NCBI GenBank assembly: GCA_004321885.1
Contig: SCQK01000013.1
Location: 32,001-96,000, forward strand
DNA: 64,000 nucleotides
Reading direction: 5' to 3'
Source of the DNA: Patescibacteria group bacterium
Lineage (GTDB): Bacteria; Patescibacteriota; Patescibacteriia; Magasanikbacterales; GWA2-37-8
Shown here: positions 1 through 64,000 of the stretch, one piece after another
Position numbering within the stretch: position 1 is the first letter of the stretch
How the letters are laid out: the number at the start of each line of letters is the position of its first letter
Made by a program: the position numbers and the translations under genes
The notes under the pieces: model-generated
What the model was told of the DNA's origin: nothing
Databases searched by the model: none
The model's input: only the letters and a program-made list of their open reading frames with translations

Positions 1-834
1 GGGTCCATCGTAAAAATGCTGGTGGCCGCGGCCGCTTTGCAGGAAGGAATCATAAATTCAAAAACGACCGTGCTAAGCAAAGGCGGATTGCAGGTTGGTC
101 GATGGTTTTTTAAGGATTGGAACGCCGGCGGACACGGCATCACCAATGTTGCCAAAGCAATTGCCTGGTCCGTGAATACCTTTTTTTATTACATCGGCGG
201 CGGCTACGGAGACTTTTCCGGTCTGGGCGCCGACCTTTTAACCAAGTACCTGCGCGATTTTGGACTAGCCAAAAAAACAGCCGTTGATTTGCCGGGCGAG
301 GCCGACGGTTTTGTGCCAAGCAAAGAATGGAAACTAACGACCAAAGGCGAAAAATGGTTTGTGGGTGACACATATAATCTGTCCATCGGCCAGGGCGACT
401 TGTTGGTGACGCCGATTCAAGCAGCCGCCTGGACAGCGGCGGTGGCTAATGGGGGGTTTATCGTCACTCCTCATTTAGCCGCCAAAATTGAAAATACGCT
501 CAAAAAAAAATCCGTGGAAATTGAGTACGAGAAGCGGCGCGGACCGGTTTCAGCATCCAATATGGCCGTCGTCAGGGCCGGCATGCGCGAATGTGTGACA
601 TACGGCAGTTGTAAAATAATGCAGACATTACCGTTTGCCGCGGGCGGCAAAACCGGCACGGCCCAGTGGAGCAAATCAAGGGGCAATCACGCCTGGTTTA
701 CCTCTTTCGCCCCCTACGACTCTCCCAAAATCGTCGTCACCGTGCTAGTGGAGGAGGGCGGCCAGGGCAGTTCGGTTTCCCAGCCAGTGGCGCGCGATTT
801 TTTGGCCTGGTGGGGAAAAAAATACATCAGATAA
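1..834 (+). CDS. Penicillin-binding protein transpeptidase domain (PBP2/FtsI-like). C-terminal part only; the ORF runs off the 5' edge of the window.
   Basis: Open frame from position 1; SxN and KTGT(A) motifs; transpeptidase-like sequence (GDTYNLSIGQGDLLVTP, KTGTAQ). Confidence 0.8.
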   Translation, partial: GSIVKMLVAAAALQEGIINSKTTVLSKGGLQVGRWFFKDWNAGGHGITNVAKAIAWSVNTFFYYIGGGYGDFSGLGADLLTKYLRDFGLAKKTAVDLPGEADGFVPSKEWKLTTKGEKWFVGDTYNLSIGQGDLLVTPIQAAAWTAAVANGGFIVTPHLAAKIENTLKKKSVEIEYEKRRGPVSASNMAVVRAGMRECVTYGSCKIMQTLPFAAGGKTGTAQWSKSRGNHAWFTSFAPYDSPKIVVTVLVEEGGQGSSVSQPVARDFLAWWGKKYIR

Positions 835-856
835 GGGATGCCCTTTCCGTGCGGTT

Positions 857-885
857 GACTTTACTTTAATTCGTGCTATAATCTA
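857..885 (+). promoter_or_regulatory. Sigma70-like promoter upstream of greA (TTGACT-16nt-TATAAT).
   Basis: Sequence ggTTGACTttactttaattcgtgcTATAATc read directly. Confidence 0.4.
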
Positions 886-908
886 CTTCATTAAACAACA
901 AAATAACA

Positions 909-943
909 TTGTCATTCTCCCGATTAAGTCGGGGGAATCCAGC
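909..943. repeat. Family-1 palindromic repeat, copy A (TTGTCATTCtCCCGAtTAAGTCGGGGGAATCCAGC). Intergenic, upstream of greA.
   Basis: Near-identical copies at 35405-35438, 38028-38063 and 51310-51345. Hairpin ATTCCCCCGACT/AGTCGGGGGAAT. Confidence 0.85.
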
Positions 944-947
944 ATAT

Positions 948-1418
948 ATGACAGATGAAAAAGTTCACTATCTCACTCCGCAAGGATTGGACGCGCTGAA
1001 AAAAGAATACGACGAGCTGAAAAACATAAAAATTCCGGAAATCGCGAACCGGATAGACGAGGCCAAACAGCAGGGCGACCTATCGGAAAACGCCGAATAT
1101 CACCAGGCCAAAGAAGATATGGCCTGGGCCCAAGGCCGGCTGATGGAGGTGAGATACGTACTTGACCGCGCCCAAGTAATGGAGCCGGGCAGTAAAAAAA
1201 GCGAAGTGGTGAACGTGGGCAGTACCGTGAAGACAAAGGTGAATGGCAACGAGAGACAGTACACCATCGTGGGCCCCCAGGAGGCTGACCCGCTCGCAGG
1301 CAAAATTTCCAACGAGTCTCCGTTGGGCGCGGCGTTTTTGGGCGCCAAGGCCGGGGACAAGGTAGCTGTCAGAACTCCGGCCGGAGAGCAGATTTATAAA
1401 ATTATTGAAATTAATTAA
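948..1418 (+). CDS. greA: Transcription elongation factor GreA.
   Basis: The six-frame ORF 909..1418 includes an N-terminal extension that overlaps the repeat; the real start is probably MTDEKVHY at 948. GreA/GreB N- and C-domain sequence (DLSENAEYHQAKE, SPLGAAFLGAK). Confidence 0.85.
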   Translation: MTDEKVHYLTPQGLDALKKEYDELKNIKIPEIANRIDEAKQQGDLSENAEYHQAKEDMAWAQGRLMEVRYVLDRAQVMEPGSKKSEVVNVGSTVKTKVNGNERQYTIVGPQEADPLAGKISNESPLGAAFLGAKAGDKVAVRTPAGEQIYKIIEIN

Positions 1419-1421
1419 CCT

Positions 1422-2567
1422 ATGTCTAATTTTTTAATTTCGTCAGAATCCGTAACCGAGGGTCATCCGGATAAAATTTGCGACCAAATTTCAGACGCGA
1501 TTTTGGATTCGCTTCTTACCCAGGACGCGAAATCGCACGTGGCCGTAGAAAGTTTTGTTACGACCGGTTTGGCCATAGTGGGAGGAGAAGTAAGCACGCG
1601 CGGCTACATTGACGTGCAAAAAACCGTGCGCGAGGTGTTGTGCGACATCGGCTACAACGACGCGGCTTACGGCATTGATTACGAACACGCCGGGGTTTTA
1701 GTTTCCATTCATGAACAGTCACCCGATATCGCGCAAGGCGTCAACAAGACGACCGTGGAAGAGCAGGGGGCCGGGGATCAGGGCTTGATGTTTGGCTATG
1801 CCTGCGATGAGACGCCCGAGCTGATGCCCCTGCCGATTACGTTGGCGCATAAGCTGGCGCGCCGGTTGGCCGAGGTGCGCAAAGACGGCACTCTGCCGTA
1901 CTTGCGGCCGGACGGCAAAACCCAGGTGGCCGTGGAATACAGCGATAACGGACCGGTGCGCGTGCACAATGTGGTGGTGGCGGCGCAGCATCATGAAACA
2001 GTGGCCTTGGAACAATTACGCGAGGATATAAAAAAGCACGTGATAATGCCGGTGTGCGAAAAATACGTTGACGAGCGCACGGAATATCACATCAACATGA
2101 CCGGCCGGTTCGTAGTCGGCGGTCCGCAGGGCGATACCGGACTGACCGGCAGAAAAATTATCGTTGACACTTACGGAGGCATTGGCAGGCACGGCGGCGG
2201 CTGTTTTTCAGGCAAAGACCCCTCCAAAGTTGACCGTTCCGCCGCGTACATGGCGAGATATGTCGCCAAAAATATTGTGGCAGCCGGATTGGCAAAGAAA
2301 TGCGAACTGCAGGTGGCGTATGTCATCGGCCGCGCCGAGCCGACCAGTTTGCATGTGGATACTTTTGGCACCGGCAAGGTGAGCGATGAAAAATTAGAAG
2401 AAGCGGTGAAAAAAATATTTGATTTCCGGCCGGGAAAAATTATTGAACACTTGGATTTAATGCGGCCGATATACCGTGCCACGGCCGTCTATGGTCACTT
2501 TGGCAGGCCGGAATTTCCCTGGGAGAAGACGGACAAGGCGGAAGAATTACAGAACGCGGTTTGCTAA
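1422..2567 (+). CDS. metK: S-adenosylmethionine synthetase.
   Basis: [21 protein letters not shown] and [19 protein letters not shown] motifs. Confidence 0.95.
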
Positions 2568-2580
2568 TGTTCAAAAAAAT

Positions 2581-2640
2581 AACTATACGAATTTCGTCTG
2601 ACTCACTTCGCATAGGCGCTAAATTTGTATAGTTATTTTA
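2581..2640 (+). terminator. Long inverted repeat downstream of metK (AATAACTATAC...GTATAGTTATT followed by a T-run).
   Basis: 11-bp arms read directly, then ttatttttg. Confidence 0.4.
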
Positions 2641-2644
2641 TTTT

Positions 2645-2673
2645 TGACCATTTTAGCAAATTGAGGTATAATA
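2645..2673 (+). promoter_or_regulatory. Sigma70-like promoter for lysS (TTGACC-17-TATAAT). It shares the GGTATAATATCTCT core with the xer promoter.
   Basis: ttTTGACCattttagcaaattgaggTATAATatctct. Confidence 0.5.
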
Positions 2674-2701
2674 TCTCTGCTTTTAAGCGTATTTTTGATA
2701 T

Positions 2702-4168
2702 ATGCTACAAAATATAAGCGAGGAAAAAATAAGATTGGAACGGCTGGAAAGTTTGCGCCAACAGGGGATTAACCCGTACCCGGCCAGAGTAGAGCGCGAG
2801 CAGACAACTAAAGAAGCCAAAGCAGAGAAAGAAGGGGCCAAAACATCCATTGCCGGCCGCCTTGTTTCCAAAAGGGAAATGGGCAAACTTTGTTTCTCGC
2901 ACATTAAAGACGAGAGCGGTTCTGTTCAAGTCGCTTTTTCGGAAAAAGAATTGGGCAAAGAAAAATACAAATTTTTCACCAAGAATTTTGACCTAGGCGA
3001 TTTTGTGGCTATCTCCGGAGAAATGTTTGTCACGCATAAGGGCGAGATAACGGTTTTGGTAAAAGATTTTCAGCTTATCAGCAAGGCGCTTCTGCCTTTG
3101 CCAGAAAAATTTCACGGCTTGTCAGACGTGGAGATCCGTTACCGCAAAAGATACCTGGATTTGTTGGCCAATGAGGAGGCGATGAAAATCGCCAAGACGC
3201 GGTCGCTTTTGGTGCGCGAGATACGCCGGTATTTTGACGACAAAGGGTTTTTTGAAGTGGAGACGCCGGAACTGCAGTCGCTCTACGGCGGCGCCTTGGC
3301 CAAACCGTTTGTCACGCATCACAACGCCCTGAACATGGATTTGTATCTGCGCATCGCGCCTGAATTGTATTTGAAACGCCTCATCGTGGGCGGATTTGAA
3401 AAGGTTTACGAAATCGCGCGCTGTTTTCGCAATGAGGGCATTGACCACAACCACAATCCGGAATTTACCCAGATAGAATTTTATTGGGCTTACGCGGATT
3501 ACAACAAATTGATGGATTTGATGGAGGATTTATTGCCGACGCTGATTAAAAAAATCGGCCTGCCTTTGCGGTTTACCGCCGAGGGGCAAGAAGTGGATTT
3601 TACACCGCCGTACCCGCGCGTCACCATGAGGGACTTGATAAAAAAACACGCCAAGATAGATATAGAGGATTTTCCGGACCAGAAATCGCTTTACAAAAAA
3701 GCGGTCGCGCTGAAGGTGGAGGGGATTGATAAAAACACCGGCCGGGGAAAATTGATAGACGAGATTTATAAAACTTTCGCCAGGCCGAAGATCACCGATC
3801 CGATTTTTGTGATTGACCATCCGGTGGAGCTGTCGCCTCTGGCCAAGGCCAAAGAAGACGACCCGCGCTACGTGGAACGCATGCAGCTGTTGTGCGTGGG
3901 CGGAAACGAGCTCTGTAACGCTTTTTCCGAGCTGAACGACCCGCTGGATCAGGAAGCGCGGTTTAAGGAGCAGGAGCGTTTGCAGAAAGAGGGCGACGAA
4001 GAGAGTATGCCCTATGACGCGGATTTTGTGGAAGCGCTAAGGCACGGCATGCCGCCGACCGCCGGGTTGGGCATGGGTATTGACCGGCTGGTGAAGCTTT
4101 TAGTCAATGCTGGCAATTTGAAGGAGGTAATTCTGTTCCCAACCCTCAAACCAGAGCAGAAATTATGA
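2702..4168 (+). CDS. lysS: Lysyl-tRNA synthetase, class II.
   Basis: FRNEGIDHNHNPEFTQIEFY and GMGIDRL motifs; 488 aa. Confidence 0.95.
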   Translation: MLQNISEEKIRLERLESLRQQGINPYPARVEREQTTKEAKAEKEGAKTSIAGRLVSKREMGKLCFSHIKDESGSVQVAFSEKELGKEKYKFFTKNFDLGDFVAISGEMFVTHKGEITVLVKDFQLISKALLPLPEKFHGLSDVEIRYRKRYLDLLANEEAMKIAKTRSLLVREIRRYFDDKGFFEVETPELQSLYGGALAKPFVTHHNALNMDLYLRIAPELYLKRLIVGGFEKVYEIARCFRNEGIDHNHNPEFTQIEFYWAYADYNKLMDLMEDLLPTLIKKIGLPLRFTAEGQEVDFTPPYPRVTMRDLIKKHAKIDIEDFPDQKSLYKKAVALKVEGIDKNTGRGKLIDEIYKTFARPKITDPIFVIDHPVELSPLAKAKEDDPRYVERMQLLCVGGNELCNAFSELNDPLDQEARFKEQERLQKEGDEESMPYDADFVEALRHGMPPTAGLGMGIDRLVKLLVNAGNLKEVILFPTLKPEQKL

Positions 4169-4575
4169 AAAAAGTGATGGTGTTTGGAACTTTTGATATT
4201 TTACACCGGGGACATGAGTATGTGCTAAAGCAGGCGAAGAAATATGGGGATTATTTGGTGGCCGTGGCGGCGCGAGACACCAATGTGCGCAAAATTAAGG
4301 GTCGCGCGCCGTTAAACAACGAAAAAACCCGCGTCCGTAATTTGAAAAAACTCGGTTTGGCCGACAAGGCGCGCTTGGGGTATGTGCGCGATCCATATAA
4401 AGTGATAACTGAAGAAAAACCAAATGTAATCGCGCTGGGATACGACCAAAAAGAGTTTGTTGAGGGTTTGAAGAGGTTTAAAAATGTAAAAATAGTGCGG
4501 TTAAAAGCATTTAAGCCGAACATTTACAAAAGTTCAAAGATGCGAAATGAAAAAAATTCTTATTGCGACAAGTAA
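4165..4575 (+). CDS. Small HxGH nucleotidyltransferase (cytidylyltransferase-like, TagD/RibL family).
   Basis: FGTFDILHRGHEYVLKQAKKYGDYLVAV resembles glycerol-3-phosphate cytidylyltransferase / FAD synthase-like enzymes. Confidence 0.6.
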   Translation: MKKVMVFGTFDILHRGHEYVLKQAKKYGDYLVAVAARDTNVRKIKGRAPLNNEKTRVRNLKKLGLADKARLGYVRDPYKVITEEKPNVIALGYDQKEFVEGLKRFKNVKIVRLKAFKPNIYKSSKMRNEKNSYCDK

Positions 4576-5581
4576 TCAAGGAAAATTTGAGGAAATGACG
4601 GCAGAATTCGCCGACCTGCCTTTTAAGTTTGTTTCTCTGCGTGATTTAAGATTGAACAAGCTTGAACCAACCGAAACAGCCAATACTACTTGGGAAAACG
4701 CGGTCAGTAAAGCGCGATTTTTTGCCAAAAAAAGCGGATTACTAACGATAGCTGAAGACACGGGATTTTTTGTGGATTATTTAAACGGCCGGCCGGGTGT
4801 GCACGCGCGCCGCTGGGCCACCACGCCACAGGAGCGCAACCGCAAAATAATTGATGGGTTAAAGGACGCGTCCAAAGGCAAACGCGGAGCGTACTTTGAA
4901 ACATCGGCCTGCGTCTACAATCCGGGAAACAATTCGTTTAGTGTGTTCAAGGGTCAGGCGAGGGGAGTGATAACGCGAAAATTGACCGGCGCTTCTCGGG
5001 GCGGTTTGCAGTATGATTCCATTTTTTATTATCCCCCGCTCAAAAAAACATTCGCCGAACTCCCGCTTTTGGAAAAAAACAAAGTCAGCCATCGGGGCAA
5101 AACGGTTAATCAAATAAAATATTTTCTCACTAAACAATTTGACACGCGGCAGTTTTCCGTGCCGGTCGCGCTTATAGTCAAAGACCACAGAATGCTGGTG
5201 CTCAAGAGGCGCGATTATCGTGAAGAGTTTAACGGCAAATGGGAATTCCCCGGCGGCGCCGTGGAGTATGGAGAAAGCATAGCCGATTGCTTGAAAAGAG
5301 AGACGCGTGAAGAATCGGGGTTTTCCGTGAAAATATTGGAACAATTGCCGGAAGTTATGACAACGGTCAGAAAACCGAAAGACGGCGGCTATCAAGTTCA
5401 TCTAGTCATCTTTATTTGCCGCGTGAAATCCGGTTCCCTGAAACTGGCTGACAACGAACATTACCAAAGCGGCTGGTTTAGTTATCGCGAGGCGTTAAAA
5501 AAGAAAATTATTCCCTTGAACAAAAAAAGTTTTCAAGCTCCCGCCAATAAAAAAGTACTATTAAAATACATTGATTTATAA
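4547..5581 (+). CDS. Fusion of non-canonical purine NTP pyrophosphatase (RdgB/HAM1) with a Nudix hydrolase.
   Basis: N-terminus: IATSNQGKFEEM...TIAEDTGFFVDYLNGRPGVHARRWA (HAM1). C-terminus: Nudix box GGAVEYGESIADCLKRETREESG. Confidence 0.75.
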   Translation: MKKILIATSNQGKFEEMTAEFADLPFKFVSLRDLRLNKLEPTETANTTWENAVSKARFFAKKSGLLTIAEDTGFFVDYLNGRPGVHARRWATTPQERNRKIIDGLKDASKGKRGAYFETSACVYNPGNNSFSVFKGQARGVITRKLTGASRGGLQYDSIFYYPPLKKTFAELPLLEKNKVSHRGKTVNQIKYFLTKQFDTRQFSVPVALIVKDHRMLVLKRRDYREEFNGKWEFPGGAVEYGESIADCLKRETREESGFSVKILEQLPEVMTTVRKPKDGGYQVHLVIFICRVKSGSLKLADNEHYQSGWFSYREALKKKIIPLNKKSFQAPANKKVLLKYIDL

Positions 5582-5590
5582 TGAACACAT

Positions 5591-6874
5591 ATGTTGGACA
5601 TAAAATACATCCGGGAAAACGCAGAAGCCGTGAAAGAAAATTGCGCCAATAGGGGAGTGGCGGCTGACATTGACGCATTGTTAAGATTAGACGAGCAGAG
5701 GCGGCAAACCCTGCAACAAGTGGAGCAGATGCGGGCCCAACGCAAACAGAAATCAAAAAGTAAACCCTCGGACGAGGAAATCGCCAAAATGCGTGAAGCA
5801 GGGGAGGAAATAAAGGAGGTGGAAGCGGAGTTGGCAGCCATTATGGCTAAACTTGAAGAAATTGCCTACAAAGTTCCAAACATGGTTTATCCGGGCACGC
5901 CCATAGGCAAAGATGAAACCGAGAATAAAGTAGTTAGAAAATTCGCCAATCTGCCCAAGTTTAATTTTCAACCAAAAGAACATTGGGAATTGGGTGAAAA
6001 ATTGGGGATAATTGACACAATTACGGCCACAAAAGTATCTGGCTCAAGATTCGCGTACTTAAAAGGCGCGTTGGTGAAGCTGGAATTTGCTTTAGTCCAG
6101 TATGCACTGGACGTATTGACCGATGAAAAAATTCTTAAAAAAATAATAAAATACAATAAGCTCAAAGTGTCGTCCAAGCCATTTTTGCCGGTAGTACCAC
6201 CTATGTTAATCAAACCAGACGTAATGCATAAAATGGCTCGCCTGGAACCACGCGAAGAACGTTATCATATCTCCGGCGACGACCTTTATCTGGTGGGTAG
6301 CGCCGAACATACCTTGGGCCCGATGCACATGGATACTATTTTAAAAGAGGAAGACCTGCCCATAAGATACGTCGGCTTTTCCACTGCTTTTCGCCGCGAG
6401 GCCGGCTCTTACGGCAAGGACATGAAGGGCATTTTGCGCGTGCACCAATTTGATAAAGTGGAAATGGAATCATTTACTGCGCCGGAGCAAGGCGTGGCCG
6501 AACAGGATTTCATTGTCGCCATTCAAGAATATCTGATGCAATCACTTGGCATTCCTTATCAGGTGGTGCAAAAATGCACAGGCGACATGGGAGCGCCGGA
6601 TTATAGAGAGTTTGATATAGAGGCATGGTTGCCCGGACAAAATAGGTATCGCGAAACACATACGGCTGATTACATGGCCGACTATCAATCGCGAAGATTA
6701 AACACAAAAGTGAAATTAGATGACGGCACAATCCATTTTGCTCATATGAATGACGCGACGGCTTTTGCCATTTCCCGCACGCCCATTGCCATAATGGAAA
6801 ATTTTCAGCAAGCAGACGGCAGTATTCTGGTGCCGAAAGCGCTACAGAAATATACGGGATTTAAAAAAATTTAA
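5591..6874 (+). CDS. serS: Seryl-tRNA synthetase.
   Basis: N-terminal coiled-coil arm plus class II core (FRREAGSYGKDMKGILRVHQF). Confidence 0.95.
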   Translation: MLDIKYIRENAEAVKENCANRGVAADIDALLRLDEQRRQTLQQVEQMRAQRKQKSKSKPSDEEIAKMREAGEEIKEVEAELAAIMAKLEEIAYKVPNMVYPGTPIGKDETENKVVRKFANLPKFNFQPKEHWELGEKLGIIDTITATKVSGSRFAYLKGALVKLEFALVQYALDVLTDEKILKKIIKYNKLKVSSKPFLPVVPPMLIKPDVMHKMARLEPREERYHISGDDLYLVGSAEHTLGPMHMDTILKEEDLPIRYVGFSTAFRREAGSYGKDMKGILRVHQFDKVEMESFTAPEQGVAEQDFIVAIQEYLMQSLGIPYQVVQKCTGDMGAPDYREFDIEAWLPGQNRYRETHTADYMADYQSRRLNTKVKLDDGTIHFAHMNDATAFAISRTPIAIMENFQQADGSILVPKALQKYTGFKKI

Positions 6875-6933
6875 TACCCCTCCTATCCTCCACCTTAATT
6901 AAGGGGGGGTAAGGTAGGGGGGTAAATATTATT

Positions 6934-8049
6934 ATGTTTTCGTGGATGGAAATAAACTCCAAAGCCATAGAGCATAACCTGAAAGAATTTCGCCGCGTAA
7001 TTGGCCCCAAAATTTTACTCATGCCTGTCGTAAAATCAAACGCTTATGGGCATGGACTTTTGGAAGTGGCGAGGATTTGCGACAAAAGTAAAGAAACGGA
7101 CCGGCTTTGCGTGGTCAATTCGGATGAAGCCATGGAACTGGTAAAAAATAAAATAAAAAAACCGATAATGATACTGAGTTTCTATGATTTTGATGAAAAA
7201 AGTCTGCTAACCTTAGCCAAAAAAGACGTTATTTTCCCGCTTTTTTCACTGAAACAAGCTAAAATCCTGAACAAAGCAGGGGAGAGGGCGCGTAAAAAAA
7301 TCAAAGTCCACCTTAAAATTGACACCGGCGCCGCGCGCCTGGGAATCTTGCCGCAAAACGCGGTTTCTTTCTGTGAGCAAATTCGTAAATTTAAAAATCT
7401 GAAATTGGAAGGATTGTGGAGCCACTTCGCCTCCAGCGAGGAAGACGGGGAGTACACAGAAAAACAAATTGCCAAATTCAACGAAACAACGCTCGCGCTC
7501 AAAAAAGCGGGGATTGATCCGCCGCTTAAACACATGGCTTGTTCGGCCTCGTCTGTTTTATACGAAAAAGCCAACCTAAACGGCGTCAGGCTTGGTCTGG
7601 GCATGTATGGTTTGTATTCGGCCAACAGCGACATGAAACTTAAAGTCAAACTGCGGCCGGCCCTGGCCTGGCGGGCGCGCGTCATTCAAATTAAAAACAT
7701 ACCGGCCGGCTCCAAAATCGGCTACGGAGGCACAGCCACCGCCGGCCGCCCCACAAAATTAGCCGTCATACCGGTCGGATACTTTGACGGCTACGACCGC
7801 GGGCTGTCCAATAAAGCGTTTGCGCTTGTAAAAGGCGAAAAATGCCCTGTGCTGGGCCGCATCTGCATGAACCTGTTTATGATAGACGTCACTTCTATTC
7901 AAAACGTAAGGGAAGGTGACGCGGCCACGCTTATCGGCCGGGAAGGCGCGAATGAAATATCGGCCGAAAATTTGGCGGACTGGGCCCAAACGATAAATTA
8001 CGAGATTGTTTCCAGGCTCAACCCGCAATTACCGAGAATTTTCAGATGA
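6934..8049 (+). CDS. alr: Alanine racemase.
   Basis: PVVKSNAYGHG PLP-binding motif; 371 aa. Confidence 0.9.
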   Translation: MFSWMEINSKAIEHNLKEFRRVIGPKILLMPVVKSNAYGHGLLEVARICDKSKETDRLCVVNSDEAMELVKNKIKKPIMILSFYDFDEKSLLTLAKKDVIFPLFSLKQAKILNKAGERARKKIKVHLKIDTGAARLGILPQNAVSFCEQIRKFKNLKLEGLWSHFASSEEDGEYTEKQIAKFNETTLALKKAGIDPPLKHMACSASSVLYEKANLNGVRLGLGMYGLYSANSDMKLKVKLRPALAWRARVIQIKNIPAGSKIGYGGTATAGRPTKLAVIPVGYFDGYDRGLSNKAFALVKGEKCPVLGRICMNLFMIDVTSIQNVREGDAATLIGREGANEISAENLADWAQTINYEIVSRLNPQLPRIFR

Positions 8050-8939
8050 AAAAATTTTATCGCTCACAAACCAATTTCAAACAATACAAACCGTACATTA
8101 GTAGACGGAGGCGGACGGTTAATCATGGCGTAAAAAAAATATTTATCATCGCGGTAGTCGCGCTGGCGACCGCCGGATGGCTCTGGCTCTTGTTGCGCCC
8201 ACCTTATTTTCAGATTCAAACCGTTTCCATAGAGGGTTTGGAAATAATTGACAGCGAGGAAATTCATTTACTCGTCAGGAATGAATACTTGAGTAAAAAA
8301 AGCTGGCTGGGTCTGCTCGCCAATGATAATTATTTTTCCGCCAGCGCCGCAAAAATAGAAAGGTTGATTGCGGATAAATACCCGCTCAATTTTCTTTCGG
8401 TTAAAAAATTATTTCCGAGAAGCATTTCCATATCACTAAAAGAAAAAATTTCCACCGTCATTTTAGACAACGGCAAAGATTATCTCCTGCTTGACGCAGA
8501 CGGCGGGTTGCTCAAAAGCCTCGGCGCGGCCGCTGTTTCAAATTCTACGCCGGTCGCGACCACGAGCGCGAGTACGACTATTTCCGCGCGCGCGCCGGAT
8601 TACTCCAAATTCAAAATTTTATATCCAAAATTTCCGCTGCTACTGTATGAAATGGAAGGACAAATTTCAGCTGACGGAAAAAATTTTCTATCAAGCAAAA
8701 TAATCAGTTCAGTTCTTGAACTTTCCCAAAGGCTAACCGCGGAAGCGGTGGAGACCAGGTATTTTGAGATGAACAGCCCGACGCACATCACAGCGCACGC
8801 GGCTAGACCAAAACAAATTATATTTGCTCTTAACGCTGACTTGGAACCACAAATGGAAAAACTGCGCATAATCATGCGCGCGAAAAAACCAAAAGAATAC
8901 GTTGACCTGCGCTACGGGGAAAGGGTGTTTTGGAAGTGA
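8046..8939 (+). CDS. ftsQ: Cell division protein FtsQ/DivIB-like (TM helix plus POTRA).
   Basis: N-terminal basic region, one TM helix (IFIIAVVALATAGWLWLLL), POTRA-like FQIQTVSIEGLEIIDSEEI. Sits among cell-wall genes. Confidence 0.6.
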   Translation: MKKFYRSQTNFKQYKPYISRRRRTVNHGVKKIFIIAVVALATAGWLWLLLRPPYFQIQTVSIEGLEIIDSEEIHLLVRNEYLSKKSWLGLLANDNYFSASAAKIERLIADKYPLNFLSVKKLFPRSISISLKEKISTVILDNGKDYLLLDADGGLLKSLGAAAVSNSTPVATTSASTTISARAPDYSKFKILYPKFPLLLYEMEGQISADGKNFLSSKIISSVLELSQRLTAEAVETRYFEMNSPTHITAHAARPKQIIFALNADLEPQMEKLRIIMRAKKPKEYVDLRYGERVFWK

Positions 8940-8971
8940 GGGGAATAGAGGAGGGGGTGTGGACAAGTGCG

Positions 8972-9000
8972 TTTGACCATATTTATAAAGAGTTATATAA
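8972..9000 (+). promoter_or_regulatory. Sigma70-like promoter for the xer gene (TTGACC-17-TATAAT), followed by the hairpin AATTGAGT...ACTCAATT.
   Basis: gtTTGACCatatttataaagagttaTATAATtgagtataatatctcttacactcaatt. Confidence 0.45.
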
Positions 9001-9088
9001 TTGAGTATAATATCTCTTACACTCAATTCCGTCGCAGTAAAACTGCTCCGGAAGTGTAAGAGTCGGTTAAGTTAGTATTCTATTACGT

Positions 9089-10042
9089 ATGTCTATAAAT
9101 GCACTTCCCTACCTGGATGATTTTATTTTGAACTTGAAAGCAAATAATTTTTCGGAAGAAACCGCGTATAATTACGAACGCGACCTCAATACTTTTGAGA
9201 TTTTTTTGAGTGAAGACCTAAAAAAAACATTTAACAAAGTAGATAAAACTGACCTGCTGAGATTTAAGGCCTATTTGATGTCTTCTGACCGTAAAACGGC
9301 TAAAACCGTCAAAACAAGCAAAAAATTAAGCAGTTATTCTATAAATCGCATACTATCTTCGTTGAGGTCGTATCTGAAATTTTTAGAAGATATGGACCAC
9401 AACCCTCCCGTCTCCCCTGCCGCGGTAAAATTAATCAAGAACATAAAAAAACACGCGCAGGTGCCGGAATTTGAAGAAATCATAAAAGTGATTGAGGCGC
9501 CGATGAAATACGAAGAAGACGAACGAATAGCTCTACGAAATCGGGCGATATTAGAGACACTGTTCGCTACAGGCATGCGTATTTCGGAACTTTTGTCGTT
9601 AAAAGTCGTTCAAATTGACCAAACCGGACGCATCTATATACTGGGAAAAGGCAAAAAACAACGTTTTGTCTACCTGACACCCAGAGCGCTCGCGCACCTA
9701 AAAAATTACCTGGCGAAACGAAACAGTACTTCTGAAATGCTATTTGTCCCCTACCGCGGCAGAAATAACAAAGAAAAAAATAAAAAAATATCGCCTAATT
9801 ATCTTCAATTTAAGATTAAGCGATACAGAGAGTTGCTTGATATCAATATTCCCATCAGCGCGCACACCTTGCGACACGGGTTTGCCACCTATCTGGCTGA
9901 AAACGGGGCAAACCCGGCCGCCATCCAGATATTGCTTGGCCACGAGTCGCTGGATACGACCACTCGCTATGTTCACGCTTCAGACAAATTCGCGGAGAAA
10001 ACTCACCACGATTTTCACCCTCTCTTTAAGGACAAAAACTAA
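9089..10042 (+). CDS. Tyrosine site-specific recombinase, XerC/XerD family.
   Basis: C-terminal catalytic motifs HTLRHGFATYLAENG...LLGHESLDTTTRYVH. Confidence 0.8.
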   Translation: MSINALPYLDDFILNLKANNFSEETAYNYERDLNTFEIFLSEDLKKTFNKVDKTDLLRFKAYLMSSDRKTAKTVKTSKKLSSYSINRILSSLRSYLKFLEDMDHNPPVSPAAVKLIKNIKKHAQVPEFEEIIKVIEAPMKYEEDERIALRNRAILETLFATGMRISELLSLKVVQIDQTGRIYILGKGKKQRFVYLTPRALAHLKNYLAKRNSTSEMLFVPYRGRNNKEKNKKISPNYLQFKIKRYRELLDINIPISAHTLRHGFATYLAENGANPAAIQILLGHESLDTTTRYVHASDKFAEKTHHDFHPLFKDKN

Positions 10043-11064
10043 ATACTCGCCTCAATTATTAAATCCAGCATCTCGGGAAAAGAGATTCCCATTTTTGCGG
10101 CCGCCTCGGGAAACAAGCTCGCCGGCGTCATACCGGGAATGGTGTTGGTCTCTATCACATAAATTTTTCCGTCGTCGGCCACAAACATATCGGTGCGCGA
10201 CATTCCCCTGCAATCCAAAATTTTGTGCGCCTTCTTTGCCAATTCCTGAATTTCTTTATTCACCTTTGCCGAAAAATCCGCCGGACAAATATGCGTGGAA
10301 CCGCCAGCCGCGTATTTTGACTTATAATCATAAAACTCGCCCAAATTAGGCAAAATATGAGTGGGCGGAAACGCAATCAGCTCTCCCCTCTTCTCTATTA
10401 TTCCGCAGGTGGCTTCCTTTCCTCTGATAAATTTCTGCGCCATTAACCACGGAAATTTTTTAATCGTTTTGTTCACGGCTTTTATCAATTCATTTTCATT
10501 TTTTACGATACTCACACCCACGGCCGAACCCTGGTCAACCGGTTTGAGCACGCACGGGTAGCTGATATTTTTTTTCACAACCGCGAGAAACTTTGGCTGA
10601 TTATTTTTCCACTCGTCTTTCTTAAAATGTTCAAACTTTGGGTGCGGCAGACCGTTGTGTTCATAAATCTGTCCGCTAAAAACTTTGTTCATGGCCAGGG
10701 CGCTGGCCAATACGCGCGAGCCTGTGTAAGGAATATCCAAACTTTCCAGCAACCCTTGTAAGCTGCCGTCTTCACCGAATGTGCCGTGAAGGGCAATAAA
10801 AACAACATCAATTTTTTTGTTTGCTTCCTCTCCGCTTTTCATCAATTTCGTTTCGTCGCTTAACTTTAGCGCGCCGACGGAATTCAATTGATGATAGAAT
10901 TTTTTATCAAACAAAATTTTGCGCTTTTGGTCTATTTCAAACGGCAGAATTTCATATTTTTTTTTGTCCAAACCCCTGCAAATCGCCTTGCCGGTAATAA
11001 GCGATATTTTTCTCTCGGCCGATGGGCCTCCCATCAGTACGCTAACGGATAATTTTTTTGGCAT
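10039..11064 (-). CDS. ddl: D-alanine--D-alanine ligase.
   Basis: ORF 10039..11217 trimmed to the MPKKLSVSVLMGGPSAER start. ATP-grasp Ddl sequence. Confidence 0.85.
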   Translation of the reverse strand: MPKKLSVSVLMGGPSAERKISLITGKAICRGLDKKKYEILPFEIDQKRKILFDKKFYHQLNSVGALKLSDETKLMKSGEEANKKIDVVFIALHGTFGEDGSLQGLLESLDIPYTGSRVLASALAMNKVFSGQIYEHNGLPHPKFEHFKKDEWKNNQPKFLAVVKKNISYPCVLKPVDQGSAVGVSIVKNENELIKAVNKTIKKFPWLMAQKFIRGKEATCGIIEKRGELIAFPPTHILPNLGEFYDYKSKYAAGGSTHICPADFSAKVNKEIQELAKKAHKILDCRGMSRTDMFVADDGKIYVIETNTIPGMTPASLFPEAAAKMGISFPEMLDLIIEASI

Positions 11065-11074
11065 AACTAAAACT

Positions 11075-12295
11075 TTAAGGCAAATACGGCTGCGGGTCAA
11101 CGGGAATGCCGCTCTGTCTAATTTCAAAATGCAAATGCGGACCCGTAACAAACGGCCCGGCGCCGGCTGTACCCGGGGTGCCGCCGCTGTAACCGATAAT
11201 ATCGCCTTTGGCCACAAACTGGTCTTCGGCCACGCTGATACTGCTCATGTGCCCGTATAAAGTGGACAAATTTCCGGGATGCACGATAAGTGTGTAGCTG
11301 TAACAGCTGGCGCTGGAACACCGCTTGGCCCGCGCCACATAACCCGAGGCCGAGGCCTGAATGGGCGTCCCCTGCTTGGCGCGAATATCAATGCCGCTGT
11401 GTTCAAAGACCTTGCGATAGGGGTATTCCGGATCGTGAAACAGGGCCGTGATAAACCGGCCCGGGACCGGCCAGTCAAAATCAGTACTGCCCGCCGATAA
11501 TTTGTTGCTGGCCGCCAATTTCTTTCGCACCTCGTTCTCAAAACCCTTGACCTCGTCTTCTATCTGCTGATACTGCCGCCGCAGGCTGGTAAGCAGGGTC
11601 TGGTATTGCATTTCCGAACTTTTTGTCTGAATAAGCAAACTCTGTTTGACAAAAGTATCTTCCAGCAAGTCTCCCTTCCTGCCTTCCAATTCTTCCTTCA
11701 AATTATCGTACATTTTTTTTCTGTTCTCCACCTGCTCTTTTTTTGACTGTAAATCTTCTTTGGCCAGTCTGATGGTTTTGGCCGAGCGTCCCAAATCAGT
11801 ATAAACATTTTCCAGATATTGAACTTGATTATAAAATTCGGAAAAACTTTTGTTCGTGAGCAAAATTTCCAAGTAGCCTTTTTGCTTATCGGCGTTGATT
11901 TCCCTCATCATTTTCGCTATTATTCTTTTTTCTTTCTCAATAGCCTGCTGTTTCGCCGTTATAGACAGCTCCAAGGCCTCAATTTCCAGCTTGGCCTGCT
12001 TGATTTTTTCTTCGGTAAGCTCAATTTCCGTTTTGAGCTGGTCCACATGATTGTCAAGGATGCTCAACTGATTGCGCAATGACACGGCCTCGGTCTGCTT
12101 TTGCCTGATACTGCGCTTGTAGCTTTCTATTGTCTTTTCCAATTCCTTAATCTTGTCTTTTCGCTCCTGAATTTTGCTGTTCAGCTCTTTTATCTCTTCG
12201 CTCGCCTGCCCCTCTTGCGCCAAAACAGAAAAATTTTGCCAAAGCGGCAAAGCAATAATAATCGCTCCCAAAATTACGACAAGCCTTAATCTCAT
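11075..12295 (-). CDS. M23 family murein endopeptidase with N-terminal signal and coiled coil (EnvC-like).
   Basis: Long coiled-coil region, then M23 motifs HSGIDI...GHMSS...HLHFEI. Confidence 0.8.
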   Translation of the reverse strand: MRLRLVVILGAIIIALPLWQNFSVLAQEGQASEEIKELNSKIQERKDKIKELEKTIESYKRSIRQKQTEAVSLRNQLSILDNHVDQLKTEIELTEEKIKQAKLEIEALELSITAKQQAIEKEKRIIAKMMREINADKQKGYLEILLTNKSFSEFYNQVQYLENVYTDLGRSAKTIRLAKEDLQSKKEQVENRKKMYDNLKEELEGRKGDLLEDTFVKQSLLIQTKSSEMQYQTLLTSLRRQYQQIEDEVKGFENEVRKKLAASNKLSAGSTDFDWPVPGRFITALFHDPEYPYRKVFEHSGIDIRAKQGTPIQASASGYVARAKRCSSASCYSYTLIVHPGNLSTLYGHMSSISVAEDQFVAKGDIIGYSGGTPGTAGAGPFVTGPHLHFEIRQSGIPVDPQPYLP

Positions 12296-12313
12296 GGGAA
12301 TATTTTACAATTC

Positions 12314-13738
12314 TTAGATAATTTTTGCAATCGCTTTGTCAAGCCGGGCCAGGGATTCCGCTTTCCCCAAAACCTCGGCGATTTCAAACGGCCCGGGAGA
12401 ATTTTGCTGGCCGGAAAGCGCCACGCGCATGGGCCACAACGCCGCTCCAACAGAATATCCTTTTTCCGCGAGCCACTCCCCTATCCCCTGCTCCAACTTA
12501 CCCATATTCCAGGCTTGAACACTAAATGTGTTCAATAATTTGGCTAACTCTGGCAAAATTTTAGCAACTTCTTGCCTGTTACTCTTTTTCCAAACCAGCA
12601 AATCAGATGGGTAATCGGGCAAAACAAACACAAACTTCAAGGCCCCGGGCAACTCGGACAATGTCGTAATTCGTTCTCTTTCCAAACCGACAGCTCGCTC
12701 AATCAATTCCTTGTTCTCTATGCTATATTCTTTATTCGCGTTAAACCACGGCTCGGCGATTTTGGCCAGTTCTTTATCGGACAATTTTTTAATATACTCC
12801 TTATTATACCAATCAAGTTTATCTACATTAAACACCGCGCCGGCTCTGCCCGCCTTAGTGATGTCAAATTCTTTGACCAACTCTTTTAAAGAAAAAAATT
12901 CTTTATCCGTGCCCGGATTCCACCCCAAAAATGCCACAAAATTCACCAGGGCTTCGGGCAAGTACCCTTTCTGGCGATAGTCCTCCACCGACACATCACC
13001 CTGGCGCTTGCTCAACTTTGATTTATCAGGATTGAGCAAAAGCGGCAGGTGCGCCATCTGCGGAATATCCCAGCCAAAAAAATTATATAACTGAATATGC
13101 TTGGGCACGCTGGAAATCCATTCCTCGCCGCGAATAATGTGCGTTATTTTCATTTCGTGGTCATCGACCACCACGGCCAAATGATAAGTGGGATAGCCGT
13201 CGGATTTTATCAGCACCTGGTCGTCCACCAATTCATTCTTAAATCTCACTTCCCCGCGTATTAAATCATTAAAAACCGTCTCACCGCTAACGGGCATCTT
13301 CATTCTTATCACATGCCTCTCCCCTGCTTGCACGCGCTGGCCGGCTTCCTTCGGGTCTATGTCCCGACAGAGACCGTCGTAGCCAGTAGGTATTTTTTTG
13401 TCCTTCTGTTTTTGACGTAAGTTTTCCAGCCGCTCGGCCGAGCAAAAACAATAATACGCGTGGTCCTCTTTTATCAACTGCTCGACGTGCCGGTGATAAA
13501 TATCCAGACGCTTGGATTGCTCAAACGGCCCTTCGTCAAATTTTATCCCGGACCAAGCCAATGATTTTATAATATTCTCCACCCCGCCCTCCACATATCT
13601 TTCTCTGTCTGTATCTTCAATGCGCAACACAAACTTTCCGCCGTTTTGTTTGGCGAACAAATAATTATACAAAGCTGTCCGGAGTCCTCCGACATGCAAA
13701 AACCCTGTGGGACTGGGAGCAAAACGAGTTCTTACCAT
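12314..13738 (-). CDS. gltX: Glutamyl-tRNA synthetase.
   Basis: RFAPSPTGFLHVGGLRTALYNY (HIGH motif) and KLSKRQG (KMSKS variant). Confidence 0.95.
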   Translation of the reverse strand: MVRTRFAPSPTGFLHVGGLRTALYNYLFAKQNGGKFVLRIEDTDRERYVEGGVENIIKSLAWSGIKFDEGPFEQSKRLDIYHRHVEQLIKEDHAYYCFCSAERLENLRQKQKDKKIPTGYDGLCRDIDPKEAGQRVQAGERHVIRMKMPVSGETVFNDLIRGEVRFKNELVDDQVLIKSDGYPTYHLAVVVDDHEMKITHIIRGEEWISSVPKHIQLYNFFGWDIPQMAHLPLLLNPDKSKLSKRQGDVSVEDYRQKGYLPEALVNFVAFLGWNPGTDKEFFSLKELVKEFDITKAGRAGAVFNVDKLDWYNKEYIKKLSDKELAKIAEPWFNANKEYSIENKELIERAVGLERERITTLSELPGALKFVFVLPDYPSDLLVWKKSNRQEVAKILPELAKLLNTFSVQAWNMGKLEQGIGEWLAEKGYSVGAALWPMRVALSGQQNSPGPFEIAEVLGKAESLARLDKAIAKII

Positions 13739-13757
13739 AAAATTTGCTGTAAAGCGC

Positions 13758-13835
13758 GGCTGAATGTGTTCGCAGCGCCTTATCCCGACTCAGTCGGGAT
13801 GGCCGAGGCCTCGCGGCCGAGGAAAGCGAGAACGC
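13758..13835. repeat. Structured intergenic element with nested inverted repeats (GCGCGGCTGAATGTGTTCGC...GCGAGAACGCATTCAGCCGCGC, CCCGACTCAGTCGGG, CGAGGCCTCG).
   Basis: Read directly. Lies between wecB-like and gltX, both minus strand. Its core resembles the family-1 palindrome core. Confidence 0.5.
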
Positions 13836-13837
13836 AT

Positions 13838-14575
13838 TCAGCCGCGCGAACTTATCAATAAATATGTAAATCTTATAGTCGCGTTAAAGATACGTTCAAA
13901 CCGTCGCGGCTGCGTCAACAACCGGTACATCCATTCTAACCCAACTTTACGCATCAGTAAAGGCGCGCGCTTTACTTTTCCAGAAAGATAATCAAAGGCC
14001 CCGCCCACGCCCATGGCTATTTTTACCGACGGCATTTTTGACAAATTTTCGTGTATCCATTTTTCCTGTTTGCCCATCCCAAAAGCGACAAAGAGAATAT
14101 CCGGCCGTGATTGATTAATTAGTTGAATCGTTGAATTGTCAACTGATTGGAAATTCTCGCTAATAGCCGGTCCCTTATCGCACCCTGCTATTTTCAAATT
14201 CGGAAACTGTTGTTTCAAATTTTCCGCCGCTTTTCTGACAACTTCGTCCTCACCGGAGCCGAGCAAATACACGCTCCTCCCCTCTTCGGCCGCCACTTGA
14301 CACAACTCCAGCATAAAATTCGCGCCGGTGATGCGCGGCGCTTTTGTCCCTGCTAAACGGCAAGCCAACGCCAATCCAAACCCATCGCACAAGTTCAAAT
14401 CGCCAGCGTTCAAAATATTTTTAAAATTTTCATCTTTTTGCGCCTTCACCGCCATCTCGGGATTGGGCGTAAATATCTTGTGCTGCTTGCCTATCAAGTC
14501 ACGCAAAAACTCACGCGCCCTCTCGCGCGCTCCTTCCAAATCCATCTCATCAACTTTCACTCCCAAAATCATCAT
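13838..14575 (-). CDS. WecB/TagA/CpsF family glycosyltransferase.
   Basis: Sequence typical of UDP-ManNAc transferases (LNLCDGFGLALA, MGVGGAFDYLSGKVKRAP). Confidence 0.75.
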   Translation of the reverse strand: MMILGVKVDEMDLEGARERAREFLRDLIGKQHKIFTPNPEMAVKAQKDENFKNILNAGDLNLCDGFGLALACRLAGTKAPRITGANFMLELCQVAAEEGRSVYLLGSGEDEVVRKAAENLKQQFPNLKIAGCDKGPAISENFQSVDNSTIQLINQSRPDILFVAFGMGKQEKWIHENLSKMPSVKIAMGVGGAFDYLSGKVKRAPLLMRKVGLEWMYRLLTQPRRFERIFNATIRFTYLLISSRG

Positions 14576-15126
14576 GGGGTCAGCTTAAAAGTTTGTAAAA
14601 TATTGTAAACCGGACCGGCCGGCGCGAGTTCGCTTTCTATCAGCTCTATTTTATCCGCGAGCCAGTTAATTTTTTCTATTGGCATGGCGGCAAGCCCGTT
14701 CGGATTATTCCATTCTCGCTTCACTCTGCCCAATGTAATGTGCGGCCGCCAAATATGGTCTTCAAATTCCAGCCCCAAGGCAAATAATTTTTCTTCCAGA
14801 TCTTTATGCAACTTCGCGCAGTCGCGTTTTTCCTCGGCCGCGGCGCAAACCAGCACTTTTGGCCGGTTCAAGTCGGGAAAACCGTCCAGTGAATCAAGCC
14901 AAATTGAAAATCCGGGGCGTTTGGCCGCCTCGTCCAGGACTTTTTTTACTTGTTCCGCCTGCCCGTCTGTGATATCGCCCAAAAAAGCCAGCGTGATATG
15001 CATATTCTGCCGTTCTGTCCATTTTATCGGTACGCGCTCATTCAGCCGTTTTATCTCATTCTGCGCCAATTCCAACTCATTTTTGGCCTCTTCCGGCACC
15101 GGCAAGGCAATGAAAATTCGCGGCAT
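14572..15126 (-). CDS. thpR: RNA 2',3'-cyclic phosphodiesterase (2H phosphoesterase, ThpR/LigT-like).
   Basis: Two HxT motifs (HITLAF, HITLGR). Confidence 0.75.
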   Translation of the reverse strand: MPRIFIALPVPEEAKNELELAQNEIKRLNERVPIKWTERQNMHITLAFLGDITDGQAEQVKKVLDEAAKRPGFSIWLDSLDGFPDLNRPKVLVCAAAEEKRDCAKLHKDLEEKLFALGLEFEDHIWRPHITLGRVKREWNNPNGLAAMPIEKINWLADKIELIESELAPAGPVYNILQTFKLTP

Positions 15127-15149
15127 AATTATGGTAATGATACCATATC

Positions 15150-15179
15150 TTGACAGCCCAGGACAACCCGTGCTATTAT
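15150..15179 (+). promoter_or_regulatory. Sigma70-like promoter for clpB (TTGACA-18-TATTAT).
   Basis: cTTGACAgcccaggacaacccgtgcTATTATc. Confidence 0.5.
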
Positions 15180-15202
15180 CACTCTATTAAGGAGAGTGAT
15201 AA
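15176..15202 (+). promoter_or_regulatory. CIRCE-like inverted repeat (putative HrcA operator), TTATCACTC-N9-GAGTGATAA. It overlaps the -10 element and the RBS of clpB.
   Basis: The CIRCE consensus is TTAGCACTC-N9-GAGTGCTAA; this copy has one mismatch per arm. The AAGGAG RBS sits in the 9-nt loop and the ATG is at 15204. Confidence 0.55.
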
Positions 15203-15203
15203 T

Positions 15204-17846
15204 ATGATTCCCCAAAACTTCACCAATAAAGCCCAGGAAGCCATCCAAAACGCGGCCCGCATCGCCTTTGAAAACAGCGGCCAGCAAGTAGAGCCGCCGC
15301 ATGTCTTTTTTTCGCTTTTAGAGGGCTCGGAAAGCATCATCAACTCGGTTTTTGCTAAAATCAACACCAACCTCATCGCCCTGAAAGCCGAAACCCAGTC
15401 GCTGATAGACCGCCTGCCCAAACAAACCTTAAATATTCTAAGCGGCGGCCTGGGGCAAATTTTGCTTGGCCAAGGGACGCTTTATTTATTTCAAACAGCC
15501 GGCGGCGAGGCCAAAAAAATGGGAGACGAGTATATTTCATTAGAGCATCTCTTGCTCGCCTTTACCACCACCAAAAATCCGGTCAGCGACCTCTTGGCGC
15601 GCCATGGAGTGAACTATGACAAAATTATCCAGGTGCTGGCGGGCATCCGCGGCTCGCAAAAAATAGACAGCCCTGAGCCAGAAAATAAATACAATGTTTT
15701 AGAAAAATACGGCAAAAATCTCACGGCCCTGGCGGCCAAAGAAAAACTTGACCCGGTCATCGGACGCGACATTGAAATCCGCCGCGTCATGCAGATACTT
15801 TCCCGCCGCACCAAAAACAACCCGGTGCTCATCGGCGAGCCGGGCACAGGCAAAACCGCCATTGTTGAAGGGTTGGCCCAACGCATTGTGAACGGCGACG
15901 TGCCCGAATCTTTGCACAATAAAGAAATCGTGTCCCTTGATATTGGCTCGCTTTTGGCCGGCACCAAATTCCGCGGCGAATTTGAAGAGCGCCTCAAGGC
16001 CGTACTTAAAGAAATAGACAGCTCGGCCGGCAAAATCATTCTATTTATTGATGAATTACACACCATCGTCGGCGCCGGCTCTTCCGAAGGCTCGGTGGAC
16101 GCCAGCAATATGTTAAAGCCCGCTTTGTCGCGCGGCACCCTGCACGCCATCGGCGCCACCACCCTCAAAGAATACCAAAAATACATAGAAAAAGACGCAG
16201 CCCTGGAGCGCCGCTTCCAGCCGGTGCTGGTATTGGAACCGTCGCGCGACGACGCCGTCGCGATACTTCGCGGCATCAAAGAAAAATACGAAGTACATCA
16301 CGGCGTGCGCATCACCGACGCCGCCATTATTTCGGCCGTAGACCTGTCCCAGCGCTACATCACCGACCGCTTTTTGCCCGACAAGGCCATAGACCTGATA
16401 GACGAAGCCACCTCGGCCCTGCGCATGCAGATAGACTCCATGCCCGACGAGCTGGATGCCATGAAGCGCAAAATGCTGAAACTGGAAATTGAAAAGCGCG
16501 CCCTGAAAAAAGAAACCGACGAAATTTCCAAAAAACGGCTCAATGATTTGGAAAAAGAACTGGCCAACCTGAAAGAAGAAAGCTCGGCTTTGGAAGGCCG
16601 CTGGAAAAACGAAAAAGAAATCATCGGCGTGATTCACGAAAGCAAAAAAGAAATTGAGCGCTTAAAATCACAAGCCGAAATAGAAGAGCGCAGGGGTGAT
16701 TTGCAAAAAGTCGCCGAAATTCGCTATGGCCGCATTCCCGAACTGGAAACCGCCATCAAAAACAGCGAGCGCAAGCTAGTGAAAATGCAAAAAGAGCGCG
16801 GCATCTTGAAAGAAGAAGTTACGGAACAAGACATCGCCGGCGCTGTCTCGCGCTGGACTGGCATTCCGGTTTCCAAAATGCTCATGACCGAAGCGGAAAA
16901 ATTGGTCAAAATGGAAAGTGAACTGGCCAAACGGGTGGTGGGACAGGAAGAAGCGGTGGAAACTATTTCCAACGCCATTCGCCGCTCGCGCGCCGGCATC
17001 AGCGAACCCAAGCGCCCCATCGGTTCGTTTATTTTTCTCGGCCCCACCGGCGTGGGCAAAACCGAATTGGCCAAGGCCCTGGCCGAATTTATGTTTGACA
17101 CCGATGAAGCCCTGGTGCGCGTGGATATGAGCGAATATATGGAAAAACACAGTGTGAGCAAAATTATCGGCTCGCCCCCGGGCTACGTGGGCTACGAAGA
17201 AGGCGGACAGCTGACCGAGGTCGTCCGCCGCCGCCCCTACGCCGTGGTCTTGTTTGACGAAATAGAAAAAGCCCACCCGGACGTATTTAATATTTTGTTG
17301 CAAATTTTGGATGACGGAAAAGTAACCGACTCCAAAGGCCGCGCCGTGAACTTCAAAAACACCATCATCATCATGACCAGCAATGTGGGCAGTGAAATGA
17401 TTTTAGACTTCAAGAAACGCGGGGAATTCGGCTTTGCCGAAGAAGCGAAGCCTGGTAAAAAAGACAAACAGGACGAAAAGAAAATTGAAGAAAAAGTGCT
17501 GGAAGCCCTACGCGGCCAATTCAAACCGGAATTTTTAAACCGCGTGGATGATATCGTGATTTTCCATTCCCTCGGGCAAAAACAAATCGCGAAAATAATT
17601 GAGATGCAATTGAATGAATTGCAGGAACGGCTAAGCGAACAACGTATCACTCTAAAAATAGATGAGGCGGCCAAAAAACATTTAGCGCAAAAGGGCTTTA
17701 ACCCCGACTATGGCGCCCGCCCCTTAAAGCGCGTGATTCAAACCGAACTGATGAATCTTTTATCTCTTCGCATTATTGAAGGAAAAATAAAAGACGGCCA
17801 AACCGTCAAAATCTCCGCCGACAAAGGCGCCATTGTCATCGCCTAA
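15204..17846 (+). CDS. clpB: ATP-dependent chaperone ClpB.
   Basis: Two AAA+ modules ([16 protein letters not shown]) with the coiled-coil M-domain. The likely start is MIPQNF at 15204; the ORF track starts earlier, at 15150. Confidence 0.95.
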
Positions 17847-17848
17847 AT

Positions 17849-17881
17849 TACCCCCCCTCCTTTCGGAGGAGGGGGCGAGGG
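17849..17881. terminator. Bidirectional terminator hairpin between clpB and typA (CCCCCTCCTTTCGGAGGAGGGGG).
   Basis: Perfect GC-rich stem-loop read directly, in a convergent gene arrangement. Confidence 0.55.
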
Positions 17882-17916
17882 GGTGGTGCAAAAAAACCGC
17901 GACATCAGGGAGGGAC

Positions 17917-19716
17917 TTATACGACTGCCGGTTTTTTACGGACCGCCCGCACCCTGCCGGTTTCCGTGAGTATTTGTTTTCGCAAACGAATGCTCTTGGG
18001 AGTAACTTCCAAATATTCGTCTTCGGCCATCATCTCCAAGCCGCGCTCCAGATTCAATTCCAGAGGCGGCGTAAGTTGAATAGCAATATCCGCGTTAGAA
18101 GATCGCATGTTGGTCAAATTTTTGCCTTTGATCGGATTTACCACCATATCCAGGCCTTTGGCCGTGGCGCCAATCACTTGCCCCTCGTAAACCTCCACGT
18201 TCGGACCCACGAACAGCGCCCCGCGCTCCTGCAAATTGGAAAGGGAATAGGCCAACGTTTTACCTGTCTCTCCGGAAATCATTGAACCGGTTTCTTTCTT
18301 TTCAATATCGCCGACATACGGCTTGAAGCCGATGACTTCACCGCACAGTATTCCTTCGCCGCGCGTATCCACGATAAATTCGCCGCGGTAGCCGAGCAGG
18401 CCGCGGGTGGGTATTTCGTAAACCATTCTGGTATGATTTTGCTCGGGGCGCATCTCCAGCATCTGTCCTTTTCTTTTGGCCATTTTTTCAATCACTGTTC
18501 CGCAAAATTCCGGCGGCACGTCAATGGTCACTTCTTCAAACGGCTCGCGCTTCACGCCGTCCACTTCTTTGATAATTACTTGCGGCTGGGAAACCTGCAC
18601 TTCAAAACCATCGCGCCGCATATTTTCCAAAAGAATGGCGATATGCAATTCGCCGCGGCCATAGACTTTGCAATAATCAACCGCGGAAAAATCAATCCTA
18701 AGCCCCACGTTTACCTCCAATTCCTTTTGCAAGCGCTCCCTTATCTGCCGGCTGGTCACATACTTGCCCTCGCGTCCGGCAAAAGATGAATTATTCACCA
18801 AAAAATTAAGCGAGATGGTCGGCTCGTCTATCTTTATCGCCGGCAAGGATTGCTGTTCTTTGTTCGCGCAAACCGTATCGCCGATATAAATGTCGGGCAG
18901 ACCGGCGAGCATCACAATATCCCCGGCTGTCGCTTCCGAAACTTCTTTTTTCGTCAGCCCTTCAAAGGTGTAAATTTTGGTAATGGCGCCCGAGACAATT
19001 TCGCCGGCTGGTTTTTTCACGAAAACATTATCGCCCAATTTCAAGGTGCCTTGATATATTCGGCCGATGCCCATGCGGCCCAAGTAATTGTCATAAGCCA
19101 GGTTAAACGGTTGAAAAGCGCAGGGCGCGTCAATGTCGGCCACAACCGGTGGCACATTTTCCAAAATTGCGTCCAAAAGAGGCGTCAGGTCTTTGCTCTC
19201 GTCAGTCAGTTTTATCTTGGCTATCCCCTCTTTGGCAATGGCGTAAATAGTTGTGAACTCCAGTTGCTCGGCGTTCGCGCCCAAATCCATGAATAGTTCC
19301 AGAATTTTTTCCTGCGTCCATTCGGGCCGAGCCGCGGCTTTATCAATTTTATTTATCACCACCATCGGCTTCAAGCCCAGCTCAAGCGATTTTTTCAAAA
19401 CGAACTTTGTCTGTGGCATGGGCCCTTCCTGCGCGTCCACCAGAAGCAAAACCGAATCAATGGAGCGCAAGACCCGCTCCACCTCGGAACCGAAATCAGC
19501 GTGCCCGGGGGTGTCCACGATATTTATTTTTGTGCCTTTATAAAAAACCGAGGTATTTTTTGAATAAATCGTAATGCCGCGCTCTTTTTCCAGCGCGTTG
19601 AAATCCATGGTCACGGAATCGTCGGTTACCATGCCGGTCTGGCGCATCAAAGCGTCGGTCAGCTTGGTCTTGCCGTGGTCCACGTGGGCGATAATGGCGA
19701 TGTTTCTAACTTCCAT
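17917..19716 (-). CDS. typA: Translational GTPase TypA/BipA.
   Basis: AIIAHVDHGKTKL and DTPGHADF motifs; 599 aa. Confidence 0.95.
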   Translation of the reverse strand: MEVRNIAIIAHVDHGKTKLTDALMRQTGMVTDDSVTMDFNALEKERGITIYSKNTSVFYKGTKINIVDTPGHADFGSEVERVLRSIDSVLLLVDAQEGPMPQTKFVLKKSLELGLKPMVVINKIDKAAARPEWTQEKILELFMDLGANAEQLEFTTIYAIAKEGIAKIKLTDESKDLTPLLDAILENVPPVVADIDAPCAFQPFNLAYDNYLGRMGIGRIYQGTLKLGDNVFVKKPAGEIVSGAITKIYTFEGLTKKEVSEATAGDIVMLAGLPDIYIGDTVCANKEQQSLPAIKIDEPTISLNFLVNNSSFAGREGKYVTSRQIRERLQKELEVNVGLRIDFSAVDYCKVYGRGELHIAILLENMRRDGFEVQVSQPQVIIKEVDGVKREPFEEVTIDVPPEFCGTVIEKMAKRKGQMLEMRPEQNHTRMVYEIPTRGLLGYRGEFIVDTRGEGILCGEVIGFKPYVGDIEKKETGSMISGETGKTLAYSLSNLQERGALFVGPNVEVYEGQVIGATAKGLDMVVNPIKGKNLTNMRSSNADIAIQLTPPLELNLERGLEMMAEDEYLEVTPKSIRLRKQILTETGRVRAVRKKPAVV

Positions 19717-19718
19717 GT

Positions 19719-20228
19719 CTACTCCCTCTTCTTCGCCGCCGCCTTTTTGAGAACCGCTTTTGTCTTAGTTAAAACGTTTTTGCTCTTTTTCGTCTCTTTG
19801 ACTTCCTTTTTATCGGATTGTTCCGGAGCCGAAACCTTAAAAGCAGTGGCTGATAACGTGATTAAAATTTTGTCCAGCTTGACGTTTAGCGCTTCAAATT
19901 GCGCCTTAAATTGATTCTGATTCTGGCCGCCCTCCCTGTTACCGCCGCCAAAGGCCTGAAATGACGGCCCGTTGCCGCCAAAAGATTGGCGCTGTGGCCT
20001 GTTACCGCCGGCATTGTCGCCAAAACCTTTCCTGCCAAAACCACCCCTGGGTTTGTCAAAACCCGCGTCTCTTTGGCTTTTGAAACAATTACTGCAAAAA
20101 ACAGGCCGGTCGCCGGTTGGCTTGAAAGGCACTTCGCAATTGTTGCCGCATTTGCTGCAAACCGCCTGAAACATGGCCTGTCTTCCCTGGCCTCGATTAA
20201 ATCTATTGCCTCGGTTAAAATTGCCCAT
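19719..20228 (-). CDS. Low-complexity protein. Order: Arg/Gly/Asn-rich N-terminus, a zinc ribbon (CSKCGNNCEVPFKPTGDRPVFCSNC), a GGN-rich segment, a Lys-rich C-terminal tail.
   Basis: CxxC-x(17)-CxxC with a conserved (V/L)PF(K/Q)PxGDRPV(F/Y)C core, shared with the ORF at 52254..52565. Sits immediately upstream of typA with a 3-bp spacing. Confidence 0.5.
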   Translation of the reverse strand: MGNFNRGNRFNRGQGRQAMFQAVCSKCGNNCEVPFKPTGDRPVFCSNCFKSQRDAGFDKPRGGFGRKGFGDNAGGNRPQRQSFGGNGPSFQAFGGGNREGGQNQNQFKAQFEALNVKLDKILITLSATAFKVSAPEQSDKKEVKETKKSKNVLTKTKAVLKKAAAKKRE

Positions 20229-20325
20229 ACGCGAAATATTAGATTATTTAACTCAACCAAGCCAAGCATACCCCTTTTTCAGACAAATAGCAATACCTGG
20301 CCCTTTGTGGTATGATAAAAGTGGT

Positions 20326-20826
20326 ATGCGCTCCACTAACAGAAAATCAGAAAAAATTAGGCAAAACAAATTCGACCCACTTTTGACCGAAAAGAAGGCT
20401 TTTGAATTAAGCGAAAAATTAAAGCGATTAAAAGAAATCAGCCGGCCGCGGGCGGCGGAGGAGGTAAAACGACTCGCCGAATTGGGCGATTTTTCGGAAA
20501 ACGCGGAGTACCAGCTGGCCAAAGCACGGCTACGGGGCATCAATAACAACATTCTTTTATTGGAAACTCAGCTAAACCAGGCAGTTATCATCAAGCCGCA
20601 AAAAACCAACACCGTGCAAGTCGGCCATCTTGTGACCATAGAAGGTAAAAACGGACAAAAAACATATCAGATCCTCGGCTCGGTTGAAACCGACCCGCAA
20701 AAAAATATTATTTCGCGTAATTCCCCACTCGGCGCCGCGCTTTTAGGACGCAAGGTCAGGGATGTGATAAAAATCAAACTGGCGAACAAAGAGGTGAAAT
20801 ATAAAATACTAAAAATCACCTCATAA
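20326..20826 (+). CDS. Second GreA/GreB-family transcript cleavage factor paralog.
   Basis: GDFSENAEYQLAKARL...SPLGAALLGRKVRD. Start uncertain: the ORF opens at 20173, and M at 20326 is chosen. Confidence 0.65.
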   Translation: MRSTNRKSEKIRQNKFDPLLTEKKAFELSEKLKRLKEISRPRAAEEVKRLAELGDFSENAEYQLAKARLRGINNNILLLETQLNQAVIIKPQKTNTVQVGHLVTIEGKNGQKTYQILGSVETDPQKNIISRNSPLGAALLGRKVRDVIKIKLANKEVKYKILKITS

Positions 20827-20912
20827 GGGTCTGTCGCCGAATACCATTTCTACTGCAATTTCAAAATTTTGACCTTGTTTGGTGTATTCAATTATGATAT
20901 AATTGATTTAGT

Positions 20913-23141
20913 ATGCTCAAAAAAATCGCTTGCCTTTTTTTGATTACGACCTGGATCCCAGTTTTCGCTGGAATGACAGTGTCCTTTTCCCCTGCCCTCG
21001 CCCAAACGGAATTTAATCCGCATTTTATTATCTCCGACGAAGAAATGCAGACCCTGGCGAACTGGACCCGCGACGACGTGCAAAAATTTCTGGACGGCAA
21101 GGGCAGTTATCTGCGCGCCTTTTCCACCGAAGATGTGTCCGGCGCCGTCAAACCAGCGGCCGATATTATCTACGACGCGGCGCGCGCCTACACCATCAAT
21201 CCAAAATATCTGCTCGTTACTTTACAAAAAGAGCAGTCGCTGATTACCGACGACGCGCCCAGCCAAAAACAGCTTGATTGGGCCACGGGCTACGCGGTCT
21301 GCGATTCCTGCGACCGCGGCGACCCGGCCGTGGCCAAACACAAGGGCTTTGGCAAGCAGGTAGACGACGCGGCCGGCATCATCCGCTGGTATTACGACAA
21401 TCGCGACCGCGGCATTGTCAAAAAAAAAGACCAGGCCGTCAGCATAGACAACCAATCGGTCATCCCGCAAAGCTGGGCCACGGCTTTTTTGTACACCTAT
21501 ACCCCGCACTTGCACGGCAATAAAAATTTTTGGAAAATCTGGCAGACCTGGTTTGCGCAAAACTACCCCAACGGCACCCTGCTGGTCGGCGAAACCACGG
21601 GCGACACCTATCTGATTCAAAACAACACTAAACGCAAATTCAAAAATAAATCCACCCTGCTGTCGCGCGCCGACCCGGAAATGATAATCACCGTGCCCGA
21701 AAGCGAACTCTCCAACTACGCCACTGGTCCGGAAATTTCTTTCCCAAATTTTTCGCTCTTGCGCTCTCCGGCGAGCGCCTATTACCTGCTTGACTACGAC
21801 ACCATCCGCCCGTTTGCCGGCGAAGAAGTCATCCGCTATCACGGCTACAATCCGCAAGAAATCATAGACGTTTCCGAAGCGGACCTGACCGGCCTGACTC
21901 TCGGTACCACCATTTACGCCACGTCCACTCCGGTGCAGGGCGTGGTCTATCAAATCACAGATCTAAAAAACGCCCTTTACATGCTCAAAGACGGCACGCT
22001 CTATCCGATTATAGATAAAAAAATGGTGGAGGCGAATTACAAAAATTTGAAACTGGAAAAAAAGAAGCTAACGGACATAAAAAATTATCCGGTCGCCAAC
22101 CAGCCTTTGCAGTTCAAAGACGGCACCCTTATCAGAATAAAAGACAGCGAAACGATTTACGTGATAGAAAACGGCAAAAAGCGCCGCCTGGCCGATGAAG
22201 ACACTTTCCTGGCCATGGGCTATAAATACGCCAACGTCATATCGGTGGAATTGCTGACTGCTTTGAATATCTTTGACGGCGAGCCGATATTCATCAACGG
22301 CAGTCTGCTTTCGGCCAAAGATAAATTTCTGGGCGACAACCAACAGGCTGTCATTGACAATTACGGCGCCAAGCTCCCCTCATATCTGGTGGCCGAGTAT
22401 CCCAGCGGCCGCATCTTATCCGGCAAAAATATAGACGCCAGGCGCCCCATTGCCTCGCTCACCAAAGCCATGGTCGCTTACGAAGCCATATACGAAAATT
22501 TAGCGCCCGCGAAAATCACGGCCTACAGCGCCAAGAAATACCGCTCCGAAGGCTATGCCCTAAAAGTGCGTGACGGAGCCAAATTCAAAAATGCCGACCT
22601 GCTGAGCGCCGCGCTCATCGGCTCTTACAACAATATTGCCAAAGCCGTCGTGGGCGCCACGGGCCTGGACGAAGACGCGTTTTTGGCCGCGCTCAATCGC
22701 CGTCTTAGCGACTGGGGGGCGGATAACACGAAAATCGCCGACCTCACCGGCTTGGATGAAAAAAACTTTTCCACGGCCCGCGACCTGCTTCGCGTTTACA
22801 CGAAAGTTTTGAAAAACGAAACCATCGCCAAGTCCCTGGGCACTAAAAAATTTATCCTGCGCAATGTCTCGGGCAAATCGTACGGTTCGCTCAAATACAC
22901 AGTGCAAAATCGCAATAAATTATTTTTCCAAAACAATAAAAATTATAAAATTATCGCCAGCAAAACCGGTTATACGGACGAGGCCGGCGCCGTGCTTTTT
23001 ATGGTAATAGAATCCAAAAAAACCAAAAAGAAATACACCATCATCACTCTCGGCGACAAAAATTATAATTATCGGTTCAAAGAGCCGGACAAAATCGCCA
23101 GCTGGATTTCTTCCGACAACGCGAATTTAGCCAGCAATTAA
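20913..23141 (+). CDS. Secreted multidomain protein. N-terminal signal peptide, repeated about 50-aa modules, and a C-terminal serine-type D-Ala-D-Ala carboxypeptidase (PBP5/DacA-like, S11).
   Basis: Signal MLKKIACLFLITTWIPVFAG. SxxK (ASLTKAM), SxN (GSYNN) and KTG (KTGYT) motifs in the last about 270 aa. Confidence 0.7.
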   Translation: MLKKIACLFLITTWIPVFAGMTVSFSPALAQTEFNPHFIISDEEMQTLANWTRDDVQKFLDGKGSYLRAFSTEDVSGAVKPAADIIYDAARAYTINPKYLLVTLQKEQSLITDDAPSQKQLDWATGYAVCDSCDRGDPAVAKHKGFGKQVDDAAGIIRWYYDNRDRGIVKKKDQAVSIDNQSVIPQSWATAFLYTYTPHLHGNKNFWKIWQTWFAQNYPNGTLLVGETTGDTYLIQNNTKRKFKNKSTLLSRADPEMIITVPESELSNYATGPEISFPNFSLLRSPASAYYLLDYDTIRPFAGEEVIRYHGYNPQEIIDVSEADLTGLTLGTTIYATSTPVQGVVYQITDLKNALYMLKDGTLYPIIDKKMVEANYKNLKLEKKKLTDIKNYPVANQPLQFKDGTLIRIKDSETIYVIENGKKRRLADEDTFLAMGYKYANVISVELLTALNIFDGEPIFINGSLLSAKDKFLGDNQQAVIDNYGAKLPSYLVAEYPSGRILSGKNIDARRPIASLTKAMVAYEAIYENLAPAKITAYSAKKYRSEGYALKVRDGAKFKNADLLSAALIGSYNNIAKAVVGATGLDEDAFLAALNRRLSDWGADNTKIADLTGLDEKNFSTARDLLRVYTKVLKNETIAKSLGTKKFILRNVSGKSYGSLKYTVQNRNKLFFQNNKNYKIIASKTGYTDEAGAVLFMVIESKKTKKKYTIITLGDKNYNYRFKEPDKIASWISSDNANLASN

Positions 23142-23180
23142 TTAGCGAACTGGAAATGCTGTTCGCTTTAAGAAAATTTT

Positions 23181-23969
23181 ATGCTTGTATTTGCCTGTAT
23201 CACGCCTCACCCCCCGCTGCTTTTGCCCACCATCGGAAAAAAGGTCGCCAAAAAAGTGGAAAAAACAAAAAGGGCCATGGAAAAATTGGAAGAGGATTTG
23301 TATTTGTCCAAGCCCGACATCCTGATTGTAATTTCTCCGCACGGCAGCTGTATGAACGACGCCTTCACGCTGAATCTGGCGCCCGAATACGAAACCGACT
23401 TGTCCGAATTCGGCGATATCACCACCAAGCTGAAATTCAACGGCGAGCAGGAACTGACGTCTCTGCTGCGCGAAGCGAGCAAAGAACAGGCTTTCGCCAC
23501 CGCGGTTATTAGCGAGCCAAAAATTGACCACGGCGCGGCCGTGCCGCTGTATTATCTGGCCGCGCATCTTCCCAAAATTCCGATTATCCCGGTCGGTTTT
23601 TGCGAACTGGACCCAAAACATCATCTTGATTTTGGCAAGATGCTGCAAGAGCAGATAAGCGAGCTCAACAAACGGGTGGCCGTGGTCGCTTCGGGCGATT
23701 TGTCGCACGCCCTTACCACCGACGCCCCGGCCGGATACAGCGAAGCCGGGGCCGGGTTTGACGCCAAAATTCAAGAACTGCTCGCGGCCGGCAACACGGC
23801 CGGCATGCTACAGCTGGACAAAAAATTAGTGGCCGACGCGGCCGAATGCGGCTTCCGCTCCTTTCTCATTTTGATGGGCGCTTTACGCGGCGTAAATTTC
23901 AACTATAAAGCTTACTCGTACGAAGCGCCGTTTGGCGTGGGCTATTTGGTCGCCAATTTCGCGATGTAA
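23181..23969 (+). CDS. Class III extradiol dioxygenase family protein (LigB/YgiD-like).
   Basis: VISPHGSCMN, DHGAAVPLYYL and ASGDLSHAL align with the conserved His-containing motifs of YgiD-type proteins. Confidence 0.55.
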   Translation: MLVFACITPHPPLLLPTIGKKVAKKVEKTKRAMEKLEEDLYLSKPDILIVISPHGSCMNDAFTLNLAPEYETDLSEFGDITTKLKFNGEQELTSLLREASKEQAFATAVISEPKIDHGAAVPLYYLAAHLPKIPIIPVGFCELDPKHHLDFGKMLQEQISELNKRVAVVASGDLSHALTTDAPAGYSEAGAGFDAKIQELLAAGNTAGMLQLDKKLVADAAECGFRSFLILMGALRGVNFNYKAYSYEAPFGVGYLVANFAM

Positions 23970-24032
23970 TTCGTTCGCTGTCATTCTAGCCCCTGCCTAC
24001 CGGCAGGCAGGCGCGAGCAGGAATCCCACACT

Positions 24033-25922
24033 ATGCTTCTGCAAATTATCCCCGCACGGAGAATGCCTTTTTCTCTTCCGTTTTTGGATTACGCGGCTCC
24101 CGCTGAACTGGAAGCGCGCGTCAAAATCGGCCAGCTGGTGAAAATTCCGTTTCGCTCGCGCGAAGAATTTGGCATTATTAAATCAATCGGCGGCGATGCG
24201 CCGCCAAAAAAAGTCAGGCCCATTTTGGAAATTTTTTATGATACGCCTCTTCTGTCGCAGGCGCAATTAAATTTTTTAGAAGAGATATCGGCTTTTTACG
24301 GCACGCCCTTGTCTTTTCTGTTAAAAACCAATCTGCCGCCGCTCTCGGAAAAAAAATTAAAAAAAGAACTGGACAAAAAAAACTTCAGGTCCGGCGCGGC
24401 GGTCAGTAAAAAACCTAAAAAGCCAGGGGTGTTTTATTACGCCGACAAAGGAGAAAAACAAAAACTATTTATTGACGCGCCGGCTAAACGAGGACAAACT
24501 TTAATTATAGCGCCCGAATTGGAGCAAATTACCGAAATATGGAATCTTTTGTCCGAAGAGCGGCGCGCCAAGTGCGCGGCCATTTCAGGCCGACTAAGCG
24601 AAAAACAATTTTTCGCCGTCTGGATGGATATTTTTTTTGGACGCAAAAACATCGTCATCGGCACGCGCCGGGCACTGTTTTTGCCCTGGCGAAACTTGAC
24701 GCGCGTAATCATTGACGACGAAGCCAATGAAAGCCATAAAAGCTGGGACATGGCCCCGCGCTTTCACGCCAAAGACGCGGCCCTGTTTCTGGCCGCCAAG
24801 CACGGCGCGGCTCTCCAAATTATGTGCCACACGCCCTCGGTGGAAACGTATTTTTTCGCGCAAAAGAACGTTTACAAAACAAAAGACGCGCCCAAAACGT
24901 TCGCTGACTCTGCTACCATCGTGGATATGTGCGGGGAACGTAGGGCCGGCAATTACACGTTTATCAGCCAATACTTGCGCGACAAAATCACGGCTCTAAA
25001 CGGAGACGCCTTTATTTTTCTCAACCGCAAAGGCGCCGCCGCGGCCGTGGGTTGCCGCGATTGCGGCAATGTCATAAAATGTCCGTCTTGCGGCCGCTCG
25101 CTGGTGTATCACGAAACCGATAAATCATTGCGTTGCCATTTTTGTAAAACCCTGAGCCGCATGCCCCCGTCTTGCGCGGTTTGCCGTGGCGTAAATATGG
25201 CCTTATACGGCATTGGCACCCAGCTCGCCGAAAACACCCTGCGCAAGCTCGCCCCTGACAAGCGAGTTATCCGCATTGATTCGGACGACGGCGAGCTTAG
25301 CGAGTTAAAAGCGCCGGGAAATAAAATTATCATCGGCACGCAACTGGCCTGGAATAAAATTGACTGGTCAGCGCTCAAACTGGCCGCTTTTTTGGACGCT
25401 GACTCGTCTCTTTTTATTCCCGAATTTAAGATAGATGAAAATGTTTGGTATCTACTGCGAGACGCGCAGTTTCGTTTGGGCTGTCATTCCGGCCTTGTGC
25501 CGGAATCCACAATCAATCCGGAATTAATCATTCAAACAGGCCATCCGGAATATCCTGTTTTTTCCGGGCTGGCCAAGCCGGCCAATTTTTATGAACAGCA
25601 GATAAAAATCAGACAGCTCTTGGGCTTTCCGCCTTTTAATTTTTTGCTTAAAATATACAACAGCGAGCCGGGCGAAGCGCTGGCCAAAAGCCAGGCCGAG
25701 GCTTTTTTGGCCGAACTGCGCGCCTTGACAAGAGGCATGCCGCGGGTTAATATAACCGGCCCGCTGGCGGCGCCGTTTCGCCGCGGCAAAGATTACTCGC
25801 AAATAATTTTGCTAAAAATCGGGTTTGCCAACTACAAGCGCGACACGGCCAAAATTTCGTCTTTGGCGGCAACGCGCGGCTGGAAAGTAGACCCAAATCC
25901 AAATACCTTATTAGCCCTATGA
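24033..25922 (+). CDS. priA: Primosomal protein N' (PriA)-like with apparently degenerate helicase ATPase motifs.
   Basis: PriA N-terminal 3'-DNA-binding region and Cys-rich zinc region (CRDCGNVIKCPSCGRSLVYHETDKSLRCHFCK...CAVCRG). Walker A reads APAKRGQT and Walker B reads IIDDEANES, where GxxGSGKT and DEEH are expected. Confidence 0.7.
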   Translation: MLLQIIPARRMPFSLPFLDYAAPAELEARVKIGQLVKIPFRSREEFGIIKSIGGDAPPKKVRPILEIFYDTPLLSQAQLNFLEEISAFYGTPLSFLLKTNLPPLSEKKLKKELDKKNFRSGAAVSKKPKKPGVFYYADKGEKQKLFIDAPAKRGQTLIIAPELEQITEIWNLLSEERRAKCAAISGRLSEKQFFAVWMDIFFGRKNIVIGTRRALFLPWRNLTRVIIDDEANESHKSWDMAPRFHAKDAALFLAAKHGAALQIMCHTPSVETYFFAQKNVYKTKDAPKTFADSATIVDMCGERRAGNYTFISQYLRDKITALNGDAFIFLNRKGAAAAVGCRDCGNVIKCPSCGRSLVYHETDKSLRCHFCKTLSRMPPSCAVCRGVNMALYGIGTQLAENTLRKLAPDKRVIRIDSDDGELSELKAPGNKIIIGTQLAWNKIDWSALKLAAFLDADSSLFIPEFKIDENVWYLLRDAQFRLGCHSGLVPESTINPELIIQTGHPEYPVFSGLAKPANFYEQQIKIRQLLGFPPFNFLLKIYNSEPGEALAKSQAEAFLAELRALTRGMPRVNITGPLAAPFRRGKDYSQIILLKIGFANYKRDTAKISSLAATRGWKVDPNPNTLLAL

Positions 25923-26413
25923 TTCTACCCATCTTAACCGAACCAAATCCCCTTTTGCACAAACAGGCAAAGCCGATTGCGGATGCGCGCATAATCTCTG
26001 CCGAGATGAAAAAACTCGCCACCGACCTTATTGAAACCATGCGCGCCAAAGACGGAGTGGGATTGGCCGCCACCCAAGCGGGACGCCTGGAACAAATTTG
26101 CGTAGTGGCGGTTGATTTAGAAAAACAGGAAAAACGCGAAATCGTTTTAATTAATCCGCGCTGGGAAAAAATCGGCCTAAGGAAAGAAACTGACGATGAA
26201 GGCTGTTTGTCCGTGCCTGAAATTTTCGGCAAAGTGAAGCGCTATAAAAAAATCCGCGTGTTCGCGAAAAATTTGCTCGGCAATAATTTGGAATTTGTCG
26301 CCGAGGACCTGCTCGCGCGAATCATCCAGCACGAGGTGGATCATTTGAACGGAATTTTATTCACAGAGAAAGCCAAGGGTTTGCATAAAATTGACAAAAG
26401 CGCCGGTAAATAG
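25919..26413 (+). CDS. def: Peptide deformylase.
   Basis: GVGLAATQ, EGCLS and HEVDHLNG motifs. Confidence 0.9.
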   Translation: MILPILTEPNPLLHKQAKPIADARIISAEMKKLATDLIETMRAKDGVGLAATQAGRLEQICVVAVDLEKQEKREIVLINPRWEKIGLRKETDDEGCLSVPEIFGKVKRYKKIRVFAKNLLGNNLEFVAEDLLARIIQHEVDHLNGILFTEKAKGLHKIDKSAGK

Positions 26414-26425
26414 CGCGACGAATTT

Positions 26426-27352
26426 ATGACTATTAGCACAATATTTTTTGGAACACATAATTTTGCGGCGAAAATTTTGGCAGAGCTTATCAAAAACGGC
26501 TCTTTTGACATTACACTGGCAGTCACCCAGCCGGACAGACCGGCGGGAAGAAAACAAGACCTGGAAATTCCGGCCGTGAAACTTTTAGCCGAAAAAAACA
26601 ATATTCCGGTCGCCCAACCGGCCGGTTTGTCATTGCGAGGAGTAATCCCTTTTCCTGATTTCTATGACCTGAACATCCTCTGCCAATACGGAAACATAAT
26701 CACCAAAGAAATTTTAGACAAATCAAAATACGGTTCAATCAATGTCCACCCTTCGCTATTGCCAAGATACCGCGGGGCCTCACCCATCCAATCCGCGCTC
26801 GTAAATGGCGAAACCGAAACCGGCGTTTCCATAATTTTGATGGATGAGGAGCTTGACCATGGCCCGATTTTGGCGCAAAAAAAAATGAACATTGGCGATG
26901 ATGATAATTTTGTTTCTTTGAGCGCGAAATTGTCGTATCTATCCGCCCCTCTTTTGGTAAATACGGCCCTTGATTTTGTAAACGGAAAAATTACTCCCGG
27001 GCCACAAAACCACGACCAAGCGACTTTTTGCAAACAACTCTCGCGCGAGGATGGTAAAATTGATTTTAATAAATCCGCCAAAGAAATTTACAATCAGTGG
27101 CGCGGCCTCGCGCCGTGGCCCGGGGTTTGGGCAAGCTGGGAAAACAAACGTCTCAAATTTATTAATATCAGCCCCCTTCCCCTTTATAAGGGGGATGTGG
27201 GGAGGGGGTATGTAAGGGGGCACAAACTCATCATCGCCTGCGCCCAAGGCGCTATTGAAATTTTAGAACTCCAACTTGAAGGAAAAAAGCCCATGGTCGC
27301 GGCCGCGTTTATAAACGGCTATGGCAAAATAAACGGCGCTATTTTACGCTAA
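26426..27352 (+). CDS. fmt: Methionyl-tRNA formyltransferase. Carries an in-frame palindromic insertion at 27169-27220.
   Basis: Formyltransferase N-domain (SINVHPSLLPRYRGASPIQ). The insertion encodes SPLPLYKGDVGRGYVRG. Confidence 0.9.
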   Translation: MTISTIFFGTHNFAAKILAELIKNGSFDITLAVTQPDRPAGRKQDLEIPAVKLLAEKNNIPVAQPAGLSLRGVIPFPDFYDLNILCQYGNIITKEILDKSKYGSINVHPSLLPRYRGASPIQSALVNGETETGVSIILMDEELDHGPILAQKKMNIGDDDNFVSLSAKLSYLSAPLLVNTALDFVNGKITPGPQNHDQATFCKQLSREDGKIDFNKSAKEIYNQWRGLAPWPGVWASWENKRLKFINISPLPLYKGDVGRGYVRGHKLIIACAQGAIEILELQLEGKKPMVAAAFINGYGKINGAILR

Positions 27353-27353
27353 T

Positions 27354-28769
27354 ATGCAGTCCAAAAAACTTTTTCTTGTTTTTTTAGGGCTCTACGCGCT
27401 CCTGCGCGTCTTTTCCTATTTCTTCAGCCCTGAAACCCCGCTTTACTCGGCCAATCCGGTTAATACTTTGGCCGCCGCGCTGGTTCTTTTCACGGCGATT
27501 TATTTTCTGCTCAAAAAAGACCAGCGCGGCTGGCTGATTGTGGCCGGTGAGCTAATTCTCGGCGGCGGTGGAAATTACCTGGCTGTCGGGCCATTATCCC
27601 TACGGACGTCGCTTCTTTTTGCTTCACTGCTAATTTACTTCGCTCAACTTAAAAGGGGAGGGGCAGGCCACCACACCAAAGATTTTGGTGTGGTGGCAGG
27701 GGGTGGGGTTTGGGCAATATTTTTACTGATTGTAGTCGCCATCATCGCGGCCGGCCGCGGCCTATATCTGGGCCACGCTACTCGCCAAATTTTTTCCGAC
27801 ACGCTTCCCTATTTTTTCCTGCTTTATTATTTTCCGCTTCGCGATTTAATTAAATCTGACAATTTCAAGTCCGTCTGTAAGCAAATGCTCTTCGCGGCTA
27901 TTGTTGGCAACGCGCTTTTTATGCTTCTTACCTATGCCGGCTTTTCCAGCGGCCTGTTCGCTTTGCAGGATGAGTATTACCATTGGTTCCGCGATGTGGC
28001 TCTGGGTAAAATTACCGACATCGGCTTTAATTCCTTTCGCATAATTTTAGACGAACATTTATTGCTCGTGCCGCTGCTGCTGGCGTTTCTTTCGTCTGTC
28101 ATTGCGACCCCCTCATCAAGTGTGGGGCTAAAGGCTGCCACGCTCGCAATGACATTCGTCCTCTCTATTAATATTACCCGCATTTACATTCTGGCGTTCG
28201 TTGTCGGTCTGCTGTTCTTATTTTCAAAAACAAACTGGAGGCGCTGGCTGGCAATTTCATCGGCTTCGCTGGTTTTATTTTTTATCTTTTTCACCTCGCT
28301 TCATCTTATTTCCAGCCGCGGCCAAAATTTGGGCTGGGAATATTTTGGCCTGCGCCTGCAAAGCGTAATGGCGCCGCAAATAGAAGAAAGTTCACTTTCG
28401 CGCGTATTGCTTTTGCCCAAAATTTGGGAAAAAATAAAAGCCCATCCCCTCTTGGGTAATGGACTGGGCGACACGGTCACTGTTTACAGCCCGGCGCTCA
28501 AACAAACCATTACCACTCCGCACTTTGATTGGGGCTATCTGGAAATCTGGGCGGAAGTGGGCTTACTCGGTTTGTTTATCTGGATATTATTGCTCACAAA
28601 AATAATTCCCTCCCCTATCAGGGGAGGGACAGAGGGTGGAGTAACGGTCGCGCCACTCGCCTCCCTTCTTGTCATCAATCTCACCTCACCTGCTATTTTC
28701 CACGCTTTCGGCGTTATCTTTCTTACTTTTTACTTCACTCATTATGGCTCAAATCAAAATTCTGATTGA
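27354..28769 (+). CDS. Polytopic membrane protein, O-antigen ligase/polymerase-like (Wzy/WaaL family guess).
   Basis: More than 10 predicted TM helices. Sits beside GT2, GT4 and a flippase. Contains in-frame palindromes at 27667-27697 and 28608-28628. Confidence 0.45.
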   Translation: MQSKKLFLVFLGLYALLRVFSYFFSPETPLYSANPVNTLAAALVLFTAIYFLLKKDQRGWLIVAGELILGGGGNYLAVGPLSLRTSLLFASLLIYFAQLKRGGAGHHTKDFGVVAGGGVWAIFLLIVVAIIAAGRGLYLGHATRQIFSDTLPYFFLLYYFPLRDLIKSDNFKSVCKQMLFAAIVGNALFMLLTYAGFSSGLFALQDEYYHWFRDVALGKITDIGFNSFRIILDEHLLLVPLLLAFLSSVIATPSSSVGLKAATLAMTFVLSINITRIYILAFVVGLLFLFSKTNWRRWLAISSASLVLFFIFFTSLHLISSRGQNLGWEYFGLRLQSVMAPQIEESSLSRVLLLPKIWEKIKAHPLLGNGLGDTVTVYSPALKQTITTPHFDWGYLEIWAEVGLLGLFIWILLLTKIIPSPIRGGTEGGVTVAPLASLLVINLTSPAIFHAFGVIFLTFYFTHYGSNQNSD

Positions 28770-29307
28770 GGGTTATCTGTCCGCTGATTCCGGCGGAAAA
28801 ACCTGTCCCACTATCACTCTGGTGCGCGACGAGCGCTTAAATATCATCATTGACCCGGGCACCACGCCCACGGCCGAAACTATCGTTGAGGCGCTGGCCA
28901 AAGAGGGTCTATCTCCCGACGACATCAACATCGTTTTTCTCACGCACTCGCATTACGATCACTTCAAAAATATTTCCATTTTTTCCAAAGCGAAATTGCT
29001 GGATTATTGGGGGCTGTGGGACAACGACAAACTGGAAAGCGCGCCCGAAGACCTGACCGACGACATTAAAATCATCAAAACACCCGGCCACAGCGATGAC
29101 AATATCACCATGCTGGTTAAAACCGAAAAAGGAATTGTCGCCATCTGCGGCGATGTTTATTTCAAAGAAAATTTTCCGGAAATTGACCCGTACGCCAGCG
29201 ATAATGCCGCCCTTTTTCTCTCCAGAGAACTAATTAAAAAATCCGCGGACTTCATCATCCCCGGACACGGCCGCATGTTCGCGGCTAAACCGCAAAATTG
29301 CGGCTAA
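28744..29307 (+). CDS. MBL-fold metallo-hydrolase.
   Basis: LTHSHYDHF (HxHxDH) motif. Start taken at MAQIKILIEG inside ORF 28669..29307. Confidence 0.7.
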   Translation: MAQIKILIEGYLSADSGGKTCPTITLVRDERLNIIIDPGTTPTAETIVEALAKEGLSPDDINIVFLTHSHYDHFKNISIFSKAKLLDYWGLWDNDKLESAPEDLTDDIKIIKTPGHSDDNITMLVKTEKGIVAICGDVYFKENFPEIDPYASDNAALFLSRELIKKSADFIIPGHGRMFAAKPQNCG

Positions 29308-29316
29308 ACCGCAAAA

Positions 29317-30060
29317 CTAAGACAGACCGTGTTTTTTCAGGATTATCTCTCTGGCGGCTTCAAATTCTTGCACTGCCCTTGTTTTCCAGAGTAATTTATA
29401 AAAAAATTTCGGAAACCAATGACTGTAGCCTTGTCTGCCGCGTGTAATTTTTTTGTATAAAACTTCCGGCACGAACACGCCGGTTTTATTTTGCTCCAGC
29501 ATGGTCAGCCACAAATCCCAGTCCTGAAAGCGCCTAAGAGATTCGTCCCAGCCAAAGGCTGGTCCGCCTTTGGCGGAAAAGCATTCTAAATAATCGGCTC
29601 TGCGTATCAACGAAGTGGTGTCAATATAATTATTTCTTTTCAATTTTTCGGCGTCAAAATTATGAGAGTTCATTTTTGTCCAGCCAAATTTGAACTGACA
29701 GTAGGCGTATGAAGCAGACGGATTTGCGCCCAGCGCCGCTAGCATTTTTTCCAGCATTTTTGGTTTGGCCACCGTGTCCGCGTCCCAAAAAATTACGTAT
29801 TCTCCCCTGCTTTCGGCCAATCCCCTGTTTCGCGCGGCCGCGGCGCCGCGATTTTCCTGCCGAACTACTTTGATATTCAGCGCCTCATAAACCGGCGTCA
29901 AAATTATTTCCTCCATCACCTTGGCAAAATTGTCCGTGCTGCCATCGTCCACCACAATCACCTCCGCCGGCTTTAGTGTCTGATTCGCAATACAATCAAA
30001 ACACCGCCCCAAAGTATGCGCGTGATTGTAAGCCGGAATAATAATGCTTATACCTTGCAT
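29317..30060 (-). CDS. Family 2 glycosyltransferase.
   Basis: IIIPAYNHAHTLGRCFDCIANQT...VIVVDDGSTDN. Confidence 0.8.
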   Translation of the reverse strand: MQGISIIIPAYNHAHTLGRCFDCIANQTLKPAEVIVVDDGSTDNFAKVMEEIILTPVYEALNIKVVRQENRGAAAARNRGLAESRGEYVIFWDADTVAKPKMLEKMLAALGANPSASYAYCQFKFGWTKMNSHNFDAEKLKRNNYIDTTSLIRRADYLECFSAKGGPAFGWDESLRRFQDWDLWLTMLEQNKTGVFVPEVLYKKITRGRQGYSHWFPKFFYKLLWKTRAVQEFEAAREIILKKHGLS

Positions 30061-31160
30061 AGCTGTTTCTCCCACTTAAATTCGGCCTCGGCGCGGGCGC
30101 GGCCGGCGGCGCCCATTTTTTTACCGTACTCGGCTTCGCGCAACAAGTCAACCACCGCGGCCACCACGCTCATATCCTGATACACATCCACCACCAACCC
30201 GGTTTCCAGGTGTTTCACGACTTCCTCCACTGCCCCGCTGCGGCCGGCCACCACCGGCAAGCCCGAAGCCGCGGCCTCCAAAAACACCGTGCCCCAGCCT
30301 TCTTCTCCCCTGGAGTCGTCGGGATGCGTAAGCAAAACAAACAAATCAGCTGTTTGATAATATTTGGGCAGCTCTTCGTACGAAATTTGCCCCACATAGC
30401 GCACCGTGTTTTGCAGGGAATTTTTCTGAATCTGTTCCATCAGCGCGGCCCGCTTGGGCCCGTCGCCGACAATAAGCCAAACTGCGTTGGGTATTTTTTC
30501 CAAAATTTGCGGCAGCAGGCGCGCCAGATGCGGGTAACCCTTGCCCTCGCCAATGCGGGACACGGTGAGGATTACTTTTTTGCCCGACAGCGCCAGCTGT
30601 GATTTGAGCGCGGTTAGTTTCTCGGGCGGCTCTTTGGCAAAAAAAATGTCAGCCGGACAGGGATAAATAATCTTGATTTTTTCCAAAGGGATTGCCTCAA
30701 ACGCGCCCGCGAATTTATTGCGCGTGAATTCGCTGTTTACAATAACGGCAGACGCCGCCCGGCACACACTTTCCAATTGCCGCCGCTTAAAGCGCGCGCC
30801 CAGTTCCAAATCCGCGCCATGAAAAAAAATCGTGTAGGGAATCTTTTTTCGCGACCAAAAATATCTCGCGACATAGCCCAGGGGCAAGGCGTGGTGCACG
30901 TGAATCGCTGAAATTTTTTCAGTTCTGATAATTTTTTTTATCTGCCAAATCAGGCGCAGCCAATGCGGCCACAAAAACCAATACGGTTTTCGGCGATAAA
31001 CCGGCCACGAATTTTTTTTGTCAAAATTCTCGCCTCCGGCCGTCTTTGGCGCGTAGACGATAATATCATTGGCCGGCGAATGCGCGCAATAATTATAAAC
31101 ATAAGAAGCAATGCCGCCGATCTGCGGTGGGTATTCCAGGGTGATAATCAAAATTTTCAT
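30048..31160 (-). CDS. Family 4 (GT-B) glycosyltransferase.
   Basis: EGWGTVFLEAAASGLPVV C-terminal motif. Confidence 0.8.
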   Translation of the reverse strand: MKILIITLEYPPQIGGIASYVYNYCAHSPANDIIVYAPKTAGGENFDKKNSWPVYRRKPYWFLWPHWLRLIWQIKKIIRTEKISAIHVHHALPLGYVARYFWSRKKIPYTIFFHGADLELGARFKRRQLESVCRAASAVIVNSEFTRNKFAGAFEAIPLEKIKIIYPCPADIFFAKEPPEKLTALKSQLALSGKKVILTVSRIGEGKGYPHLARLLPQILEKIPNAVWLIVGDGPKRAALMEQIQKNSLQNTVRYVGQISYEELPKYYQTADLFVLLTHPDDSRGEEGWGTVFLEAAASGLPVVAGRSGAVEEVVKHLETGLVVDVYQDMSVVAAVVDLLREAEYGKKMGAAGRARAEAEFKWEKQLCKV

Positions 31161-32596
31161 ACCGGCTGTTTTTTTAATTTAGCTAAAAAGCCGAAGAGTA
31201 TTTGTTTGGTCAAACCGCCGCTCGCAAATAGTAGCGCGCCGTAAACAATCGCTCCAATGGGAATGGCGAGCAAAAAATGGACTCTTTGCGCCAAAAAATA
31301 AACCGCCATACCCATGACCAGGGCCGGCCATAAAGCGGCAAAGGCCTGCCGCGATATGTTTTTTATATTTAGCTCCGCGTACTTACGGGAAAAATAATAG
31401 CCCCCAACGCACAGCAAAATATTGCTGGCCAGCGCGGCAACGGCGGCGCCCGTAATTCCGATTCTCGGCAGCATTATAAGATTCAAAATCAAATTCAGCC
31501 CCAGGGCCGCGGCCAAAAGGCCGGTCTGGGTTCGCTGATGATTGGTGGCATTGATGAGCGCTCCGGTAATTAAAGACAAATAGCCGAATATCAAACTGAA
31601 CATTAAAATCTTTAATGGCCAAACAGACGGCGCGTACTCGGCTCCATAAATTAATTTAATGATCGGCTCGCCCAGCACAAACAAACCAATGGACAATGGG
31701 AAAACAGCATAGAATAAATAGCGCCACGATTTTTCAAACAGCGGCCCGATTAAGGCGCGCTCGCCCGTGTGCAAATTGGAAAAAACCGGATACACGCTGG
31801 CCGACAGGGCAATGGGAATAAATTGAAAAGCAAAGGTAATTTTGTATGGCACGCTCCACCAGCCCAACTCTTTGGCCGAAAGCATCTTGGACATCAGCAA
31901 AGAATCGCTGTATGAATACAGCCGCCCGATAATGCCGGCCAGGGCGAACGGCAGGGCCGCGATAATAAAAGTTTTGAAAACGGCTTTGTCAAAAGCGAAC
32001 AAGTACCGCAAGCCGTAAAATTTTCTGCCGGCAACAGCCAGATAGGTAAAATTCAGCAAACTGGGAATGGCGTAGGCGATTATCAGCCACATCAGCGGCC
32101 AATGCAGAAGCAGGGCGGCCGTGCCCACAATCAGCGTGATGAACTGCGCGGCCACGATGGCGATTGATTCAAAAATCAAATTCTGGCGCGCGCGGAAAAA
32201 ACTGTTGAACACCGACTGTAAACTGTCAAAAAACATCGTCACGCCAGAAATGTAAACCAAAAGCCTGGTCTCGGCCGCATACCCCAAAATATTGATAAAA
32301 AAAATCGCCAACAAATAAGCGGCGACGCCGAAAAGCGCCTTGGTCCACAATATCGTATTAACGTAATTTTGCGCGTTGCTCGTGTCGCGCGCGACCTCGC
32401 GGGTAAGCACCGGTGAAAGCCCGAAATCCGCCACCACGGTAAAAATAGTGGTAAAAGTGAGCGCGAAAAAATATTGTCCGGTATTGGCCGCCCCTAAAAG
32501 GCGGGCAACCAAAATAAAATAAAAAAAAGAAATTATTTTTTGAAGCACCGAAGCCGCCGTCAAAAACGTGGTATTTTGCGCGACCGTATAAGACAT
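31157..32596 (-). CDS. Polysaccharide flippase (Wzx/MOP superfamily).
   Basis: 479 aa with about 12-14 TM helices, located in the glycosyltransferase cluster. Confidence 0.65.
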   Translation of the reverse strand: MSYTVAQNTTFLTAASVLQKIISFFYFILVARLLGAANTGQYFFALTFTTIFTVVADFGLSPVLTREVARDTSNAQNYVNTILWTKALFGVAAYLLAIFFINILGYAAETRLLVYISGVTMFFDSLQSVFNSFFRARQNLIFESIAIVAAQFITLIVGTAALLLHWPLMWLIIAYAIPSLLNFTYLAVAGRKFYGLRYLFAFDKAVFKTFIIAALPFALAGIIGRLYSYSDSLLMSKMLSAKELGWWSVPYKITFAFQFIPIALSASVYPVFSNLHTGERALIGPLFEKSWRYLFYAVFPLSIGLFVLGEPIIKLIYGAEYAPSVWPLKILMFSLIFGYLSLITGALINATNHQRTQTGLLAAALGLNLILNLIMLPRIGITGAAVAALASNILLCVGGYYFSRKYAELNIKNISRQAFAALWPALVMGMAVYFLAQRVHFLLAIPIGAIVYGALLFASGGLTKQILFGFLAKLKKQPV

Positions 32597-32676
32597 AGAA
32601 CCACTAATCTATATTCACTAATCACACTAATTGATGGCCACTTGTTACAATTTTACAGGAATTTGGACAAAAAAAC

Positions 32677-32699
32677 AACCCCGACTAAGTCGGGGTTGT
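32677..32699 (-). terminator. Hairpin terminator downstream of rpsI (AACCCCGACTAAGTCGGGGTT). Its core matches the family-1 palindrome.
   Basis: Perfect 9-bp stem read directly. Confidence 0.5.
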
Positions 32700-32705
32700 G
32701 TCGGA

Positions 32706-33173
32706 TTATCGTTTCGCCCACTGCGGAGCGCGTCTGGCTTTTTTGAGGCCGAATTTCTTCCGTTCTTTCACGCGCGGGTCGCGCGTCAGATACCCATTGG
32801 TTTTTAGGGTTTTGCGCAGCTGTTCATCCCATTTGAGCAGGGCCCGCGCGATTCCGAGCTGAACCGCAACCGCCTGCCCTCTTTTGCCGCCGCCCTTAAC
32901 TTTTACCGAAACGTCAAAATTCTTTTCTTTGGCAACGGCGCCAAGCGGCGCGACAACTAATTCGCGCTGTTCATATTCGGGAAAATAAATCTCCAACGGC
33001 TTGCCATTGATTGCAACATCTCCTTTTCCCAAACTCAACCGCACGCGCGCCGCGGCTGATTTGCGGCGCCCCACCGCGACGGCGGTTTCGCTTGCGGCAG
33101 GAGCTTTCACTGAAACCGGCCGCGCGCTTTTTTTCGCGGAAACTTTTGGCATAAAACTTTGTTCAACTTTCAC
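32706..33173 (-). CDS. rpsI: 30S ribosomal protein S9 with a Lys/Ala-rich N-terminal extension.
   Basis: GRRKSAAARV...GLKKARRAPQWAKR. The start may instead be M8, at 33152. Confidence 0.9.
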   Translation of the reverse strand: MKVEQSFMPKVSAKKSARPVSVKAPAASETAVAVGRRKSAAARVRLSLGKGDVAINGKPLEIYFPEYEQRELVVAPLGAVAKEKNFDVSVKVKGGGKRGQAVAVQLGIARALLKWDEQLRKTLKTNGYLTRDPRVKERKKFGLKKARRAPQWAKR

Positions 33174-33529
33174 TTAAAACTAATCCTTTGCAGTCTTAAT
33201 TCCCTCATTTTGTTTTTCGGCAGCATTTTTGACACGGCCAAAATAATCGCTTTTTCCGGCTCGGCGGCCATAACCTCTTTGGCCGGCTTTTCTTTCAAGC
33301 CGCCCGGGTGCATGCTGTGATGCCGGTAAACCTTCTGCTGAATTTTTTTGCCGGAAAAATAAACCTGCCCGGCGTGGAGCACCCTCACGCGGTTATTTTT
33401 ATCCACATGCGGAGCATAATCCGGTTCATTTTTGCCCATCAAAAAGACACTTATTTCGGTGGCCACCCGGCCCACGGCCTTGCCGGCCGCGTCAACCTGA
33501 AATTTTTTGCCCTTAATTTTATTGCTCAT
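33170..33529 (-). CDS. rplM: 50S ribosomal protein L13.
   Basis: DAAGKAVGRVATEIS...YRHHSMHPGG. Confidence 0.9.
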   Translation of the reverse strand: MSNKIKGKKFQVDAAGKAVGRVATEISVFLMGKNEPDYAPHVDKNNRVRVLHAGQVYFSGKKIQQKVYRHHSMHPGGLKEKPAKEVMAAEPEKAIILAVSKMLPKNKMRELRLQRISFK

Positions 33530-33876
33530 ACAAGCTCAATAATGGCTGCCTGGGCCGCGTCCCCTTTGCGCTCGCCCAAAGCCGTAACGCGCGTGTATCC
33601 GCCGACGCGCTCTTTGTAGCGACTAGCCAGCTCGCTCATCAATTTGCGCGCCGCCCTTGAACCGTAAAGCGCGCCCTCAATTTCGCGGCGCGCGGCCAAA
33701 TTTTGCTTTTTGGACTCGGTAATCAATTTTTCCACCAGCGGCCGCACTGCCTTGGCTTTGGCTTTGGTAGTTTTCACCTTTTCATACAAAATAACGCTAA
33801 CGGCCAAATTGGCGAGCAGTGAACGTCTGGCGGCGGTCTTTCTGTCTAAGGTAACCTTCTTTTTTTGATGACGCAT
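33526..33876 (-). CDS. rplQ: 50S ribosomal protein L17.
   Basis: MRHQKKKVTLDRKTAARRSLLANLA. ORF trimmed to M10. Confidence 0.9.
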   Translation of the reverse strand: MRHQKKKVTLDRKTAARRSLLANLAVSVILYEKVKTTKAKAKAVRPLVEKLITESKKQNLAARREIEGALYGSRAARKLMSELASRYKERVGGYTRVTALGERKGDAAQAAIIELV

Positions 33877-33877
33877 A

Positions 33878-34711
33878 TCATTTCTTGACTTTCTTCTTCT
33901 CAATTTTTTCCTTTTTCACCTTCGCCTTTTTTTCTTTCTTGGGGGTTTCTTTTTTCTCTTCTTTCGCAAGGGCGTCTTTTTCTGTTTTCACTTCGGGAAC
34001 GGCTTCTTCTTCTATCTTGGCGTCGCCGGCCGCAGCCAAAATTATGGAAAAATGGTCCATCACGATTTGCGCGGCCTGCCTGATGGCCTCGTGGGGCGTC
34101 AACGCGCCGTTTGTTTCTATATTCAAAATCAATCTTTCAAAATTGGTGATGTCGCCCACGCGCGTGTATTCCACGCTGTAGCCCACGTCTTTAACCGGGC
34201 TGTAAATGGAATCAATCACGATGGTGCCCAGGTCGTAATGTTTTTTGTCTTTTTCCTCCACCGGCTTGAAGCCGCGCCCGCGGCCCGCGATAATTTCCAT
34301 TTCAAAAACACGCGGGCTGGTGAGATTGGCAATAACCAGGTCCTTGTTCATTATTTCAACATTGGCGTTGGGCTCGATGTCGCCGGCGAGTAGCGGCCCG
34401 GGGCCTTTTTTGGAAAAGGTCAGCACGACCGGCTCTTCACTAAATACTTTCAGCGCCAGCTGTTTTAAGTTCAAAATAATCTGCACTACGTCTTCTTTTG
34501 CGCCTTCCACGGCGCTAAACTCGTGCGCCACGCCCTTGATTTTGAAGGCCTCCACCGCGGCGCCCGGCAGCGAAGACAGCAAAACGCGGCGCAGGGCGTT
34601 ACCCAAAGTGGTGCCATAGCCGAAATAACAAGGTGAAATCAAAAACGCGCCCTTGGTTTTGGTTTCGCCTTCCATAAATTCCACCTTTGACGGTAAAAGT
34701 AAATTTTCCAT
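33878..34711 (-). CDS. rpoA: DNA-directed RNA polymerase alpha subunit. The alpha-NTD is present; the alpha-CTD is replaced by a short Lys/Glu-rich tail.
   Basis: GYGTTLGNALRRVLLSSLPGAAV. The protein ends in EEKKETPKKEKKAKVKKEKIEKKKVKK; 277 aa from MENLL. Confidence 0.85.
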   Translation of the reverse strand: MENLLLPSKVEFMEGETKTKGAFLISPCYFGYGTTLGNALRRVLLSSLPGAAVEAFKIKGVAHEFSAVEGAKEDVVQIILNLKQLALKVFSEEPVVLTFSKKGPGPLLAGDIEPNANVEIMNKDLVIANLTSPRVFEMEIIAGRGRGFKPVEEKDKKHYDLGTIVIDSIYSPVKDVGYSVEYTRVGDITNFERLILNIETNGALTPHEAIRQAAQIVMDHFSIILAAAGDAKIEEEAVPEVKTEKDALAKEEKKETPKKEKKAKVKKEKIEKKKVKK

Positions 34712-34772
34712 ACTGTTCAAAATTTTACCCCTCCTCAATCCTCCCCTTAAATAAGGGGGGGATAAGCAGAGT

Positions 34773-35399
34773 TTATCGCGAATAAAACTCAATGATAGTT
34801 TTGGCGTCAAAACCCGGCTCGGCAATCGTCGGCGCATTCAAAATTTTCGCGCGCAACTGGGACGGTTCCAGCCCCAGCCATCCGGGCGCCTCCAGCTTGG
34901 CCAGTTTTTCTTCCATTTTATCGTAAAGCAGGCTTTTCTTTTTGGATTCTTTAAGCGCGACCATGTCGCCGACCTTCACGCGGTAAGACGGAATATTGAC
35001 CGGACGGCCGTTTACGGACAGATGGCTGTGGCTCACGATTTGCCTGGCCGCGGCCCGGGATTTGCCCAAACCCATTCTAAACGCCACATTATCCAGGCGC
35101 GACTCCAGATAGGAAATCAAAAACTTGCCGGTGTTGCCGGTTTTCTTTGCGGCTTCGGCCACATAATTGGCAAACTGCCTTTCGCGCAGGCCGTACAATC
35201 GCTTGGCTTTTTGCTTCTCAAACAATTGTTTGCCGTAAACCGAGCGCTTGGAGTGCTTTTTGCTCGGCCCGTGCGCGCCCGGCGGATAATTGCGCTTTAC
35301 CATGGTGCATTTCGGCCCAAAACATTTTTCGCCTTTCAGCATCAGTTTAACGCCGGCTCCGCGGCACTGGGCGCATTTTGAATCTAACATTAAAACCAT
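34773..35399 (-). CDS. rpsD: 30S ribosomal protein S4 (zinc-finger type).
   Basis: CAQCRGAGVKLMLKGEKCFGPKC...IIEFYSR. Start at M14 or M17 of the ORF. Confidence 0.9.
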   Translation of the reverse strand: MVLMLDSKCAQCRGAGVKLMLKGEKCFGPKCTMVKRNYPPGAHGPSKKHSKRSVYGKQLFEKQKAKRLYGLRERQFANYVAEAAKKTGNTGKFLISYLESRLDNVAFRMGLGKSRAAARQIVSHSHLSVNGRPVNIPSYRVKVGDMVALKESKKKSLLYDKMEEKLAKLEAPGWLGLEPSQLRAKILNAPTIAEPGFDAKTIIEFYSR

Positions 35400-35404
35400 A
35401 AATC

Positions 35405-35438
35405 GTGTCATTCCCCCGACTAAGTCGGGGGAATCCAA
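35405..35438. repeat. Family-1 palindromic repeat, copy B. Intergenic between rpsK and rpsD.
   Basis: GTGTCATTCCCCCGACTAAGTCGGGGGAATCCA. Confidence 0.85.
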
Positions 35439-35450
35439 TCATGAATAAGT

Positions 35451-35924
35451 TTAAACTCTCCTTCGACCGGGCGGACGGCAGCCGTTATGCGGCATCGGTG
35501 TCACGTCGTTCACGGAAACCACGTTGAACCCGTTGATATGCAAAGCGCGAATAGCGCCCTCGCGCCCGCCGCCGATGCCCTTGACAAAAACATGCAAATC
35601 TTTCACACCAAAATCAGCCACCTTCCCGGCCACGTCTTTCACCACCATGCCGGCCGCATAGGGGGTGGCTTTCTTGGGACCCTTAAAGCCCACTTTTCCG
35701 GCCGATGACCAGCTCAAAATATCCCCGTTCGGATCGGCAATGGAAACAATGGTATTGTTATAGGAAGCCTGAATATACGCGTTGCCGTGCGCCACCTGTC
35801 TGACTGCTTTTTTCTTCTTGGATTTCACGACTTTTTTTGCGCCCGGTTTTATTTCCGCCGCCGGAACAGCCGCAGGCGCGCTATCGGCCGCTTCAATTAT
35901 TTTTGTCGCTTGTTCATCGGTCAT
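35451..35924 (-). CDS. rpsK: 30S ribosomal protein S11 with an N-terminal extension.
   Basis: HGNAYIQASYNNTIVSI...NGCRPPGRRRV. Confidence 0.9.
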   Translation of the reverse strand: MTDEQATKIIEAADSAPAAVPAAEIKPGAKKVVKSKKKKAVRQVAHGNAYIQASYNNTIVSIADPNGDILSWSSAGKVGFKGPKKATPYAAGMVVKDVAGKVADFGVKDLHVFVKGIGGGREGAIRALHINGFNVVSVNDVTPMPHNGCRPPGRRRV

Positions 35925-35935
35925 ATCTCAATATA

Positions 35936-36322
35936 TCAAGTCTTTAACCCGGCCGGCTTGCGGCCGCTGCCCATGGTTTTGCGCACGTTGCCGCGCACGG
36001 TGCGGCTGTTGGTTTTGGTGCGCTGTCCGCGAACCGGCAAATGCTTCATGTGCCTGATGCCGCGATAGGCCTTAATGTCTTTCATGCGCTTGATATTGGA
36101 CATCACTTCGCGGCGCAAATCGCCTTCGGTCTTGTATTCTTTTTCCACAATCAAACGAATCTTATCTTCCTGTTCGTTGGTCAAATCCTTGACGCGGATG
36201 TCTTCGCTGATTTTGGCCTTGGCCAAGATTTTTTTCGCGGCCACGGCGCCCACGCCGTAAATATAGGGCAAAGACGCCACGATTCGTTTTTCTTTAGGTA
36301 TATTTATACCGGCGATACGCAT
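35936..36322 (-). CDS. rpsM: 30S ribosomal protein S13.
   Basis: [28 protein letters not shown] trimmed to M18. Confidence 0.9.
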
Positions 36323-36339
36323 AAAATCGTCATTCGTTA

Positions 36340-36362
36340 TTGGTAATTGGTAATTGGTAATT
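36340..36362. repeat. Tandem heptamer (CCAATTA)x3 on the minus strand, 18-40 nt upstream of the rpsM start.
   Basis: Plus strand reads ggtaattggtaattggtaattgg. Confidence 0.6.
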
Positions 36363-36375
36363 GGCCATTTCAACG

Positions 36376-36489
36376 CTATCCCTGTCTTTGTTTATGTTTG
36401 GGATTAAAACAAATAACGCGGATTCTGCCTTTTCGGCGCACTATTTTGCACTTAGCGCAAATTTTCTTTACCGACGTTCGCACTTTCAT
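36376..36489 (-). CDS. rpmJ: 50S ribosomal protein L36.
   Basis: [37 protein letters not shown]. It is the C-terminal part of ORF 36376..36600. Confidence 0.9.
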
Positions 36490-36612
36490 ACGGAAAACCA
36501 GTGTAAGAAAAACTCCAACCACTGCCGCGATATCCACGCCCGACGGCCCGTGCGCCGGACATTTGGCCGGAAAGCGCACGTCGGTCAAGCTACACCGCAA
36601 TGATTGGAATGT

Positions 36613-36831
36613 TTAAAATCTGTAAGTTATCCTTCCTTTGGTCAAATCGTATGGGGTCATTTCCAGCTTTATCTTATCTCCTATTCCCAGACGAATTTTA
36701 TTGAGCCGCATCTTGCCCGACAGATGAGCTATAATCACCTGGCCGCTTTCCAGTCTGACCTTAAAAGTGGCCGCAGGCAAAAGCTCCTCTACCGTCCCTT
36801 TTACCTCAATTACGTTTTTTTCGTTCGCCAT
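36613..36831 (-). CDS. infA: Translation initiation factor IF-1.
   Basis: [34 protein letters not shown]. Confidence 0.95.
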
Positions 36832-36881
36832 TTCCTAAGTTAGTTTTAACGAGATTATCTTACCCCAAAAGACAAAATCCG

Positions 36882-37349
36882 TCAAGGGGCGGCTGGCAAA
36901 TTATCCCCATGATTTCCGCTGTCATTCCCGCCCGCGAGTGGAAATCCATTTGCGTACACCCAGTATTTATACAATAAAAAATTCCAGGCCACGGCCACGG
37001 CAATATTTGCCACGCGCGCCAGGCGATAATCCAGGCCGAATTTTTCGTTAAAAAACCACATCCAGCCAATGGCGATGATGTAATTCAAAAACATTACCAC
37101 CAAAAAACGGGCCGCCTGCGTGGCGGCGCATCCGCGGGCTCCAAAAGACCAGTATTTATTCAGCAAAAAAACATAAGCCACCATAAACACCTGGTTTATG
37201 GCCACGGCCGCAACCGGACGCAGACGGGCATATTCTTTGAGCAAATAAAGCGAGCCGACGTCCAAAAACAAGGCGCTAAGCCCCACCAAAAAATATTTGG
37301 CAAACTGCGCTCGGCTGGCCCACAGTTTTTTTATAATATCTTTTATCAT
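36882..37349 (-). CDS. GtrA-family small membrane protein.
   Basis: Four TM helices; AKYFLVGLSALFLDVGSLYLL is GtrA-like. Start taken at MIKDI. Confidence 0.5.
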   Translation of the reverse strand: MIKDIIKKLWASRAQFAKYFLVGLSALFLDVGSLYLLKEYARLRPVAAVAINQVFMVAYVFLLNKYWSFGARGCAATQAARFLVVMFLNYIIAIGWMWFFNEKFGLDYRLARVANIAVAVAWNFLLYKYWVYANGFPLAGGNDSGNHGDNLPAAP

Positions 37350-39202
37350 TCTAATATCGCCTTTATCCTCCGCACGCCGGCGCTCACTGCCTCTTCTTTG
37401 ATAATGCGGAATTTTCCCAGCACACCCGTGTGCTCCACGTGCGGTCCGCCGCATATTTCGCGGCTAAAACATTGCGAGTTCTCGTGGGCTTCAACTTTGG
37501 CTTGCGAGTCGCCCACGGAATAGACCTTGACTTTTTGCCCGTAACGTGCTTCAAACAATCCAATGGCCCCCAATTTTTTGGCCTGTTCCACGCTCATTTC
37601 TTCAAAAACCACCGTATAATCGCGCTTTATGGCATAGTTGACAAGTTCTTCAATTTGTGCTTTCTGATTTTCAGTCAGCTTCTCGGGATGGCTAAAATCA
37701 AAGCGCAAACGCTCGGCCGTAATATTGCTGCCGCGCTGTGTCACATGCTCGCCCAACACCTTGCGCAGGGCGGCGTGGAGCAAATGCGTGGCCGTGTGGT
37801 ATTTTATGGACATCTCGCCGGTATCAGCCAGCCCGCCCTTGAATTTTTGCTCGGCGCCGGCCCGAGAAAGCTCCTGATGCTTTTTCATTTCCTCGTTAAA
37901 TCCTTTGATATCAACACTTAATCCTTTTTCCTCCGCCAATTCTATCGTCAGTTCAATCGGGAAGCCATAACTTTGATACAGGTCAAAAGCATCTTTCGCG
38001 GAAATTATTTTTCCGCCGTCAGTCACATTGTCATTCCCCCGACTAAGTACGGGGGAATCCAGTAACTCCTCAAATTTCGCCATTCCTCGTTCAATCGTAT
38101 TCCTAAATTTACTCTCCTCTTTTGCCATTTCGTTTATCACAAACTCGCGGTTGCGTTCCACTTCCGGATAAACATCGCTAAAAATTTTGATTGTTTCCTC
38201 GGCCATGGCCGAGGAAAAATTTTCTTTTATTCCCAGCAGTCGTCCGTGGCGCACGGCGCGGCGAATCAAACGTCTCACCACATACCCCTGGTCCACGTTG
38301 CTTGGCGCTATCCCCTTGTCATCGCCCATGATCATGGTGGCGGTACGCAAATGGTCGGCGATAACGCGCATTGATTTGGTGACTTCCGCGTTTTCCACGT
38401 ATTCGCGCCCGGAAATCTCTTCAATTTTTTGTATCAAAGGCCAAAAAGTGTCCACCTGAAAAACATCGGCAAAGCCGTTTAAGGCGACCAGCGTGCGCTC
38501 CAGACCCATGCCAGTGTCCACGTTCTTTTGTTTGAGGGGCGCGTAACTACCATCAACCAGTTTATTGTACTCCATGAAAACGTCGTTCCAAATTTCCAGC
38601 CAATTGTCTTCGTCGTTTTCCGGGTTGCTCTTTTTGGGTGGAAGCTCAGACTCCCCCATCCAATAAAACATCTCCGTGTCCGGACCGCACGGCCCGGTGG
38701 CTCCGGCCGGCCCCCACCAATTATTTTCTTTCGGTAAAAAACAAATTTTGTGCTCTGGCACGCCCGCTTCTTTCCAAATTTCGGCCGATTCTTCGTCGCG
38801 CTCGGCTGTTTTGCCTCCCTTAAACACGGACACGGCCAATTTCTTCGGGTCCAGCCCCAGCCATTTTTGGTCCGTTAAAAATTCCCAACTCCACTGTATC
38901 GCTTCCTTTTTAAAATAGTCACCCAGCGACCAGTTGCCGAGCATTTCAAAAAAAGTATCGTGGCGGTTGTCCCCCACTTCGTCAATATCCTGCAAGCGCG
39001 CGCATTTTTGCGCGCTGGCCAAACGCTTGCCCTCGGGATGTTTTTCGCCCAGTAAATACGGCACCAGCGGGTGCATGCCGGCGGTGGTAAACAAAACCGT
39101 CGGATCGTTTTCCGGAACGAGCGAGGCCGACAAAATCACCTTGTGTCCTTTACTGACAAAAAAATCCAAATATTTCTGCCGCAGTTGTTTTGATATGAGC
39201 AT
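37346..39202 (-). CDS. alaS: Alanyl-tRNA synthetase, short form (618 aa) lacking the C-terminal C-Ala domain. A family-1 repeat sits in-frame.
   Basis: N-terminal catalytic core (FTTAGMHPLVPY, GNWSLGDYFK) and editing-domain HxxxH (HTATHLLHAAL). The repeat encodes DSPVLSRGNDN. Confidence 0.9.
   Translation of the reverse strand: MLISKQLRQKYLDFFVSKGHKVILSASLVPENDPTVLFTTAGMHPLVPYLLGEKHPEGKRLASAQKCARLQDIDEVGDNRHDTFFEMLGNWSLGDYFKKEAIQWSWEFLTDQKWLGLDPKKLAVSVFKGGKTAERDEESAEIWKEAGVPEHKICFLPKENNWWGPAGATGPCGPDTEMFYWMGESELPPKKSNPENDEDNWLEIWNDVFMEYNKLVDGSYAPLKQKNVDTGMGLERTLVALNGFADVFQVDTFWPLIQKIEEISGREYVENAEVTKSMRVIADHLRTATMIMGDDKGIAPSNVDQGYVVRRLIRRAVRHGRLLGIKENFSSAMAEETIKIFSDVYPEVERNREFVINEMAKEESKFRNTIERGMAKFEELLDSPVLSRGNDNVTDGGKIISAKDAFDLYQSYGFPIELTIELAEEKGLSVDIKGFNEEMKKHQELSRAGAEQKFKGGLADTGEMSIKYHTATHLLHAALRKVLGEHVTQRGSNITAERLRFDFSHPEKLTENQKAQIEELVNYAIKRDYTVVFEEMSVEQAKKLGAIGLFEARYGQKVKVYSVGDSQAKVEAHENSQCFSREICGGPHVEHTGVLGKFRIIKEEAVSAGVRRIKAILE
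38028..38063. repeat. Family-1 palindromic repeat, copy C, in-frame inside alaS.
   Basis: TTGTCATTCCCCCGACTAAGTACGGGGGAATCCAG. Confidence 0.85.
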
Positions 39203-39219
39203 AGCGATAAAAAAATCGC

Positions 39220-39582
39220 CTACTTTACCAAGCGATTTTTGCCCAACAAATTTAAAATTTTAACAATCTCTTTCTTTAATTTTGGTATATCGTTCTCAAC
39301 GATTTTCCAAACCAGATTAATATCAACTCCAAAATATTCGTGAATGAGGACGTCCCGCGTACCGGCAATTTTTTTCCATTCTACCTGAGGATGCTTCTTT
39401 TTAAAACCAGCTGGCAAGCTTTTGCATGCTTCACCGATTATTTCCAAGCGGCGAATGATCGCGTCTTGAATTGTGGTTGAATCAAAAAAAAATTTTGGCG
39501 TTAATTTCGCCGCATTTTTTTCTATTTCTTCAATACTGGTTAAAATATATTCAAGAAAAAATTCAGGCTGTCTTTTTGCCAT
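39220..39582 (-). CDS. HepT-like (DUF86) toxin of a MntA/HepT nucleotidyltransferase TA pair.
   Basis: Rx4HxY motif (RDVLIHEY). Overlaps the upstream MntA gene. Confidence 0.8.
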   Translation of the reverse strand: MAKRQPEFFLEYILTSIEEIEKNAAKLTPKFFFDSTTIQDAIIRRLEIIGEACKSLPAGFKKKHPQVEWKKIAGTRDVLIHEYFGVDINLVWKIVENDIPKLKKEIVKILNLLGKNRLVK

Positions 39583-39877
39583 AAATTACCTTTTGCCCGC
39601 TCAAAATCGTCTTTCGCAATAACGGGTTGATGCCGCCGTATGAAAGCACGTCTACTCGCAAACCGAGTTTGTCTTCCAGCTCTAATTTTAAACCAACCAA
39701 ATCTAATAATGATTTATTTTTTTGTAATTTTACAAGGAGATCCAAGTCGCTTTTTTTGGTCTGTTCGCCTCGGGCGAAAGACCCAAAAATCGCGGCCTTT
39801 GTCACCCCGTTTTTTTTAAGAATCGGAAAAATTTTTTTGTTTAACGTTTTTAAGGTCATAGTTGAAATTATTACCAA
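39563..39877 (-). CDS. MntA-like minimal nucleotidyltransferase (antitoxin).
   Basis: GSFARGE...DLDLLV (GSx9-13DxD) motif. Confidence 0.8.
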   Translation of the reverse strand: MVIISTMTLKTLNKKIFPILKKNGVTKAAIFGSFARGEQTKKSDLDLLVKLQKNKSLLDLVGLKLELEDKLGLRVDVLSYGGINPLLRKTILSGQKVIYGKKTA

Positions 39878-39941
39878 TTAGACACCAACCCATTAGGAAA
39901 GCTAAATCCATTATTATTCTAACCCTTTTTTGCTTTTTTGT

Positions 39942-41000
39942 CTATTTTTTCTTCAACGTCGTTATCGGCCTACTTTGAGTAATGTATACTGTACCGCTTT
40001 CCATGGCCCATTCAATATCACAAGGGAAACCATAGTGTTGCTCAATTTTCTTGCACACCTTGGCCACTTCAATAATTTCTTTGCCGGTCAGCTTCTGCTT
40101 ACCCCCCTCTTTCTCACTCAACTCAATCCATTTGTTGGAGTCTCTCCCCTTTATAAGGGGAGAGTTAGTGAGGGGTAATTTCGCTTTCACCAACTTCTTC
40201 GTCTGTACTCCAACATTTATATCTACAATACTCATTTCGCTTTTGGAAACAATATAACTGTCGGGTGTAATCTGGCCGCTCACAATCGCTTCGCCCAATC
40301 CAAACCCGGCCTCAATAATCATCTGGTCGGGGTCTTCAGTAACCGGGTGCACAGTAAAGGCGATGCCCGAAATTTCCGACTGCACCATTTTCTGCACCAC
40401 TACCGCGACCGAAACATAATGGTCAATCAGTTTTTTTTCGTGACGATAAAAAATCGCGCGGGGGGTGAAAAGCGAAGACCAGCATTGCTTAACTTTTTCA
40501 ACAACGTTAACGCGCGTGGTGTTCAAATAGGTTTCCAGCTCCCCGGCCCAACTGGCCACGTCGCTGTCCTCGGCCGTAGCGCTGCTTCTCACCGCCACCA
40601 GGTTGTCATCCTGAACTTGTTTCAGGATCCCCGTTCGCCGTCTGTCATTCAGACCCCGCTTAGCGGGGGAGGAATCCCTCCCGCCCAACTCATCAAACGC
40701 CCCCAATATCTCATTCTCCAAATCTTTCGGCATGGGCGTGTCGTGTATCACATCGCGCAAAACATTACTCGCCTTGTCCACGCTGTTGGTGTCTTCGGGA
40801 TCCACGTCAGCCAATCGCGCCTCAATCTCTTCTTTCAATTTCGTTTCCTCAATAAATCTGTCAAACGCGCTCGCCAATACCACAAAACCCGGCGGCACAC
40901 GCAGTTTCGCTTTAGTCATCTCGCCAAGCGAAGCGCCCTTCCCGCCCGCGCTGGCCACATCTTTCTTGGAAATATCCTTAAAAAATTTTATGTGAGGCAT
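39942..41000 (-). CDS. Stand-alone PEP-synthase/PPDK N-terminal ATP-grasp (nucleotide-binding) domain protein. Carries two in-frame palindromic insertions.
   Basis: VASAGGKGASLGEM...VAVRSSATAED...CDIEWAMESGTVYITQSRP is collinear with the N-domain of the ppsA at 53413..56379 and stops at the domain boundary. Insertions sit at 40143-40177 (family 2) and 40607-40632 (family 3). Confidence 0.8.
   Translation of the reverse strand: MPHIKFFKDISKKDVASAGGKGASLGEMTKAKLRVPPGFVVLASAFDRFIEETKLKEEIEARLADVDPEDTNSVDKASNVLRDVIHDTPMPKDLENEILGAFDELGGRDSSPAKRGLNDRRRTGILKQVQDDNLVAVRSSATAEDSDVASWAGELETYLNTTRVNVVEKVKQCWSSLFTPRAIFYRHEKKLIDHYVSVAVVVQKMVQSEISGIAFTVHPVTEDPDQMIIEAGFGLGEAIVSGQITPDSYIVSKSEMSIVDINVGVQTKKLVKAKLPLTNSPLIKGRDSNKWIELSEKEGGKQKLTGKEIIEVAKVCKKIEQHYGFPCDIEWAMESGTVYITQSRPITTLKKK
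40143..40177. repeat. Family-2 palindromic repeat (TCTCCCCTTTATAAGGGGAGAGTTAGTGAGGGGT), in-frame in the ATP-grasp ORF.
   Basis: Shared with 54371-54409; a variant sits at 27169-27220; a related core lies at 34730-34765. Confidence 0.8.
40607..40632. repeat. Family-3 palindromic repeat (CATCCTGAACTTGTTTCAGGATCCCC), in-frame in the ATP-grasp ORF.
   Basis: Identical to 62591-62616 and near-identical to 63041-63066. Confidence 0.85.
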
Positions 41001-41036
41001 ATTTCAAAAGCAGTCGCTTTGGGCGACTGCCACGAA

Positions 41037-41459
41037 CTATTTAATATATTCACCGATGATCTTCATAAACTTTTTTATATCTCCACTTTCCGCTTTTAGC
41101 TCGGTCAAAAATCGTTTCATGTCAATGTCTTCGTACTTGTGCACTATCCTGTTGCGCAAACCGACTATCGGAGCCAGTTTTAGAGCAAACGCCATGGGCA
41201 AAATTTTATTCTGGCCAAGCGTGATAAATGTGCTTTGATAATCTTCGGGCGCCTGCAAATTTTTCTCGGCGATAATATGCGTGTTGATATCTACCATACA
41301 GTCCACAATGAGCTGAAACAAGCGCTCAATCGCGTGCAATTTCGTCTCATCCTGAATTAAATCAAAAACATCGTCTTCTAAAAGCGCGTCCAACTCTTTC
41401 TGATACCCGCCGATGTCGGTGAGTTTGTTGTAAATAAGCGTTTTGTTGGTCATACACAC
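41037..41459 (-). CDS. HepT-like (DUF86) toxin, second copy.
   Basis: RNRIVHKY (Rx4HxY). Confidence 0.75.
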   Translation of the reverse strand: MCMTNKTLIYNKLTDIGGYQKELDALLEDDVFDLIQDETKLHAIERLFQLIVDCMVDINTHIIAEKNLQAPEDYQSTFITLGQNKILPMAFALKLAPIVGLRNRIVHKYEDIDMKRFLTELKAESGDIKKFMKIIGEYIK

Positions 41460-41462
41460 AAT

Positions 41463-41864
41463 TTAAGCCAAAAATTTTTGAAGTTGTTTATGCCTTAATT
41501 CATAAAGCGGTTTCGCCTCAACATATCTCTTAAACGCGTACATGCGAAATTTGGCAAACTCGCCGACTTTATCCTCGTATAGAGGAACTCCGTCTCGCCC
41601 TATTTGCAGCATAAGTAACGGCGACGCTCCGCGCGCGTTCACCACTTCCACGTCGCCGCGGCCAAATATATGGCAAAAATTTTCCCGCAACCCGGCTTCT
41701 TCATAATAAGAAATTGGCCCTTTTGTTTTGACGGCAATATCAATGTCGCTGTATTTATGCGTTTTTCCGCGCGCGGCCGAACCAAATAATACGACGAAAT
41801 CAAGACCAGCTTGTTTAGCCGCCTTTTTTATCGCTGTCTTTGTTGTTGAATTTATGACTTTCAT
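41463..41864 (-). CDS. MntA-like nucleotidyltransferase antitoxin, second copy.
   Basis: GSAARGKTHKYSDIDIAV. Confidence 0.8.
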   Translation of the reverse strand: MKVINSTTKTAIKKAAKQAGLDFVVLFGSAARGKTHKYSDIDIAVKTKGPISYYEEAGLRENFCHIFGRGDVEVVNARGASPLLMLQIGRDGVPLYEDKVGEFAKFRMYAFKRYVEAKPLYELRHKQLQKFLA

Positions 41865-41908
41865 GATAAAAGTATAGCATTTTTGCAGTATTTTGCAAAT
41901 TTTTGTCT

Positions 41909-42229
41909 TTAATCAATTTTTCTCACAATTCCCTTCTCCGCGTCCACCTCCACCATATCGCCATTTTTAATCTTCCACAAAATTTCTTCCGAAAGACCGA
42001 CAATCGCCGGTTTGTTATTTTCGCGCGCCACAATAGCCGCGTGAGAAGTTACCCCGCCATGCACTGCCAAAATCGCCTTCACTTTTTTAGCCAGCGCCGC
42101 GTTTGGTTTGACTTGATTCAATAACACAATATTCTCTTCCGTGCAATGAGCAAATTGGTCAGTATGATTAATAATACAAACCAGCCCGCTCGCCTTGCCG
42201 GGACAAGCAGAAATTCCTTTGAATTGCAT
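41909..42229 (-). CDS. Stand-alone PEP-utilizing-enzyme mobile (phosphohistidine swivel) domain protein.
   Basis: ACPGKASGLVCII...HGGVTSHAAIVARENNKPAIVG...GDMVEVDAEKGIVRKID; 106 aa. Confidence 0.8.
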   Translation of the reverse strand: MQFKGISACPGKASGLVCIINHTDQFAHCTEENIVLLNQVKPNAALAKKVKAILAVHGGVTSHAAIVARENNKPAIVGLSEEILWKIKNGDMVEVDAEKGIVRKID

Positions 42230-42492
42230 AAATTATAAATAATGGCTTTGTTCTGCCATTATTTTACTCTTACTCTTGACAAAAGTCAAAAAATGTGCTA
42301 TATTGTTTTGTTGTGGTTTATTGGAAAATTGCGCTTTATTGCGCTATTTTCCGGCTATAACGTGAGTGTGTTGTTTTTTGAAAATTTGAGGTTTCTTTGG
42401 CCAGAAGTTGAATGCGTAATGCGAATATCTTTTGTTCGTAATGCGCAGTCAACTTCCACGCCCCACCGATGGGGCACACCAAGGAGAGGAAG

Positions 42493-43140
42493 ATGAAGAC
42501 CACGGTGCTGTTCACGAGGCACGAGGACCACAAAGACCAGGTCCTCCTGCCGGACGCGGTCGAGAGAGCGCGCATGCGCGGTCTGCGCCTGCGTGAGAAG
42601 GACTACAAGATCGACCGGGTCAAGGGCTCGCCCCTGCCCCGCGCCGATGCCACCGCCACCGAGATGATGACCGGCTACGGCCAGACCACGGACATCGAGC
42701 GCGAGGCGCGCCTCGGCGACTTCAAATCCGATCCAAGGACGCCGAAGGAGGCGGTGAAGGAGCTCAAGGCGAACGCGGTGGCCAAGCACGGGGATGACTC
42801 CGACTCCAACTTGGCCAAGGAGCTCATCAACACCCCCGCCCTGCACGACCTCCTCTTCGCCCGCGCGAAGGAAGGCGCCGAGGCCCTGCTGGAGATGGCC
42901 GCCGCCAACCCGGGCAAGACCATCCTGGCCGTGAGCCACGGCGTGGCCCGCATGGAGATCGTCCTGCGCTACCTGCGGGGCGTCCGCGACACCGCGCTCC
43001 TGGACATCGTCCCGGAGCTCATCGACCGCGGCGAGGTCATCAAGCTGACCTTCGAGGTCTCGGAAGAGTGGGACGACCTCGCCGAGACGCACCCGGCGCG
43101 GGCCGAGTTCGTCTCGGCCGAGCCCCTCCCGCTCCTCTAA
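42493..43140 (+). CDS. Histidine phosphatase superfamily (PGAM/SixA-like) protein on a GC-rich foreign cassette.
   Basis: RHE and SHG motifs (VLFTRHEDH, AVSHGVA). Local GC is about 65% against about 40% in the flanks. RBS AAGGAGAGG lies just upstream. Confidence 0.65.
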   Translation: MKTTVLFTRHEDHKDQVLLPDAVERARMRGLRLREKDYKIDRVKGSPLPRADATATEMMTGYGQTTDIEREARLGDFKSDPRTPKEAVKELKANAVAKHGDDSDSNLAKELINTPALHDLLFARAKEGAEALLEMAAANPGKTILAVSHGVARMEIVLRYLRGVRDTALLDIVPELIDRGEVIKLTFEVSEEWDDLAETHPARAEFVSAEPLPLL

Positions 43141-43261
43141 CCCCCCATCTCGCCCGCGTTCCGCGGGCAACTCCAAACACAACTCACTGACACGGCGGTA
43201 CGCATCGCGCGACCGCCCAACTCTCAATGCTTTTCAACGAAAAACATTGAGCGTTACAAAA

Positions 43262-43293
43262 AATCCTTCGCGTTTACGAAGGATTTTTTGTTT
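43262..43293 (+). terminator. Rho-independent terminator after the histidine phosphatase (TCCTTCG-CGTTTA-CGAAGGA plus a T-run).
   Basis: Read directly. Confidence 0.55.
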
Positions 43294-43319
43294 CTCAATT
43301 TTAATACCAGCGCGCTATT

Positions 43320-44828
43320 TCAAATTCTCCTCACCACCCCTTTATACCCATCCACCTCCAACCAATCCCCATCTTTCACCACCTCGCGCACAAACCTGGT
43401 TTGTATTACTCCCGGAATTTTGGCTTCCCGCGCAAGCGTGGCCGGGTGCGTCGTAATACCATGCCCGCCATCGCAAACCAAACCTGCCGCTTTCATAATA
43501 GCTGTGGAGAAACTGGGTACCACTTGAATACTGACGATAATATCTCCCTTCTGCACTTTATCGCATTCATCGGGATGCAAAATTACACGCGCTGGCCCCT
43601 TGGCGACTCCGGGCGAAACCGGCATACCGGTAAACTCTTTAGCGTTCTTATCTACTTTACAGAAAAGATTAAACAATCTTTCGGCCTGACTTCTCTCAAC
43701 TATCTTCATTGGCTGTCCGCGCCGACAATACCACAACATCAGTTCTATCCTTTCGTTAATATCAAAAGATAATTCTTTTCCTTTGATCAAAGCCGTTCTT
43801 ATCTCTTCTATTTTTAAGTGCCTGACCTGATTCAGACTCAAATAGAATCTGCGGCCAATCTCTTTCAAAACGCTATCAAAATAATACAAAGATTCGGAAA
43901 CGTAGCGCTTGCGCAATTCTTTCAAGTAAGCCACATGGCGCATGGAATTGAAAGAATCTTGTTCTTGCTTGCTGAAGTTCAATCTGGCCAAATATCTCTT
44001 TCTTTCGCTTTCATTTTTAGCCAAGTTACCGACCAATTTCTCATATTCCTTCCTCACATTGAGTATGAGATAGCCGGTCAAACGTTGAACTATCGATCTA
44101 AAATCCAAAACGGAGTCTTCGTAATCACGCGTTACCCAAAAATAATTTCTTTCATGCTTCCTTATAAGATTACTAAGTTTAGAATCTTTTTTAATGGCGT
44201 CTATATCTTTGGTTGTGACCAGAGAAACCCAATGTTTATCGGCTAAAATCCTTAACGCCAATTCAAACAACGCCTTCAATTCAACAGTCGCCACCATGGC
44301 GCTGGGTTCGCGCGTTAAAATGTCCAAAACTACCGCGGCCTTCCTTTTGTCCGCCACTTTGCCTTCCACCATACGTAGCAGGTCGGCGATATAATGGTCT
44401 TCCGTAATCCAAATCCATCCGTACCGAGCGTACACCTCTTTGTATTTTTTTTCATAATCAGCGAAAAATTCGTACAATGTCTGATTGCTTATTCTTTCTA
44501 AATTAGAATTGCCTGCTTTCTTGGCAAAAGCCACTAAACGCGCACCGTAGATATGCTGTTCTTTAATGAACTTGCCGACCAATTTTGAATCATAATGAAT
44601 TTTATCGGACATGTCGCGAGCAACCTCTTCGTAACCCTTCCTACCAATAAACATGTAGTGTACGTTATGCGTGCAAAAATAAAGTACCTCTCCGAGGGCA
44701 AAGCCGACGGCACTTTTCATCTCATTGCAGACAGCCTCCATTGAAAAATAATTAGGAAACGGACTGACGCGTTGGCGTTGAGACTTAAATACCCAGTGGT
44801 CGATATCCGTTGAAAATTTAACTGGCAT
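43320..44828 (-). CDS. Two-domain protein: about 400-aa N-domain of unknown function plus a C-terminal PEP-utilizers swivel domain (paralog 1 of 4).
   Basis: C-terminus: GMPVSPGVAKGPARVIL...DGGHGITTHPATLAREAKIPGV...GDWLEVDGYKGVVRRI. Confidence 0.7.
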   Translation of the reverse strand: MPVKFSTDIDHWVFKSQRQRVSPFPNYFSMEAVCNEMKSAVGFALGEVLYFCTHNVHYMFIGRKGYEEVARDMSDKIHYDSKLVGKFIKEQHIYGARLVAFAKKAGNSNLERISNQTLYEFFADYEKKYKEVYARYGWIWITEDHYIADLLRMVEGKVADKRKAAVVLDILTREPSAMVATVELKALFELALRILADKHWVSLVTTKDIDAIKKDSKLSNLIRKHERNYFWVTRDYEDSVLDFRSIVQRLTGYLILNVRKEYEKLVGNLAKNESERKRYLARLNFSKQEQDSFNSMRHVAYLKELRKRYVSESLYYFDSVLKEIGRRFYLSLNQVRHLKIEEIRTALIKGKELSFDINERIELMLWYCRRGQPMKIVERSQAERLFNLFCKVDKNAKEFTGMPVSPGVAKGPARVILHPDECDKVQKGDIIVSIQVVPSFSTAIMKAAGLVCDGGHGITTHPATLAREAKIPGVIQTRFVREVVKDGDWLEVDGYKGVVRRI

Positions 44829-44858
44829 AATTAACTGATAAAAATTTATTCAATTCTT

Positions 44859-46082
44859 TTAAATTTTTCTCACAATCCCTTTCTCCGCGTCCACCTCCAC
44901 CATATCGCCGTCTTTTAAAACCTTAGTCGCGATTTTCGTGCCGATAATACAAGGTATACCTAACTCACGGCTGACGATGGCAGCATGCGCGGTTAACCCT
45001 CCCTCGTCGGTCACGATAGCGGCCGCCTTTTTGACCGCCGTTATCAACGACGGCGTGGTCATGGATGAAACTAAAATATCACCCTTCTGCATCTTGACCT
45101 GATCTTCCCGCGTGATAACAATTTTGACCTTGCCGCGCACCTTTCCCTTGGATGCCACGAAGCCAATAATTTTATCCACCACCGCTGTTTTGTCTTCTTC
45201 AAAATAAAGCTTAAAATAATTCTGCGCCTTTTCGCCGCTTAAAATTTTTAATTTTCTCCGGCTGATCAGCAATATATAAAATTGTTGGCGGCGTTTCATT
45301 TCGCTTTCGGGCATTTTCTTGCCACCCAAATAATCGCGCAAGCTGACCGGATCGTACCAATCCAATTCAGCCAATTCTTTTTCGTTGTTGATGACCTTTC
45401 GCAAATGATCTAATAGCTGATCGTAAAGATAAGACGACACTCTTTCCCCCATTTCGTAAAAGTAAGTGAACCATGATAAAATTTCCGCAAGCTCTTTTTC
45501 TTTGGCGGTTAATTTTAGCCGTCGTGCAAGATCCTCTCTTTTTCTAATCAATCGCGGACTAGAACAATGCAATTGGTTTAATAGCCCGACAACCGCTTTC
45601 GGCACTGATAAAGTTGATAAGACATCGTCCAGCTCGCGCGCCGATACTTTCGCCGCCAGTAATTTTTTCAGCCGCTGTGCAACAGACTGCTCACCCCAGT
45701 AGCTATAGACAATAGCGCCACGCCCATAAGCGTGATATTTCATGAACAAACTGATGTAACTCCTCAAATCTTTGCGGGTCAAATTTTTATTCTCGTACTT
45801 TCTGCCCCAGTTATAACCTTGGATTAGCAACTTAACTATAATGTCACCCAAACGAGAAATATTTTTCCCTTTAAATTCTCGCAGAATAATTTTCTGCTGT
45901 CTTTTTTTGTCCGCGGGGTCAAAGTATAACGAGGTAACTCTGCCGCGGCCGACAATCGGACTTCTGGCTATTTTCGCCCGCCCAAATTTACCAATGCTCT
46001 GCGCATAAGCAATGGTGCGAAATCCGCGATCAAGCAAAGTATTTTCACGTGTTAATTGTTTGACGTATTTGACTTTGGACAT
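44859..46082 (-). CDS. Unknown N-domain plus C-terminal PEP-utilizers swivel domain (paralog 2).
   Basis: C-terminus: KGKVRGKVKIV...DEGGLTAHAAIVSRELGIPCIIG...GDMVEVDAEKGIVRKI. Confidence 0.7.
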   Translation of the reverse strand: MSKVKYVKQLTRENTLLDRGFRTIAYAQSIGKFGRAKIARSPIVGRGRVTSLYFDPADKKRQQKIILREFKGKNISRLGDIIVKLLIQGYNWGRKYENKNLTRKDLRSYISLFMKYHAYGRGAIVYSYWGEQSVAQRLKKLLAAKVSARELDDVLSTLSVPKAVVGLLNQLHCSSPRLIRKREDLARRLKLTAKEKELAEILSWFTYFYEMGERVSSYLYDQLLDHLRKVINNEKELAELDWYDPVSLRDYLGGKKMPESEMKRRQQFYILLISRRKLKILSGEKAQNYFKLYFEEDKTAVVDKIIGFVASKGKVRGKVKIVITREDQVKMQKGDILVSSMTTPSLITAVKKAAAIVTDEGGLTAHAAIVSRELGIPCIIGTKIATKVLKDGDMVEVDAEKGIVRKI

Positions 46083-46239
46083 AAATTAAAGCTTCCCCAT
46101 AACCCCCTTTAATATAGAACCCCGAAATTTGACAAATAACGTGCACATGTTATACTGATTATGGAATTGATACCGCTTCAAATAGTCCCGTTTATCGGGG
46201 CGTCCCGCAAGGGTAAGGAGCGGTATTTTTGTTTTACTC

Positions 46240-46869
46240 CTATTTCGGCCATCTTTGCACCCAAATCTCTTTGTCTGCCACGTATTTATAATAATTCGTC
46301 CAATCCTTTTTATTTTGAACTTTTCTGCTGACAACGCCGGTGATGTAATCAGCTACCTGCAGCAAATTATTTGATTTTGAACGCTGTTGTTTTAATTTTT
46401 TTATAACTTTCTTCCCGTTCGTATTTAACCGAACGCGCAAATATTTGGCAAGACGGCTGCGAAAATCCGGCGAACCTGACTTATCAAGTATTACTGTGGC
46501 GTTATTCAAATGCGGAAGCGCGTTGTTAAAAACCATCTGGCAGGCGTATTTGTAAAACGATTCTTTGGTGATAAAACCTGGCCCCCACAATTTATTTGGG
46601 TCTTTGTCTATCACGACTGCGAAGTATATAAAGCGATACGGCTGGATGGCCGATAAAAATCTTTCTTTTATCTTATCCGAATTAAAAGAAAAATGAAATT
46701 CAAAATCGGACGGCAAATCAAGCTCTTTTCGCAATAAATTAATCCGTTGGTCGCAAGATAGGGCGTCTTCATTGTCATCAAAAATAACCAAAGAAATTAT
46801 AAAATATCTGCTGGAACCGGATTCTGTTTTACGGCCGGTATCGCCGGCTTCATCTATAAAGACGAGCAT
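46240..46869 (-). CDS. DUF3800-like protein.
   Basis: N-terminal FIDEAGDTG hallmark (an IDESG-type start); 209 aa. Embedded in the paralog operon. Confidence 0.5.
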   Translation of the reverse strand: MLVFIDEAGDTGRKTESGSSRYFIISLVIFDDNEDALSCDQRINLLRKELDLPSDFEFHFSFNSDKIKERFLSAIQPYRFIYFAVVIDKDPNKLWGPGFITKESFYKYACQMVFNNALPHLNNATVILDKSGSPDFRSRLAKYLRVRLNTNGKKVIKKLKQQRSKSNNLLQVADYITGVVSRKVQNKKDWTNYYKYVADKEIWVQRWPK

Positions 46870-46879
46870 AACTGTTAAT

Positions 46880-48361
46880 TCAAATTTTCTTCACAATCCC
46901 CTTTGTCGCATCCACTTCCACCATGTCGCCGTCTCTGAAAACCTTAGTGGCGATTTTCGTGCCAATCACGCAGGGAATACCGAGTTCGCGCGAGACGATA
47001 GCCGCATGGCAGACAATGCCGCCCATATCAGTAACTATCGCCGACGCCTTTTTCATGGCCGCCACGATTTCCGGTATGGTCATTTCCGAAACCAACACAT
47101 TTCCACTTACCATTTTTTTCATATCCTCTATGGTATTTACAATCGTTACTTTCCCTTTGGCCGCGCCCGGAACCGCGGTTTGCCCCCGCAGTTCTTGAAC
47201 TGATAAATCCACTTCTTCCTCACGAGCCATATTCATTTTTGACATTACGTATCTCGCTTCTTCGCCAACAATAAACTTGGATCCATTGGCGTCCACATAT
47301 AGTAAACTATATTTCCAACGTTCATTTAATTCATCCGCGTCGCACTGCCCGCTTCTAATCGCAGAAGGAACTTCTTGTGGCAAAAAATATCGCGCTTGAC
47401 GAATTGAAATAAGCAATCTTTTTGCTACTTCCCGCAGTATTTTATCAAGCGCATAAAATCCTAAAAATTGGTGCTCTTTGCTCCATGCCTTTTGATAAAC
47501 AAGGTCTTTGGTAACGCGAAATAAATGCTTGTGTTTTTCATCAATTTTTAAATTATCAAACCAGGCGTTTTGTTTTTTTTCAGCTTCAAAAAACTGATTT
47601 TTCTGACGCAAAATTTCTTGCTCAATATCGGTCCCAGCTTCTATAATCTCCTGAATATGCTTTACCACATCCTTCTCTGTCCAAGTCGGCCCTTCACAGG
47701 CAAAGGGCAAAAAACAATACTTCCGCGCATGCGCCGCAATTTTTTCCTCCCCAACGGATAATTGAATTTTGCCTTCCACAACTTCCTTCGCCAGCTCATA
47801 AAGTTCCAAATGTTCCTGTGTACCCAAAGCCGGCTTTGTCAGCGTGAGTAAATCAGCCAAAACAAGAACGGCATCTATATCAGGATTAAACTTTTTTAAA
47901 TAGTTCAATAAATATATTCCTAATTGTTCAAACGGAATTTCCAAAAGCCAACTCGGAACACGATATAAGTGTAATTCCGTCTGTAACGGCAACAGTTGTT
48001 CGTAAATTCGCGCGAGTTCTTCGTTGGATAACTTTGATAAATCACTCTCAATAATTTTCCAGGCATAATTTCTAAGCTGCGGTAAAATTTTATCTGATTT
48101 TACATGCATATCATCAATGAGCCGGGGATTTTCCACAATTGCTTCTAAAGTTTTTTTACCGGCCACTATCCATTCATTGCGAATATAGAATAACTTTGTC
48201 GCGCCGTTTTCATACAAAGGAAGGCTGTGTGCCACATCGGCAAGCCCCAGCTTGCTCAATTCGCTTGTCATGGCGCGAAAAGGCGGCTCCAATGTAATGG
48301 GAGGATACTGATACAACTTCTCAATCATTATCCATTCTTTTCTTAACAATTCTTCATTCAT
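46880..48361 (-). CDS. Unknown N-domain plus C-terminal PEP-utilizers swivel domain (paralog 3).
   Basis: C-terminus: AVPGAAKGKVTIV...DMGGIVCHAAIVSRELGIPCVIG...GDMVEVDATKGIVKKI. Confidence 0.7.
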   Translation of the reverse strand: MNEELLRKEWIMIEKLYQYPPITLEPPFRAMTSELSKLGLADVAHSLPLYENGATKLFYIRNEWIVAGKKTLEAIVENPRLIDDMHVKSDKILPQLRNYAWKIIESDLSKLSNEELARIYEQLLPLQTELHLYRVPSWLLEIPFEQLGIYLLNYLKKFNPDIDAVLVLADLLTLTKPALGTQEHLELYELAKEVVEGKIQLSVGEEKIAAHARKYCFLPFACEGPTWTEKDVVKHIQEIIEAGTDIEQEILRQKNQFFEAEKKQNAWFDNLKIDEKHKHLFRVTKDLVYQKAWSKEHQFLGFYALDKILREVAKRLLISIRQARYFLPQEVPSAIRSGQCDADELNERWKYSLLYVDANGSKFIVGEEARYVMSKMNMAREEEVDLSVQELRGQTAVPGAAKGKVTIVNTIEDMKKMVSGNVLVSEMTIPEIVAAMKKASAIVTDMGGIVCHAAIVSRELGIPCVIGTKIATKVFRDGDMVEVDATKGIVKKI

Positions 48362-49836
48362 ATTTTTCTCACAACCCCACTTGTCGCGTCAACCTTCACC
48401 ATATCGCCGTCTTTGAGTACGGAAGTGATTTTTTTCACGCCCACCACGCAGGGAATTTTAAATTCGCGCGCCACAATGGCCGCATGGCAAGTGATGCCGC
48501 CGTCCTCCGTCACGATAGCCGAGGCGCGTTTCATAGCCGGCAACATCGCCGGATAAGTCGTGAGCGCCAACATAATATCTCCTTTTTCCACCTTATCCGC
48601 GTCTGTTAACGATAGAACAACTTTTACTTTGCCTGAAACAAAACCCGGATACGCGGTGGCGCCCTTAAATCCGTCTTCAACATTTAATTTTATTTCTTCA
48701 ATATCCAAGCCGGCTATAATCGCGTCGGCCTCTTTGCCGTAATAATACTTTGTTCCGCTTTCAGTCGCTTCAATCACGCAATGCTTAATTCTCTCATTTA
48801 TTAAATCAATGTCCAATTTGTCACGCAATAGAGCGTTTTCCATTTCGTCCGTCAAAAAATGATTCGCTTGTTTATGCGATATATTCAATCGCTTGGCAAT
48901 TTCTTTGGTGAGCATGTCCAAAACATAGTGCCCATGCCAAATACAATATTTTCTGAGATCCTTAAGCCAAATAATCTCGCGGGCGATGGCGAACAATCGC
49001 GCGAGCTGCGGGGGCAAGTTGATTTCGGAAATTACTTTATTTTGTTCCGCGATGAGTTTCTCGTAGCGTTCTTTTTCTTCTTTGAGCATTTGGTCCGGGT
49101 CAGTTACGCGAGGCAGGGCTTCCTTAACCTGCTCTTCATAATATTTCAAATCATAAGCCGGCCCGATATAGCCGTATGGCGTCCAGCGCCATTTTTGCCA
49201 ATGCTTTGTTATTAATTCTTTGTACTGGATTCCCGCTTTCGCGGGAATGACAACGGCCTTAAGCAACTCCAAAAAATCCAATTGCTCCAACTGGACAAAA
49301 TTCTGTTTAGCCGGAGTGGTAAGCAGAACAAAATATTCTATTGTTTTTACCGGATCATCTATGCCTAAACTTTTTAAATGTTCTCCTAATTTTTGCTTTA
49401 AATACTCCGAAAAAATCATGCCGTCGCTGTCCACAAACCAAGTGGTGGCGATTGATGGAAGATGACCTTGCTCGGTAAGCCATAAAAGCGTTTTGTAGTA
49501 ATCAAAAAGCTCGGCATTGTTTAGCGCGCCAAAATCTTTTCCCACCAAACTTTGAGCGTAATTAAAATAATCCCAATTTAATTTTTCGGTTCGCGCATGC
49601 AATTCCTCTGCCCACTGCGGCTCGGTAATAATTTTTTCCGCAATCCATTTCACCGTCGTTTCTATTACTTCAACCGGCACATACGCCGTATCCCTGTCGT
49701 TTCTATAATCTTGATACCAAACAGTAAATAATTGTTTGCCATTCTTTTTTGGAATATGCGCAAAAATCCCTTGGGGGTAATAGCCCAGCATGTTAAAATT
49801 CACGTCGCGGATATCAAAATTTATTCGCCATTTCAT
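48358..49836 (-). CDS. Unknown N-domain plus C-terminal PEP-utilizers swivel domain (paralog 4).
   Basis: C-terminus: AYPGFVSGKVKVV...EDGGITCHAAIVAREFKIPCVVG...GDMVKVDATSGVVRKI. Confidence 0.7.
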   Translation of the reverse strand: MKWRINFDIRDVNFNMLGYYPQGIFAHIPKKNGKQLFTVWYQDYRNDRDTAYVPVEVIETTVKWIAEKIITEPQWAEELHARTEKLNWDYFNYAQSLVGKDFGALNNAELFDYYKTLLWLTEQGHLPSIATTWFVDSDGMIFSEYLKQKLGEHLKSLGIDDPVKTIEYFVLLTTPAKQNFVQLEQLDFLELLKAVVIPAKAGIQYKELITKHWQKWRWTPYGYIGPAYDLKYYEEQVKEALPRVTDPDQMLKEEKERYEKLIAEQNKVISEINLPPQLARLFAIAREIIWLKDLRKYCIWHGHYVLDMLTKEIAKRLNISHKQANHFLTDEMENALLRDKLDIDLINERIKHCVIEATESGTKYYYGKEADAIIAGLDIEEIKLNVEDGFKGATAYPGFVSGKVKVVLSLTDADKVEKGDIMLALTTYPAMLPAMKRASAIVTEDGGITCHAAIVAREFKIPCVVGVKKITSVLKDGDMVKVDATSGVVRKI

Positions 49837-49838
49837 AT

Positions 49839-50882
49839 TTATCCGAAGTAGTTTTTCACCGCGAATTCAAATTGCTGGACAAATAATTCCTTAAAGTAGC
49901 GCAAACTATTTTGTTCGTAAAATAAAAGCAACGCCTTCTTGTATTCGGCGCTATCAACGCTTCTAAACGACAAAGGACACCAGTCATGCGCCAAGAGAAT
50001 CGCATTGCCCAAAATTCTGCCTGTTCTTTTATTTCCATCCACGAACGGCTGAATATATGAAATCATCGCCGCCGCGATTATGGCCTTGATTATCGGTTGC
50101 TCCTCTGTATTTACCGCGGAAATCATTTTTTCCATCGCTTCTTTTATTTGGAATTGGTTGTCTATCGGCTTATAATTTGTGCCGACAATACCCACTACAA
50201 TCTTCCTGTAATCATCCGTCACGCCCAAATCTTTTATCAACAAAGAATGCAGGGCGCGTATCAGCGCGGCGGTCGGTTTCTTGAATTTATTTTTATTTTT
50301 CAAAACAAAATCAAGCGCGTATTTATGATTCAATATCATCGTCGCCTCCGCTTTAGTGTGCCCTTTCGCCTCTTTCATTTCCTTTAACAATACTTCCGTA
50401 TCCAATAACGAATAAGTATTACCTTCAAGTTCAGATGATTTCCAGCTCAATTCAATCAAAAGTCGCTCTAATTCTTTTTGAGCGACATCGACCGCCATTT
50501 TGTCTGTTTTTTGTTGATACGCCTTGTTGCGCTTTTCTAAATCTTTTAATTCTTCCTTGTTAAACAAGCCGGATAAATGGTCAAAAATTTCCCAGTCAAA
50601 TCTGTATTTTATTTTTCTTTCATCCACCGGAACCGCAAAATAATCCGCGGCATTAACATAACGCAGAAGCGGAGTTTTAATTTTTGACGAATATGTGACA
50701 CTGCGAGCCTTGCCTCTCTTTTCTATCTGTCCGATCGAGAGTAAAATTTCCAATTCACGCAGGATTGTCGGTTTTGACAATCTGTCAAATTTACCCGCTA
50801 ATCCTTTAATAAGTTCGGCCGCTGTTACCTGTTCATTAGCCTGTACAAATTCCAAAATCGCTTTTTGACGTTTTGTAAGCAT
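49839..50882 (-). CDS. Fic/Doc-family protein with an N-terminal wHTH. The Fic motif has Gln in place of the catalytic His.
   Basis: IQPFVDGNKRTGRILGN matches HPFx(D/E)GN(G/K)R except for H to Q. First gene of the paralog operon. Confidence 0.7.
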   Translation of the reverse strand: MLTKRQKAILEFVQANEQVTAAELIKGLAGKFDRLSKPTILRELEILLSIGQIEKRGKARSVTYSSKIKTPLLRYVNAADYFAVPVDERKIKYRFDWEIFDHLSGLFNKEELKDLEKRNKAYQQKTDKMAVDVAQKELERLLIELSWKSSELEGNTYSLLDTEVLLKEMKEAKGHTKAEATMILNHKYALDFVLKNKNKFKKPTAALIRALHSLLIKDLGVTDDYRKIVVGIVGTNYKPIDNQFQIKEAMEKMISAVNTEEQPIIKAIIAAAMISYIQPFVDGNKRTGRILGNAILLAHDWCPLSFRSVDSAEYKKALLLFYEQNSLRYFKELFVQQFEFAVKNYFG

Positions 50883-51004
50883 ATATTATAGGCAGAGCAT
50901 ATAATTTTATCGGCCTCGCAAACCCGAATAGAATCGGGTTTGTCTCGGCCTTAATAAAATTATTGTCTCATTTTTATAGTTTAATTGTATCATAATGATA
51001 CAAT

Positions 51005-52186
51005 TCAAGCAATCACTCCCCCGCCCAAACATTCACCTTTAAGATAAAATACCGCGAACTGACCCGGGGTGACGGCGCGTTGGGGGTGAGTGAAAGTAAC
51101 TAAAGGGAGGGAAACAGTGCATCTCTGCAAAGGTTGACGGTGACGCAGGCGCACCTGGCATTTTAGCGGGAAATTGGGTGTGTTTCCACTTATCCAATTT
51201 ACGTCTTTGACCCTTGCTTCCATACTGTACAGCATATCGCTTTTCTCGTCGCCGACAATCAGTTCGTTCTTTTTTATATTCTTACCGACAACAAAGAGAG
51301 GCAACGCGCTGGATTCCCCCGTACTTAGTCGGGGGAATGACAAACTGATACGTTGGCCGATGGTGTAAAACGCCAGGCCATCGTGCTGGCCCACGACTTT
51401 ACCCCTCTCTCGCCACCGCCGCGAGGCGGGGCCCCGCCGTGGCGGTGGCTCTCCCCTTGTAAAGGGGAGAGAGAGCACTATGTTCCCGGGTTTGAATTTT
51501 ATCTTTTTCATCAAAAATTCTTTCATCGGCACTTCGCCGATGAAACAAATGCCCATGCTTTCTTCTTTTTCCGCCGTGGGCAAGCCGAATTTTTTTGCCA
51601 GGGCGCGCACCTGTGGTTTGGCATACTCACCGATGGGAAACAAAACGTGGCGCAGTTGTGCTTGAGATAATTGATTCAAAAAATATGTTTGGTCTTTATT
51701 GAGATCTTTTGACTGCAAGAGGTGCAGAACCCCACCCCCCTTTCGTTCCCCCTTTATTAAGGGAGGAAGAAACGCGTAGTGTCCAGTCGCTAATTTATCA
51801 AACCCTAACGCACGGGCTTTATCCAGCCAGGCGCCAAACTTGATGAATTTATTGCACAAAACATCCGGATTGGGCGTGCGGCCGGCCTTGTACTCGCTAT
51901 ACATGTAATCCAAAACATCGCGCTTGTATTTGCGCGTAAAATCCAGCTTCAAAAGTTTAATGCCCAGTTTGGCGGCCACGCGCAAGGCGTCGCGATAATC
52001 GCCGGTCCAACAGCGCGATCCCACCCCCCCTTCGCCCCCCCCTCTGGCATGAGGGGATATTTTCTCATCATAGTTCACCATGAACGCGCCGCTTACGTTA
52101 TATCCTTGCTTAACCAAAAGAGCGGCGGCAACGGACGAATCCACGCCGCCGGACATGGCGACTAAAATTTTTTGCTTTTTTTTCAT
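51005..52186 (-). CDS. mnmA: tRNA-specific 2-thiouridylase MnmA with several in-frame palindromic insertions.
   Basis: ILVAMSGGVDSSVAA PP-loop. Gly/Pro/Arg-rich insertions at 51310-51345 (family 1), about 51410-51478, about 51740-51770 and about 52020-52060. Confidence 0.85.
   Translation of the reverse strand: MKKKQKILVAMSGGVDSSVAAALLVKQGYNVSGAFMVNYDEKISPHARGGGEGGVGSRCWTGDYRDALRVAAKLGIKLLKLDFTRKYKRDVLDYMYSEYKAGRTPNPDVLCNKFIKFGAWLDKARALGFDKLATGHYAFLPPLIKGERKGGGVLHLLQSKDLNKDQTYFLNQLSQAQLRHVLFPIGEYAKPQVRALAKKFGLPTAEKEESMGICFIGEVPMKEFLMKKIKFKPGNIVLSLPFTRGEPPPRRGPASRRWRERGKVVGQHDGLAFYTIGQRISLSFPRLSTGESSALPLFVVGKNIKKNELIVGDEKSDMLYSMEARVKDVNWISGNTPNFPLKCQVRLRHRQPLQRCTVSLPLVTFTHPQRAVTPGQFAVFYLKGECLGGGVIA
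51310..51345. repeat. Family-1 palindromic repeat, copy D, in-frame inside mnmA (encodes LSFPRLSTGESS).
   Basis: The reverse complement equals copy C. Confidence 0.85.
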
Positions 52187-52253
52187 AACAATATAATACC
52201 ACACAAAACAAAAACTGCCAGCCTTGCGGCCGGCAGTTTCTTGTTTGCAGTAA

Positions 52254-52565
52254 TTACCTATCGCGCCTGGCCCGCAGACATTCTCTGCAGTAAACCGGCT
52301 TGTCGCCGGTGGGCTGGAAGGGCAACTCGGTGATCTTGCCTCCGCACTGGGCGCAGGTCAAGTCCACCTGGTACATCTGGCGCGGAGCGCCAAACGAGCG
52401 TCCGCCGCCGCTCGGGCGGGTCTGGCGGTACGCGCGATTGCATTCATTGCAATACACGGGTCTGTCGCCGGACGGCTGGAAGGGCAGCTGTGAAATATGG
52501 GTCCCGCATTTGCCGCAGGAAAGGTCCACATCGTACATCTGCCTAGTGCTGTTGTCAAAAGCCAT
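52254..52565 (-). CDS. Small protein with two tandem zinc-ribbon repeats (CGKCGTHISQLPFQPSGDRPVYCNEC and CAQCGGKITELPFQPTGDKPVYCREC).
   Basis: Internal duplication read directly; paralogous to the motif in 19719..20228. Confidence 0.5.
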   Translation of the reverse strand: MAFDNSTRQMYDVDLSCGKCGTHISQLPFQPSGDRPVYCNECNRAYRQTRPSGGGRSFGAPRQMYQVDLTCAQCGGKITELPFQPTGDKPVYCRECLRARRDR

Positions 52566-52674
52566 AACTTTGCTGTTTTTGTTCCCAAAATGTGTTTTGA
52601 GATTGTTTTAGTCGACCTATTTTGGGAACTTTGGCCGAAAACCGGCCTTTTTTAACGTTTCCAAAATTTGTTAA

Positions 52675-52703
52675 ATTATATCACAAAAGCCTGATTTTGT
52701 CAA
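52675..52703 (-). promoter_or_regulatory. Strong sigma70-like promoter on the minus strand (TTGACA-17-TATAAT) driving the zinc-ribbon gene.
   Basis: Reverse complement reads TTGACAaaatcaggcttttgtgaTATAAT. Confidence 0.5.
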
Positions 52704-52881
52704 TATCCCCCTAATTTTATCCACAACTATTCCACCAGGCGGCTATTGACAAAAAAACTTATTTGTGATACATATCTGGTATCTTACAATCAAGCCCGGA
52801 GAATGTTTGGCATAAGGAGAAGCGTCCCCTCCTTCGCTTCTTTCCTTTTGTCAAACATCTTCCGGGTTTTTTGTTTGCAGA

Positions 52882-52910
52882 TTGACATTTGGATAAAAAT
52901 TTTATACAAT
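52882..52910 (+). promoter_or_regulatory. Sigma70-like promoter (TTGACA-17-TACAAT) upstream of the tRNA-like fragment and GIY-YIG ORF.
   Basis: aTTGACAtttggataaaaattttaTACAATg. Confidence 0.5.
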
Positions 52911-52929
52911 GAAGCCAACAATTTAACTT

Positions 52930-52984
52930 GGGTCGGTAGTTCAACTGGTTAGAGCATCCCGACTGAGTCGGGAAAGTTGCGGGT
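52930..52984 (+). pseudogene. tRNA-like 5' fragment, from acceptor to the 5' side of the T-stem. Its body is identical to tRNA-Asp, but the anticodon arm is TCCCG-ACTGAGT-CGGGA.
   Basis: GGGTCGGTAGTTCAACTGGTTAGAGCA is shared with tRNA-Asp. No T-loop or 3' acceptor follows it. The anticodon arm resembles the family-1 palindrome core. Confidence 0.55.
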
Positions 52985-53245
52985 ATGGAGGTAATTTTAT
53001 ATTATATTTACAGTAAAAAACTGAATAAATACTACTTAGGAAAAACCAATGATTTGGAGCGACGTTTTATAGAGCATAATAACGGTGAAGAAATTTTTAC
53101 CAGAACTGGTATTCCATGGAAATTAGTTGGATTTATTAAAGCCAGCGCGAAGATAATTAGTAAATTAGAGTATAAACTAAAAAAAGCAAAAAATCCAAAA
53201 TACGTTTATTGGTATTTCAATCAACACGGAACTGTATTGGAATAA
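52985..53245 (+). CDS. Small GIY-YIG nuclease-domain protein (YhbQ/UPF0213-like).
   Basis: ILYYIYSKK...YYLGKTNDLERRFIEHNNG covers the GIY, YIG, Arg, Glu and Asn positions; 86 aa. Confidence 0.6.
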   Translation: MEVILYYIYSKKLNKYYLGKTNDLERRFIEHNNGEEIFTRTGIPWKLVGFIKASAKIISKLEYKLKKAKNPKYVYWYFNQHGTVLE

Positions 53246-53250
53246 TGAGC

Positions 53251-53324
53251 GGGTCGGTAGTTCAACTGGTTAGAGCACTGCCCTGTCACGGCAGAAGTTG
53301 CGGGTTCGAGTCCCGTCCGACCCG
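53251..53324 (+). tRNA. tRNA-Asp (anticodon GTC).
   Basis: Hand-folded cloverleaf. Acceptor GGGTCGG/CCGACCC, U8, D-arm, anticodon stem CTGCC/GGCAG with loop CTGTCAC, T-loop TTCGAGT, discriminator G. No encoded CCA. Confidence 0.85.
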
Positions 53325-53346
53325 CTTATTATTCCATCAAAGCAAG

Positions 53347-53405
53347 CTGGTTAGAGCATCCCGACTGAGTCGGGAAAGTTGCGGGTTCGAGTCCCGTCCG
53401 ACCCG
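53347..53405 (+). pseudogene. tRNA-like 3' fragment, from D-loop to the 3' acceptor. It complements the 5' fragment at 52930-52984 and has the same variant anticodon arm.
   Basis: CTGGTTAGAGCATCCCGACTGAGTCGGGAAAGTTGCGGGTTCGAGTCCCGTCCGACCCG. The 5' acceptor strand is missing. Confidence 0.55.
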
Positions 53406-53412
53406 CATAAAA

Positions 53413-56379
53413 CTATTTAACCGAGAACAAAGTAAACCAGCCGAGCATCTCGTCAAAGGTTTTTTTGTCGCCAGAAATTTCTATGATGTTTTTGGATTTT
53501 TTGAAACCTTGGGGATAAAGCTCCATTAATTTTGTGCCGTCGGCGCGAGTATAAATTTTGGCCGGAATATTTTGCCATACAGTTGTGGTAGACGAACCGG
53601 ACAGAGAACCCCCGGTCGCCTCAGGCGACCTCGGGATGACAGCTGAGGCTATTATAAACCGGCTTAACTTATCGGCCGACTGAAAACGCACCACCTTGTC
53701 CCCGTGCTCCACTGTCCAGGCCGCCGGATATTGCAAAGTAAACCGCGCGAAAGAATCCTCGCTGTACAAACTCTTGGGCTGTTCGCTTTCCCGCTTGCGA
53801 ATCTCGGCCGCCAGCTGTTCCAGCTGCGTTTTCAATTTTCCGGTTTCTTCCACGATGGCTTTTTTCACGTTTTCGTTCACAATCTGATTATTGGGCTGGC
53901 AGGCGTAGCCGCCCAGCGTGGAAAGCAAACCCACCACGCCAAAAATCAACAACAATTTCGTAGCCGCCGCTATTTTTATAATGGCGCCTTTTTTGGCCGA
54001 AACTTTTTTCTCCAGCCCGGCCACCCGCTCGCGCGCCTTTAGCACCGTGTCCGGATTAAGCGAAATGCTGTCTATCCCCTCTTGCACCAAAAAATCGGCG
54101 AACTCGGGATAGTCAGAGGGCGCCTGACCGCAGATGCCCACCTTGCGTCCATACTTGTGCGCCGTGGAAATCACCTGTCGTATCAAAGTTTTTACGGCCT
54201 CGTTTCTTTCATCATACACATGGCTCACCAAAGCGCTGTCGCGATCAACACCTAGGGTCAACTGGGTTAAATCGTTGGAGCCGATGCTAAAGCCGTCAAA
54301 AATCTGGCTGTACTCTTTGGCCAAAATCACGTTGGAAGGAATCTCGCACATCACGTAAACTTTCAAGCCAGACCCCTCACTAACTCTCCCCTTATAAAGG
54401 GGGGAGGAGCTTCCTCGCTCCAATCCGAATTCTTTCATCACAGCCAGCACCTTTTTTCCCTCGGCCACGGTGCGGCAAAACGGCACCATCACGATTATAT
54501 TTTTCAGCCCCCACTCTTCACGCGCCATTTTCAATGCCGCGCATTCCAGCCTAAAACCGGGCTTGTAGGCCGGGTCATAATAGCGCGAAGCCCCGCGCCA
54601 GCCCAGCATGGGGTTTTCTTCTTTGGGCTCGTACAAATGCCCGCCGATAAGCGTGGCGTATTCATTGGTTTTGAAATCAGACAAGCGCACAATAACATCG
54701 CGCGGATAATACGCGGCCGCGATAAAAGCGATGCCCTCGGCCAGCTTGTCCACGCAGTACCGGGCCTTGTCTTTGTAGCCGATGGTCAGCTCGTCAATTT
54801 TGGCTTTCAATTCCCGGTCCGCCAATTTTTTGTAATTTACCAAAGCGAGCGGATGGATTTTTATAAAATTGGTGAAAATAAATTCCTCGCGCGCCAGGCC
54901 CACGCCGTCACTGGGGATATGCGACAAAGCAAAAGCGCTGCCCGGGTCGCCCACGTTCATCATTATTTTGGTGCGGGTTTTGGCAATGGCTTTTATTTCC
55001 TGTTTTTCTATTTCAAAAGGCAGGCGCCCTTTGTACACATAACCGGCCTCGCCCTCGGCGCAGGAAACAGTCACTTCCTGCCCGGGCTTCACAATCTGAC
55101 GCGCCCTGGCCGCGCCCACCAGGCACGGCGTGCCCAGCTCGCGGCTGACAATAGCCGCGTGCGAGGTCTTTCCCCCCTGCTCCGTGACAATGGCCGAGGC
55201 AATGCGCATTATCGGCTCCCAATCCGGGTCCGTAATGCGCGTAATCAAAACTTCGCCTGGCCGAAAGCTCTTCATCTGCCTGGGCGAGTTTATTACCCGC
55301 GCTTTGCCCTGACCGATTTTTTGCCCGATGCTGATTCCCTCCACCAAAACTTTGCCTTTTTGTTTCAAATGGTACTGCTCTATTACATTTATATTGTCGC
55401 GCGAACGCACTGTTTCGCTGCGCGCCTGCACGATATAGAGTTTTCCGCTCCGTCCGTCTTTGGCCCACTCTATATCCATGGGCCGCTGGTAATGCTCTTC
55501 TATTTGCATGCCCCACTTGGCCAGTTGCAAGACTTCGTCCGGGGAAACGCAGAACCGGTGCTGGTCCGGCATTTTTACTGTTTCCTGCCTGGTGCCTGTT
55601 TTTCCGTAAACAAGTTTTACTTCTTTGCTCCCCAGCCGCTTGCTGATGATTGATTTCAATCCGCGCCGAACCCCATCTTTGAAAACAAAAAACTGGTCCG
55701 GTATCACCCGGCCCTTGACCACATATTCGCCCAAGCCATAAGCCGCGTTTATAAGCACCACGCCCTTAAAACCCGACTCGGTGTCCAGAGTGAACATCAC
55801 GCCGCTGGCGCCCAAATCCGAACGCACCATTTCCTGCACGCAAACCGAAAGCGCCACAGCCGCGTGGTCAAAGCCCTTGTCCACGCGATAGGAAATGGCG
55901 CGGTCCGTAAAAAGAGAAGCAATACATTTCTGGCAGGCTAAAATAAGTTCATCGGCGCCGACGACATTCAAATAGGTTTCCTGCTGGCCGGCAAAACTGG
56001 CGTCGGGCAAATCCTCGGCCGTGGCCGACGAACGCACGGCCACTGAACTCTTGCCCAATTCTTTATACGCCGCTTTCAATTCATCTGCTATTATTCCTGG
56101 AAACTCGGCGCTTAAAACCATCTGGCGAATCTTGGCGCCGGCCGCGGCCAGCGATTTCACGTTTTTGCCGTCGGTCTTGTTTAGAATTTCTTTTATTTTT
56201 TTATCCAATTTGTCCTCACGCAAAAAAAGCCGGTAGGCGTCGGCAGTAAGAGCGAACCCGTTTGGCACGGCCACTCCATTGGCAGTCAAATTATTATACA
56301 TCTCGCCCAGCGACGCGGTCTTGCCGCCCACGCTGGGAATGTCTTTGATGCCGAGTTCCTTAAACCAGCGGATATACAT
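53413..56379 (-). CDS. ppsA: Phosphoenolpyruvate synthase (pyruvate, water dikinase), full length, with an extra C-terminal extension of about 190 aa that contains a TM helix.
   Basis: ATP-grasp N-domain, swivel (QGGKTSHAAIVSRELGTPC) and PEP-binding TIM barrel (GFSIGSNDLTQL...GICGQAPSDYPEF). A family-2 insertion sits at 54371-54409. The C-terminal tail reads IIKIAAATKLLLIFGVVGLLSTLGGYAC and so on. Confidence 0.9.
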   Translation of the reverse strand: MYIRWFKELGIKDIPSVGGKTASLGEMYNNLTANGVAVPNGFALTADAYRLFLREDKLDKKIKEILNKTDGKNVKSLAAAGAKIRQMVLSAEFPGIIADELKAAYKELGKSSVAVRSSATAEDLPDASFAGQQETYLNVVGADELILACQKCIASLFTDRAISYRVDKGFDHAAVALSVCVQEMVRSDLGASGVMFTLDTESGFKGVVLINAAYGLGEYVVKGRVIPDQFFVFKDGVRRGLKSIISKRLGSKEVKLVYGKTGTRQETVKMPDQHRFCVSPDEVLQLAKWGMQIEEHYQRPMDIEWAKDGRSGKLYIVQARSETVRSRDNINVIEQYHLKQKGKVLVEGISIGQKIGQGKARVINSPRQMKSFRPGEVLITRITDPDWEPIMRIASAIVTEQGGKTSHAAIVSRELGTPCLVGAARARQIVKPGQEVTVSCAEGEAGYVYKGRLPFEIEKQEIKAIAKTRTKIMMNVGDPGSAFALSHIPSDGVGLAREEFIFTNFIKIHPLALVNYKKLADRELKAKIDELTIGYKDKARYCVDKLAEGIAFIAAAYYPRDVIVRLSDFKTNEYATLIGGHLYEPKEENPMLGWRGASRYYDPAYKPGFRLECAALKMAREEWGLKNIIVMVPFCRTVAEGKKVLAVMKEFGLERGSSSPLYKGRVSEGSGLKVYVMCEIPSNVILAKEYSQIFDGFSIGSNDLTQLTLGVDRDSALVSHVYDERNEAVKTLIRQVISTAHKYGRKVGICGQAPSDYPEFADFLVQEGIDSISLNPDTVLKARERVAGLEKKVSAKKGAIIKIAAATKLLLIFGVVGLLSTLGGYACQPNNQIVNENVKKAIVEETGKLKTQLEQLAAEIRKRESEQPKSLYSEDSFARFTLQYPAAWTVEHGDKVVRFQSADKLSRFIIASAVIPRSPEATGGSLSGSSTTTVWQNIPAKIYTRADGTKLMELYPQGFKKSKNIIEISGDKKTFDEMLGWFTLFSVK
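54371..54409. repeat. Family-2 palindromic repeat, in-frame in ppsA (encodes SSPLYKGRVSEGSG).
   Basis: The reverse complement matches 40143-40177. Confidence 0.8.
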
Positions 56380-56419
56380 AATTGAAGTTCAAAGCGTGCG
56401 GTATTATACCACACTTTGA

Positions 56420-59279
<2,860 letters not shown>

Positions 59280-59325
59280 AACTGTTATTTTAACATAAAA
59301 CGGCTGACTTATGCAACTGCCGGCT

Positions 59326-59366
59326 GACAAAAAAGCCCCCCGACAAGCTCGGGAGGCTTTTGACTA
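59326..59366. terminator. Hairpin with flanking A/T runs between the pilin gene and pilD (AAAAAAGCCCCCCGACAAGCTCGGGAGGCTTTT).
   Basis: Read directly. Plausible attenuator/terminator after the highly expressed pilin. Confidence 0.45.
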
Positions 59367-59389
59367 ATATTATGGGGTACCCAATAATA

Positions 59390-59827
59390 CTAATCAGCAA
59401 TGCCTGACTGCGATAATGTTACTGTGCCGCTCATGCCGTTCATATTGCCTTCCAGAGTGGCAACCACGCTGTAACTGCTTGAGGCCGTGCTGGTGTAAAC
59501 ATAGTTCTGCCCGGCTTTCGGATCTTTTGGCACAACCGCCATGTATGGGTCGGCACAGCCAGTGGCGGCGAATCCGGCGGAAGATAAACAGACATAGCTG
59601 CCTCCGGTAACGCCCAGGTTCTGGCCAGTGGCCGCGGCCGGATAACCGCTGTTATCGGTGTAGTACAACTCCAGCGCGGTTTGAATCTGTTTAAGGTCGG
59701 ACAAGCGCTTGGAATCGCGCGCTTTTGTTCTGGCGTTTCCCAAAGCGACCACTGCCAAAGTGGACAACAAACCGATGATGGCTACCACGACCAATAACTC
59801 AATCAAAGTAAAACCTTTCTTATTCAT
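59390..59827 (-). CDS. Type IV pilin (prepilin-type N-terminal methylation domain).
   Basis: MNKKGFTLIELLVVVAIIGLL class III signal. Confidence 0.85.
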   Translation of the reverse strand: MNKKGFTLIELLVVVAIIGLLSTLAVVALGNARTKARDSKRLSDLKQIQTALELYYTDNSGYPAAATGQNLGVTGGSYVCLSSAGFAATGCADPYMAVVPKDPKAGQNYVYTSTASSSYSVVATLEGNMNGMSGTVTLSQSGIAD

Positions 59828-59871
59828 AAATTCACCCCCTCTCTATGCGTAAAGTTTCTTGACATATCGTA

Positions 59872-60306
59872 TTAATCTTGTATGCCCCCGGGAACCAAAG
59901 TTATCCCGCCGCTTAATCCTTCCATGGTCCCTTCCAAATTGGCGGTGACGGAATAAGTGCTCGAGGCCGCGTTGTAAGTATAAACATAAACCCCGGAATT
60001 TTTGGGGTCTGTGGGCACCCGGCCCATCAGCGCGTTGGCGCATCCAACAGCCGCAAAGCCGGAAGCGTTCAAACAGGCGTAATTGGTTCCTCCGAGAGCA
60101 GCGCTCGCGCCGGCCGGATAGCTATTGTTCTCGTCCTGGTAAAGCTCCAGCGCGGTTTGAATCTGTTTAAGGTCAGACAGACGTTTGCCATCGCGCGCTT
60201 TTATGCGCGCGCCGTTTAGGGCCACCACCGCCAAAGTCGCAAGCAGGCCGATAATGGCGACAACGACCAATAACTCAATCAGTGAAAAACCCTTGCTCTG
60301 TTTCAT
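59872..60306 (-). CDS. Type IV pilin, paralog.
   Basis: MKQSKGFSLIELLVVVAIIGLL. The N-terminal 60 aa are nearly identical to the neighbouring pilin. Confidence 0.85.
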   Translation of the reverse strand: MKQSKGFSLIELLVVVAIIGLLATLAVVALNGARIKARDGKRLSDLKQIQTALELYQDENNSYPAGASAALGGTNYACLNASGFAAVGCANALMGRVPTDPKNSGVYVYTYNAASSTYSVTANLEGTMEGLSGGITLVPGGIQD

Positions 60307-60310
60307 ACCA

Positions 60311-60703
60311 TTATTTTTTAAGTTTCAAAACGCTTCTCACTTTATCCACCACCTCGGACGGCTTAAAATGGATTTTAATCAAGTAGTCAGCCGCGCCCTG
60401 CTCTATACCGCGTTCCACGTCGTCTTTTTGGCCTAAATTCGTGAGTAAAATTACCGGAATATTTTTGACTTCCGGGTCTTTTTTTAGAGCCTCCAAAACC
60501 GCGAAGCCGTCCATTTTTGGAAGCAAAATATCCAGCAAAATAATGTCGGGCTTTTTTTTCTTCGCGTCGGCCAGGCCTTTTTCCCCGTTGTTTGAAACAA
60601 AAATCTTAAAACCCTCCATTTCAAATTTTTTCTGGTAAATGCCCGCTAAAAATACGTCATCCTCCACGAGCAGAACCACTGTCTCCTTTGGATTTTTTAG
60701 CAT
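60311..60703 (-). CDS. Single-domain response regulator (CheY-like receiver, PilH-like).
   Basis: VLLVEDD...DIILLDILLPKMDG...ILLTNLGQKDD: acidic pocket, phospho-acceptor Asp and a conserved Lys. Confidence 0.8.
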   Translation of the reverse strand: MLKNPKETVVLLVEDDVFLAGIYQKKFEMEGFKIFVSNNGEKGLADAKKKKPDIILLDILLPKMDGFAVLEALKKDPEVKNIPVILLTNLGQKDDVERGIEQGAADYLIKIHFKPSEVVDKVRSVLKLKK

Positions 60704-60745
60704 ATTTTTAATTATACGATTTGAAATTTGCGACTAACGCGTTCA

Positions 60746-61903
60746 TTATACCATATTTCTCAACGCGAGGCCAATAGCCACGGACATGCGCGGCCCGATG
60801 TCTTGCAAAATCGGCCGCAAGCTGTCTTGGTGCACCACTCGCGCCCACGGGTCCCCCACATAGCATTTTGTCTTGAACTTGTCCGCGATGATTTTAGCCA
60901 GATAGGGCAAACCAGCCATGCCGCCCGTCAGAATAATTTTTTCCGGACGCTTGTTTTCATTGCCGGTCTGGCGCAAATATAATTCAAAGCTCACTTCTAC
61001 TTCTTTTATTATCGGTTCAATGACCGCGCCGAACATTTCCAAAAGTTTGGCTGATAAATTCACGCCGCTGCGCGGCTGGGAAACAAAATCAAACAAGTCG
61101 CGCTTAATCTGCTCGGTACCGCCCTCGTCTATCCCCAGCGCGTTGCGCAAAATTTTGTCTATTTTCACTCCGCCCGCGTCTATGGTCTGGTGCGTTACCG
61201 GATAAGCCGAGTCAACGATAAAAAAATTGGTGCGCTCGGCCCCGATGTCTATCAGCATGCAAACGGCCTGGTCCCGCCAAACCAGCGAACGGGTGAGCGC
61301 GGCCGACTCGGGTTCCAGCGCCGATAGCGCGATGCCCGCCTTTTGAAAAACTCTGGTGTAAAAGCTGATAAGCTGGTGCGGCACCGCGTTGATGAGCACG
61401 CGCTGAATTTTCTGCTCTTCGTCCGCGGAGATTATTTCGTGCTCAATAGCCACTTCTTCCAGCGGAATGGGCACGAATTTTTTTATCTCGGCGCGTAAAA
61501 TGCGGTCCAGCTCTTCTTTTTTCACCAAAGGCAAAGTGACCACCGCGTGAAAGACCGATGAAACCGGCAGGCTGACCACCGCGCTTTTGGAAACCACGCG
61601 GCTGGCCCGGCACACGGCCGCGATTTTGGCCGCGTATTCTTTTATTTTTTCTTCGCTGAAATTTTCGGCCTTGGCCGCCGTGGCTTCGGCGGAAGCCACA
61701 CCCGCCTCGGCTCCGATTTTCTTTTTCAGCAATTCACTCACCGCGTCTTCTTTGGCCGTGCTTATCTGGTGCACGTCTTGCGACTGCGAAGTCAGGCCAT
61801 AGGTAAAAAGCACCGGCCTTTTTTTCTCCTGGCGCAATTCCGCTAACTTAATGCCGCCCGCTCCGATGTCTATGCCTAAAAACGATTTCGGCTTGAAGAA
61901 AAA
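60746..61903 (-). CDS. pilM: Type IV pilus assembly protein PilM (actin-like ATPase fold).
   Basis: LGIDIGAGGIKLAEL N-terminus and overall PilM-like sequence. Confidence 0.75.
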   Translation of the reverse strand, partial: FFFKPKSFLGIDIGAGGIKLAELRQEKKRPVLFTYGLTSQSQDVHQISTAKEDAVSELLKKKIGAEAGVASAEATAAKAENFSEEKIKEYAAKIAAVCRASRVVSKSAVVSLPVSSVFHAVVTLPLVKKEELDRILRAEIKKFVPIPLEEVAIEHEIISADEEQKIQRVLINAVPHQLISFYTRVFQKAGIALSALEPESAALTRSLVWRDQAVCMLIDIGAERTNFFIVDSAYPVTHQTIDAGGVKIDKILRNALGIDEGGTEQIKRDLFDFVSQPRSGVNLSAKLLEMFGAVIEPIIKEVEVSFELYLRQTGNENKRPEKIILTGGMAGLPYLAKIIADKFKTKCYVGDPWARVVHQDSLRPILQDIGPRMSVAIGLALRNMV

Positions 61904-61990
61904 CATACGGTAATAGTATAGCACATTTTTCCGCTGTTCGTAAGAAGGCCTGTTGATAAGTGGGCGCGAATAGAGTAAAATAAAAGCACT

Positions 61991-63385
61991 ATGCTACAAC
62001 TTTTCAATACCCTGATCAGAAAAACAGAAGAATTCGTCCCGCTCAAAAAAGGCCGCGCAGGCCTCTACACCTGCGGCCCCACTGTCTACAACTACGCGCA
62101 CATCGGCAATTTGCGCGCTTATGTTTTTGAAGATGTGCTCAAGCGAGTTTTGCTCTACGACAAATACAAGGTGAAGCACGTGATGAATATCACCGACGTT
62201 GGGCATTTGACCGATGACGGCGACGCGGGCGAAGACAAGATGGAAAAAGGGGCGCGACGCGAGGGCAAGACCGCCTGGGAAATCGCGAAATTTTACGAAA
62301 ATGCTTTTAAGAACGACTTGAAAAATTTGAACATTTTGCCGGCCGACAAATATCCGCGCGCCACCGAGCACATCAAAAACCAAATCGCTTTGATAAAAAA
62401 ATTAGAGGCGAAAGGATTTACTTACCGCACGAGCGATGGCGTGTATTTTGACACTTCAAAGTTGTCGGATTACGGCAAGCTGGCGCTTTTGGGCAAACAG
62501 GAATTGATGGCCGGAGCGCGGGTGGAGATGGGAGAAAAAAAACACGCGACTGATTTCGCGCTGTGGAAGTTGAGCGCCTCGCAGGGCGGTCATCCTGAAC
62601 TTGTTTCAGGATCCCCAAAACGCCAAATGGAATGGCCTTCGCCCTGGGGCATCGGTTTTCCTGGCTGGCATATAGAGTGCTCGGCCATGTCAGTAAAATA
62701 TTTGGGCCAGCCGTTTGATATCCACTGCGGCGGAGTTGACCATATTCCGGTGCATCACACCAACGAAATAGCGCAAAGCGAAGCGGCCGGCGGCAAACCC
62801 CTGGCGAATTATTGGTTGCACGGAGAGTTTTTGATAACCGGTACGGAAAAAATGGCCAAATCGGAAAACAACTTTTTGACTTTGGCGAAATTGAAAGAAA
62901 AAGGCATCTCTCCCCTGGCCTATCGTTATTTCCTGTTGCAGACGCATTACCGCAAACAACTGAACTTTTCCTGGGAGGCGCTCTCCGCCGCGCAAAAGGG
63001 CTTGGAGCATTTGTATGACTTAATCCCTGTGTCCAATAGTCATCCTGAACTTGTTTCAGGATCTCCGCTCGCTCAACGATTCCAAGAAGCCATCAACAAC
63101 GACCTGGACACTCCGGCCGCTCTGGCTCTGGTCTGGGATGCCCTGCGCGCCAAAACAATTTCCAAAAAACAACTTTTGGATTTTGACAAGGTTCTCGGTC
63201 TTGGTCTGAACAAAGTGAAAAAAGAAAAAATCAAAATCCCGGCCGAAGTTCAGAAGCTGATCAAGGAGCGCGAAACCGCCCGCACGGCCAAGAACTGGGC
63301 CGAATCCGACCGTTTGCGCCGTGAAATAGAGGCCGCCGGTTTTACGGTTGAAGACACGCCGGATGGGCAGAAGGTGAGGAAATAA
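61991..63385 (+). CDS. cysS: Cysteinyl-tRNA synthetase with two in-frame family-3 palindromic insertions.
   Basis: [17 protein letters not shown] (HIGH) and KMAKSENN (KMSKS). The insertions, at 62591-62616 and 63041-63066, each encode HPELVSGSP. Confidence 0.9.
62591..62616. repeat. Family-3 palindromic repeat, in-frame in cysS.
   Basis: CATCCTGAACTTGTTTCAGGATCCCC; the hairpin is ATCCTGAA-cttgt-TTCAGGAT. Confidence 0.85.
63041..63066. repeat. Family-3 palindromic repeat, second cysS copy.
   Basis: CATCCTGAACTTGTTTCAGGATCTCC. Confidence 0.85.
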
Positions 63386-63388
63386 AAT

Positions 63389-63631
63389 ATGTCTAAATAT
63401 TTGACTGAATTAGATATTACAAGACCTGAGTATTTAGGTAACACAAATTGGCAATTAAAAGATCTTAACGAAATTACAATACTTTTTGGTAAAAATGGTT
63501 CTGGAAAAAGTAAACTGCTACGTACTCTACGCGATAGCAACAAAACTGTCTTTCATTATACATCACCAGAAAGAGCTGGTGACATAACTCACAATGTTGG
63601 TATCATGCAAGAGGAGCTAAACGGAGAATAG
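63389..63631 (+). CDS. N-terminal fragment of a P-loop ATPase (Walker A GKNGSGKS). It stops prematurely; possible pseudogene at the edge of a low-GC region.
   Basis: ILFGKNGSGKSKLLRTL. The frame is broken after 80 aa and the downstream sequence is AT-rich. Confidence 0.4.
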   Translation: MSKYLTELDITRPEYLGNTNWQLKDLNEITILFGKNGSGKSKLLRTLRDSNKTVFHYTSPERAGDITHNVGIMQEELNGE

Positions 63632-64000
63632 CCACTCATAGCACCACCTTACTTTCCGCACTCGGTTATCACGACGAAGATAAAACTAGTATTATTTACA
63701 TCAACAATTCCGTAGCAGAACAACCAGCAAAAAAATTTGATAAAGAACACACTCAAATTAGTTACCTGATGCTGGTTGTTACGCTGGCCGTGCTGGCGCT
63801 TTTCGCCTGTGCTTATATTTCGGCTCGGGCAGAACCCCCCTCGTACTACTCCGGCACAAATTTTGCCGCCACCGCCATGATGACATTAATCGTACTTATT
63901 CTTGCTTCCTTGGTGTCGCTCCAAGTAATTATTGATGAAAAATATTTACGAATTAAATTTGGCTACGGTATTTATAAAAAAAGGTTTTTACTTGATGATA

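Follow-up and report, generated by a model that had tools for sequence, protein, structure and literature searches.

Introduction

Rickettsia palindromic elements (RPE) were reportedly described by Ogata et al. in 2000 and 2002. Their host is an obligate intracellular alphaproteobacterium, and the classical RPE-1 measures 100-150 bp and encodes 30-50 amino acids; we know of no description of RPE sites that are hit recurrently and whose variants turn over between orthologues. CGTC-tagged REPs were defined by Di Nocera, De Gregorio and Rocco (2013, BMC Genomics 14:522; PMC3733652) as hairpins with a stem of 8-9 bp starting from AT, a loop of 4-5 nt, a 5′ tag of CGTC, TGTC or CCTC and a 3′ tail with the consensus CCA; CGTC-1 is the Neisseria dRS3, RPE-4 equals CGTC-4 and RPE-6 equals CGTC-1. 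The same study reported in-frame copies in tRNA synthetases, DNA ligase and genes of replication and repair, some of them twice per gene, and never found CGTC REPs beside RAYT genes, leaving open that they borrow such enzymes (PMC3733652). Chenal et al. (2025, Nat Commun 16:2388; PMC11893778) described small GIY-YIG nucleases, Ssn, that bind hairpins of the NTS/'Ssn-related motif' (SRM) type and cleave them in single-stranded form. The NTS unit is CGTCAT-TCCCGC-GMAV-GCGGGA-ATCY; the three bases that precede the palindrome govern its cleavage, and the key binding base is the C just after it (PMC11893778). An ssn gene encodes a single-domain GIY-YIG protein of ~94 aa and typically has the motif on both flanks. 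For Ssn, ssDNA cutting and modulation of transformation have been demonstrated, the latter only in Neisseria, where NTS and SsnA act on transforming DNA, whereas moving or copying of hairpins has not (PMC11893778).

Copies and anatomy of the element

The sequence under study, hereafter the window, is one strand of 64,000 nt from a Patescibacteria group bacterium (GCA_004321885.1 SCQK01000013.1:32001-96000). An earlier note on this DNA had described three near-identical 26-bp copies of a hairpin, called family 3, two of them in cysS and one in opposite orientation in an ATP-grasp ORF. These copies, (GT)CATCCTGAACTTGTTTCAGGATC, were all recovered where first noted: the 26-mer matched on the + strand throughout, at 40607-40632 and 62591-62616 without mismatch and at 63041-63066 with one, and had no match in 100 dinucleotide-preserving shuffles. 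Domain searches and translation likewise bore out the identity of both genes and the GILKQVQDD reading. The features concerned are as follows.

39942-41000, - strand: gene for a stand-alone PPDK_N (PEP/pyruvate-binding, ATP-grasp) protein, 352 aa (PF01326, E=2.8e-94)
40605-40632, + strand: copy 1, GTCATCCTGAACTTGTTTCAGGATCCCC; reversed inside the PPDK_N gene and read as GILKQVQDD
40644-40677, + strand: further member of the class, GTCATTCAGACCCCGCTTAGCGGGGGAGGAATCC, at a distance of 13 nt from copy 1; read as RDSSPAKRGLND
61991-63385, + strand: cysS, cysteine--tRNA ligase, 464 aa (PF01406, E=7e-93)
62589-62616, + strand: copy 2; cysS site 1, aa 200-208, GHPELVSGS
63039-63066, + strand: copy 3, with one mismatch, ..GGATCTCC; cysS site 2, aa 350-358, SHPELVSGS
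62418-62618, - strand: spurious antisense ORF of 66 aa

The last ORF takes its TTG start within copy 2 and lies wholly inside cysS, and is thus the by-product of the element that it had been taken for.

Since GT precedes all three copies, the unit is GTC-ATCCTGAA-cttgt-TTCAGGAT-C, that is, GTC, an 8-bp stem starting with AT, a 5-nt loop and C. Folded as ssDNA, it is predicted to form a hairpin of 8 bp and 5 nt, with arms ATCCTGAA and TTCAGGAT and loop CTTGT, within the stem and loop sizes of CGTC-REPs. The unpaired 5′ tags of the window copies are TGTC, GGTC and AGTC, of the CGTC type; in the 3′ tail the first base, C, is kept and is followed by CCC or TCC in the window, with T predominating in copies elsewhere. 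As in SRMs, GTC stands directly 5′ and C directly 3′ of the palindrome. This layout matches the CGTC-REP/SRM class, and we regard membership of the family-3 copies in that class, whose hairpins go by both names, as very probable.

Three of the six frames of the element are free of stops. The element gives HPELVSGS in cysS and ILKQVQDD in the PPDK_N gene; since the reading frame differs between copies and the resulting peptides are unrelated, it is the DNA, not the peptide, that is conserved.

Insertion sites in cysS

An independent Logan assembly (L001) of the same cysS holds both copies, which excludes an assembly artefact. In the AlphaFold model of the protein (mean pLDDT 87.4), confidence dips to 56 at residues 201-210 and to 68 at residues 351-360. 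The first dip corresponds to a loop leading from the DFALWK strand to a following motif, the second to a linker that joins helices 328-343 and 359-369; both inserts are thus predicted to sit in low-confidence loops between secondary-structure elements.

Alignment of CysRS orthologues showed the peptides to be extra relative to most of them. Site 1 is bare in 88 of 120, including the closest one (P0002, 77-79% identity), while assorted hairpin peptides occupy the same loops in the other 32. HPELVSGS is in frame at both sites, as had been claimed; the length added differs from that claim, amounting to ~10 codons against the closest orthologue at site 1 and to a net gain of only ~3 at site 2, because that orthologue has a different hairpin element there. 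On this alignment, site 2 is a hot spot, and the site-1 peptide is not part of the ancestral CysRS.

One orthologue, P0003, shares the site-1 insert with an identical hairpin. The two cysS genes agree at 67.7% of nucleotides and at 42.9% of third positions, whereas their seven hairpin codons are identical at 21 of 21 nt; as read from this comparison, the hairpin is under DNA-level constraint, with third codon positions frozen. The occurrence of the peptide in another CysRS had been named as what would refute its being an insertion; it is literally there in P0003, though not in the sense intended, the peptide being non-ancestral.

Related HPE..GS cassettes occupy site 1 in eight orthologues, counting the window's own CysRS (P0001). 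Every allele read as DNA (7 of 8) encodes Leu-Ser by TTG AGY at a position that is TTT TCN in uninserted alleles; an upstream mini-hairpin is a further feature common to the seven. The tag is the variant CTCAT in 6 of the 7, the window copy having GTCAT. They are not clean inserts, ~19 nt being swapped for ~49-61 nt, and in a neighbour-joining (NJ) tree of the orthologues, itself only a rough guide, the carriers are dispersed beside uninserted orthologues of 80-87% identity. The sharing with P0003, the TTG AGY codons and the CTCAT tag together suggest that site 1 holds an old cassette, patchily inherited, whose hairpin part turns over, and the insert looks like such a cassette rather than a fresh insertion. 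The earlier argument that two independent insertions in one gene speak for active spread is therefore too simple, the first insert being present in P0003 and the second lying at a hot spot.

Two further observations concern the surroundings of this gene. Type IV pilus genes (pilM, pilins) adjoin cysS, and at another cysS locus (L006) head-to-head hairpin dimers lie upstream of the gene.

Insertion site in the PPDK_N gene

Reversed copy 1 supplies aa 124-132 (GILKQVQDD) of the PPDK_N protein. It is the only family-3 copy in this gene, as had been noted, but it forms half of a tandem pair with the element at 40644-40677, and the pair adds ~25 aa to a single loop that measures 3-4 aa in uninserted orthologues. 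Among 120 PPDK_N orthologues, 64 have a bare 3-aa loop and 56 carry assorted hairpin peptides. Across the two alignments, the cysS and PPDK_N loops emerge as recurrent hot spots for assorted hairpin peptides. At 40142-40164 the PPDK_N gene also holds a hairpin of another type.

Related hairpins in the window and in other genomes

The window contains 14 class hairpins, 13 of them matches to the pattern GTCAT[TC][CA]..GGA(A)TC[CT] (0.32 in shuffles) and one found separately. Nine of the 14 lie inside housekeeping genes. Besides those listed above, the members are:

910-942, + strand: 5′ edge of greA, the true start probably lying downstream of the hairpin
20951-20978, - strand: N-terminus of D-Ala-D-Ala carboxypeptidase
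23980-24026, 35407-35436 and 36921-36947: intergenic
25483-25508, + strand: GTCATTCCGGCcttgtGCCGGAATCC, within priA, aa 484-492; cttgt loop as in family 3
38029-38062, + strand: TGTCATTCCCCCGACTAAGTACGGGGGAATCCAG, within alaS, aa 381-391, LDSPVLSRGND
49225-49252, - strand: TGTCATTCCCGCGAAAGCGGGAATCCAG, canonical Neisseria NTS/dRS3 core; read as VIPAKAGIQ in a PEP-utilizers paralogue
51309-51342, - strand: near-identical copy of TGTCATTCCCCCGACTAAGTACGGGGGAATCCAG, within mnmA, aa 288-298
57935-57982, - strand: one or more members in ligA, aa 165-180

The window, 64 kb only, thus holds multiple dispersed short stem-loops (20-40 bp), as described for CGTC-REPs, and the dispersed, palindromic and in-frame nature of the element proposed earlier was upheld. 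The published SRM pattern, HGTCWYN(0-2)YYVSBRHN(0-5)WNVSBRGN(0-2)RNCYNB, matches five window elements (0.2 expected), including the exact NTS core at 49225-49252, and none of the three family-3 copies. Some members outside family 3 end in CCAG. Element strand against GC skew stands at 9:4, which is not significant. A hairpin of related sequence at 32675-32699, after rpsI, serves as a terminator.

Family 3 is not private to this genome. The class is a published one, and at least 120 stretches contain the exact 24-mer, their sources being spread over many phyla (Patescibacteria, Bacteroidota, Alpha- and Gammaproteobacteria, Treponema, Heliobacteriaceae, Melainabacteria, Elusimicrobia, Dependentiae, Balneolaceae and others). 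In 133 copies elsewhere, position -1 is G in 97%, -2 is C or T in 91% and +1 is T or C in 97%, which gives the unit YGTCAT-CCTGAA-cttgt-TTCAGG-ATCY. In these genomes the 24-mer lies mostly outside long ORFs, including 12 of 13 Patescibacteria loci; that a compact genome forces insertion into coding DNA is therefore not a general rule.

GIY-YIG nuclease genes

The window has one nuclease candidate among the 24 ORFs scanned:

52985-53245, + strand: gene for an 86-aa single-domain GIY-YIG nuclease

Its flanks bear identical 40-nt repeats with the hairpin ATCCCGAC-tga-GTCGGGA; the gene is embedded in hairpin-modified tRNA copies, and the hairpins beside it are without GTC/ATC tags. At a locus from another genome (L078), a single-domain GIY-YIG gene for 101 aa (PF01541, E=3e-16) has inward-facing hairpins on both flanks, one of them, 14 nt from the gene, being the exact family-3 sequence. 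This is the spatial association described for ssn genes, with motifs on both flanks, although the assignment here is by Pfam PF01541 and the Ssn family is defined by CDD cd10448. At L110, another single-domain GIY-YIG gene lies 1.5 kb from a family-3 copy. Such a gene was found within 8 kb at only 2 of 120 hairpin-bearing loci, which is expected for random copies and is no proof of a link. Taking these observations together, we give roughly even odds to a link between the family-3 hairpin and an Ssn-type nuclease.

The window protein resembles that of L078 only across its N-terminal 44 aa (43%), and by this comparison the two appear to be different subtypes. No Ssn-type gene with the C-terminal half GFTKKY...REKQ.K, as in the L078 and L110 proteins, was found in the 64-kb window. 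A connection of the 86-aa gene to family 3 is at most inferred, and it is unlikely that this gene encodes the linked Ssn-type nuclease.

Discussion

We favor the view that the family-3 copies are CGTC-REP/SRM hairpins spread by a nuclease, to which, as a whole, we give a probability of about 0.7. In this scheme the element would act as ssDNA, folding when its strand is exposed in replication or after DNA uptake; a small Ssn-type GIY-YIG nuclease would bind the hairpin and cut a few nt upstream, and repair of the break or recombination could then copy hairpins to new sites and swap variants at occupied ones. Within genes, a copy would survive only if its length is a multiple of three, its frame is free of stops (3 of 6) and it falls in a tolerant surface loop. 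Such a filter would produce hot spots, and in a gene-dense genome tolerant loops may be the main refuge, so that the ribosome would read straight through the element.

Alternatively, the inserts may have spread as alleles through homologous recombination between related Patescibacteria, without de novo insertions in the present lineage: an old site-1 allele of CysRS and similar alleles of other genes would pass by DNA uptake, their hairpin part homogenised by gene conversion against other genomic copies. The TTG AGY codons and mini-hairpin common to the DNA-read alleles (7 of 8) and the CTCAT tag in 6 of 7 speak for this idea, as does the replacement of ~19 nt by ~49-61 nt at site 1, which looks less like transposition than like recombination or the inheritance of alleles. 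It also fits the carriers scattered near uninserted orthologues of 80-87% identity, albeit in a tree that is only a rough guide, and the position of cysS next to pilM and pilins, given that Neisseria NTS and SsnA act on transforming DNA (PMC11893778). However, allelic exchange leaves unexplained why the same 24-mer stands between unrelated flanks in the PPDK_N gene and at cysS site 2, and why it recurs at 120 or more loci in many phyla. We consider it rather unlikely as a replacement for nuclease-driven spread, which it complements and does not exclude.

Movement as classical REPs, by a RAYT of the IS200/IS605 family or by a different transposase whose gene lies elsewhere in the genome, is very unlikely. 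RAYTs are believed to move REPs of similar size by acting on ssDNA hairpins, and Di Nocera et al. left open that CGTC REPs borrow such enzymes, but they never saw these REPs beside RAYT genes (PMC3733652). The tag, moreover, is GTC, GTAG being absent from family-3 copies in the window and elsewhere; the 24 window ORFs scanned with Pfam contain no Y1/HUH transposase domain, their sole recombinase being a Xer-type integrase (9089-10042); and the one gene seen with a family-3 hairpin on its flank, at L078, encodes a GIY-YIG protein. Least credible of all is the idea that, rather than being selfish or nuclease-linked DNA, the segments represent ordinary lineage-specific extensions of loops or are kept for a benefit of the peptide or the mRNA hairpin. 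They do lie in loops and in frame, and some related hairpins are terminators, such as the one after rpsI. Yet a single DNA sequence gives rise to HPELVSGS in cysS but to ILKQVQDD in the PPDK_N gene, its third codon positions are frozen, orthologues have unrelated hairpin peptides or none at the same loop, and identical copies of the 24-mer in other phyla mostly lie between genes.

The favored reading, CGTC-REP/SRM hairpins with nuclease-driven spread, agrees with the described systems to different degrees. RPE are palindromic repeats that lie in frame in essential genes at surface-exposed positions and are translated; the family-3 copies likewise lie in frame in permissive surface loops, three in all, of two essential enzymes of a bacterium with a tiny genome, and are extra relative to orthologues, their translation being predicted and their length far below that of RPE-1. 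GTAG REPs with their RAYTs (REPtrons, BIMEs) are also short hairpins acting as ssDNA with a flanked 'domesticated' enzyme gene, but they differ in the GTAG tag and the HUH tyrosine transposase, neither of which was found here. With NTS/SRM, family 3 has in common the frame YGTCAT-stem-loop-stem-ATCY and a spread across phyla, SRMs being enriched in symbionts; the exact NTS core also occurs in the window, and the L078 gene repeats the NTS-ssnA-NTS arrangement. Patescibacteria, to which the window belongs, are absent from the SRM/Ssn paper (PMC11893778) and from the five phyla in which CGTC-REPs were described (PMC3733652). With CGTC-REPs, family 3 shares the unpaired (C/T)GTC tag, the 8-bp AT stem, the 5-nt loop and the 3′ tail from C, several sub-families per genome, head-to-head dimers, no association with RAYTs, and in-frame intragenic copies, sometimes two in one gene. 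They differ in their tail (consensus CCA, against CCC or CTC in family 3) and in being mostly intergenic, whereas 9 of the 14 window hairpins are clearly intragenic. In-frame REPs and double insertions have been published before, and the present case adds a new example of this phenomenon.

A hairpin element read in frame in two genes

The 26-mer of family 3, CATCCTGAACTTGTTTCAGGATCCCC, matches the window at 40607, 62591 and 63041 (one mismatch), each time on the plus strand, with 0 matches expected by chance. Since GT precedes every copy, the repeated unit is GTC-ATCCTGAA-cttgt-TTCAGGAT-C, which, folded as single-stranded DNA, forms the expected hairpin with an 8-bp stem and a 5-nt loop. Two genes host the three copies:

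39942..41000, minus strand, stand-alone PPDK_N ATP-grasp protein gene (PF01326), copy 1
61991..63385, plus strand, cysS (PF01406), copies 2 and 3

Within cysS, the element reads as HPELVSGS both times (aa 200-208 and aa 350-358), and in the PPDK_N gene it is read in reverse as GILKQVQDD (aa 124-132). Direct reading of the sequence showed stop codons in three of its six frames; both frames used in the window are among the three open ones. The two cysS copies are also present in an independent assembly of the same gene. The DNA comes from a Patescibacteria MAG with affinity to Magasanikbacteria. Sequence matches and frames thus confirm the earlier note's description of three near-identical copies, two in cysS and one in the opposite orientation in the ATP-grasp gene. 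It had also taken ORF 62418..62618 for a by-product of the element, and indeed the start of this antisense ORF falls within copy 2.

The neighborhoods of both genes have features of their own. A split PEP-synthase-like gene cluster (39942-49836 and 53413-56379) comprises the stand-alone PPDK_N gene, a gene for a mobile-domain protein of 106 aa and genes for four proteins of ~400-500 aa, each ending in a PEP-utilizers mobile domain (five copies of repeat D1). Interspersed among them are HepT/MntA-like toxin-antitoxin pairs, a histidine phosphatase and a DUF3800 gene, and a complete 988-aa PEP synthase lies near the cluster. At 52260-52560 (minus strand) there is a tandem 101-nt repeat (52279-52379 and 52441-52541, 73% identical); read on the minus strand, it seems to code for two CxxC zinc-ribbon units that resemble ORF 19719..20228. 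The plus-strand ORF of the crude gene call at this place is probably spurious. Directly upstream of cysS, a tandem pair of paralogous type IV pilin (N_methyl) genes (59390-60306, with ~80% identity over 100 nt) is accompanied by pilM and by genes for a response regulator and a prepilin peptidase, a neighborhood kept in several orthologue loci, including L005 and L006. In L006, a head-to-head dimer of the exact core of the Neisseria NTS motif (1914-1938, plus strand, and 1962-1986, minus strand) occurs just upstream of cysS.

The wider hairpin set of the window

A generic scan for GTC, a hairpin and C proved too permissive (15 matches vs. 10.6 in shuffles) and was therefore replaced by the tagged pattern GTCAT[TC][CA]...GGA(A)TC[CT], which found 13 elements in the window vs. 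0.32 in shuffles. One further member came from the generic scan, bringing the set to 14, family 3 included. The members share common ends and vary in inner stem and loop, as in the following example:

49225-49252, class member, sequence TGTCATTCCCGCGAAAGCGGGAATCCAG

Nine of the 14 lie clearly within housekeeping genes, namely priA, alaS, the PPDK_N gene (two), a PEP-utilizers paralogue, mnmA, ligA and cysS (two); two are at doubtful N-termini (greA and a D-Ala-D-Ala carboxypeptidase) and three are intergenic. The elements are read in differing frames and orientations (VIPAKAGIQ, LDSPVLSRGND, LSFPRLSTGES and others), and therefore the constraint acts on the DNA and not on the peptide. When the whole window was searched with Rfam at gathering thresholds, tRNA-Asp alone was found and no known RNA family coincided with the elements. 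Element strand relative to GC skew was 9:4, which is not significant. The skew itself changes from positive to negative at ~8-10 kb (8000-10100), beside a Xer-type tyrosine recombinase (9089..10042), where gene orientation also flips; this switch may mark the replication terminus.

Hairpins of a second and unrelated family, represented by CTCTCCCCTT-tat-AAGGGGAGAG and its relatives, also occur in the window:

40142-40164, second hairpin family
51449-51471, second hairpin family
27178-27210, second hairpin family
28607-28629, second hairpin family
17853-17875, second hairpin family

A hairpin of this family reads as ...SPLIKGR... within the same PPDK_N gene as family 3, and many orthologues have "P..KGG/RGG" peptides of this kind at the hot spots of CysRS and of PPDK_N (26 of 56 inserts in the latter).

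Insertion hot spots in CysRS and PPDK_N

Alignment with solved CysRS structures places site 1, the loop that holds copy 2, opposite a gap. The bare loop FSPxGxK occurs in 88 of 120 Patescibacteria CysRS orthologues, including the closest, P0002 (77-79% identity), so that the peptide is indeed extra, as the earlier note had proposed. Inserts of the HPE..GS, VIP..EESL..GMT and P..GG types are present in the remaining 32, including the window's own. Copy 3 lies at site 2, a variable linker that is likewise a hot spot and holds SFPRKRES..DSRFRGND in the orthologue P0072 and VIPxxxEESL or PPLSKGRLGG in others. At exactly the place of the window's family-3 copy, P0002 has a hairpin of its own, GTCATTCCGACC...GGAATCC, so the net gain in the window is only ~3 codons. 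A further CGTC element was seen near the N-terminus of P0002 (codons ~13-21; 1123-1148 of its locus, L003). In an AlphaFold model of the window's CysRS (mean pLDDT 87.4), both inserts fall between secondary-structure elements, where the local pLDDT dips to 56 and 68. The corresponding PPDK_N loop reads "GAE" in 64 of 120 orthologues and contains assorted hairpin peptides (LDSRLRGND, KKILKPVQDD, SPLIKGE...) in 56, the window's own included, where a tandem element pair adds ~25 aa. Across orthologues, discrete hairpin variants take one another's place in fixed loops of both proteins.

Age and turnover of the cysS inserts

Two insertions into one synthetase gene had been taken by the earlier note as independent events that argue for active spread. 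This reading is oversimplified, since the site-1 cassette, with an identical hairpin, is also present in another orthologue, P0003 (73-75% identity), and appears to be old; in our view these are not two fresh hits in the window genome. Nucleotide identity between the cysS of the window and that of P0003 is 67.7% overall and 42.9% at third positions, yet the seven hairpin codons match at 21 of 21 positions, which indicates either strong constraint at the DNA level or renewal. HPE..GS cassettes occupy site 1 in eight orthologues (the window's own included) and are scattered among uninserted relatives: inserted and uninserted CysRS are 87% (P0044-P0084), 85% (P0044-P0014), 83% (P0082-P0117) and 80% (P0035-P0031) identical, vs. 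only 64-72% among the carriers themselves.

Cassette DNA was read for seven of the eight carriers (P0103 left out). All seven alleles have the Leu-Ser codons TTG AGY, vs. TTT TCN in uninserted alleles, and a small hairpin upstream; six have the variant tag CTCAT, and the window copy has GTCAT. Furthermore, ~19 nt are replaced by ~49-61 nt, which is not a clean insertion, and the main hairpin varies discretely between alleles (e.g., CCTGAA/TTCAGG vs. CCCGAC/GTCGGG). The flanks of copies 1 and 3 are unrelated. We read site 1 as an old cassette that has been patchily inherited, through either recombination between lineages or repeated replacement, with its hairpin part turning over.

Distribution across genomes

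Species-representative genomes yielded at least 120 stretches with the exact 24-mer TCATCCTGAACTTGTTTCAGGATC. Carriers among the matches listed include Patescibacteria of many classes, Bacteroidota, Sphingomonadales, Rickettsiales, Gammaproteobacteria and Treponema, as well as Heliobacteriaceae, Melainabacteria, Elusimicrobia, Dependentiae, Balneolaceae and Sulfurovaceae. Across the 133 copies among the matches listed, the flanks are unconserved apart from G at -1 (97%), C/T at -2 (91%) and T/C at +1 (97%), which is the frame of the NTS. No conserved leader was seen upstream of these 133 copies beyond YG, and the leader common to the site-1 alleles of cysS is therefore site-specific. Only 19 of the 133 copies among the matches listed are within long ORFs, which makes the coding location of all three window copies unusual. 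The idea that Patescibacteria in general keep the element in genes was rejected, as this applied to one of 13 Patescibacteria loci among the matches listed.

In a gammaproteobacterial MAG (L078), a 101-aa single-domain GIY-YIG gene has inward-facing hairpins on both sides; one of them, at a distance of 14 nt, has exactly the sequence of family 3. The arrangement is the same as the NTS-ssnA-NTS of Neisseria. A similar GIY-YIG gene occurs 1.5 kb from a 24-mer copy in another locus (L110).

A GIY-YIG gene within tRNA duplicates

The window has a small GIY-YIG gene of its own, ORF 52985..53245, which encodes an 86-aa single-domain protein (PF01541, E=1e-9) that is 43% identical to the L078 protein over 44 aa, with the C-terminal half unaligned. 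It is part of a module (52930-53406) that begins with a tRNA-Asp-like copy truncated to its first 55 nt and carrying ATCCCGAC-tga-GTCGGGA in the exact place of the 17-nt anticodon stem-loop. The GIY-YIG ORF begins directly thereafter, followed by an intact tRNA-Asp(GTC) and then the 3′ part of the modified tRNA copy, whose parts form a 40-nt exact direct repeat around the ORF and the intact tRNA. ARAGORN and Rfam call only the intact tRNA here. The arrangement recurs in five relatives from metagenomes, in one case on tRNA-Pro:

L131, 2440-2840, module relative
L132/L133, 2380-3000, module relatives
L134, 370-751, module relative
L135, 40-422, module relative

The hairpin that replaces the anticodon stem-loop has the core CCCGAC-NNN-GTCGGG. 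In the form CCCGAC-N3-5-GTCGGG, this core occurs five times in the window vs. 0.01 expected, once within a CGTC element, and again in the site-1 hairpin of the CysRS orthologue P0004. Because of this recurrence, the 86-aa GIY-YIG gene is a candidate partner of the hairpins. Two CCCGAC..GTCGGG hairpins lack GTC/ATC tags (32675-32699 and 13782-13800); the former resembles an intrinsic terminator, being located after rpsI with a T-run behind it on the gene strand.

Possible mechanism and implications

In the mechanism that we favor, the element would act as a single-stranded DNA hairpin recognized by a small GIY-YIG nuclease, nicks beside hairpins would stimulate their copying or swapping, and selection would retain only in-frame, stop-free copies in tolerant loops. 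That such a nuclease drives homing-like writing and overwriting of short hairpins at fixed sites in this Patescibacteria lineage is, in our view, an unlikely proposition. No transposase domain was detected in the 24 window ORFs scanned; the remaining ORFs were judged from N-terminal sequences only. If the replacement of the tRNA stem-loop and the swapping of loop hairpins are one process, it would constitute a gene-conversion system, templated by hairpins and editing both coding and tRNA genes, and would supply the missing mobilization mechanism for CGTC REPs and SRMs. These elements are widespread; no dedicated transposase was found for CGTC REPs (Di Nocera et al., 2013; PMC3733652), and Chenal et al. 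demonstrated nuclease cleavage beside the motifs, but not the way in which these spread. The GIY-YIG/tRNA module and the idea of hairpin swapping are the parts worth following.

One variant, unchanged to the letter in at least ten phyla and present on the flank of an Ssn-type gene, would widen the known site specificity of Ssn nucleases, and recurrent hot spots with variant turnover, aligned over hundreds of metagenomic orthologues, amount to a natural experiment on the choice of targets and on replacement. In practical terms, the elements inflate and fragment gene calls, yield spurious antisense ORFs and "hypothetical proteins," and lengthen essential enzymes by low-complexity loops; they should be recognized in annotation and structure prediction.

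Relation to known systems

The Neisseria NTS, CGTCATTCCCGCGMAVGCGGGAATCYRG, contains the dRS3 repeat and has the variant CGTCATACTCGGG-N5-CCCGAGTATC (Chenal et al., 2025; PMC11893778). SsnA, a 94-aa single-domain GIY-YIG nuclease (CDD cd10448), binds and cuts the NTS and the degenerate SRM as single-stranded DNA only, and on one strand only. Cleavage takes place a few nucleotides upstream and is controlled by the three bases 5′ of the palindrome, whereas binding depends above all on the C that directly follows the palindrome; ssn genes usually have their motifs on their flanks (Chenal et al., 2025). The published SRM pattern is matched by five window elements outside family 3 (0.2 expected). 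Family 3 itself was rejected as an SRM by pattern, and was therefore classed by layout and by its L078 context.

CGTC-tagged REPs have a CGTC/TGTC/CCTC tag, an 8-9-bp stem beginning with AT, a 4-5-nt loop and a short tail; CGTC-1 is dRS3, CGTC-1 and -4 correspond to Rickettsia RPE-6 and -4, and in-frame intragenic copies are published from tRNA synthetases and DNA ligase, as well as twice in one gene (Di Nocera et al., 2013). Family 3 agrees with this layout in tag, stem and loop, and of the short tail it keeps the first C. It is an in-frame palindrome of the CGTC-tagged REP, NTS-SRM or RPE-like kind. The class had not been reported from Patescibacteria; both papers relied on cultured or RefSeq genomes and therefore missed it there. 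Three things are new relative to these systems: this variant is identical across phyla, coding locations predominate, and the hot spots are occupied recurrently, by variants that turn over.

What the first reader, a model, noticed from the sequence alone, without database searches (positions are those of the whole stretch)
42460..43300. Abrupt GC-rich (about 65%) cassette encoding a histidine phosphatase, inserted among the phosphohistidine-domain genes
Base composition jumps from about 40% GC to about 65% GC at the RBS of ORF 42493..43140 and drops back after a Rho-independent terminator at about 43262-43293. Codon usage is G/C-ending and unlike every other gene in the window, which implies recent horizontal acquisition. 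The product belongs to the histidine phosphatase (PGAM/SixA) superfamily (RHE...SHG). SixA-type enzymes dephosphorylate phospho-His on HPt and NPr carriers. Its position between the stand-alone swivel domain and the four swivel-domain paralogs suggests it could reset or regulate their phospho-His state. That functional link is inference.
Basis: partly seen in the sequence, partly recalled or inferred. Interest (0 to 1): 0.6.

Follow-up and report, generated by a model that had tools for sequence, protein, structure and literature searches.

The report
Persistently GC-rich phosphatase gene in CPR bacteria
A small phosphatase gene that looks freshly imported because it is far more GC-rich than its genome has in fact been inherited at the same spot across a whole group of tiny CPR bacteria, and something keeps it about 24 GC points above each host genome, which standard models of genome evolution do not predict.

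Summary
ORF 42493-43140 (+) encodes a histidine-phosphatase (His_Phos_1) protein with intact catalytic residues. It is 68% GC (GC3 94%), the only such island in the 64 kb window, and it ends at a bidirectional terminator.

The interpretation "recent horizontal acquisition" is refuted. In 13 distinct loci from Magasanikbacteria-like CPR bacteria, orthologs down to 39% identity occupy the same slot: PPDK_N (-) | phosphatase (+) | array of swivel-domain genes (-). Every one is a GC island. Gene GC equals flank GC + 0.240 +/- 0.024 (r = 0.80).

Synonymous sites are saturated between distant orthologs yet stay G/C. C<->G transversions make up 50% of fourfold differences, against 17% in the neighbouring PPDK_N. 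S->W changes are fixed about 3.8-fold less often (p = 0.0017). The gene co-diverges with PPDK_N. No donor lineage, plasmid, phage or att site was found. The GC-rich state is therefore actively maintained, and it is centred on the CDS.

The neighbours form a split rifampin-phosphotransferase-like small-molecule dikinase: one ATP-grasp protein and several substrate-domain+swivel proteins. The phosphatase is its conserved partner. Its fold resembles capped small-molecule phosphatases, not SixA.

Why the gene is held GC-rich remains unresolved.

The parts
42451..43250 (.). GC-rich island (about 0.59-0.71 GC), the only one in the 64 kb window
42493..43140 (+). Histidine phosphatase (His_Phos_1) gene, 215 aa; GC 0.68, GC3 0.94; catalytic R9, H10, R50, H149
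42276..42304 (+). Promoter-like site TTGACA-17-TATATT with TG (11 of 12 matches); candidate promoter of the phosphatase gene. Consensus match only.
42312..42492 (+). AT-rich but strongly structured putative 5' leader (z = -5.6). Includes the 22-nt-arm inverted repeat 42404-42456 and an upstream anti-SD paired with the SD AAGGAGAGG at about 42479-42488 (SD pairing probability 0.95 in this window only).
43141..43255 (+). 3' UTR with three hairpins, GC-rich as far as about 43228 (whole 3' region z = -8.5). The same hairpin architecture is seen in orthologs.
43256..43291 (.). Bidirectional intrinsic-terminator hairpin (perfect 15-nt arms, A-run and T-run) between the convergent phosphatase gene and the first swivel paralog
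42355..43227 (-). 290-aa antisense ORF: a shadow ORF, not a gene. Its codons are the reverse complements of the sense codons, so stops arise only from TTA, CTA or TCA. It carries stops in 5 of 13 orthologs.
39942..41000 (-). Stand-alone PPDK_N ATP-grasp protein (I-component of a split dikinase). In most orthologous loci it lies directly divergent from the phosphatase gene.
41909..42229 (-). Stand-alone PEP-utilizers swivel (phospho-His) domain, 106 aa
43320..44828 (-). H-like component 1: helical substrate-type domain plus C-terminal swivel domain. Whole-length fold match to rifampin phosphotransferase.
44859..46082 (-). H-like component 2 (N-terminal domain plus swivel)
46880..48361 (-). H-like component 3 (N-terminal domain plus swivel)
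48358..49836 (-). H-like component 4 (N-terminal domain plus swivel)

Best explanation
The cassette is a lineage-specific histidine-phosphatase gene. It is a fixed, vertically inherited partner of a split rifampin-phosphotransferase-like small-molecule dikinase locus in Magasanikbacteria-type CPR bacteria. That locus has one stand-alone ATP-grasp PPDK_N protein and several proteins made of a substrate-type domain plus a phospho-His swivel domain.

Its high GC is not a remnant of recent transfer. It is a stable state, held about 24 GC points above whatever the host genome's GC is. A continuing, gene-specific filter removes G/C->A/T changes, including at synonymous sites.

Because the elevation is centred on coding sequences and fades in the spacers, I think the filter is most likely selection on the coding mRNA's composition or codon set. 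This would give the gene a coding regime deliberately unlike the host's, setting or conditioning translation or mRNA stability. I think regional biased gene conversion is less likely.

Shown: vertical descent, conserved synteny, maintained composition, an intact active site, and the RPH-like nature of the neighbours.

Inferred: that selection on mRNA or codons is the maintaining force. Also inferred: that the enzyme removes phosphate installed by the dikinase, more likely from the phosphorylated small-molecule product, as in the Cre and Hpe pathways, than from the swivel His.
For: Synteny PPDK_N(-) | His_Phos(+) | PEP-utilizers array(-) holds in all 13 distinct loci, down to 39% identity.

Every ortholog is a GC island: gene GC 0.53-0.68 against flanks 0.33-0.45. 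The offset is 0.240 +/- 0.024 and gene GC tracks flank GC, r = 0.80.

Phosphatase identity co-varies with identity of the adjacent PPDK_N, r = 0.67, with the same clades. PPDK_N itself has host-like GC3 of 0.26-0.58.

Fourfold sites at identical residues are saturated between distant orthologs (observed identity is about what base frequencies predict) yet remain 85-98% G/C. C<->G changes are 50% of fourfold differences, against 17% in PPDK_N.

On terminal branches, S->W relative to S->S is 20:29, against 44:17 in PPDK_N (odds ratio 0.27, p = 0.0017). The S->S per-site rate is the same in both genes.

Spacers between adjacent GC-rich CDSs are host-like, 0.40-0.47. GC3 ramps from 0.71 to about 0.9 over the first 50 codons.

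The codon choices are not the host's preferred ones. The ribosomal-protein set uses AAA, GAA, TTT, ATT and TTG; the phosphatase uses AAG, GAG, TTC, ATC and CTS.

No high-GC donor, plasmid or phage relative was found. There are no att or target-site-duplication repeats.

Catalytic residues are conserved. The model has pLDDT 92.7 and matches CobC, TIGAR, PhoE, dPGM and RosC.

The adjacent paralog's six best fold hits are all rifampin phosphotransferase, aligned over 545-585 columns. Sequence hits agree.

Two-component RPH-like dikinases (HpeHI, CreHI, PpsAB) are an established architecture, and their phosphorylated products are dephosphorylated later in the pathway (PMC12167813).
Against: No direct evidence identifies the maintaining force.

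CDS folding is only weakly more stable than synonymous shuffles: mean z about -1.6, against -0.7 for the PPDK_N control. SD sequestration is strong in the window but is not a family trait.

Most orthologs carry a strong canonical SD, AGGAGG, which sits awkwardly with a simple "keep expression low" reading.

Polarised counts still show more S->W (20) than W->S (3) on terminal branches. Very slow erosion, or segregating deleterious changes, cannot be excluded. One lineage (L022) has GC3 of only 0.50.

GC1, GC2 and the first ~80 nt of the 3' UTR are also elevated. A purely codon-level force does not predict this.

The co-divergence test is a correlation of pairwise identities, not a tree reconciliation.

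The enzyme's substrate is entirely inferred.
Confidence: 0.5

Rival explanations
1. Recent horizontal acquisition from a high-GC donor that has not yet ameliorated.
For: Extreme compositional contrast and G/C-ending codon usage unlike any other gene in the window. GARP-rich protein composition.
Against: Orthologs at 39-62% identity occupy the same syntenic slot in 13 distinct AT-rich genomes and are all GC islands. Synonymous sites are saturated yet still G/C. The gene co-diverges with PPDK_N. Gene GC tracks host GC. No high-GC relatives were found in 5.8 billion or 1.8 billion proteins, nor in plasmids or phages. No mobility signatures.
Confidence: 0.03
2. Recurrent replacement: an unsampled GC-rich reservoir (host bacteria or a GC-rich element) repeatedly supplies new alleles that recombine into the same slot, so each lineage's copy is always young.
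For: Some sister loci carry additional GC-rich + strand genes in the same locus type: L017 167 aa with GC3 0.96; L008 Creatininase and a 185-aa ORF. The Creatininase's more distant relatives (about 30% identity) are from Actinomycetota and Chloroflexota. The locus is an insertion hotspot. CPR hosts are reported to be GC-rich (bioRxiv 10.64898/2026.06.21.733656).
Against: Gene GC correlates with the recipient genome's GC at a constant offset, which independent imports would not produce. The clade structure matches that of PPDK_N. No reservoir sequences were detected in very large databases; the named distant relatives are all CPR. Flanks carry no recombination or att signatures.
Confidence: 0.1
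3. A local GC-biased gene conversion or mutational hotspot, without selection, drives the region GC-rich.
For: GC1, GC2 and GC3 are all raised, and the 5' and 3' edges outside the CDS (about 40-80 nt) are also raised. The offset over host GC is constant. The region is recombinationally active, with variable inserted genes between loci.
Against: The elevation is centred on CDSs with sharp edges. Spacers of 280-420 nt between two adjacent GC-rich CDSs return to host GC, 0.40-0.47. There is a 5' GC3 ramp typical of translated sequence. Immediately adjacent genes have host-like GC3, 0.29-0.58. Effects of this size (+0.45 in GC3) are far beyond what I know to have been reported for bacterial biased gene conversion (own knowledge).
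Confidence: 0.15
4. Functional rival: the enzyme is a phospho-histidine protein phosphatase, SixA-like in role, that resets the phospho-His swivel domains of the dikinase components.
For: Its invariant association with PPDK_N and swivel-domain genes, and divergent transcription from PPDK_N. SixA acts on HPt and NPr phosphocarriers (own knowledge). HpeH alone catalyses reversible phosphotransfer via its His, so a phospho-His pool exists to be regulated.
Against: Not SixA by sequence: 16.5 bits against a cut-off of 74.5. By fold it has a roughly 75-residue helical cap and matches small-molecule phosphatases, with no SixA in the top 50. Known two-component dikinase pathways use a phosphatase on the small-molecule product (CreD from own knowledge).
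Confidence: 0.3
5. The real gene is the 290-aa antisense ORF (42355-43227, -), or the region is dual-coding, and this constrains composition.
For: A long open antisense frame exists in the window.
Against: That frame is the exact reverse complement of the sense codons, so it stays open automatically whenever TTA, CTA and TCA are absent. It has 1-6 stops in 5 of 13 orthologs. Its own GC is highest at codon position 1 (0.85), which is atypical for a gene. The sense product has a Pfam domain and a model with pLDDT 92.7.
Confidence: 0.02
6. Assembly chimera or contamination.
For: Sharp compositional boundaries in a metagenome-derived sequence.
Against: The same junctions are recovered in independent assemblies from Logan, ENA, NCBI and JGI, across many samples and species.
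Confidence: 0.01

Closest known systems
Two-component RPH-like small-molecule dikinases (HpeHI, CreHI, phenylphosphate synthase PpsAB) and their pathway phosphatases
   Same: A separate ATP-grasp (PPDK_N) protein, plus a protein carrying a helical substrate-binding domain and a C-terminal phospho-His swivel domain. A phosphatase encoded with the kinase removes the phosphate later (PMC12167813; fold match).
   Different: Here one ATP-grasp gene is accompanied by 3-5 highly divergent H-like paralogs (about 23% identity) and, in the window, a free swivel domain. The organisms are CPR bacteria with minimal metabolism, not degraders of aromatic compounds. The phosphatase is a His_Phos_1 enzyme, is transcribed convergently to the array, and is compositionally extreme. 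Substrates are unknown.
Rifampin phosphotransferase (RPH, PDB 5FBS/5HV1)
   Same: The best sequence and fold match of the neighbouring paralogs, covering the substrate-binding and swivel domains.
   Different: RPH is a single polypeptide that includes the ATP-grasp domain, and it has no associated phosphatase.
SixA phospho-histidine phosphatase
   Same: Same superfamily (His_Phos_1) and the same catalytic RH...R...H core. Plausibly a comparable role in a His-phosphotransfer context.
   Different: Fails the SixA model. It is about 55 residues longer, has a helical cap, and structurally groups with CobC, TIGAR, PhoE and dPGM.
Compositionally atypical genes interpreted as horizontally acquired islands that then ameliorate (Lawrence-Ochman model; own knowledge)
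   Same: Atypical GC and codon usage with sharp boundaries.
   Different: No phyletic patchiness, no donor and no mobility genes. The atypical composition persists through saturating synonymous divergence instead of ameliorating.
Codon-bias-based gene regulation (for example TTA codons and bldA tRNA in Streptomyces; own knowledge)
   Same: A gene set whose codon usage departs from the genome's, and is thought to make translation conditional.
   Different: Here the whole CDS (GC1, GC2 and GC3) is shifted rather than one rare codon. No cognate tRNA or regulator has been identified.

Membership tests
Histidine phosphatase superfamily, branch 1 (PF00300) | Profile score above the curated threshold | tested here: met
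   32.9 bits against a cut-off of 21.7, E 6.5e-8. The precomputed PF00300 hit is present in nearly all homologs.
Histidine phosphatase superfamily, branch 1 (PF00300) | N-terminal RHG-type motif with the nucleophilic His | tested here: met
   R9-H10-E11 in the window (RHE or RHG across the family). R9 and H10 are at least 90% conserved.
Histidine phosphatase superfamily, branch 1 (PF00300) | Second Arg and second His of the phosphate pocket | tested here: met
   R50 in the invariant SPLPRA motif aligns with the BPGM S-x-L-x-R motif. S148-H149-G150 is invariant and aligns with the BPGM AHG motif.
Histidine phosphatase superfamily, branch 1 (PF00300) | Acidic proton donor | tested here: inconclusive
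   E71 (at least 90% conserved) and the invariant D76 are candidates. No structural superposition of the active site was done.
Histidine phosphatase superfamily, branch 1 (PF00300) | PGM-like alpha/beta fold | tested here: met
   AlphaFold2 model with pLDDT 92.7. Foldseek probability 1.00 to CobC, TIGAR, dPGM and PhoE, TM 0.5-0.6.
SixA (TIGR00249) | Equivalog model score of at least 74.5 bits | tested here: not met
   16.5 bits.
SixA (TIGR00249) | Minimal capless fold of about 160 aa | tested here: not met
   215 aa with a helical insertion at H85-H138. No SixA among the top 50 fold matches.
SixA (TIGR00249) | Phospho-His protein phosphatase activity | not testable with these tools
   Needs biochemistry.
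Two-component RPH-like small-molecule dikinase locus | Stand-alone ATP-grasp (PPDK_N) component | tested here: met
   39942-41000, PPDK_N E 2.8e-94, with no other domain. Conserved next to the phosphatase in all loci where upstream sequence is available.
Two-component RPH-like small-molecule dikinase locus | Component with an RPH-type substrate-binding domain plus a C-terminal swivel domain | tested here: met
   The top six Foldseek hits are RPH over 545-585 columns (the model's pLDDT is only 73.8). phmmer hits to RPH extend N-terminal of the swivel domain.
Two-component RPH-like small-molecule dikinase locus | Conserved catalytic His in the G-rich swivel loop | tested here: met
   G454, G456 and H460 are invariant in the four window paralogs. 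The motif is as described in PMC12167813.
Two-component RPH-like small-molecule dikinase locus | ATP-dependent dikinase activity on a small molecule | not testable with these tools
   Needs biochemistry. Substrates are unknown.
Recently acquired genomic island | Atypical composition | tested here: met
Recently acquired genomic island | Absent from, or differently placed in, related genomes | tested here: not met
   Same slot in 13 of 13 distinct loci.
Recently acquired genomic island | Closest homologs in a compositionally matching donor lineage | tested here: not met
   All close homologs, and all named distant ones, are from AT-rich CPR genomes.
Recently acquired genomic island | Mobility signatures (att sites or direct repeats, integrase, tRNA flank, plasmid or phage relatives) | tested here: not met

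The most novel reading that the evidence does not exclude
The GC-rich coding regime is an adaptive, orthogonal code-usage state kept by selection for tens to hundreds of millions of years. A small set of CPR genes (this phosphatase, and in some genomes neighbouring + strand genes) is written in the codon dialect of the GC-rich host bacteria. As a result their translation is conditional, for example efficient only when host-derived RNA or tRNA is present in the episymbiont. Even without the host link, the weaker form would still be new: gene-specific selection holding synonymous sites at about 90% G/C in a roughly 40% GC genome. That would be a counter-example to the amelioration model that underlies compositional HGT detection.
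Probability: 0.12. Interest if true: 0.92.

Novelty: new variant of a known kind. Interest (0 to 1): 0.72.

Why it matters
Compositional outliers are routinely read as recent horizontal transfers. Here a textbook-looking island is instead vertically inherited and actively held at a constant offset above the host's GC, through saturating synonymous divergence. I found no precedent for this in a bacterial protein-coding gene in the searches I ran.

If selection maintains it, this is a natural system for asking what synonymous composition does for a single gene: translation gating, mRNA stability, or host-linked decoding.

Separately, the locus defines a multi-paralog split RPH-like dikinase system with a dedicated phosphatase in metabolically minimal CPR bacteria. 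Its substrates could be antibiotics or host metabolites, and identifying them would bear on how these episymbionts live.

Tried and rejected
1. Hyper-optimisation for translation. Rejected: the gene's codons are not those preferred by the ribosomal-protein, pilin and RpoA genes.

2. A conserved overlapping nucleotide element or antisense gene. Rejected: synonymous sites are saturated, and the antisense frame has stops in 5 of 13 orthologs.

3. SD sequestration as a family-wide translational brake. Strong in the window (0.95), but the family mean is 0.54 against 0.49 in controls, p = 0.30. Not supported.

4. Selection for extra mRNA structure beyond what composition gives. Mean z is -1.6, against -0.7 in the PPDK_N control. 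Too weak to claim.

5. Strand or orientation alone. Era on the + strand in L002 and L025 has host GC.

6. My impression that the extra GC-rich ORFs (L017 167 aa, L008 185 aa) are degenerate phosphatase paralogs. hhalign probability is below 1% and there is no Pfam hit. Dropped.

7. Rfam families in the leader, gene or 3' UTR. Nothing near threshold.

8. PADLOC defence models for the phosphatase, PPDK_N and the paralogs. No hits.

9. Recent polymorphism among near-identical contigs, to polarise selection. Zero SNPs in the gene, so uninformative.

10. An AFDB fold search for taxonomy. The library was unavailable.

11. GARP content of distant relatives as a proxy for gene GC. About 0.27-0.29 throughout, but uninterpretable without host baselines.
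Full report
**Observation**

The composition jump is real and unique in the window. GC in 200-nt windows goes from 0.32-0.42 just upstream to 0.585-0.71 across 42400-43199, and back to about 0.46-0.55. At 300-nt resolution, 42451-43250 is the only segment of the 64 kb that exceeds the mean by more than 0.15.

The ORF 42493-43140 (+) has GC 0.68 with GC1/GC2/GC3 of 0.68/0.41/0.94. The other 52 ORFs of at least 120 aa have GC 0.35-0.54 and GC3 0.35-0.66. The claimed terminator is a perfect 15-nt-arm inverted repeat at 43256-43291, flanked by A and T runs, between two convergent genes.

The product hits Pfam His_Phos_1 above threshold. R9-H10, R50 (in SPLPRA) and S148-H149-G150 are conserved across a 22-member family. 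It fails the SixA equivalog model (16.5 against 74.5 bits), and SixA is absent from the top 50 fold matches.

The 290-aa antisense ORF is a shadow. Its codons are the reverse complements of the sense codons, so it stays open whenever TTA, CTA and TCA are absent. It carries stops in 5 of 13 orthologs.

**The key result: not a recent import**

A search of 5.8 billion proteins found only 22-28 close clusters. This gave 13 distinct loci including the window, mostly labelled or related to Candidatus Magasanikbacteria.

In every locus the gene sits in the same arrangement. A stand-alone PPDK_N gene lies on the minus strand. The phosphatase is on the plus strand, usually directly divergent from PPDK_N. 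An array of genes ending in a PEP-utilizers swivel domain follows on the minus strand.

In every locus the phosphatase gene is a GC island: gene GC 0.53-0.68 against flanks 0.33-0.45, with GC3 0.50-0.95. This includes an ortholog only 39% identical to the window protein (L025: GC 0.63, GC3 0.90, in a 0.43 GC locus whose neighbours have GC3 0.29-0.45). Gene GC tracks flank GC (r = 0.80), with an offset of 0.240 +/- 0.024.

**Vertical descent and active maintenance**

Pairwise identity of the phosphatase co-varies with that of the adjacent PPDK_N (r = 0.67), with the same clade structure. PPDK_N itself has host-like GC3 of 0.26-0.58.

At fourfold-degenerate sites of identical residues, distant orthologs share the third base no more often than base frequencies predict. 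The sites are therefore saturated, yet 85-98% of them remain G or C. C<->G transversions are 50% of fourfold differences, against 17% in PPDK_N.

I polarised changes on terminal branches and used S->S changes as an internal yardstick, since their per-site rate is the same in both genes. S->W fixations are about 3.8-fold rarer in the phosphatase (20:29 against 44:17, Fisher p = 0.0017).

If S->W changes were neutral at the neighbour's rate, composition would have equilibrated to the host long before S<->S saturation. Recent transfer and passive slow amelioration are both excluded as the main explanation.

One caveat applies. S->W (20) still exceeds W->S (3) on terminal branches. This could reflect segregating deleterious changes, parsimony bias at skewed composition, or slow erosion. 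One lineage (L022) is down to GC3 0.50.

**No donor or mobility evidence**

An exhaustive HMM search of 1.84 billion representatives shows a graded family: 96 clusters at E <= 1e-10. All named members are CPR (Magasanikbacteria, Falkowbacteria). There are no relatives in plasmid or phage collections, no flanking direct repeats, and no adjacent tRNA gene.

**What kind of force**

The elevation is centred on coding sequence. Some sister loci carry a second GC-rich plus-strand gene next to the phosphatase, or inside the array: L017 9067-9570 with GC3 0.96, L008 5959-6804 Creatininase, and L008 7085-7642. In those loci the 280-420-nt spacers return to 0.40-0.47 GC. GC3 ramps from 0.71 to about 0.9 over the first 50 codons.

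GC1, GC2 and protein composition (GARP 0.29-0.33, regardless of host) are also shifted. So are about 40-80 nt at each edge.

The codon set is not the host's preferred one. Orientation alone does not explain the effect, because Era on the same strand has host GC.

Folding of the CDS is only slightly more stable than synonymous shuffles, relative to a control gene. SD sequestration is a feature of the window, not of the family.

I therefore favour selection on the coding mRNA's composition or codon regime over regional biased gene conversion. This is inference, and the purpose is unknown. A 2026 preprint reports that CPR codon usage is complementary to that of their GC-rich hosts and predicts poor translation of GC-rich messages in CPR cells (bioRxiv 10.64898/2026.06.21.733656). 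That makes a host-dialect gene in a CPR genome especially curious, but it does not explain it.

**The system it belongs to**

The four downstream paralogs are about 23% identical to one another and share an invariant swivel His. Their best sequence matches in the PDB are rifampin phosphotransferase entries, with alignments extending N-terminal of the swivel domain.

A model of the adjacent paralog (pLDDT 73.8) has RPH as its six best fold matches over essentially its whole length. The next matches cover only the swivel domain.

Together with the stand-alone ATP-grasp PPDK_N, this is the architecture of the two-component small-molecule dikinases HpeHI, CreHI and PpsAB. In those pathways the phosphorylated product is later dephosphorylated (PMC12167813).

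The capped fold and these precedents favour the phosphorylated small-molecule product as substrate. A phospho-His reset role remains a live rival. A separate full-length PEP synthase is present at 53413-56379, so the split system is not the organism's PpsA.

**Verdict**

The family assignment is confirmed at superfamily level, but SixA membership is not.

What is there is more interesting than the reading it replaces. It is a vertically inherited gene, tied to a split dikinase system, whose GC-rich state is actively maintained at a constant offset above host GC across a CPR clade. The mechanism and purpose of that maintenance are unresolved.

Noticed in passing
L006:9800-10003 (also L021:173-376, L011:9791-9994, L009:5063-5266, L016 and L017:9791-9994): The roughly 200-nt leader upstream of the phosphatase in one clade folds into 5 helices, including a 22-bp hairpin. 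97% of cells are paired, 11 pairs show compensatory changes, 0 of 500 shuffles reach the observed values, and slid controls give 32-44% paired. G-U pairs place the structure on the + strand. No Rfam family matches. Only 6 sequences were available, and the structure was derived from the same alignment.
   Followed up: partly
L006:10628-10790 and the aligned regions of L009, L011, L016, L017, L021; window 43141-43255: A conserved 3' UTR architecture: the motif TGGGGTACACCCACTCGA, then a GGGG...CCCC hairpin, an AT-rich hairpin with compensatory changes, and a terminator. The window's version folds with z = -8.5. It could be an RNA stability element, or a small RNA on either strand.
   Followed up: partly
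L017:9067-9570; L008:5959-6804 and 7085-7642; L024:10001-10834: Other + strand genes in the same locus type are also GC-rich: a 167-aa ORF with GC3 0.96; a Creatininase with GC3 0.71; and a 185-aa ORF with GC3 0.82. In L024 a Creatininase gene occupies the phosphatase's slot and is mildly GC-rich (0.54 against 0.44). The Creatininase's nearest relatives outside its small close family are from Actinomycetota and Chloroflexota, at about 30% identity.
   Followed up: partly
window 39220-39877 and 41037-41864 (-): Two HepT-like RNase / MNT nucleotidyltransferase toxin-antitoxin pairs are inserted on either side of the PPDK_N gene. They are absent at these positions in the orthologous loci.
   Followed up: partly
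window 46240-46869 (-) and 49839-50882 (-): A DUF3800 protein (PADLOC candidate PDC-M04A) interrupts the paralog array, and a Fic-domain protein (SoFic-like) ends it. Other loci carry Bro-N, AAA_14/DUF4143, GIY-YIG, DUF559 and T4SS coupling-protein genes here. The array is an insertion hotspot for defence and mobile genes.
   Followed up: partly
window 53413-56379 (-): A full-length PEP synthase (PPDK_N + swivel + PEP-utilizers_C, 988 aa) coexists with the split system. tRNA-Asp(GTC) lies just upstream at 53251-53325.
   Followed up: no
window 42328-42347 and 42404-42456: A tandem ATTGCGCT(T/A)T repeat, and a 22-nt-arm inverted repeat rich in AATGCG, lie between the promoter-like site and the phosphatase start. 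They could be an operator or a leader hairpin.
   Followed up: no
window 51005-52204 (-); L006:6277-7320; L009:2253-3314: The MnmA gene (tRNA U34 2-thiolation for Lys, Glu and Gln tRNAs) lies near the locus in several genomes. The phosphatase uses AAG, GAG and CAG at 86-100%, against 32-70% in the window's ribosomal-protein set and 26-52% in its other long genes. This is possibly coincidental neighbourhood conservation.
   Followed up: no
L012 (MGXQ01000082.1) and L013 (CAYHBZ010000001.1): The record titles say Gammaproteobacteria. However, the contigs carry the same CPR-type locus, and L012 is nearly identical to a Magasanikbacteria contig. The bins are probably mislabelled.
   Followed up: no

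Follow-up and report, generated by a model that had tools for sequence, protein, structure and literature searches.

Tandem swivel-domain paralogs in a Patescibacteria genome as candidate acceptor modules of a split RPH-type dikinase

What is the function of a tandem array of proteins that share a C-terminal phosphohistidine swivel domain but carry divergent N-terminal domains? The question arose from an initial annotation of a 64,000-nucleotide stretch of DNA from a Patescibacteria group bacterium (GCA_004321885.1, SCQK01000013.1:32001-96000; hereafter the window), which described six packed minus-strand genes: four such paralogs (P1–P4), a DUF3800 gene, and a Fic-like gene. The cluster, at positions 43320-50882, is real, because an ORF check of the window recovered all six genes, in the same direction, where the annotation had placed them:

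49839-50882, minus strand: Fic-like protein, 347 aa, first gene of the co-directional cluster
48358-49836, minus strand: P1, 492 aa
46880-48361, minus strand: P2, 493 aa
46240-46869, minus strand: DUF3800 protein, 209 aa
44859-46082, minus strand: P3, 407 aa
43320-44828, minus strand: P4, 502 aa

From the Fic-like gene to P4, the successive junctions are a gap of 2 nt, a 4-nt overlap, and gaps of 10, 157, and 30 nt. A Pfam search of each ORF identified PF02661 in the Fic-like protein (2.8e-16), PF12686 in the DUF3800 protein (7e-14), and PF00391, the swivel domain, in all four paralogs. The locus lies within a housekeeping synteny block (AlaRS, GtrA, MnmA, and zf_Tbcl_2) that is common to a related locus, L086.

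The PF00391 matches are located at the C-termini of P1, P2, P3, and P4, with E values of 2.8e-12 (P4) to 2.1e-26 (1.3e-22 in P2). The catalytic His within the swivel motif T/S-x-x-G-G-x-x-x-H is kept in P1–P4 (His451 in P1, His366 in P3) and in a separate 106-aa swivel protein described below, and the paralog alignment also contains the GG lead-in and the GDMVEVDA.KG.V.KI tail. The motif is atypical in P4 (GGHGITTHPATLARE), with the His kept. The claim that each paralog ends in a swivel domain with its catalytic His was therefore borne out, as was the contrast in conservation along the proteins: pairwise identity is 38–67% over the last 100 aa, whereas the N-domains of P1, P2, and P4 are 22–28% identical and that of P3 allowed no pairwise alignment with the others. 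The N-domains are thus divergent, as the annotation had said, but they are not unplaceable, as it had also said. BLASTP of the N-domains linked P1 to P2 (6e-32) and P1 to P4 (2e-11), and profile–profile alignment over 390 columns linked P3 to P1. A P1-family profile aligned with residues 526-877 of RPH (5hv2 numbering) with an E value of 2.8e-30, and RPH was the only solved structure that matched a whole paralog protein. Judged from these alignments, the N-domains of P1–P4 are homologous to one another and to a known fold, namely the rifampin-binding-type substrate domain of RPH, and the paralogs are H-type dikinase components. P3 is a short H-type component, consisting of a reduced RPH-type domain and a swivel.

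In RPH, Arg666, Glu667, and Lys670 constitute the phosphotransfer-site network, and the Arg666Ala and Glu667Ala substitutions each abolish the second phosphotransfer (PMC4844700). These residues align with K292-D293-x-x-K296 of P1, the full site motif of which is K292-D293-L-R295-K296 (KDLRK), and P4 contains K-E-L-R-K at this site. P2 is a partial match to the RPH-like site, with K-A-W-S-K, whereas P3 contains Y-E-M-G-E-R in place of the motif and does not match the RPH-like residues. Because P3, and partly P2, is without the basic and acidic site residues, not all four paralogs need be the same type of kinase, and P2 and P3 may perhaps use a different chemistry. Beyond the window, an ORF/phmmer survey yielded 54 loci carrying H-type genes, with 184 H-type proteins. 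The swivel His was kept in all 184, and most had [K/Q/R]-[D/E]-x-R-K at the aligned site. The earlier impression that the paralogs look like diversified phosphotransferase modules operating through a swivel His is supported.

The functional unit reaches approximately 3.4 kb past the six-gene cluster, to position 39942, and this flank and its border contain the following features:

43256-43291, no strand: perfect 15-bp hairpin with flanking runs of A and T, lying where the P4 and phosphatase genes converge
42469-43140, plus strand: histidine-phosphatase superfamily gene (His_Phos_1)
41909-42229, minus strand: stand-alone swivel protein, 106 aa
41463-41864, minus strand: MntA
41037-41459, minus strand: HepT
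39942-41000, minus strand: stand-alone PEP-synthase-type ATP-grasp protein, I-type component, 352 aa
39220-39877: second MntA/HepT pair

The ATP-grasp protein (PF01326, 2.8e-94) conserves the equivalents of RPH Lys22, Arg117, Thr136, and Glu297 and aligns over its full length with the 387-aa stand-alone chain 9goj. It is 50–72% identical to the stand-alone ATP-grasps beside arrays in 14 other loci, compared with only 34% identity to the window's own PpsA, a complete 988-aa protein encoded separately at 53413-56379. We propose that it is the common phosphoryl-charging subunit for P1–P4. The phosphatase (PF00300, 6.7e-8) has RHE and SHG catalytic motifs, and its true start is likely the ATG at 42493, which is preceded by AGGAG. 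Its GC3 is 0.95, against 0.42–0.66 in the 39 other long ORFs in the window, and its homologues were found only in metagenome contigs and one Magasanikbacteria record; its position and orientation are matched in five loci (L004, L054, L079, L085, and L086). The hairpin, inverted repeat I4, is 100% complementary and looks like a bidirectional terminator. The stand-alone swivel (PF00391, 2.1e-16) retains its His (GGVTSHAAIVARE), and a search of the DNA upstream of it found no N-domain remnant; it might carry phosphoryl groups, act as a decoy, or be a remnant. A MntA/HepT toxin–antitoxin pair (NCBIfam MntA, 3.9e-23; PF01934, 3.3e-24) lies between the stand-alone swivel and ATP-grasp genes. Both this pair and the second one (PF18765, 4.6e-18; PF01934, 7.1e-27) are lineage-specific inserts and not components.

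Similar arrays, with 2 to 11 or more genes, occur widely among CPR bacteria and DPANN archaea. The related loci carry 2 to 11 tandem paralogs, nearly all from different subfamilies, and at least two H genes were present in 35 of the 54 loci and at least four in 24. A stand-alone ATP-grasp gene occurred within 10 kb in 16 loci, never more than one per locus, and HAD, HD, or His_Phos phosphatase genes occurred in 17 loci, often with a few bases shared with an H gene. Natural fusions were also found: a single uninterrupted 3,761-aa ORF in L035 consists of one ATP-grasp and eight units of N-domain plus swivel, one protein (P0244) contains four swivels and one PPDK_N domain, and two others (P0274 and P0329) contain PPDK_N and two swivels each. 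Locus L003 holds orthologues of P1, P3, and P4 in the same order as in the window. Its P4 orthologue shares 38.5% N-domain identity with the window protein, and the P4 cluster (c9) is common to L003 and L012; for P2, a singleton (c52), the 54 surveyed loci yielded no close orthologue. The gene linkage is therefore kept in other genomes, as a check proposed with the annotation had asked.

The position of the ATP-grasp gene beside the phosphatase and stand-alone swivel genes indicates a split RPH-type small-molecule dikinase, and on the domain identities and folds, the catalytic residues kept, the linkage across many genomes, and the natural fusions, the locus probably encodes a water dikinase of the RPH type that has several acceptor modules. 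The stand-alone ATP-grasp protein would bind ATP and pyrophosphorylate the swivel His of P1–P4, leaving the beta-phosphate on it, with the release of AMP and Pi. Each swivel would then swing back to its own RPH-type N-domain, where a bound small molecule would receive the phosphate. The four paralogs come from four different subfamilies that separated long ago, so a separate substrate for each is probable. The histidine-phosphatase, or the HAD or HD enzymes elsewhere, would reverse or process the products, or reset the phospho-His. We infer that one ATP-grasp serves all four paralogs, and likewise which way the reaction runs and what the phosphatase does. A point against this reading is that linkage does not prove that the paralogs share the ATP-grasp: no such gene lies inside the 10-kb flanks in 38 of the 54 loci, although distance or contig ends could account for this. 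The departures of P3, and partly P2, from the RPH-like site also count against it, as do the PEP-synthase-like swivel motif and the one-to-one, aromatic-catabolism setting of known two-component dikinases described below. The joint encoding of a kinase and a phosphatase could alternatively reflect futile-cycle control or a different logic.

The alternatives differ in what they make of the same genes. Decay of former pps or PPDK genes into fragments might be suggested by the separate encoding of the ATP-grasp and swivel and by database names such as "PEP synthase" or "PEP-utilizing enzyme". We rejected this and give it virtually no credence, because the ORFs are intact, full-length orthologues at 40–60% identity occur in many genomes, the catalytic residues are conserved, and the N-domains are RPH-type and not the PEP-binding barrel PF02896, which Pfam detected in none of P1–P4 and only in the complete PpsA at 53413-56379. 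The outcomes that would have spoken against the annotation, fragmented pps genes or else an unconserved neighbourhood together with loss of the swivel His, were thus not found. The annotation had itself proposed that the Fic-like protein, the DUF3800 protein, and the swivel paralogs form an accessory or defence-type island and act jointly. Matches in PADLOC-DB 2.0 point in this direction (Fic to SoFic and PDC-S04, E about 1e-19; DUF3800 to PDC-M04A, 34 bits, 3.8e-9; MntA to PDC-S09), as do the two MntA/HepT pairs and the Bro-N and AAA_14/DUF4143 genes within the L085 array. However, these matches are generic, and the database had none for P1–P4 or for any of the ATP-grasp, stand-alone swivel, and phosphatase proteins. 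In the Fic-like protein the motif is QPFVDGNKRTGR, which confirms the replacement of the catalytic His by Gln that had been noted and adds a change of GNG to GNK, so the AMPylase motif HxFx(D/E)GNGRxxR with its catalytic His is absent from the window protein. This Gln variant was found in three closely related loci only (the window, L001, and L085) and is absent from most arrays; it is a lineage-specific companion and not a core part. Residues 2-70 weakly match Penicillinase_R and FUR (Pfam), a possible winged-helix region, and the protein may be a local regulator. The DUF3800 gene was found in one of the 54 loci in the ORF/phmmer survey, the window itself, and is probably an insertion that the array acquired in this lineage and not one of its components. 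Furthermore, synteny of the array extends across divergent genomes, with AlaRS, MnmA, and other core genes flanking it, and the inserts vary by genome, a pattern expected of selfish elements entering a long operon. We therefore set the defence interpretation aside as highly improbable.

Three further explanations were weighed. The paralogs might be a battery of RPH-like enzymes inactivating xenobiotics or antibiotics, each directed at a class of hydroxylated hydrophobic compounds diffusing into a host-attached cell. This is consistent with the unique structural match to RPH, with the rifamycins and phenolics used by characterised relatives, with the high diversity of the N-domains (72 to 118 clusters for 184 proteins), and with the rph-like matches counted in a survey of CPR resistance genes (PMC8651080). 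It is unlikely, however: three clusters (c0, c2, and c4) occur in both CPR bacteria and DPANN archaea, which is hard to reconcile with rifamycin-like antibacterials as the main targets, and no paralog reached an NCBIfam RPH cut-off (best, NF041857, 74.9 bits against 999). The gene order conserved with L003 and the housekeeping synteny block also count against it, and the phosphatase, PTA_PTB, and acyltransferase genes in the arrays suggest product metabolism, not dead-end inactivation. PTA_PTB genes (E about 1e-90), adjoining the ATP-grasp gene, lie in or beside arrays in five mostly DPANN-labelled loci, and hexapeptide acyltransferase genes in four, and these fit a device running in reverse, in which phospho- or acyl-phosphate donors charge the swivel His to form ATP from AMP, or else carboxylates are activated to acyl phosphates and then to acyl-CoA by Pta-like enzymes. 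CPR and DPANN organisms live by fermentation and have few ways of making ATP, and PPDK in anaerobes regenerates ATP from AMP. HpeH by itself moves phosphate from one substrate to another (PMC12167813), which makes the second half-reaction reversible. Against this, the ATP-grasp is PEP-synthase-like (PRK06464, 1.4e-100) and not PPDK-like (TIGR01828, 2.6e-17), which favours the essentially irreversible water-dikinase direction; the window contains no Pta gene; and we know of no RPH-family member that acts on carboxylates. We rate harvesting or carboxylate activation slightly lower than xenobiotic inactivation. Finally, the H-type proteins might be phospho-relay or regulatory sensors read through swivel phosphorylation, with the stand-alone swivel as a carrier like HPr of the PTS. 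Stand-alone swivels do recur (in the window and in L038, L009, and L056), the multi-unit fusions resemble multiphosphoryl-transfer proteins, and the phosphatase weakly resembles SixA (E 0.006), a phospho-histidine phosphatase. Nevertheless, that SixA match falls far below the NCBIfam model cut-off, the H proteins contain no Pfam domain for DNA binding or output, and the RPH-type site residues in most N-domains argue for catalysis on a bound ligand, making a relay very unlikely.

The multi-acceptor dikinase that we favour can be compared with several known systems. The ATP-grasp and swivel are homologous to those of PpsA and PPDK, with PEP synthase 8a8e the best sequence match for each and the swivel sharing the GGxT(C/S)HAAIV motif; however, the domain order is reversed, as the substrate domain precedes the swivel in the paralogs. 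The prodigiosin ligases PigC, RedH, and HapC are RPH-like proteins that apply ATP-grasp and swivel chemistry to a small molecule, and their NCBIfam matches extend back to residues 236-271 in P3 and P4, but they are single chains (about 880 aa) in which an aldehyde is activated for condensation, and the window proteins score far below their cut-offs. RPH-Lm (PDB 5FBS, 5FBT, 5FBU, and 5HV1) has the same substrate-domain and swivel fold as the paralogs, and its Arg666-Glu667-x-x-Lys670 site corresponds to K-D/E-x-x-K in P1 and P4, with the ATP-grasp residues matching as well. It is, however, a single chain (ATP-grasp, RIF-binding domain, swivel), whereas the ATP-grasp of the window is a separate gene, and the paralogs are 18–20% identical to it.

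The closest counterparts are PpsAB (phenylphosphate synthase of Thauera aromatica), CreHI (Corynebacterium glutamicum), and HpeHI (Rhodococcus rhodochrous), in which, as in the window, an H protein with an RPH-type domain and a swivel is accompanied by a separate ATP-grasp protein of ~40 kDa. A RIF-binding-like domain plus swivel with a separate ATP-grasp is the arrangement of these two-component dikinases (PMC12167813). The window shares their H-component order, the swivel His, and a linked ATP-grasp with nucleotide-site residues, so the initial view that no described system has this architecture does not hold; the ATP-grasp gene at 39942-41000 had been overlooked. The differences are nevertheless considerable. 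The H proteins of the window are 407–502 aa, compared with about 71 kDa for HpeH; they resemble the NCBIfam PRK08296 models only in the swivel; and at His-2 their GGxT[C/S]H motif has a PEP-synthase-like Thr instead of the Met of HpeH and RPH. The known systems occur in aromatic-catabolism operons with one H and one I gene, whereas the window has no such genes nearby, its neighbours being phosphatase, Fic, toxin–antitoxin, and housekeeping genes. Unlike the known systems, the arrays have embedded phosphatase genes and are found, where hosts are named, mostly in CPR bacteria and DPANN archaea. Above all, there are four H genes per ATP-grasp in the window, and elsewhere as many as 11, or eight as fused units, against one in PpsAB, CreHI, and HpeHI. 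An array of several H modules per ATP-grasp is thus apparently an undescribed variant of these split dikinases.

Six minus-strand ORFs were found in the window at exactly the coordinates proposed in the initial annotation. They are tightly spaced, separated in order by a 2-nt gap, a 4-nt overlap, and gaps of 10, 157, and 30 nt. A stand-alone ATP-grasp gene lies on the same strand approximately 2.3 kb past the end of this cluster, with further genes between them:

49839–50882 (−): Fic-like gene
48358–49836 (−): P1, paralog with an N-domain and a C-terminal swivel domain
46880–48361 (−): P2, paralog of the same layout
46240–46869 (−): DUF3800 gene
44859–46082 (−): P3, paralog of the same layout
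43320–44828 (−): P4, paralog of the same layout
42469–43140 (+): histidine-phosphatase gene
41909–42229: stand-alone swivel domain, 106 aa
41037–41864 (−): MntA/HepT pair
39942–41000 (−): stand-alone ATP-grasp gene, 352 aa
39220–39877 (−): second MntA/HepT pair, beyond the ATP-grasp gene

Pfam searches placed the swivel domain (PF00391) at the C-terminus of P1–P4 and also matched the DUF3800 and Fic-like proteins. The swivel histidine and the GDMVEVDA.KG.V.KI tail are kept in the alignment of all four paralogs. The expected difference between conserved C-terminal and divergent N-terminal domains was borne out, with pairwise identities of 38–67% for the swivels and 22–28% for the N-domains of P1, P2, and P4; no pairwise alignment of the P3 N-domain with these three was obtainable. 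An NCBI protein (P0001) matches P1 with 100% identity. A scan of 39800–52400 gave 34 promoter-like sites against a shuffle mean of 21.4 and 22 terminator-like sites against 15.7, which did not resolve the operon structure, and tRNA-Asp was the only known RNA family detected across the window.

The N-domains, which had been regarded as unplaceable, do not represent a new fold but correspond to the substrate domain of rifampin phosphotransferase (RPH). When P1 was compared with PDB sequences using phmmer, the match ran beyond the swivel into RPH residues 700–863; NCBIfam RPH-like models covered P1 residues 279–490, and the profile of the P1 family matched RPH residues 526–877 (5hv2 numbering) with an E-value of 2.8e-30. 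An alignment of 60 sequences was built, AlphaFold2 predicted the P1 structure with a pLDDT of 93.2 and a pTM of 0.90, and BLASTP searches with the N-domain only related P1 to P2 (6e-32) and P4 (2e-11). In RPH-Lm, the phosphate-binding network consists of Arg666, Glu667, and Lys670, and the second phosphotransfer is abolished by Arg666Ala and by Glu667Ala (PMC4844700). These three residues correspond to K292, D293, and K296 of P1 in the profile alignment. Among the proteins composed of an RPH-type substrate domain and a swivel (hereafter, H-type proteins) at 54 loci, the swivel histidine was present in all 184 sequences aligned to the profile. The successive site columns (n = 184) contained K (51), Q (39), or R (33); D (86) or E (19); any residue; R (136); and K (115), counts taken from an alignment to a single profile that is approximate for very divergent N-domains, with about 30 of the 184 gapped at the site columns. 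Judging from the motifs in the window, P1 (KDLRK) and P4 (KELRK) look fully competent, and P2 (KAWSK) and P3 (YEMGER) may perform a different chemistry.

The stand-alone ATP-grasp protein (PF01326, 2.8e-94) keeps the equivalents of RPH Lys22, Arg117, Thr136, and Glu297 and aligns end to end with 9goj, a 387-aa stand-alone PDB chain. Its residues ~105–134 form a basic insertion that has no counterpart in the PEP synthase 9dae and falls between the two segments aligned to RPH; at other loci, the stand-alone homologues have only 304–341 aa vs 352 aa. We rejected the possibility that the cluster consists simply of fragmented pps genes, in view of its intact, conserved ORFs, their RPH-type N-domain, and the presence of a separately encoded complete PpsA. 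Nor is the 106-aa swivel likely to be what is left of the 3′ end of a disrupted paralog, given that HMM searches in six frames across 41801–43400 found no trace of an N-domain. The full PpsA (53413–56379, −) contains PPDK_N, swivel, and PEP-utilizers_C domains within residues 15–789 and carries a C-terminal extension of ~190 aa, unusual for PpsA, that includes a hydrophobic stretch resembling a membrane anchor (…IIKIAAATKLLLIFGVVGLLSTLGGYA…) and one more domain without an assigned function.

The search for P1 homologues yielded 2,318 matches among 8,000 scored candidates; the homologues listed shared 34–61% identity over most or all of their length, and the named records were nearly all from Patescibacteria. 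The N-domain alone matched 1,067 clusters (50% identity) at E ≤ 1e-3 and 373 at E ≤ 1e-10. Related loci, collected as neighbourhoods and by a scan of one genome per species and labelled with an ORF and phmmer pipeline, showed that the neighbourhood is conserved: H-type genes were present at 54 loci, with a median of three and a maximum of 11 per locus, counts that are too low because they were made within 10-kb flanks. Thirty-five of the 54 loci had at least two H-type genes and 24 had at least four. A stand-alone ATP-grasp gene was found in 16 of the 54 loci, with no locus carrying two, and HAD, HD, or His_Phos genes, often overlapping an H-type gene by a few bases, in 17. The stand-alone ATP-grasps of other loci were 50–72% identical to that of the window, whereas the ATP-grasp of the window's PpsA was 34% identical to it. 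According to the record titles, the hosts include many CPR lineages and DPANN archaea (Micrarchaeota, Woesearchaeota, and Nanoarchaeota); some titles name Gammaproteobacteria, Methanosarcinales, Planctomycetota, or Aminicenantes, and exclusivity to CPR and DPANN is not claimed.

At bit-score cut-offs of ≥100 and ≥150, the N-domains formed 72 and 118 clusters, respectively. Paralogs of the same array almost always fell into different clusters, and several clusters were common to CPR and DPANN loci. On this sequence clustering, the paralogy within arrays is ancient and not the product of local diversification. P1, P3, and P4 have orthologues elsewhere (N-domain identities of 52%, 50%, and 38.5%, respectively), which occur in the same order in the related locus L003, and the array of the window looks like a reduced form of a longer ancestral array. 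[quoted passage not shown]

Fusion proteins provide the strongest computational evidence that one ATP-grasp serves several acceptor modules. In a Woesearchaeota MAG (JAFGGS010000004.1; L035 6332–17617, +), a single uninterrupted ORF of 3,761 aa encodes one PPDK_N ATP-grasp followed by eight units, each consisting of an RPH-type N-domain and a swivel. A partial ORF of at least 2,937 aa at another locus (L052 1–8814) also contains swivel domains. Among database proteins, P0244 combines one PPDK_N with four swivels, P0274 and P0329 each combine PPDK_N with two, and P0242 and P0245 have three swivel units without an ATP-grasp domain. From the gene linkage and these fusions, we infer that the ATP-grasp is shared among the H-type proteins.

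The initial annotation had read the cluster as an accessory or defence island. This reading was not supported, because the DUF3800 and Fic genes are limited to particular lineages, the paralogs, ATP-grasp, and phosphatase had no match in PADLOC, and the flanks are housekeeping genes (GtrA, AlaRS, MnmA, a zf_Tbcl_2 protein, tRNA-Asp, PpsA, and LigA), in a synteny common to L086. DUF3800 was found only in the window among the 54 loci. The Fic protein does carry the glutamine proposed in place of the catalytic histidine (motif QPFVDGNKRTGR), and this variant was confined to the window and its close relatives L001 and L085; a canonical Fic, different from this variant, lies near the array in L034. 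MntA/HepT pairs flank the ATP-grasp gene of the window, whereas L085 instead has Bro-N and AAA_14/DUF4143 genes as array inserts (8725–10068 and 11539–12384). It seems that small selfish genes tend to land in such arrays, and the locus has the appearance of a conserved operon on the chromosome in which inserts of this kind accumulate. In the flank, a 103-aa protein with two treble-clef zinc fingers (PF23477; 52254–52565, −) adjoins MnmA, a gene of the same family lies beside the ATP-grasp gene in L086, and a small GIY-YIG ORF (52985–53325, +) is located directly upstream of tRNA-Asp.

Other arrays have different companions. A PTA_PTB gene (PF01515, E ~1e-90) occurs inside or next to the array at five loci, mostly labelled as DPANN, and a double hexapeptide-repeat acyltransferase and a TrmB-family regulator at four loci each; none of the three is present in the window. 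The PTA_PTB and acyltransferase genes (L018 1917–2891, L020 17890–18864, L026 1126–2133, L029 8862–9866, and L031 3–650; also L020 2356–3450, L029 5696–6793, L030 15090–16223, and L026 17296–18441) often overlap an H-type or ATP-grasp gene. Such companions are a hint, taken as a lead only, of acyl-phosphate or acyl-transfer chemistry in some arrays. A family of ~310 aa without a Pfam match also recurs inside arrays (L007 13362–14321, L036 8814–9731, L046 10869–11825, and L047 7823–8767). Its 'RH..' motif is reminiscent of histidine phosphatases; if its members are such enzymes, phosphatases were under-counted in our survey.

The histidine-phosphatase gene between the array and the ATP-grasp gene has a GC content of 0.68 and a GC3 of 0.95, compared with a GC3 of 0.42–0.66 in the 39 other long ORFs of the window. 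Recent transfer from a high-GC organism is unlikely because the 22 homologues came only from metagenome contigs or a Magasanikbacteria record, and positional counterparts at six other loci (L004 13031–13654, L054 12328–12987, L079 11553–12263, L005 13247–13894, L085 7654–8310, and L086 10001–10630) share the excess; their GC3 is 0.71–0.87, compared with 0.25–0.58 at five of these loci and, in L005, with 0.70 for the ATP-grasp gene. The phosphatase proteins are strongly diverged, and the window protein had no BLASTP match to the counterparts compared at E ≤ 1e-3. A search for mobile-element boundaries around the gene turned up nothing beyond repeats at chance level and a single terminator-like hairpin. 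The operon strand, antisense to this gene, showed a weak folding signal (z = −2.6, 20 shuffles). The GC3 excess could result from codon-level expression control or from antisense interplay with the operon transcript.

In the mechanism we propose, the ATP-grasp would use ATP to charge the swivel histidine of every paralog, with AMP and Pi as by-products; a ligand bound in the RPH-type domain of the same paralog would then receive the phosphate from the charged swivel, and the phosphatase would have the products or phosphohistidine as its target. The ATP-grasp is PEP-synthase-like and not PPDK-like, which favours the water-dikinase direction. Our broader proposal is tentative, and we give it a low probability: that CPR and DPANN use hub-and-spoke phosphorylation, in which a single ATP-grasp subunit supplies phosphate to many interchangeable modules of swivel plus substrate domain; that the modules replace conventional kinases absent from reduced genomes, capturing or activating scavenged metabolites (for example nucleosides, vitamins, sugars, or, via Pta, carboxylates); that embedded phosphatases, including the antisense GC3-rich histidine-phosphatase gene, are the off-switch; and that modules have been gained, lost, and exchanged between two domains of life. 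Should a single ATP-grasp indeed power many substrate modules, the system would represent an undescribed modular form of phosphoryl distribution, could account for the way in which these symbionts trap or activate host-derived metabolites, and would open up a large, so far unused collection of small-molecule kinases to biocatalysis. The assignment also corrects the automated labels PEP synthase, phenylphosphate synthase, and rph, of which the second was read as a sign of aromatic degradation in one DPANN study (PMC8091004) and the third was counted as antibiotic resistance in CPR (PMC8651080).

In the limited collection of literature searched, no description of such arrays in CPR or DPANN was found; the genes surface there solely under the automated labels phenylphosphate synthase (DPANN) and rph (CPR). 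The window has the same split layout as the two-component dikinases PpsAB, CreHI, and HpeHI; HpeH, too, shows similarity to RPH alone along most of its length, with HpeI as a stand-alone ATP-grasp (PMC12167813). Because this enzyme class is already known, the system is not categorically new; what appears to be new is the one-to-many layout, seen in large arrays and megaprotein fusions, together with the embedded phosphatases and the distribution across CPR and DPANN.
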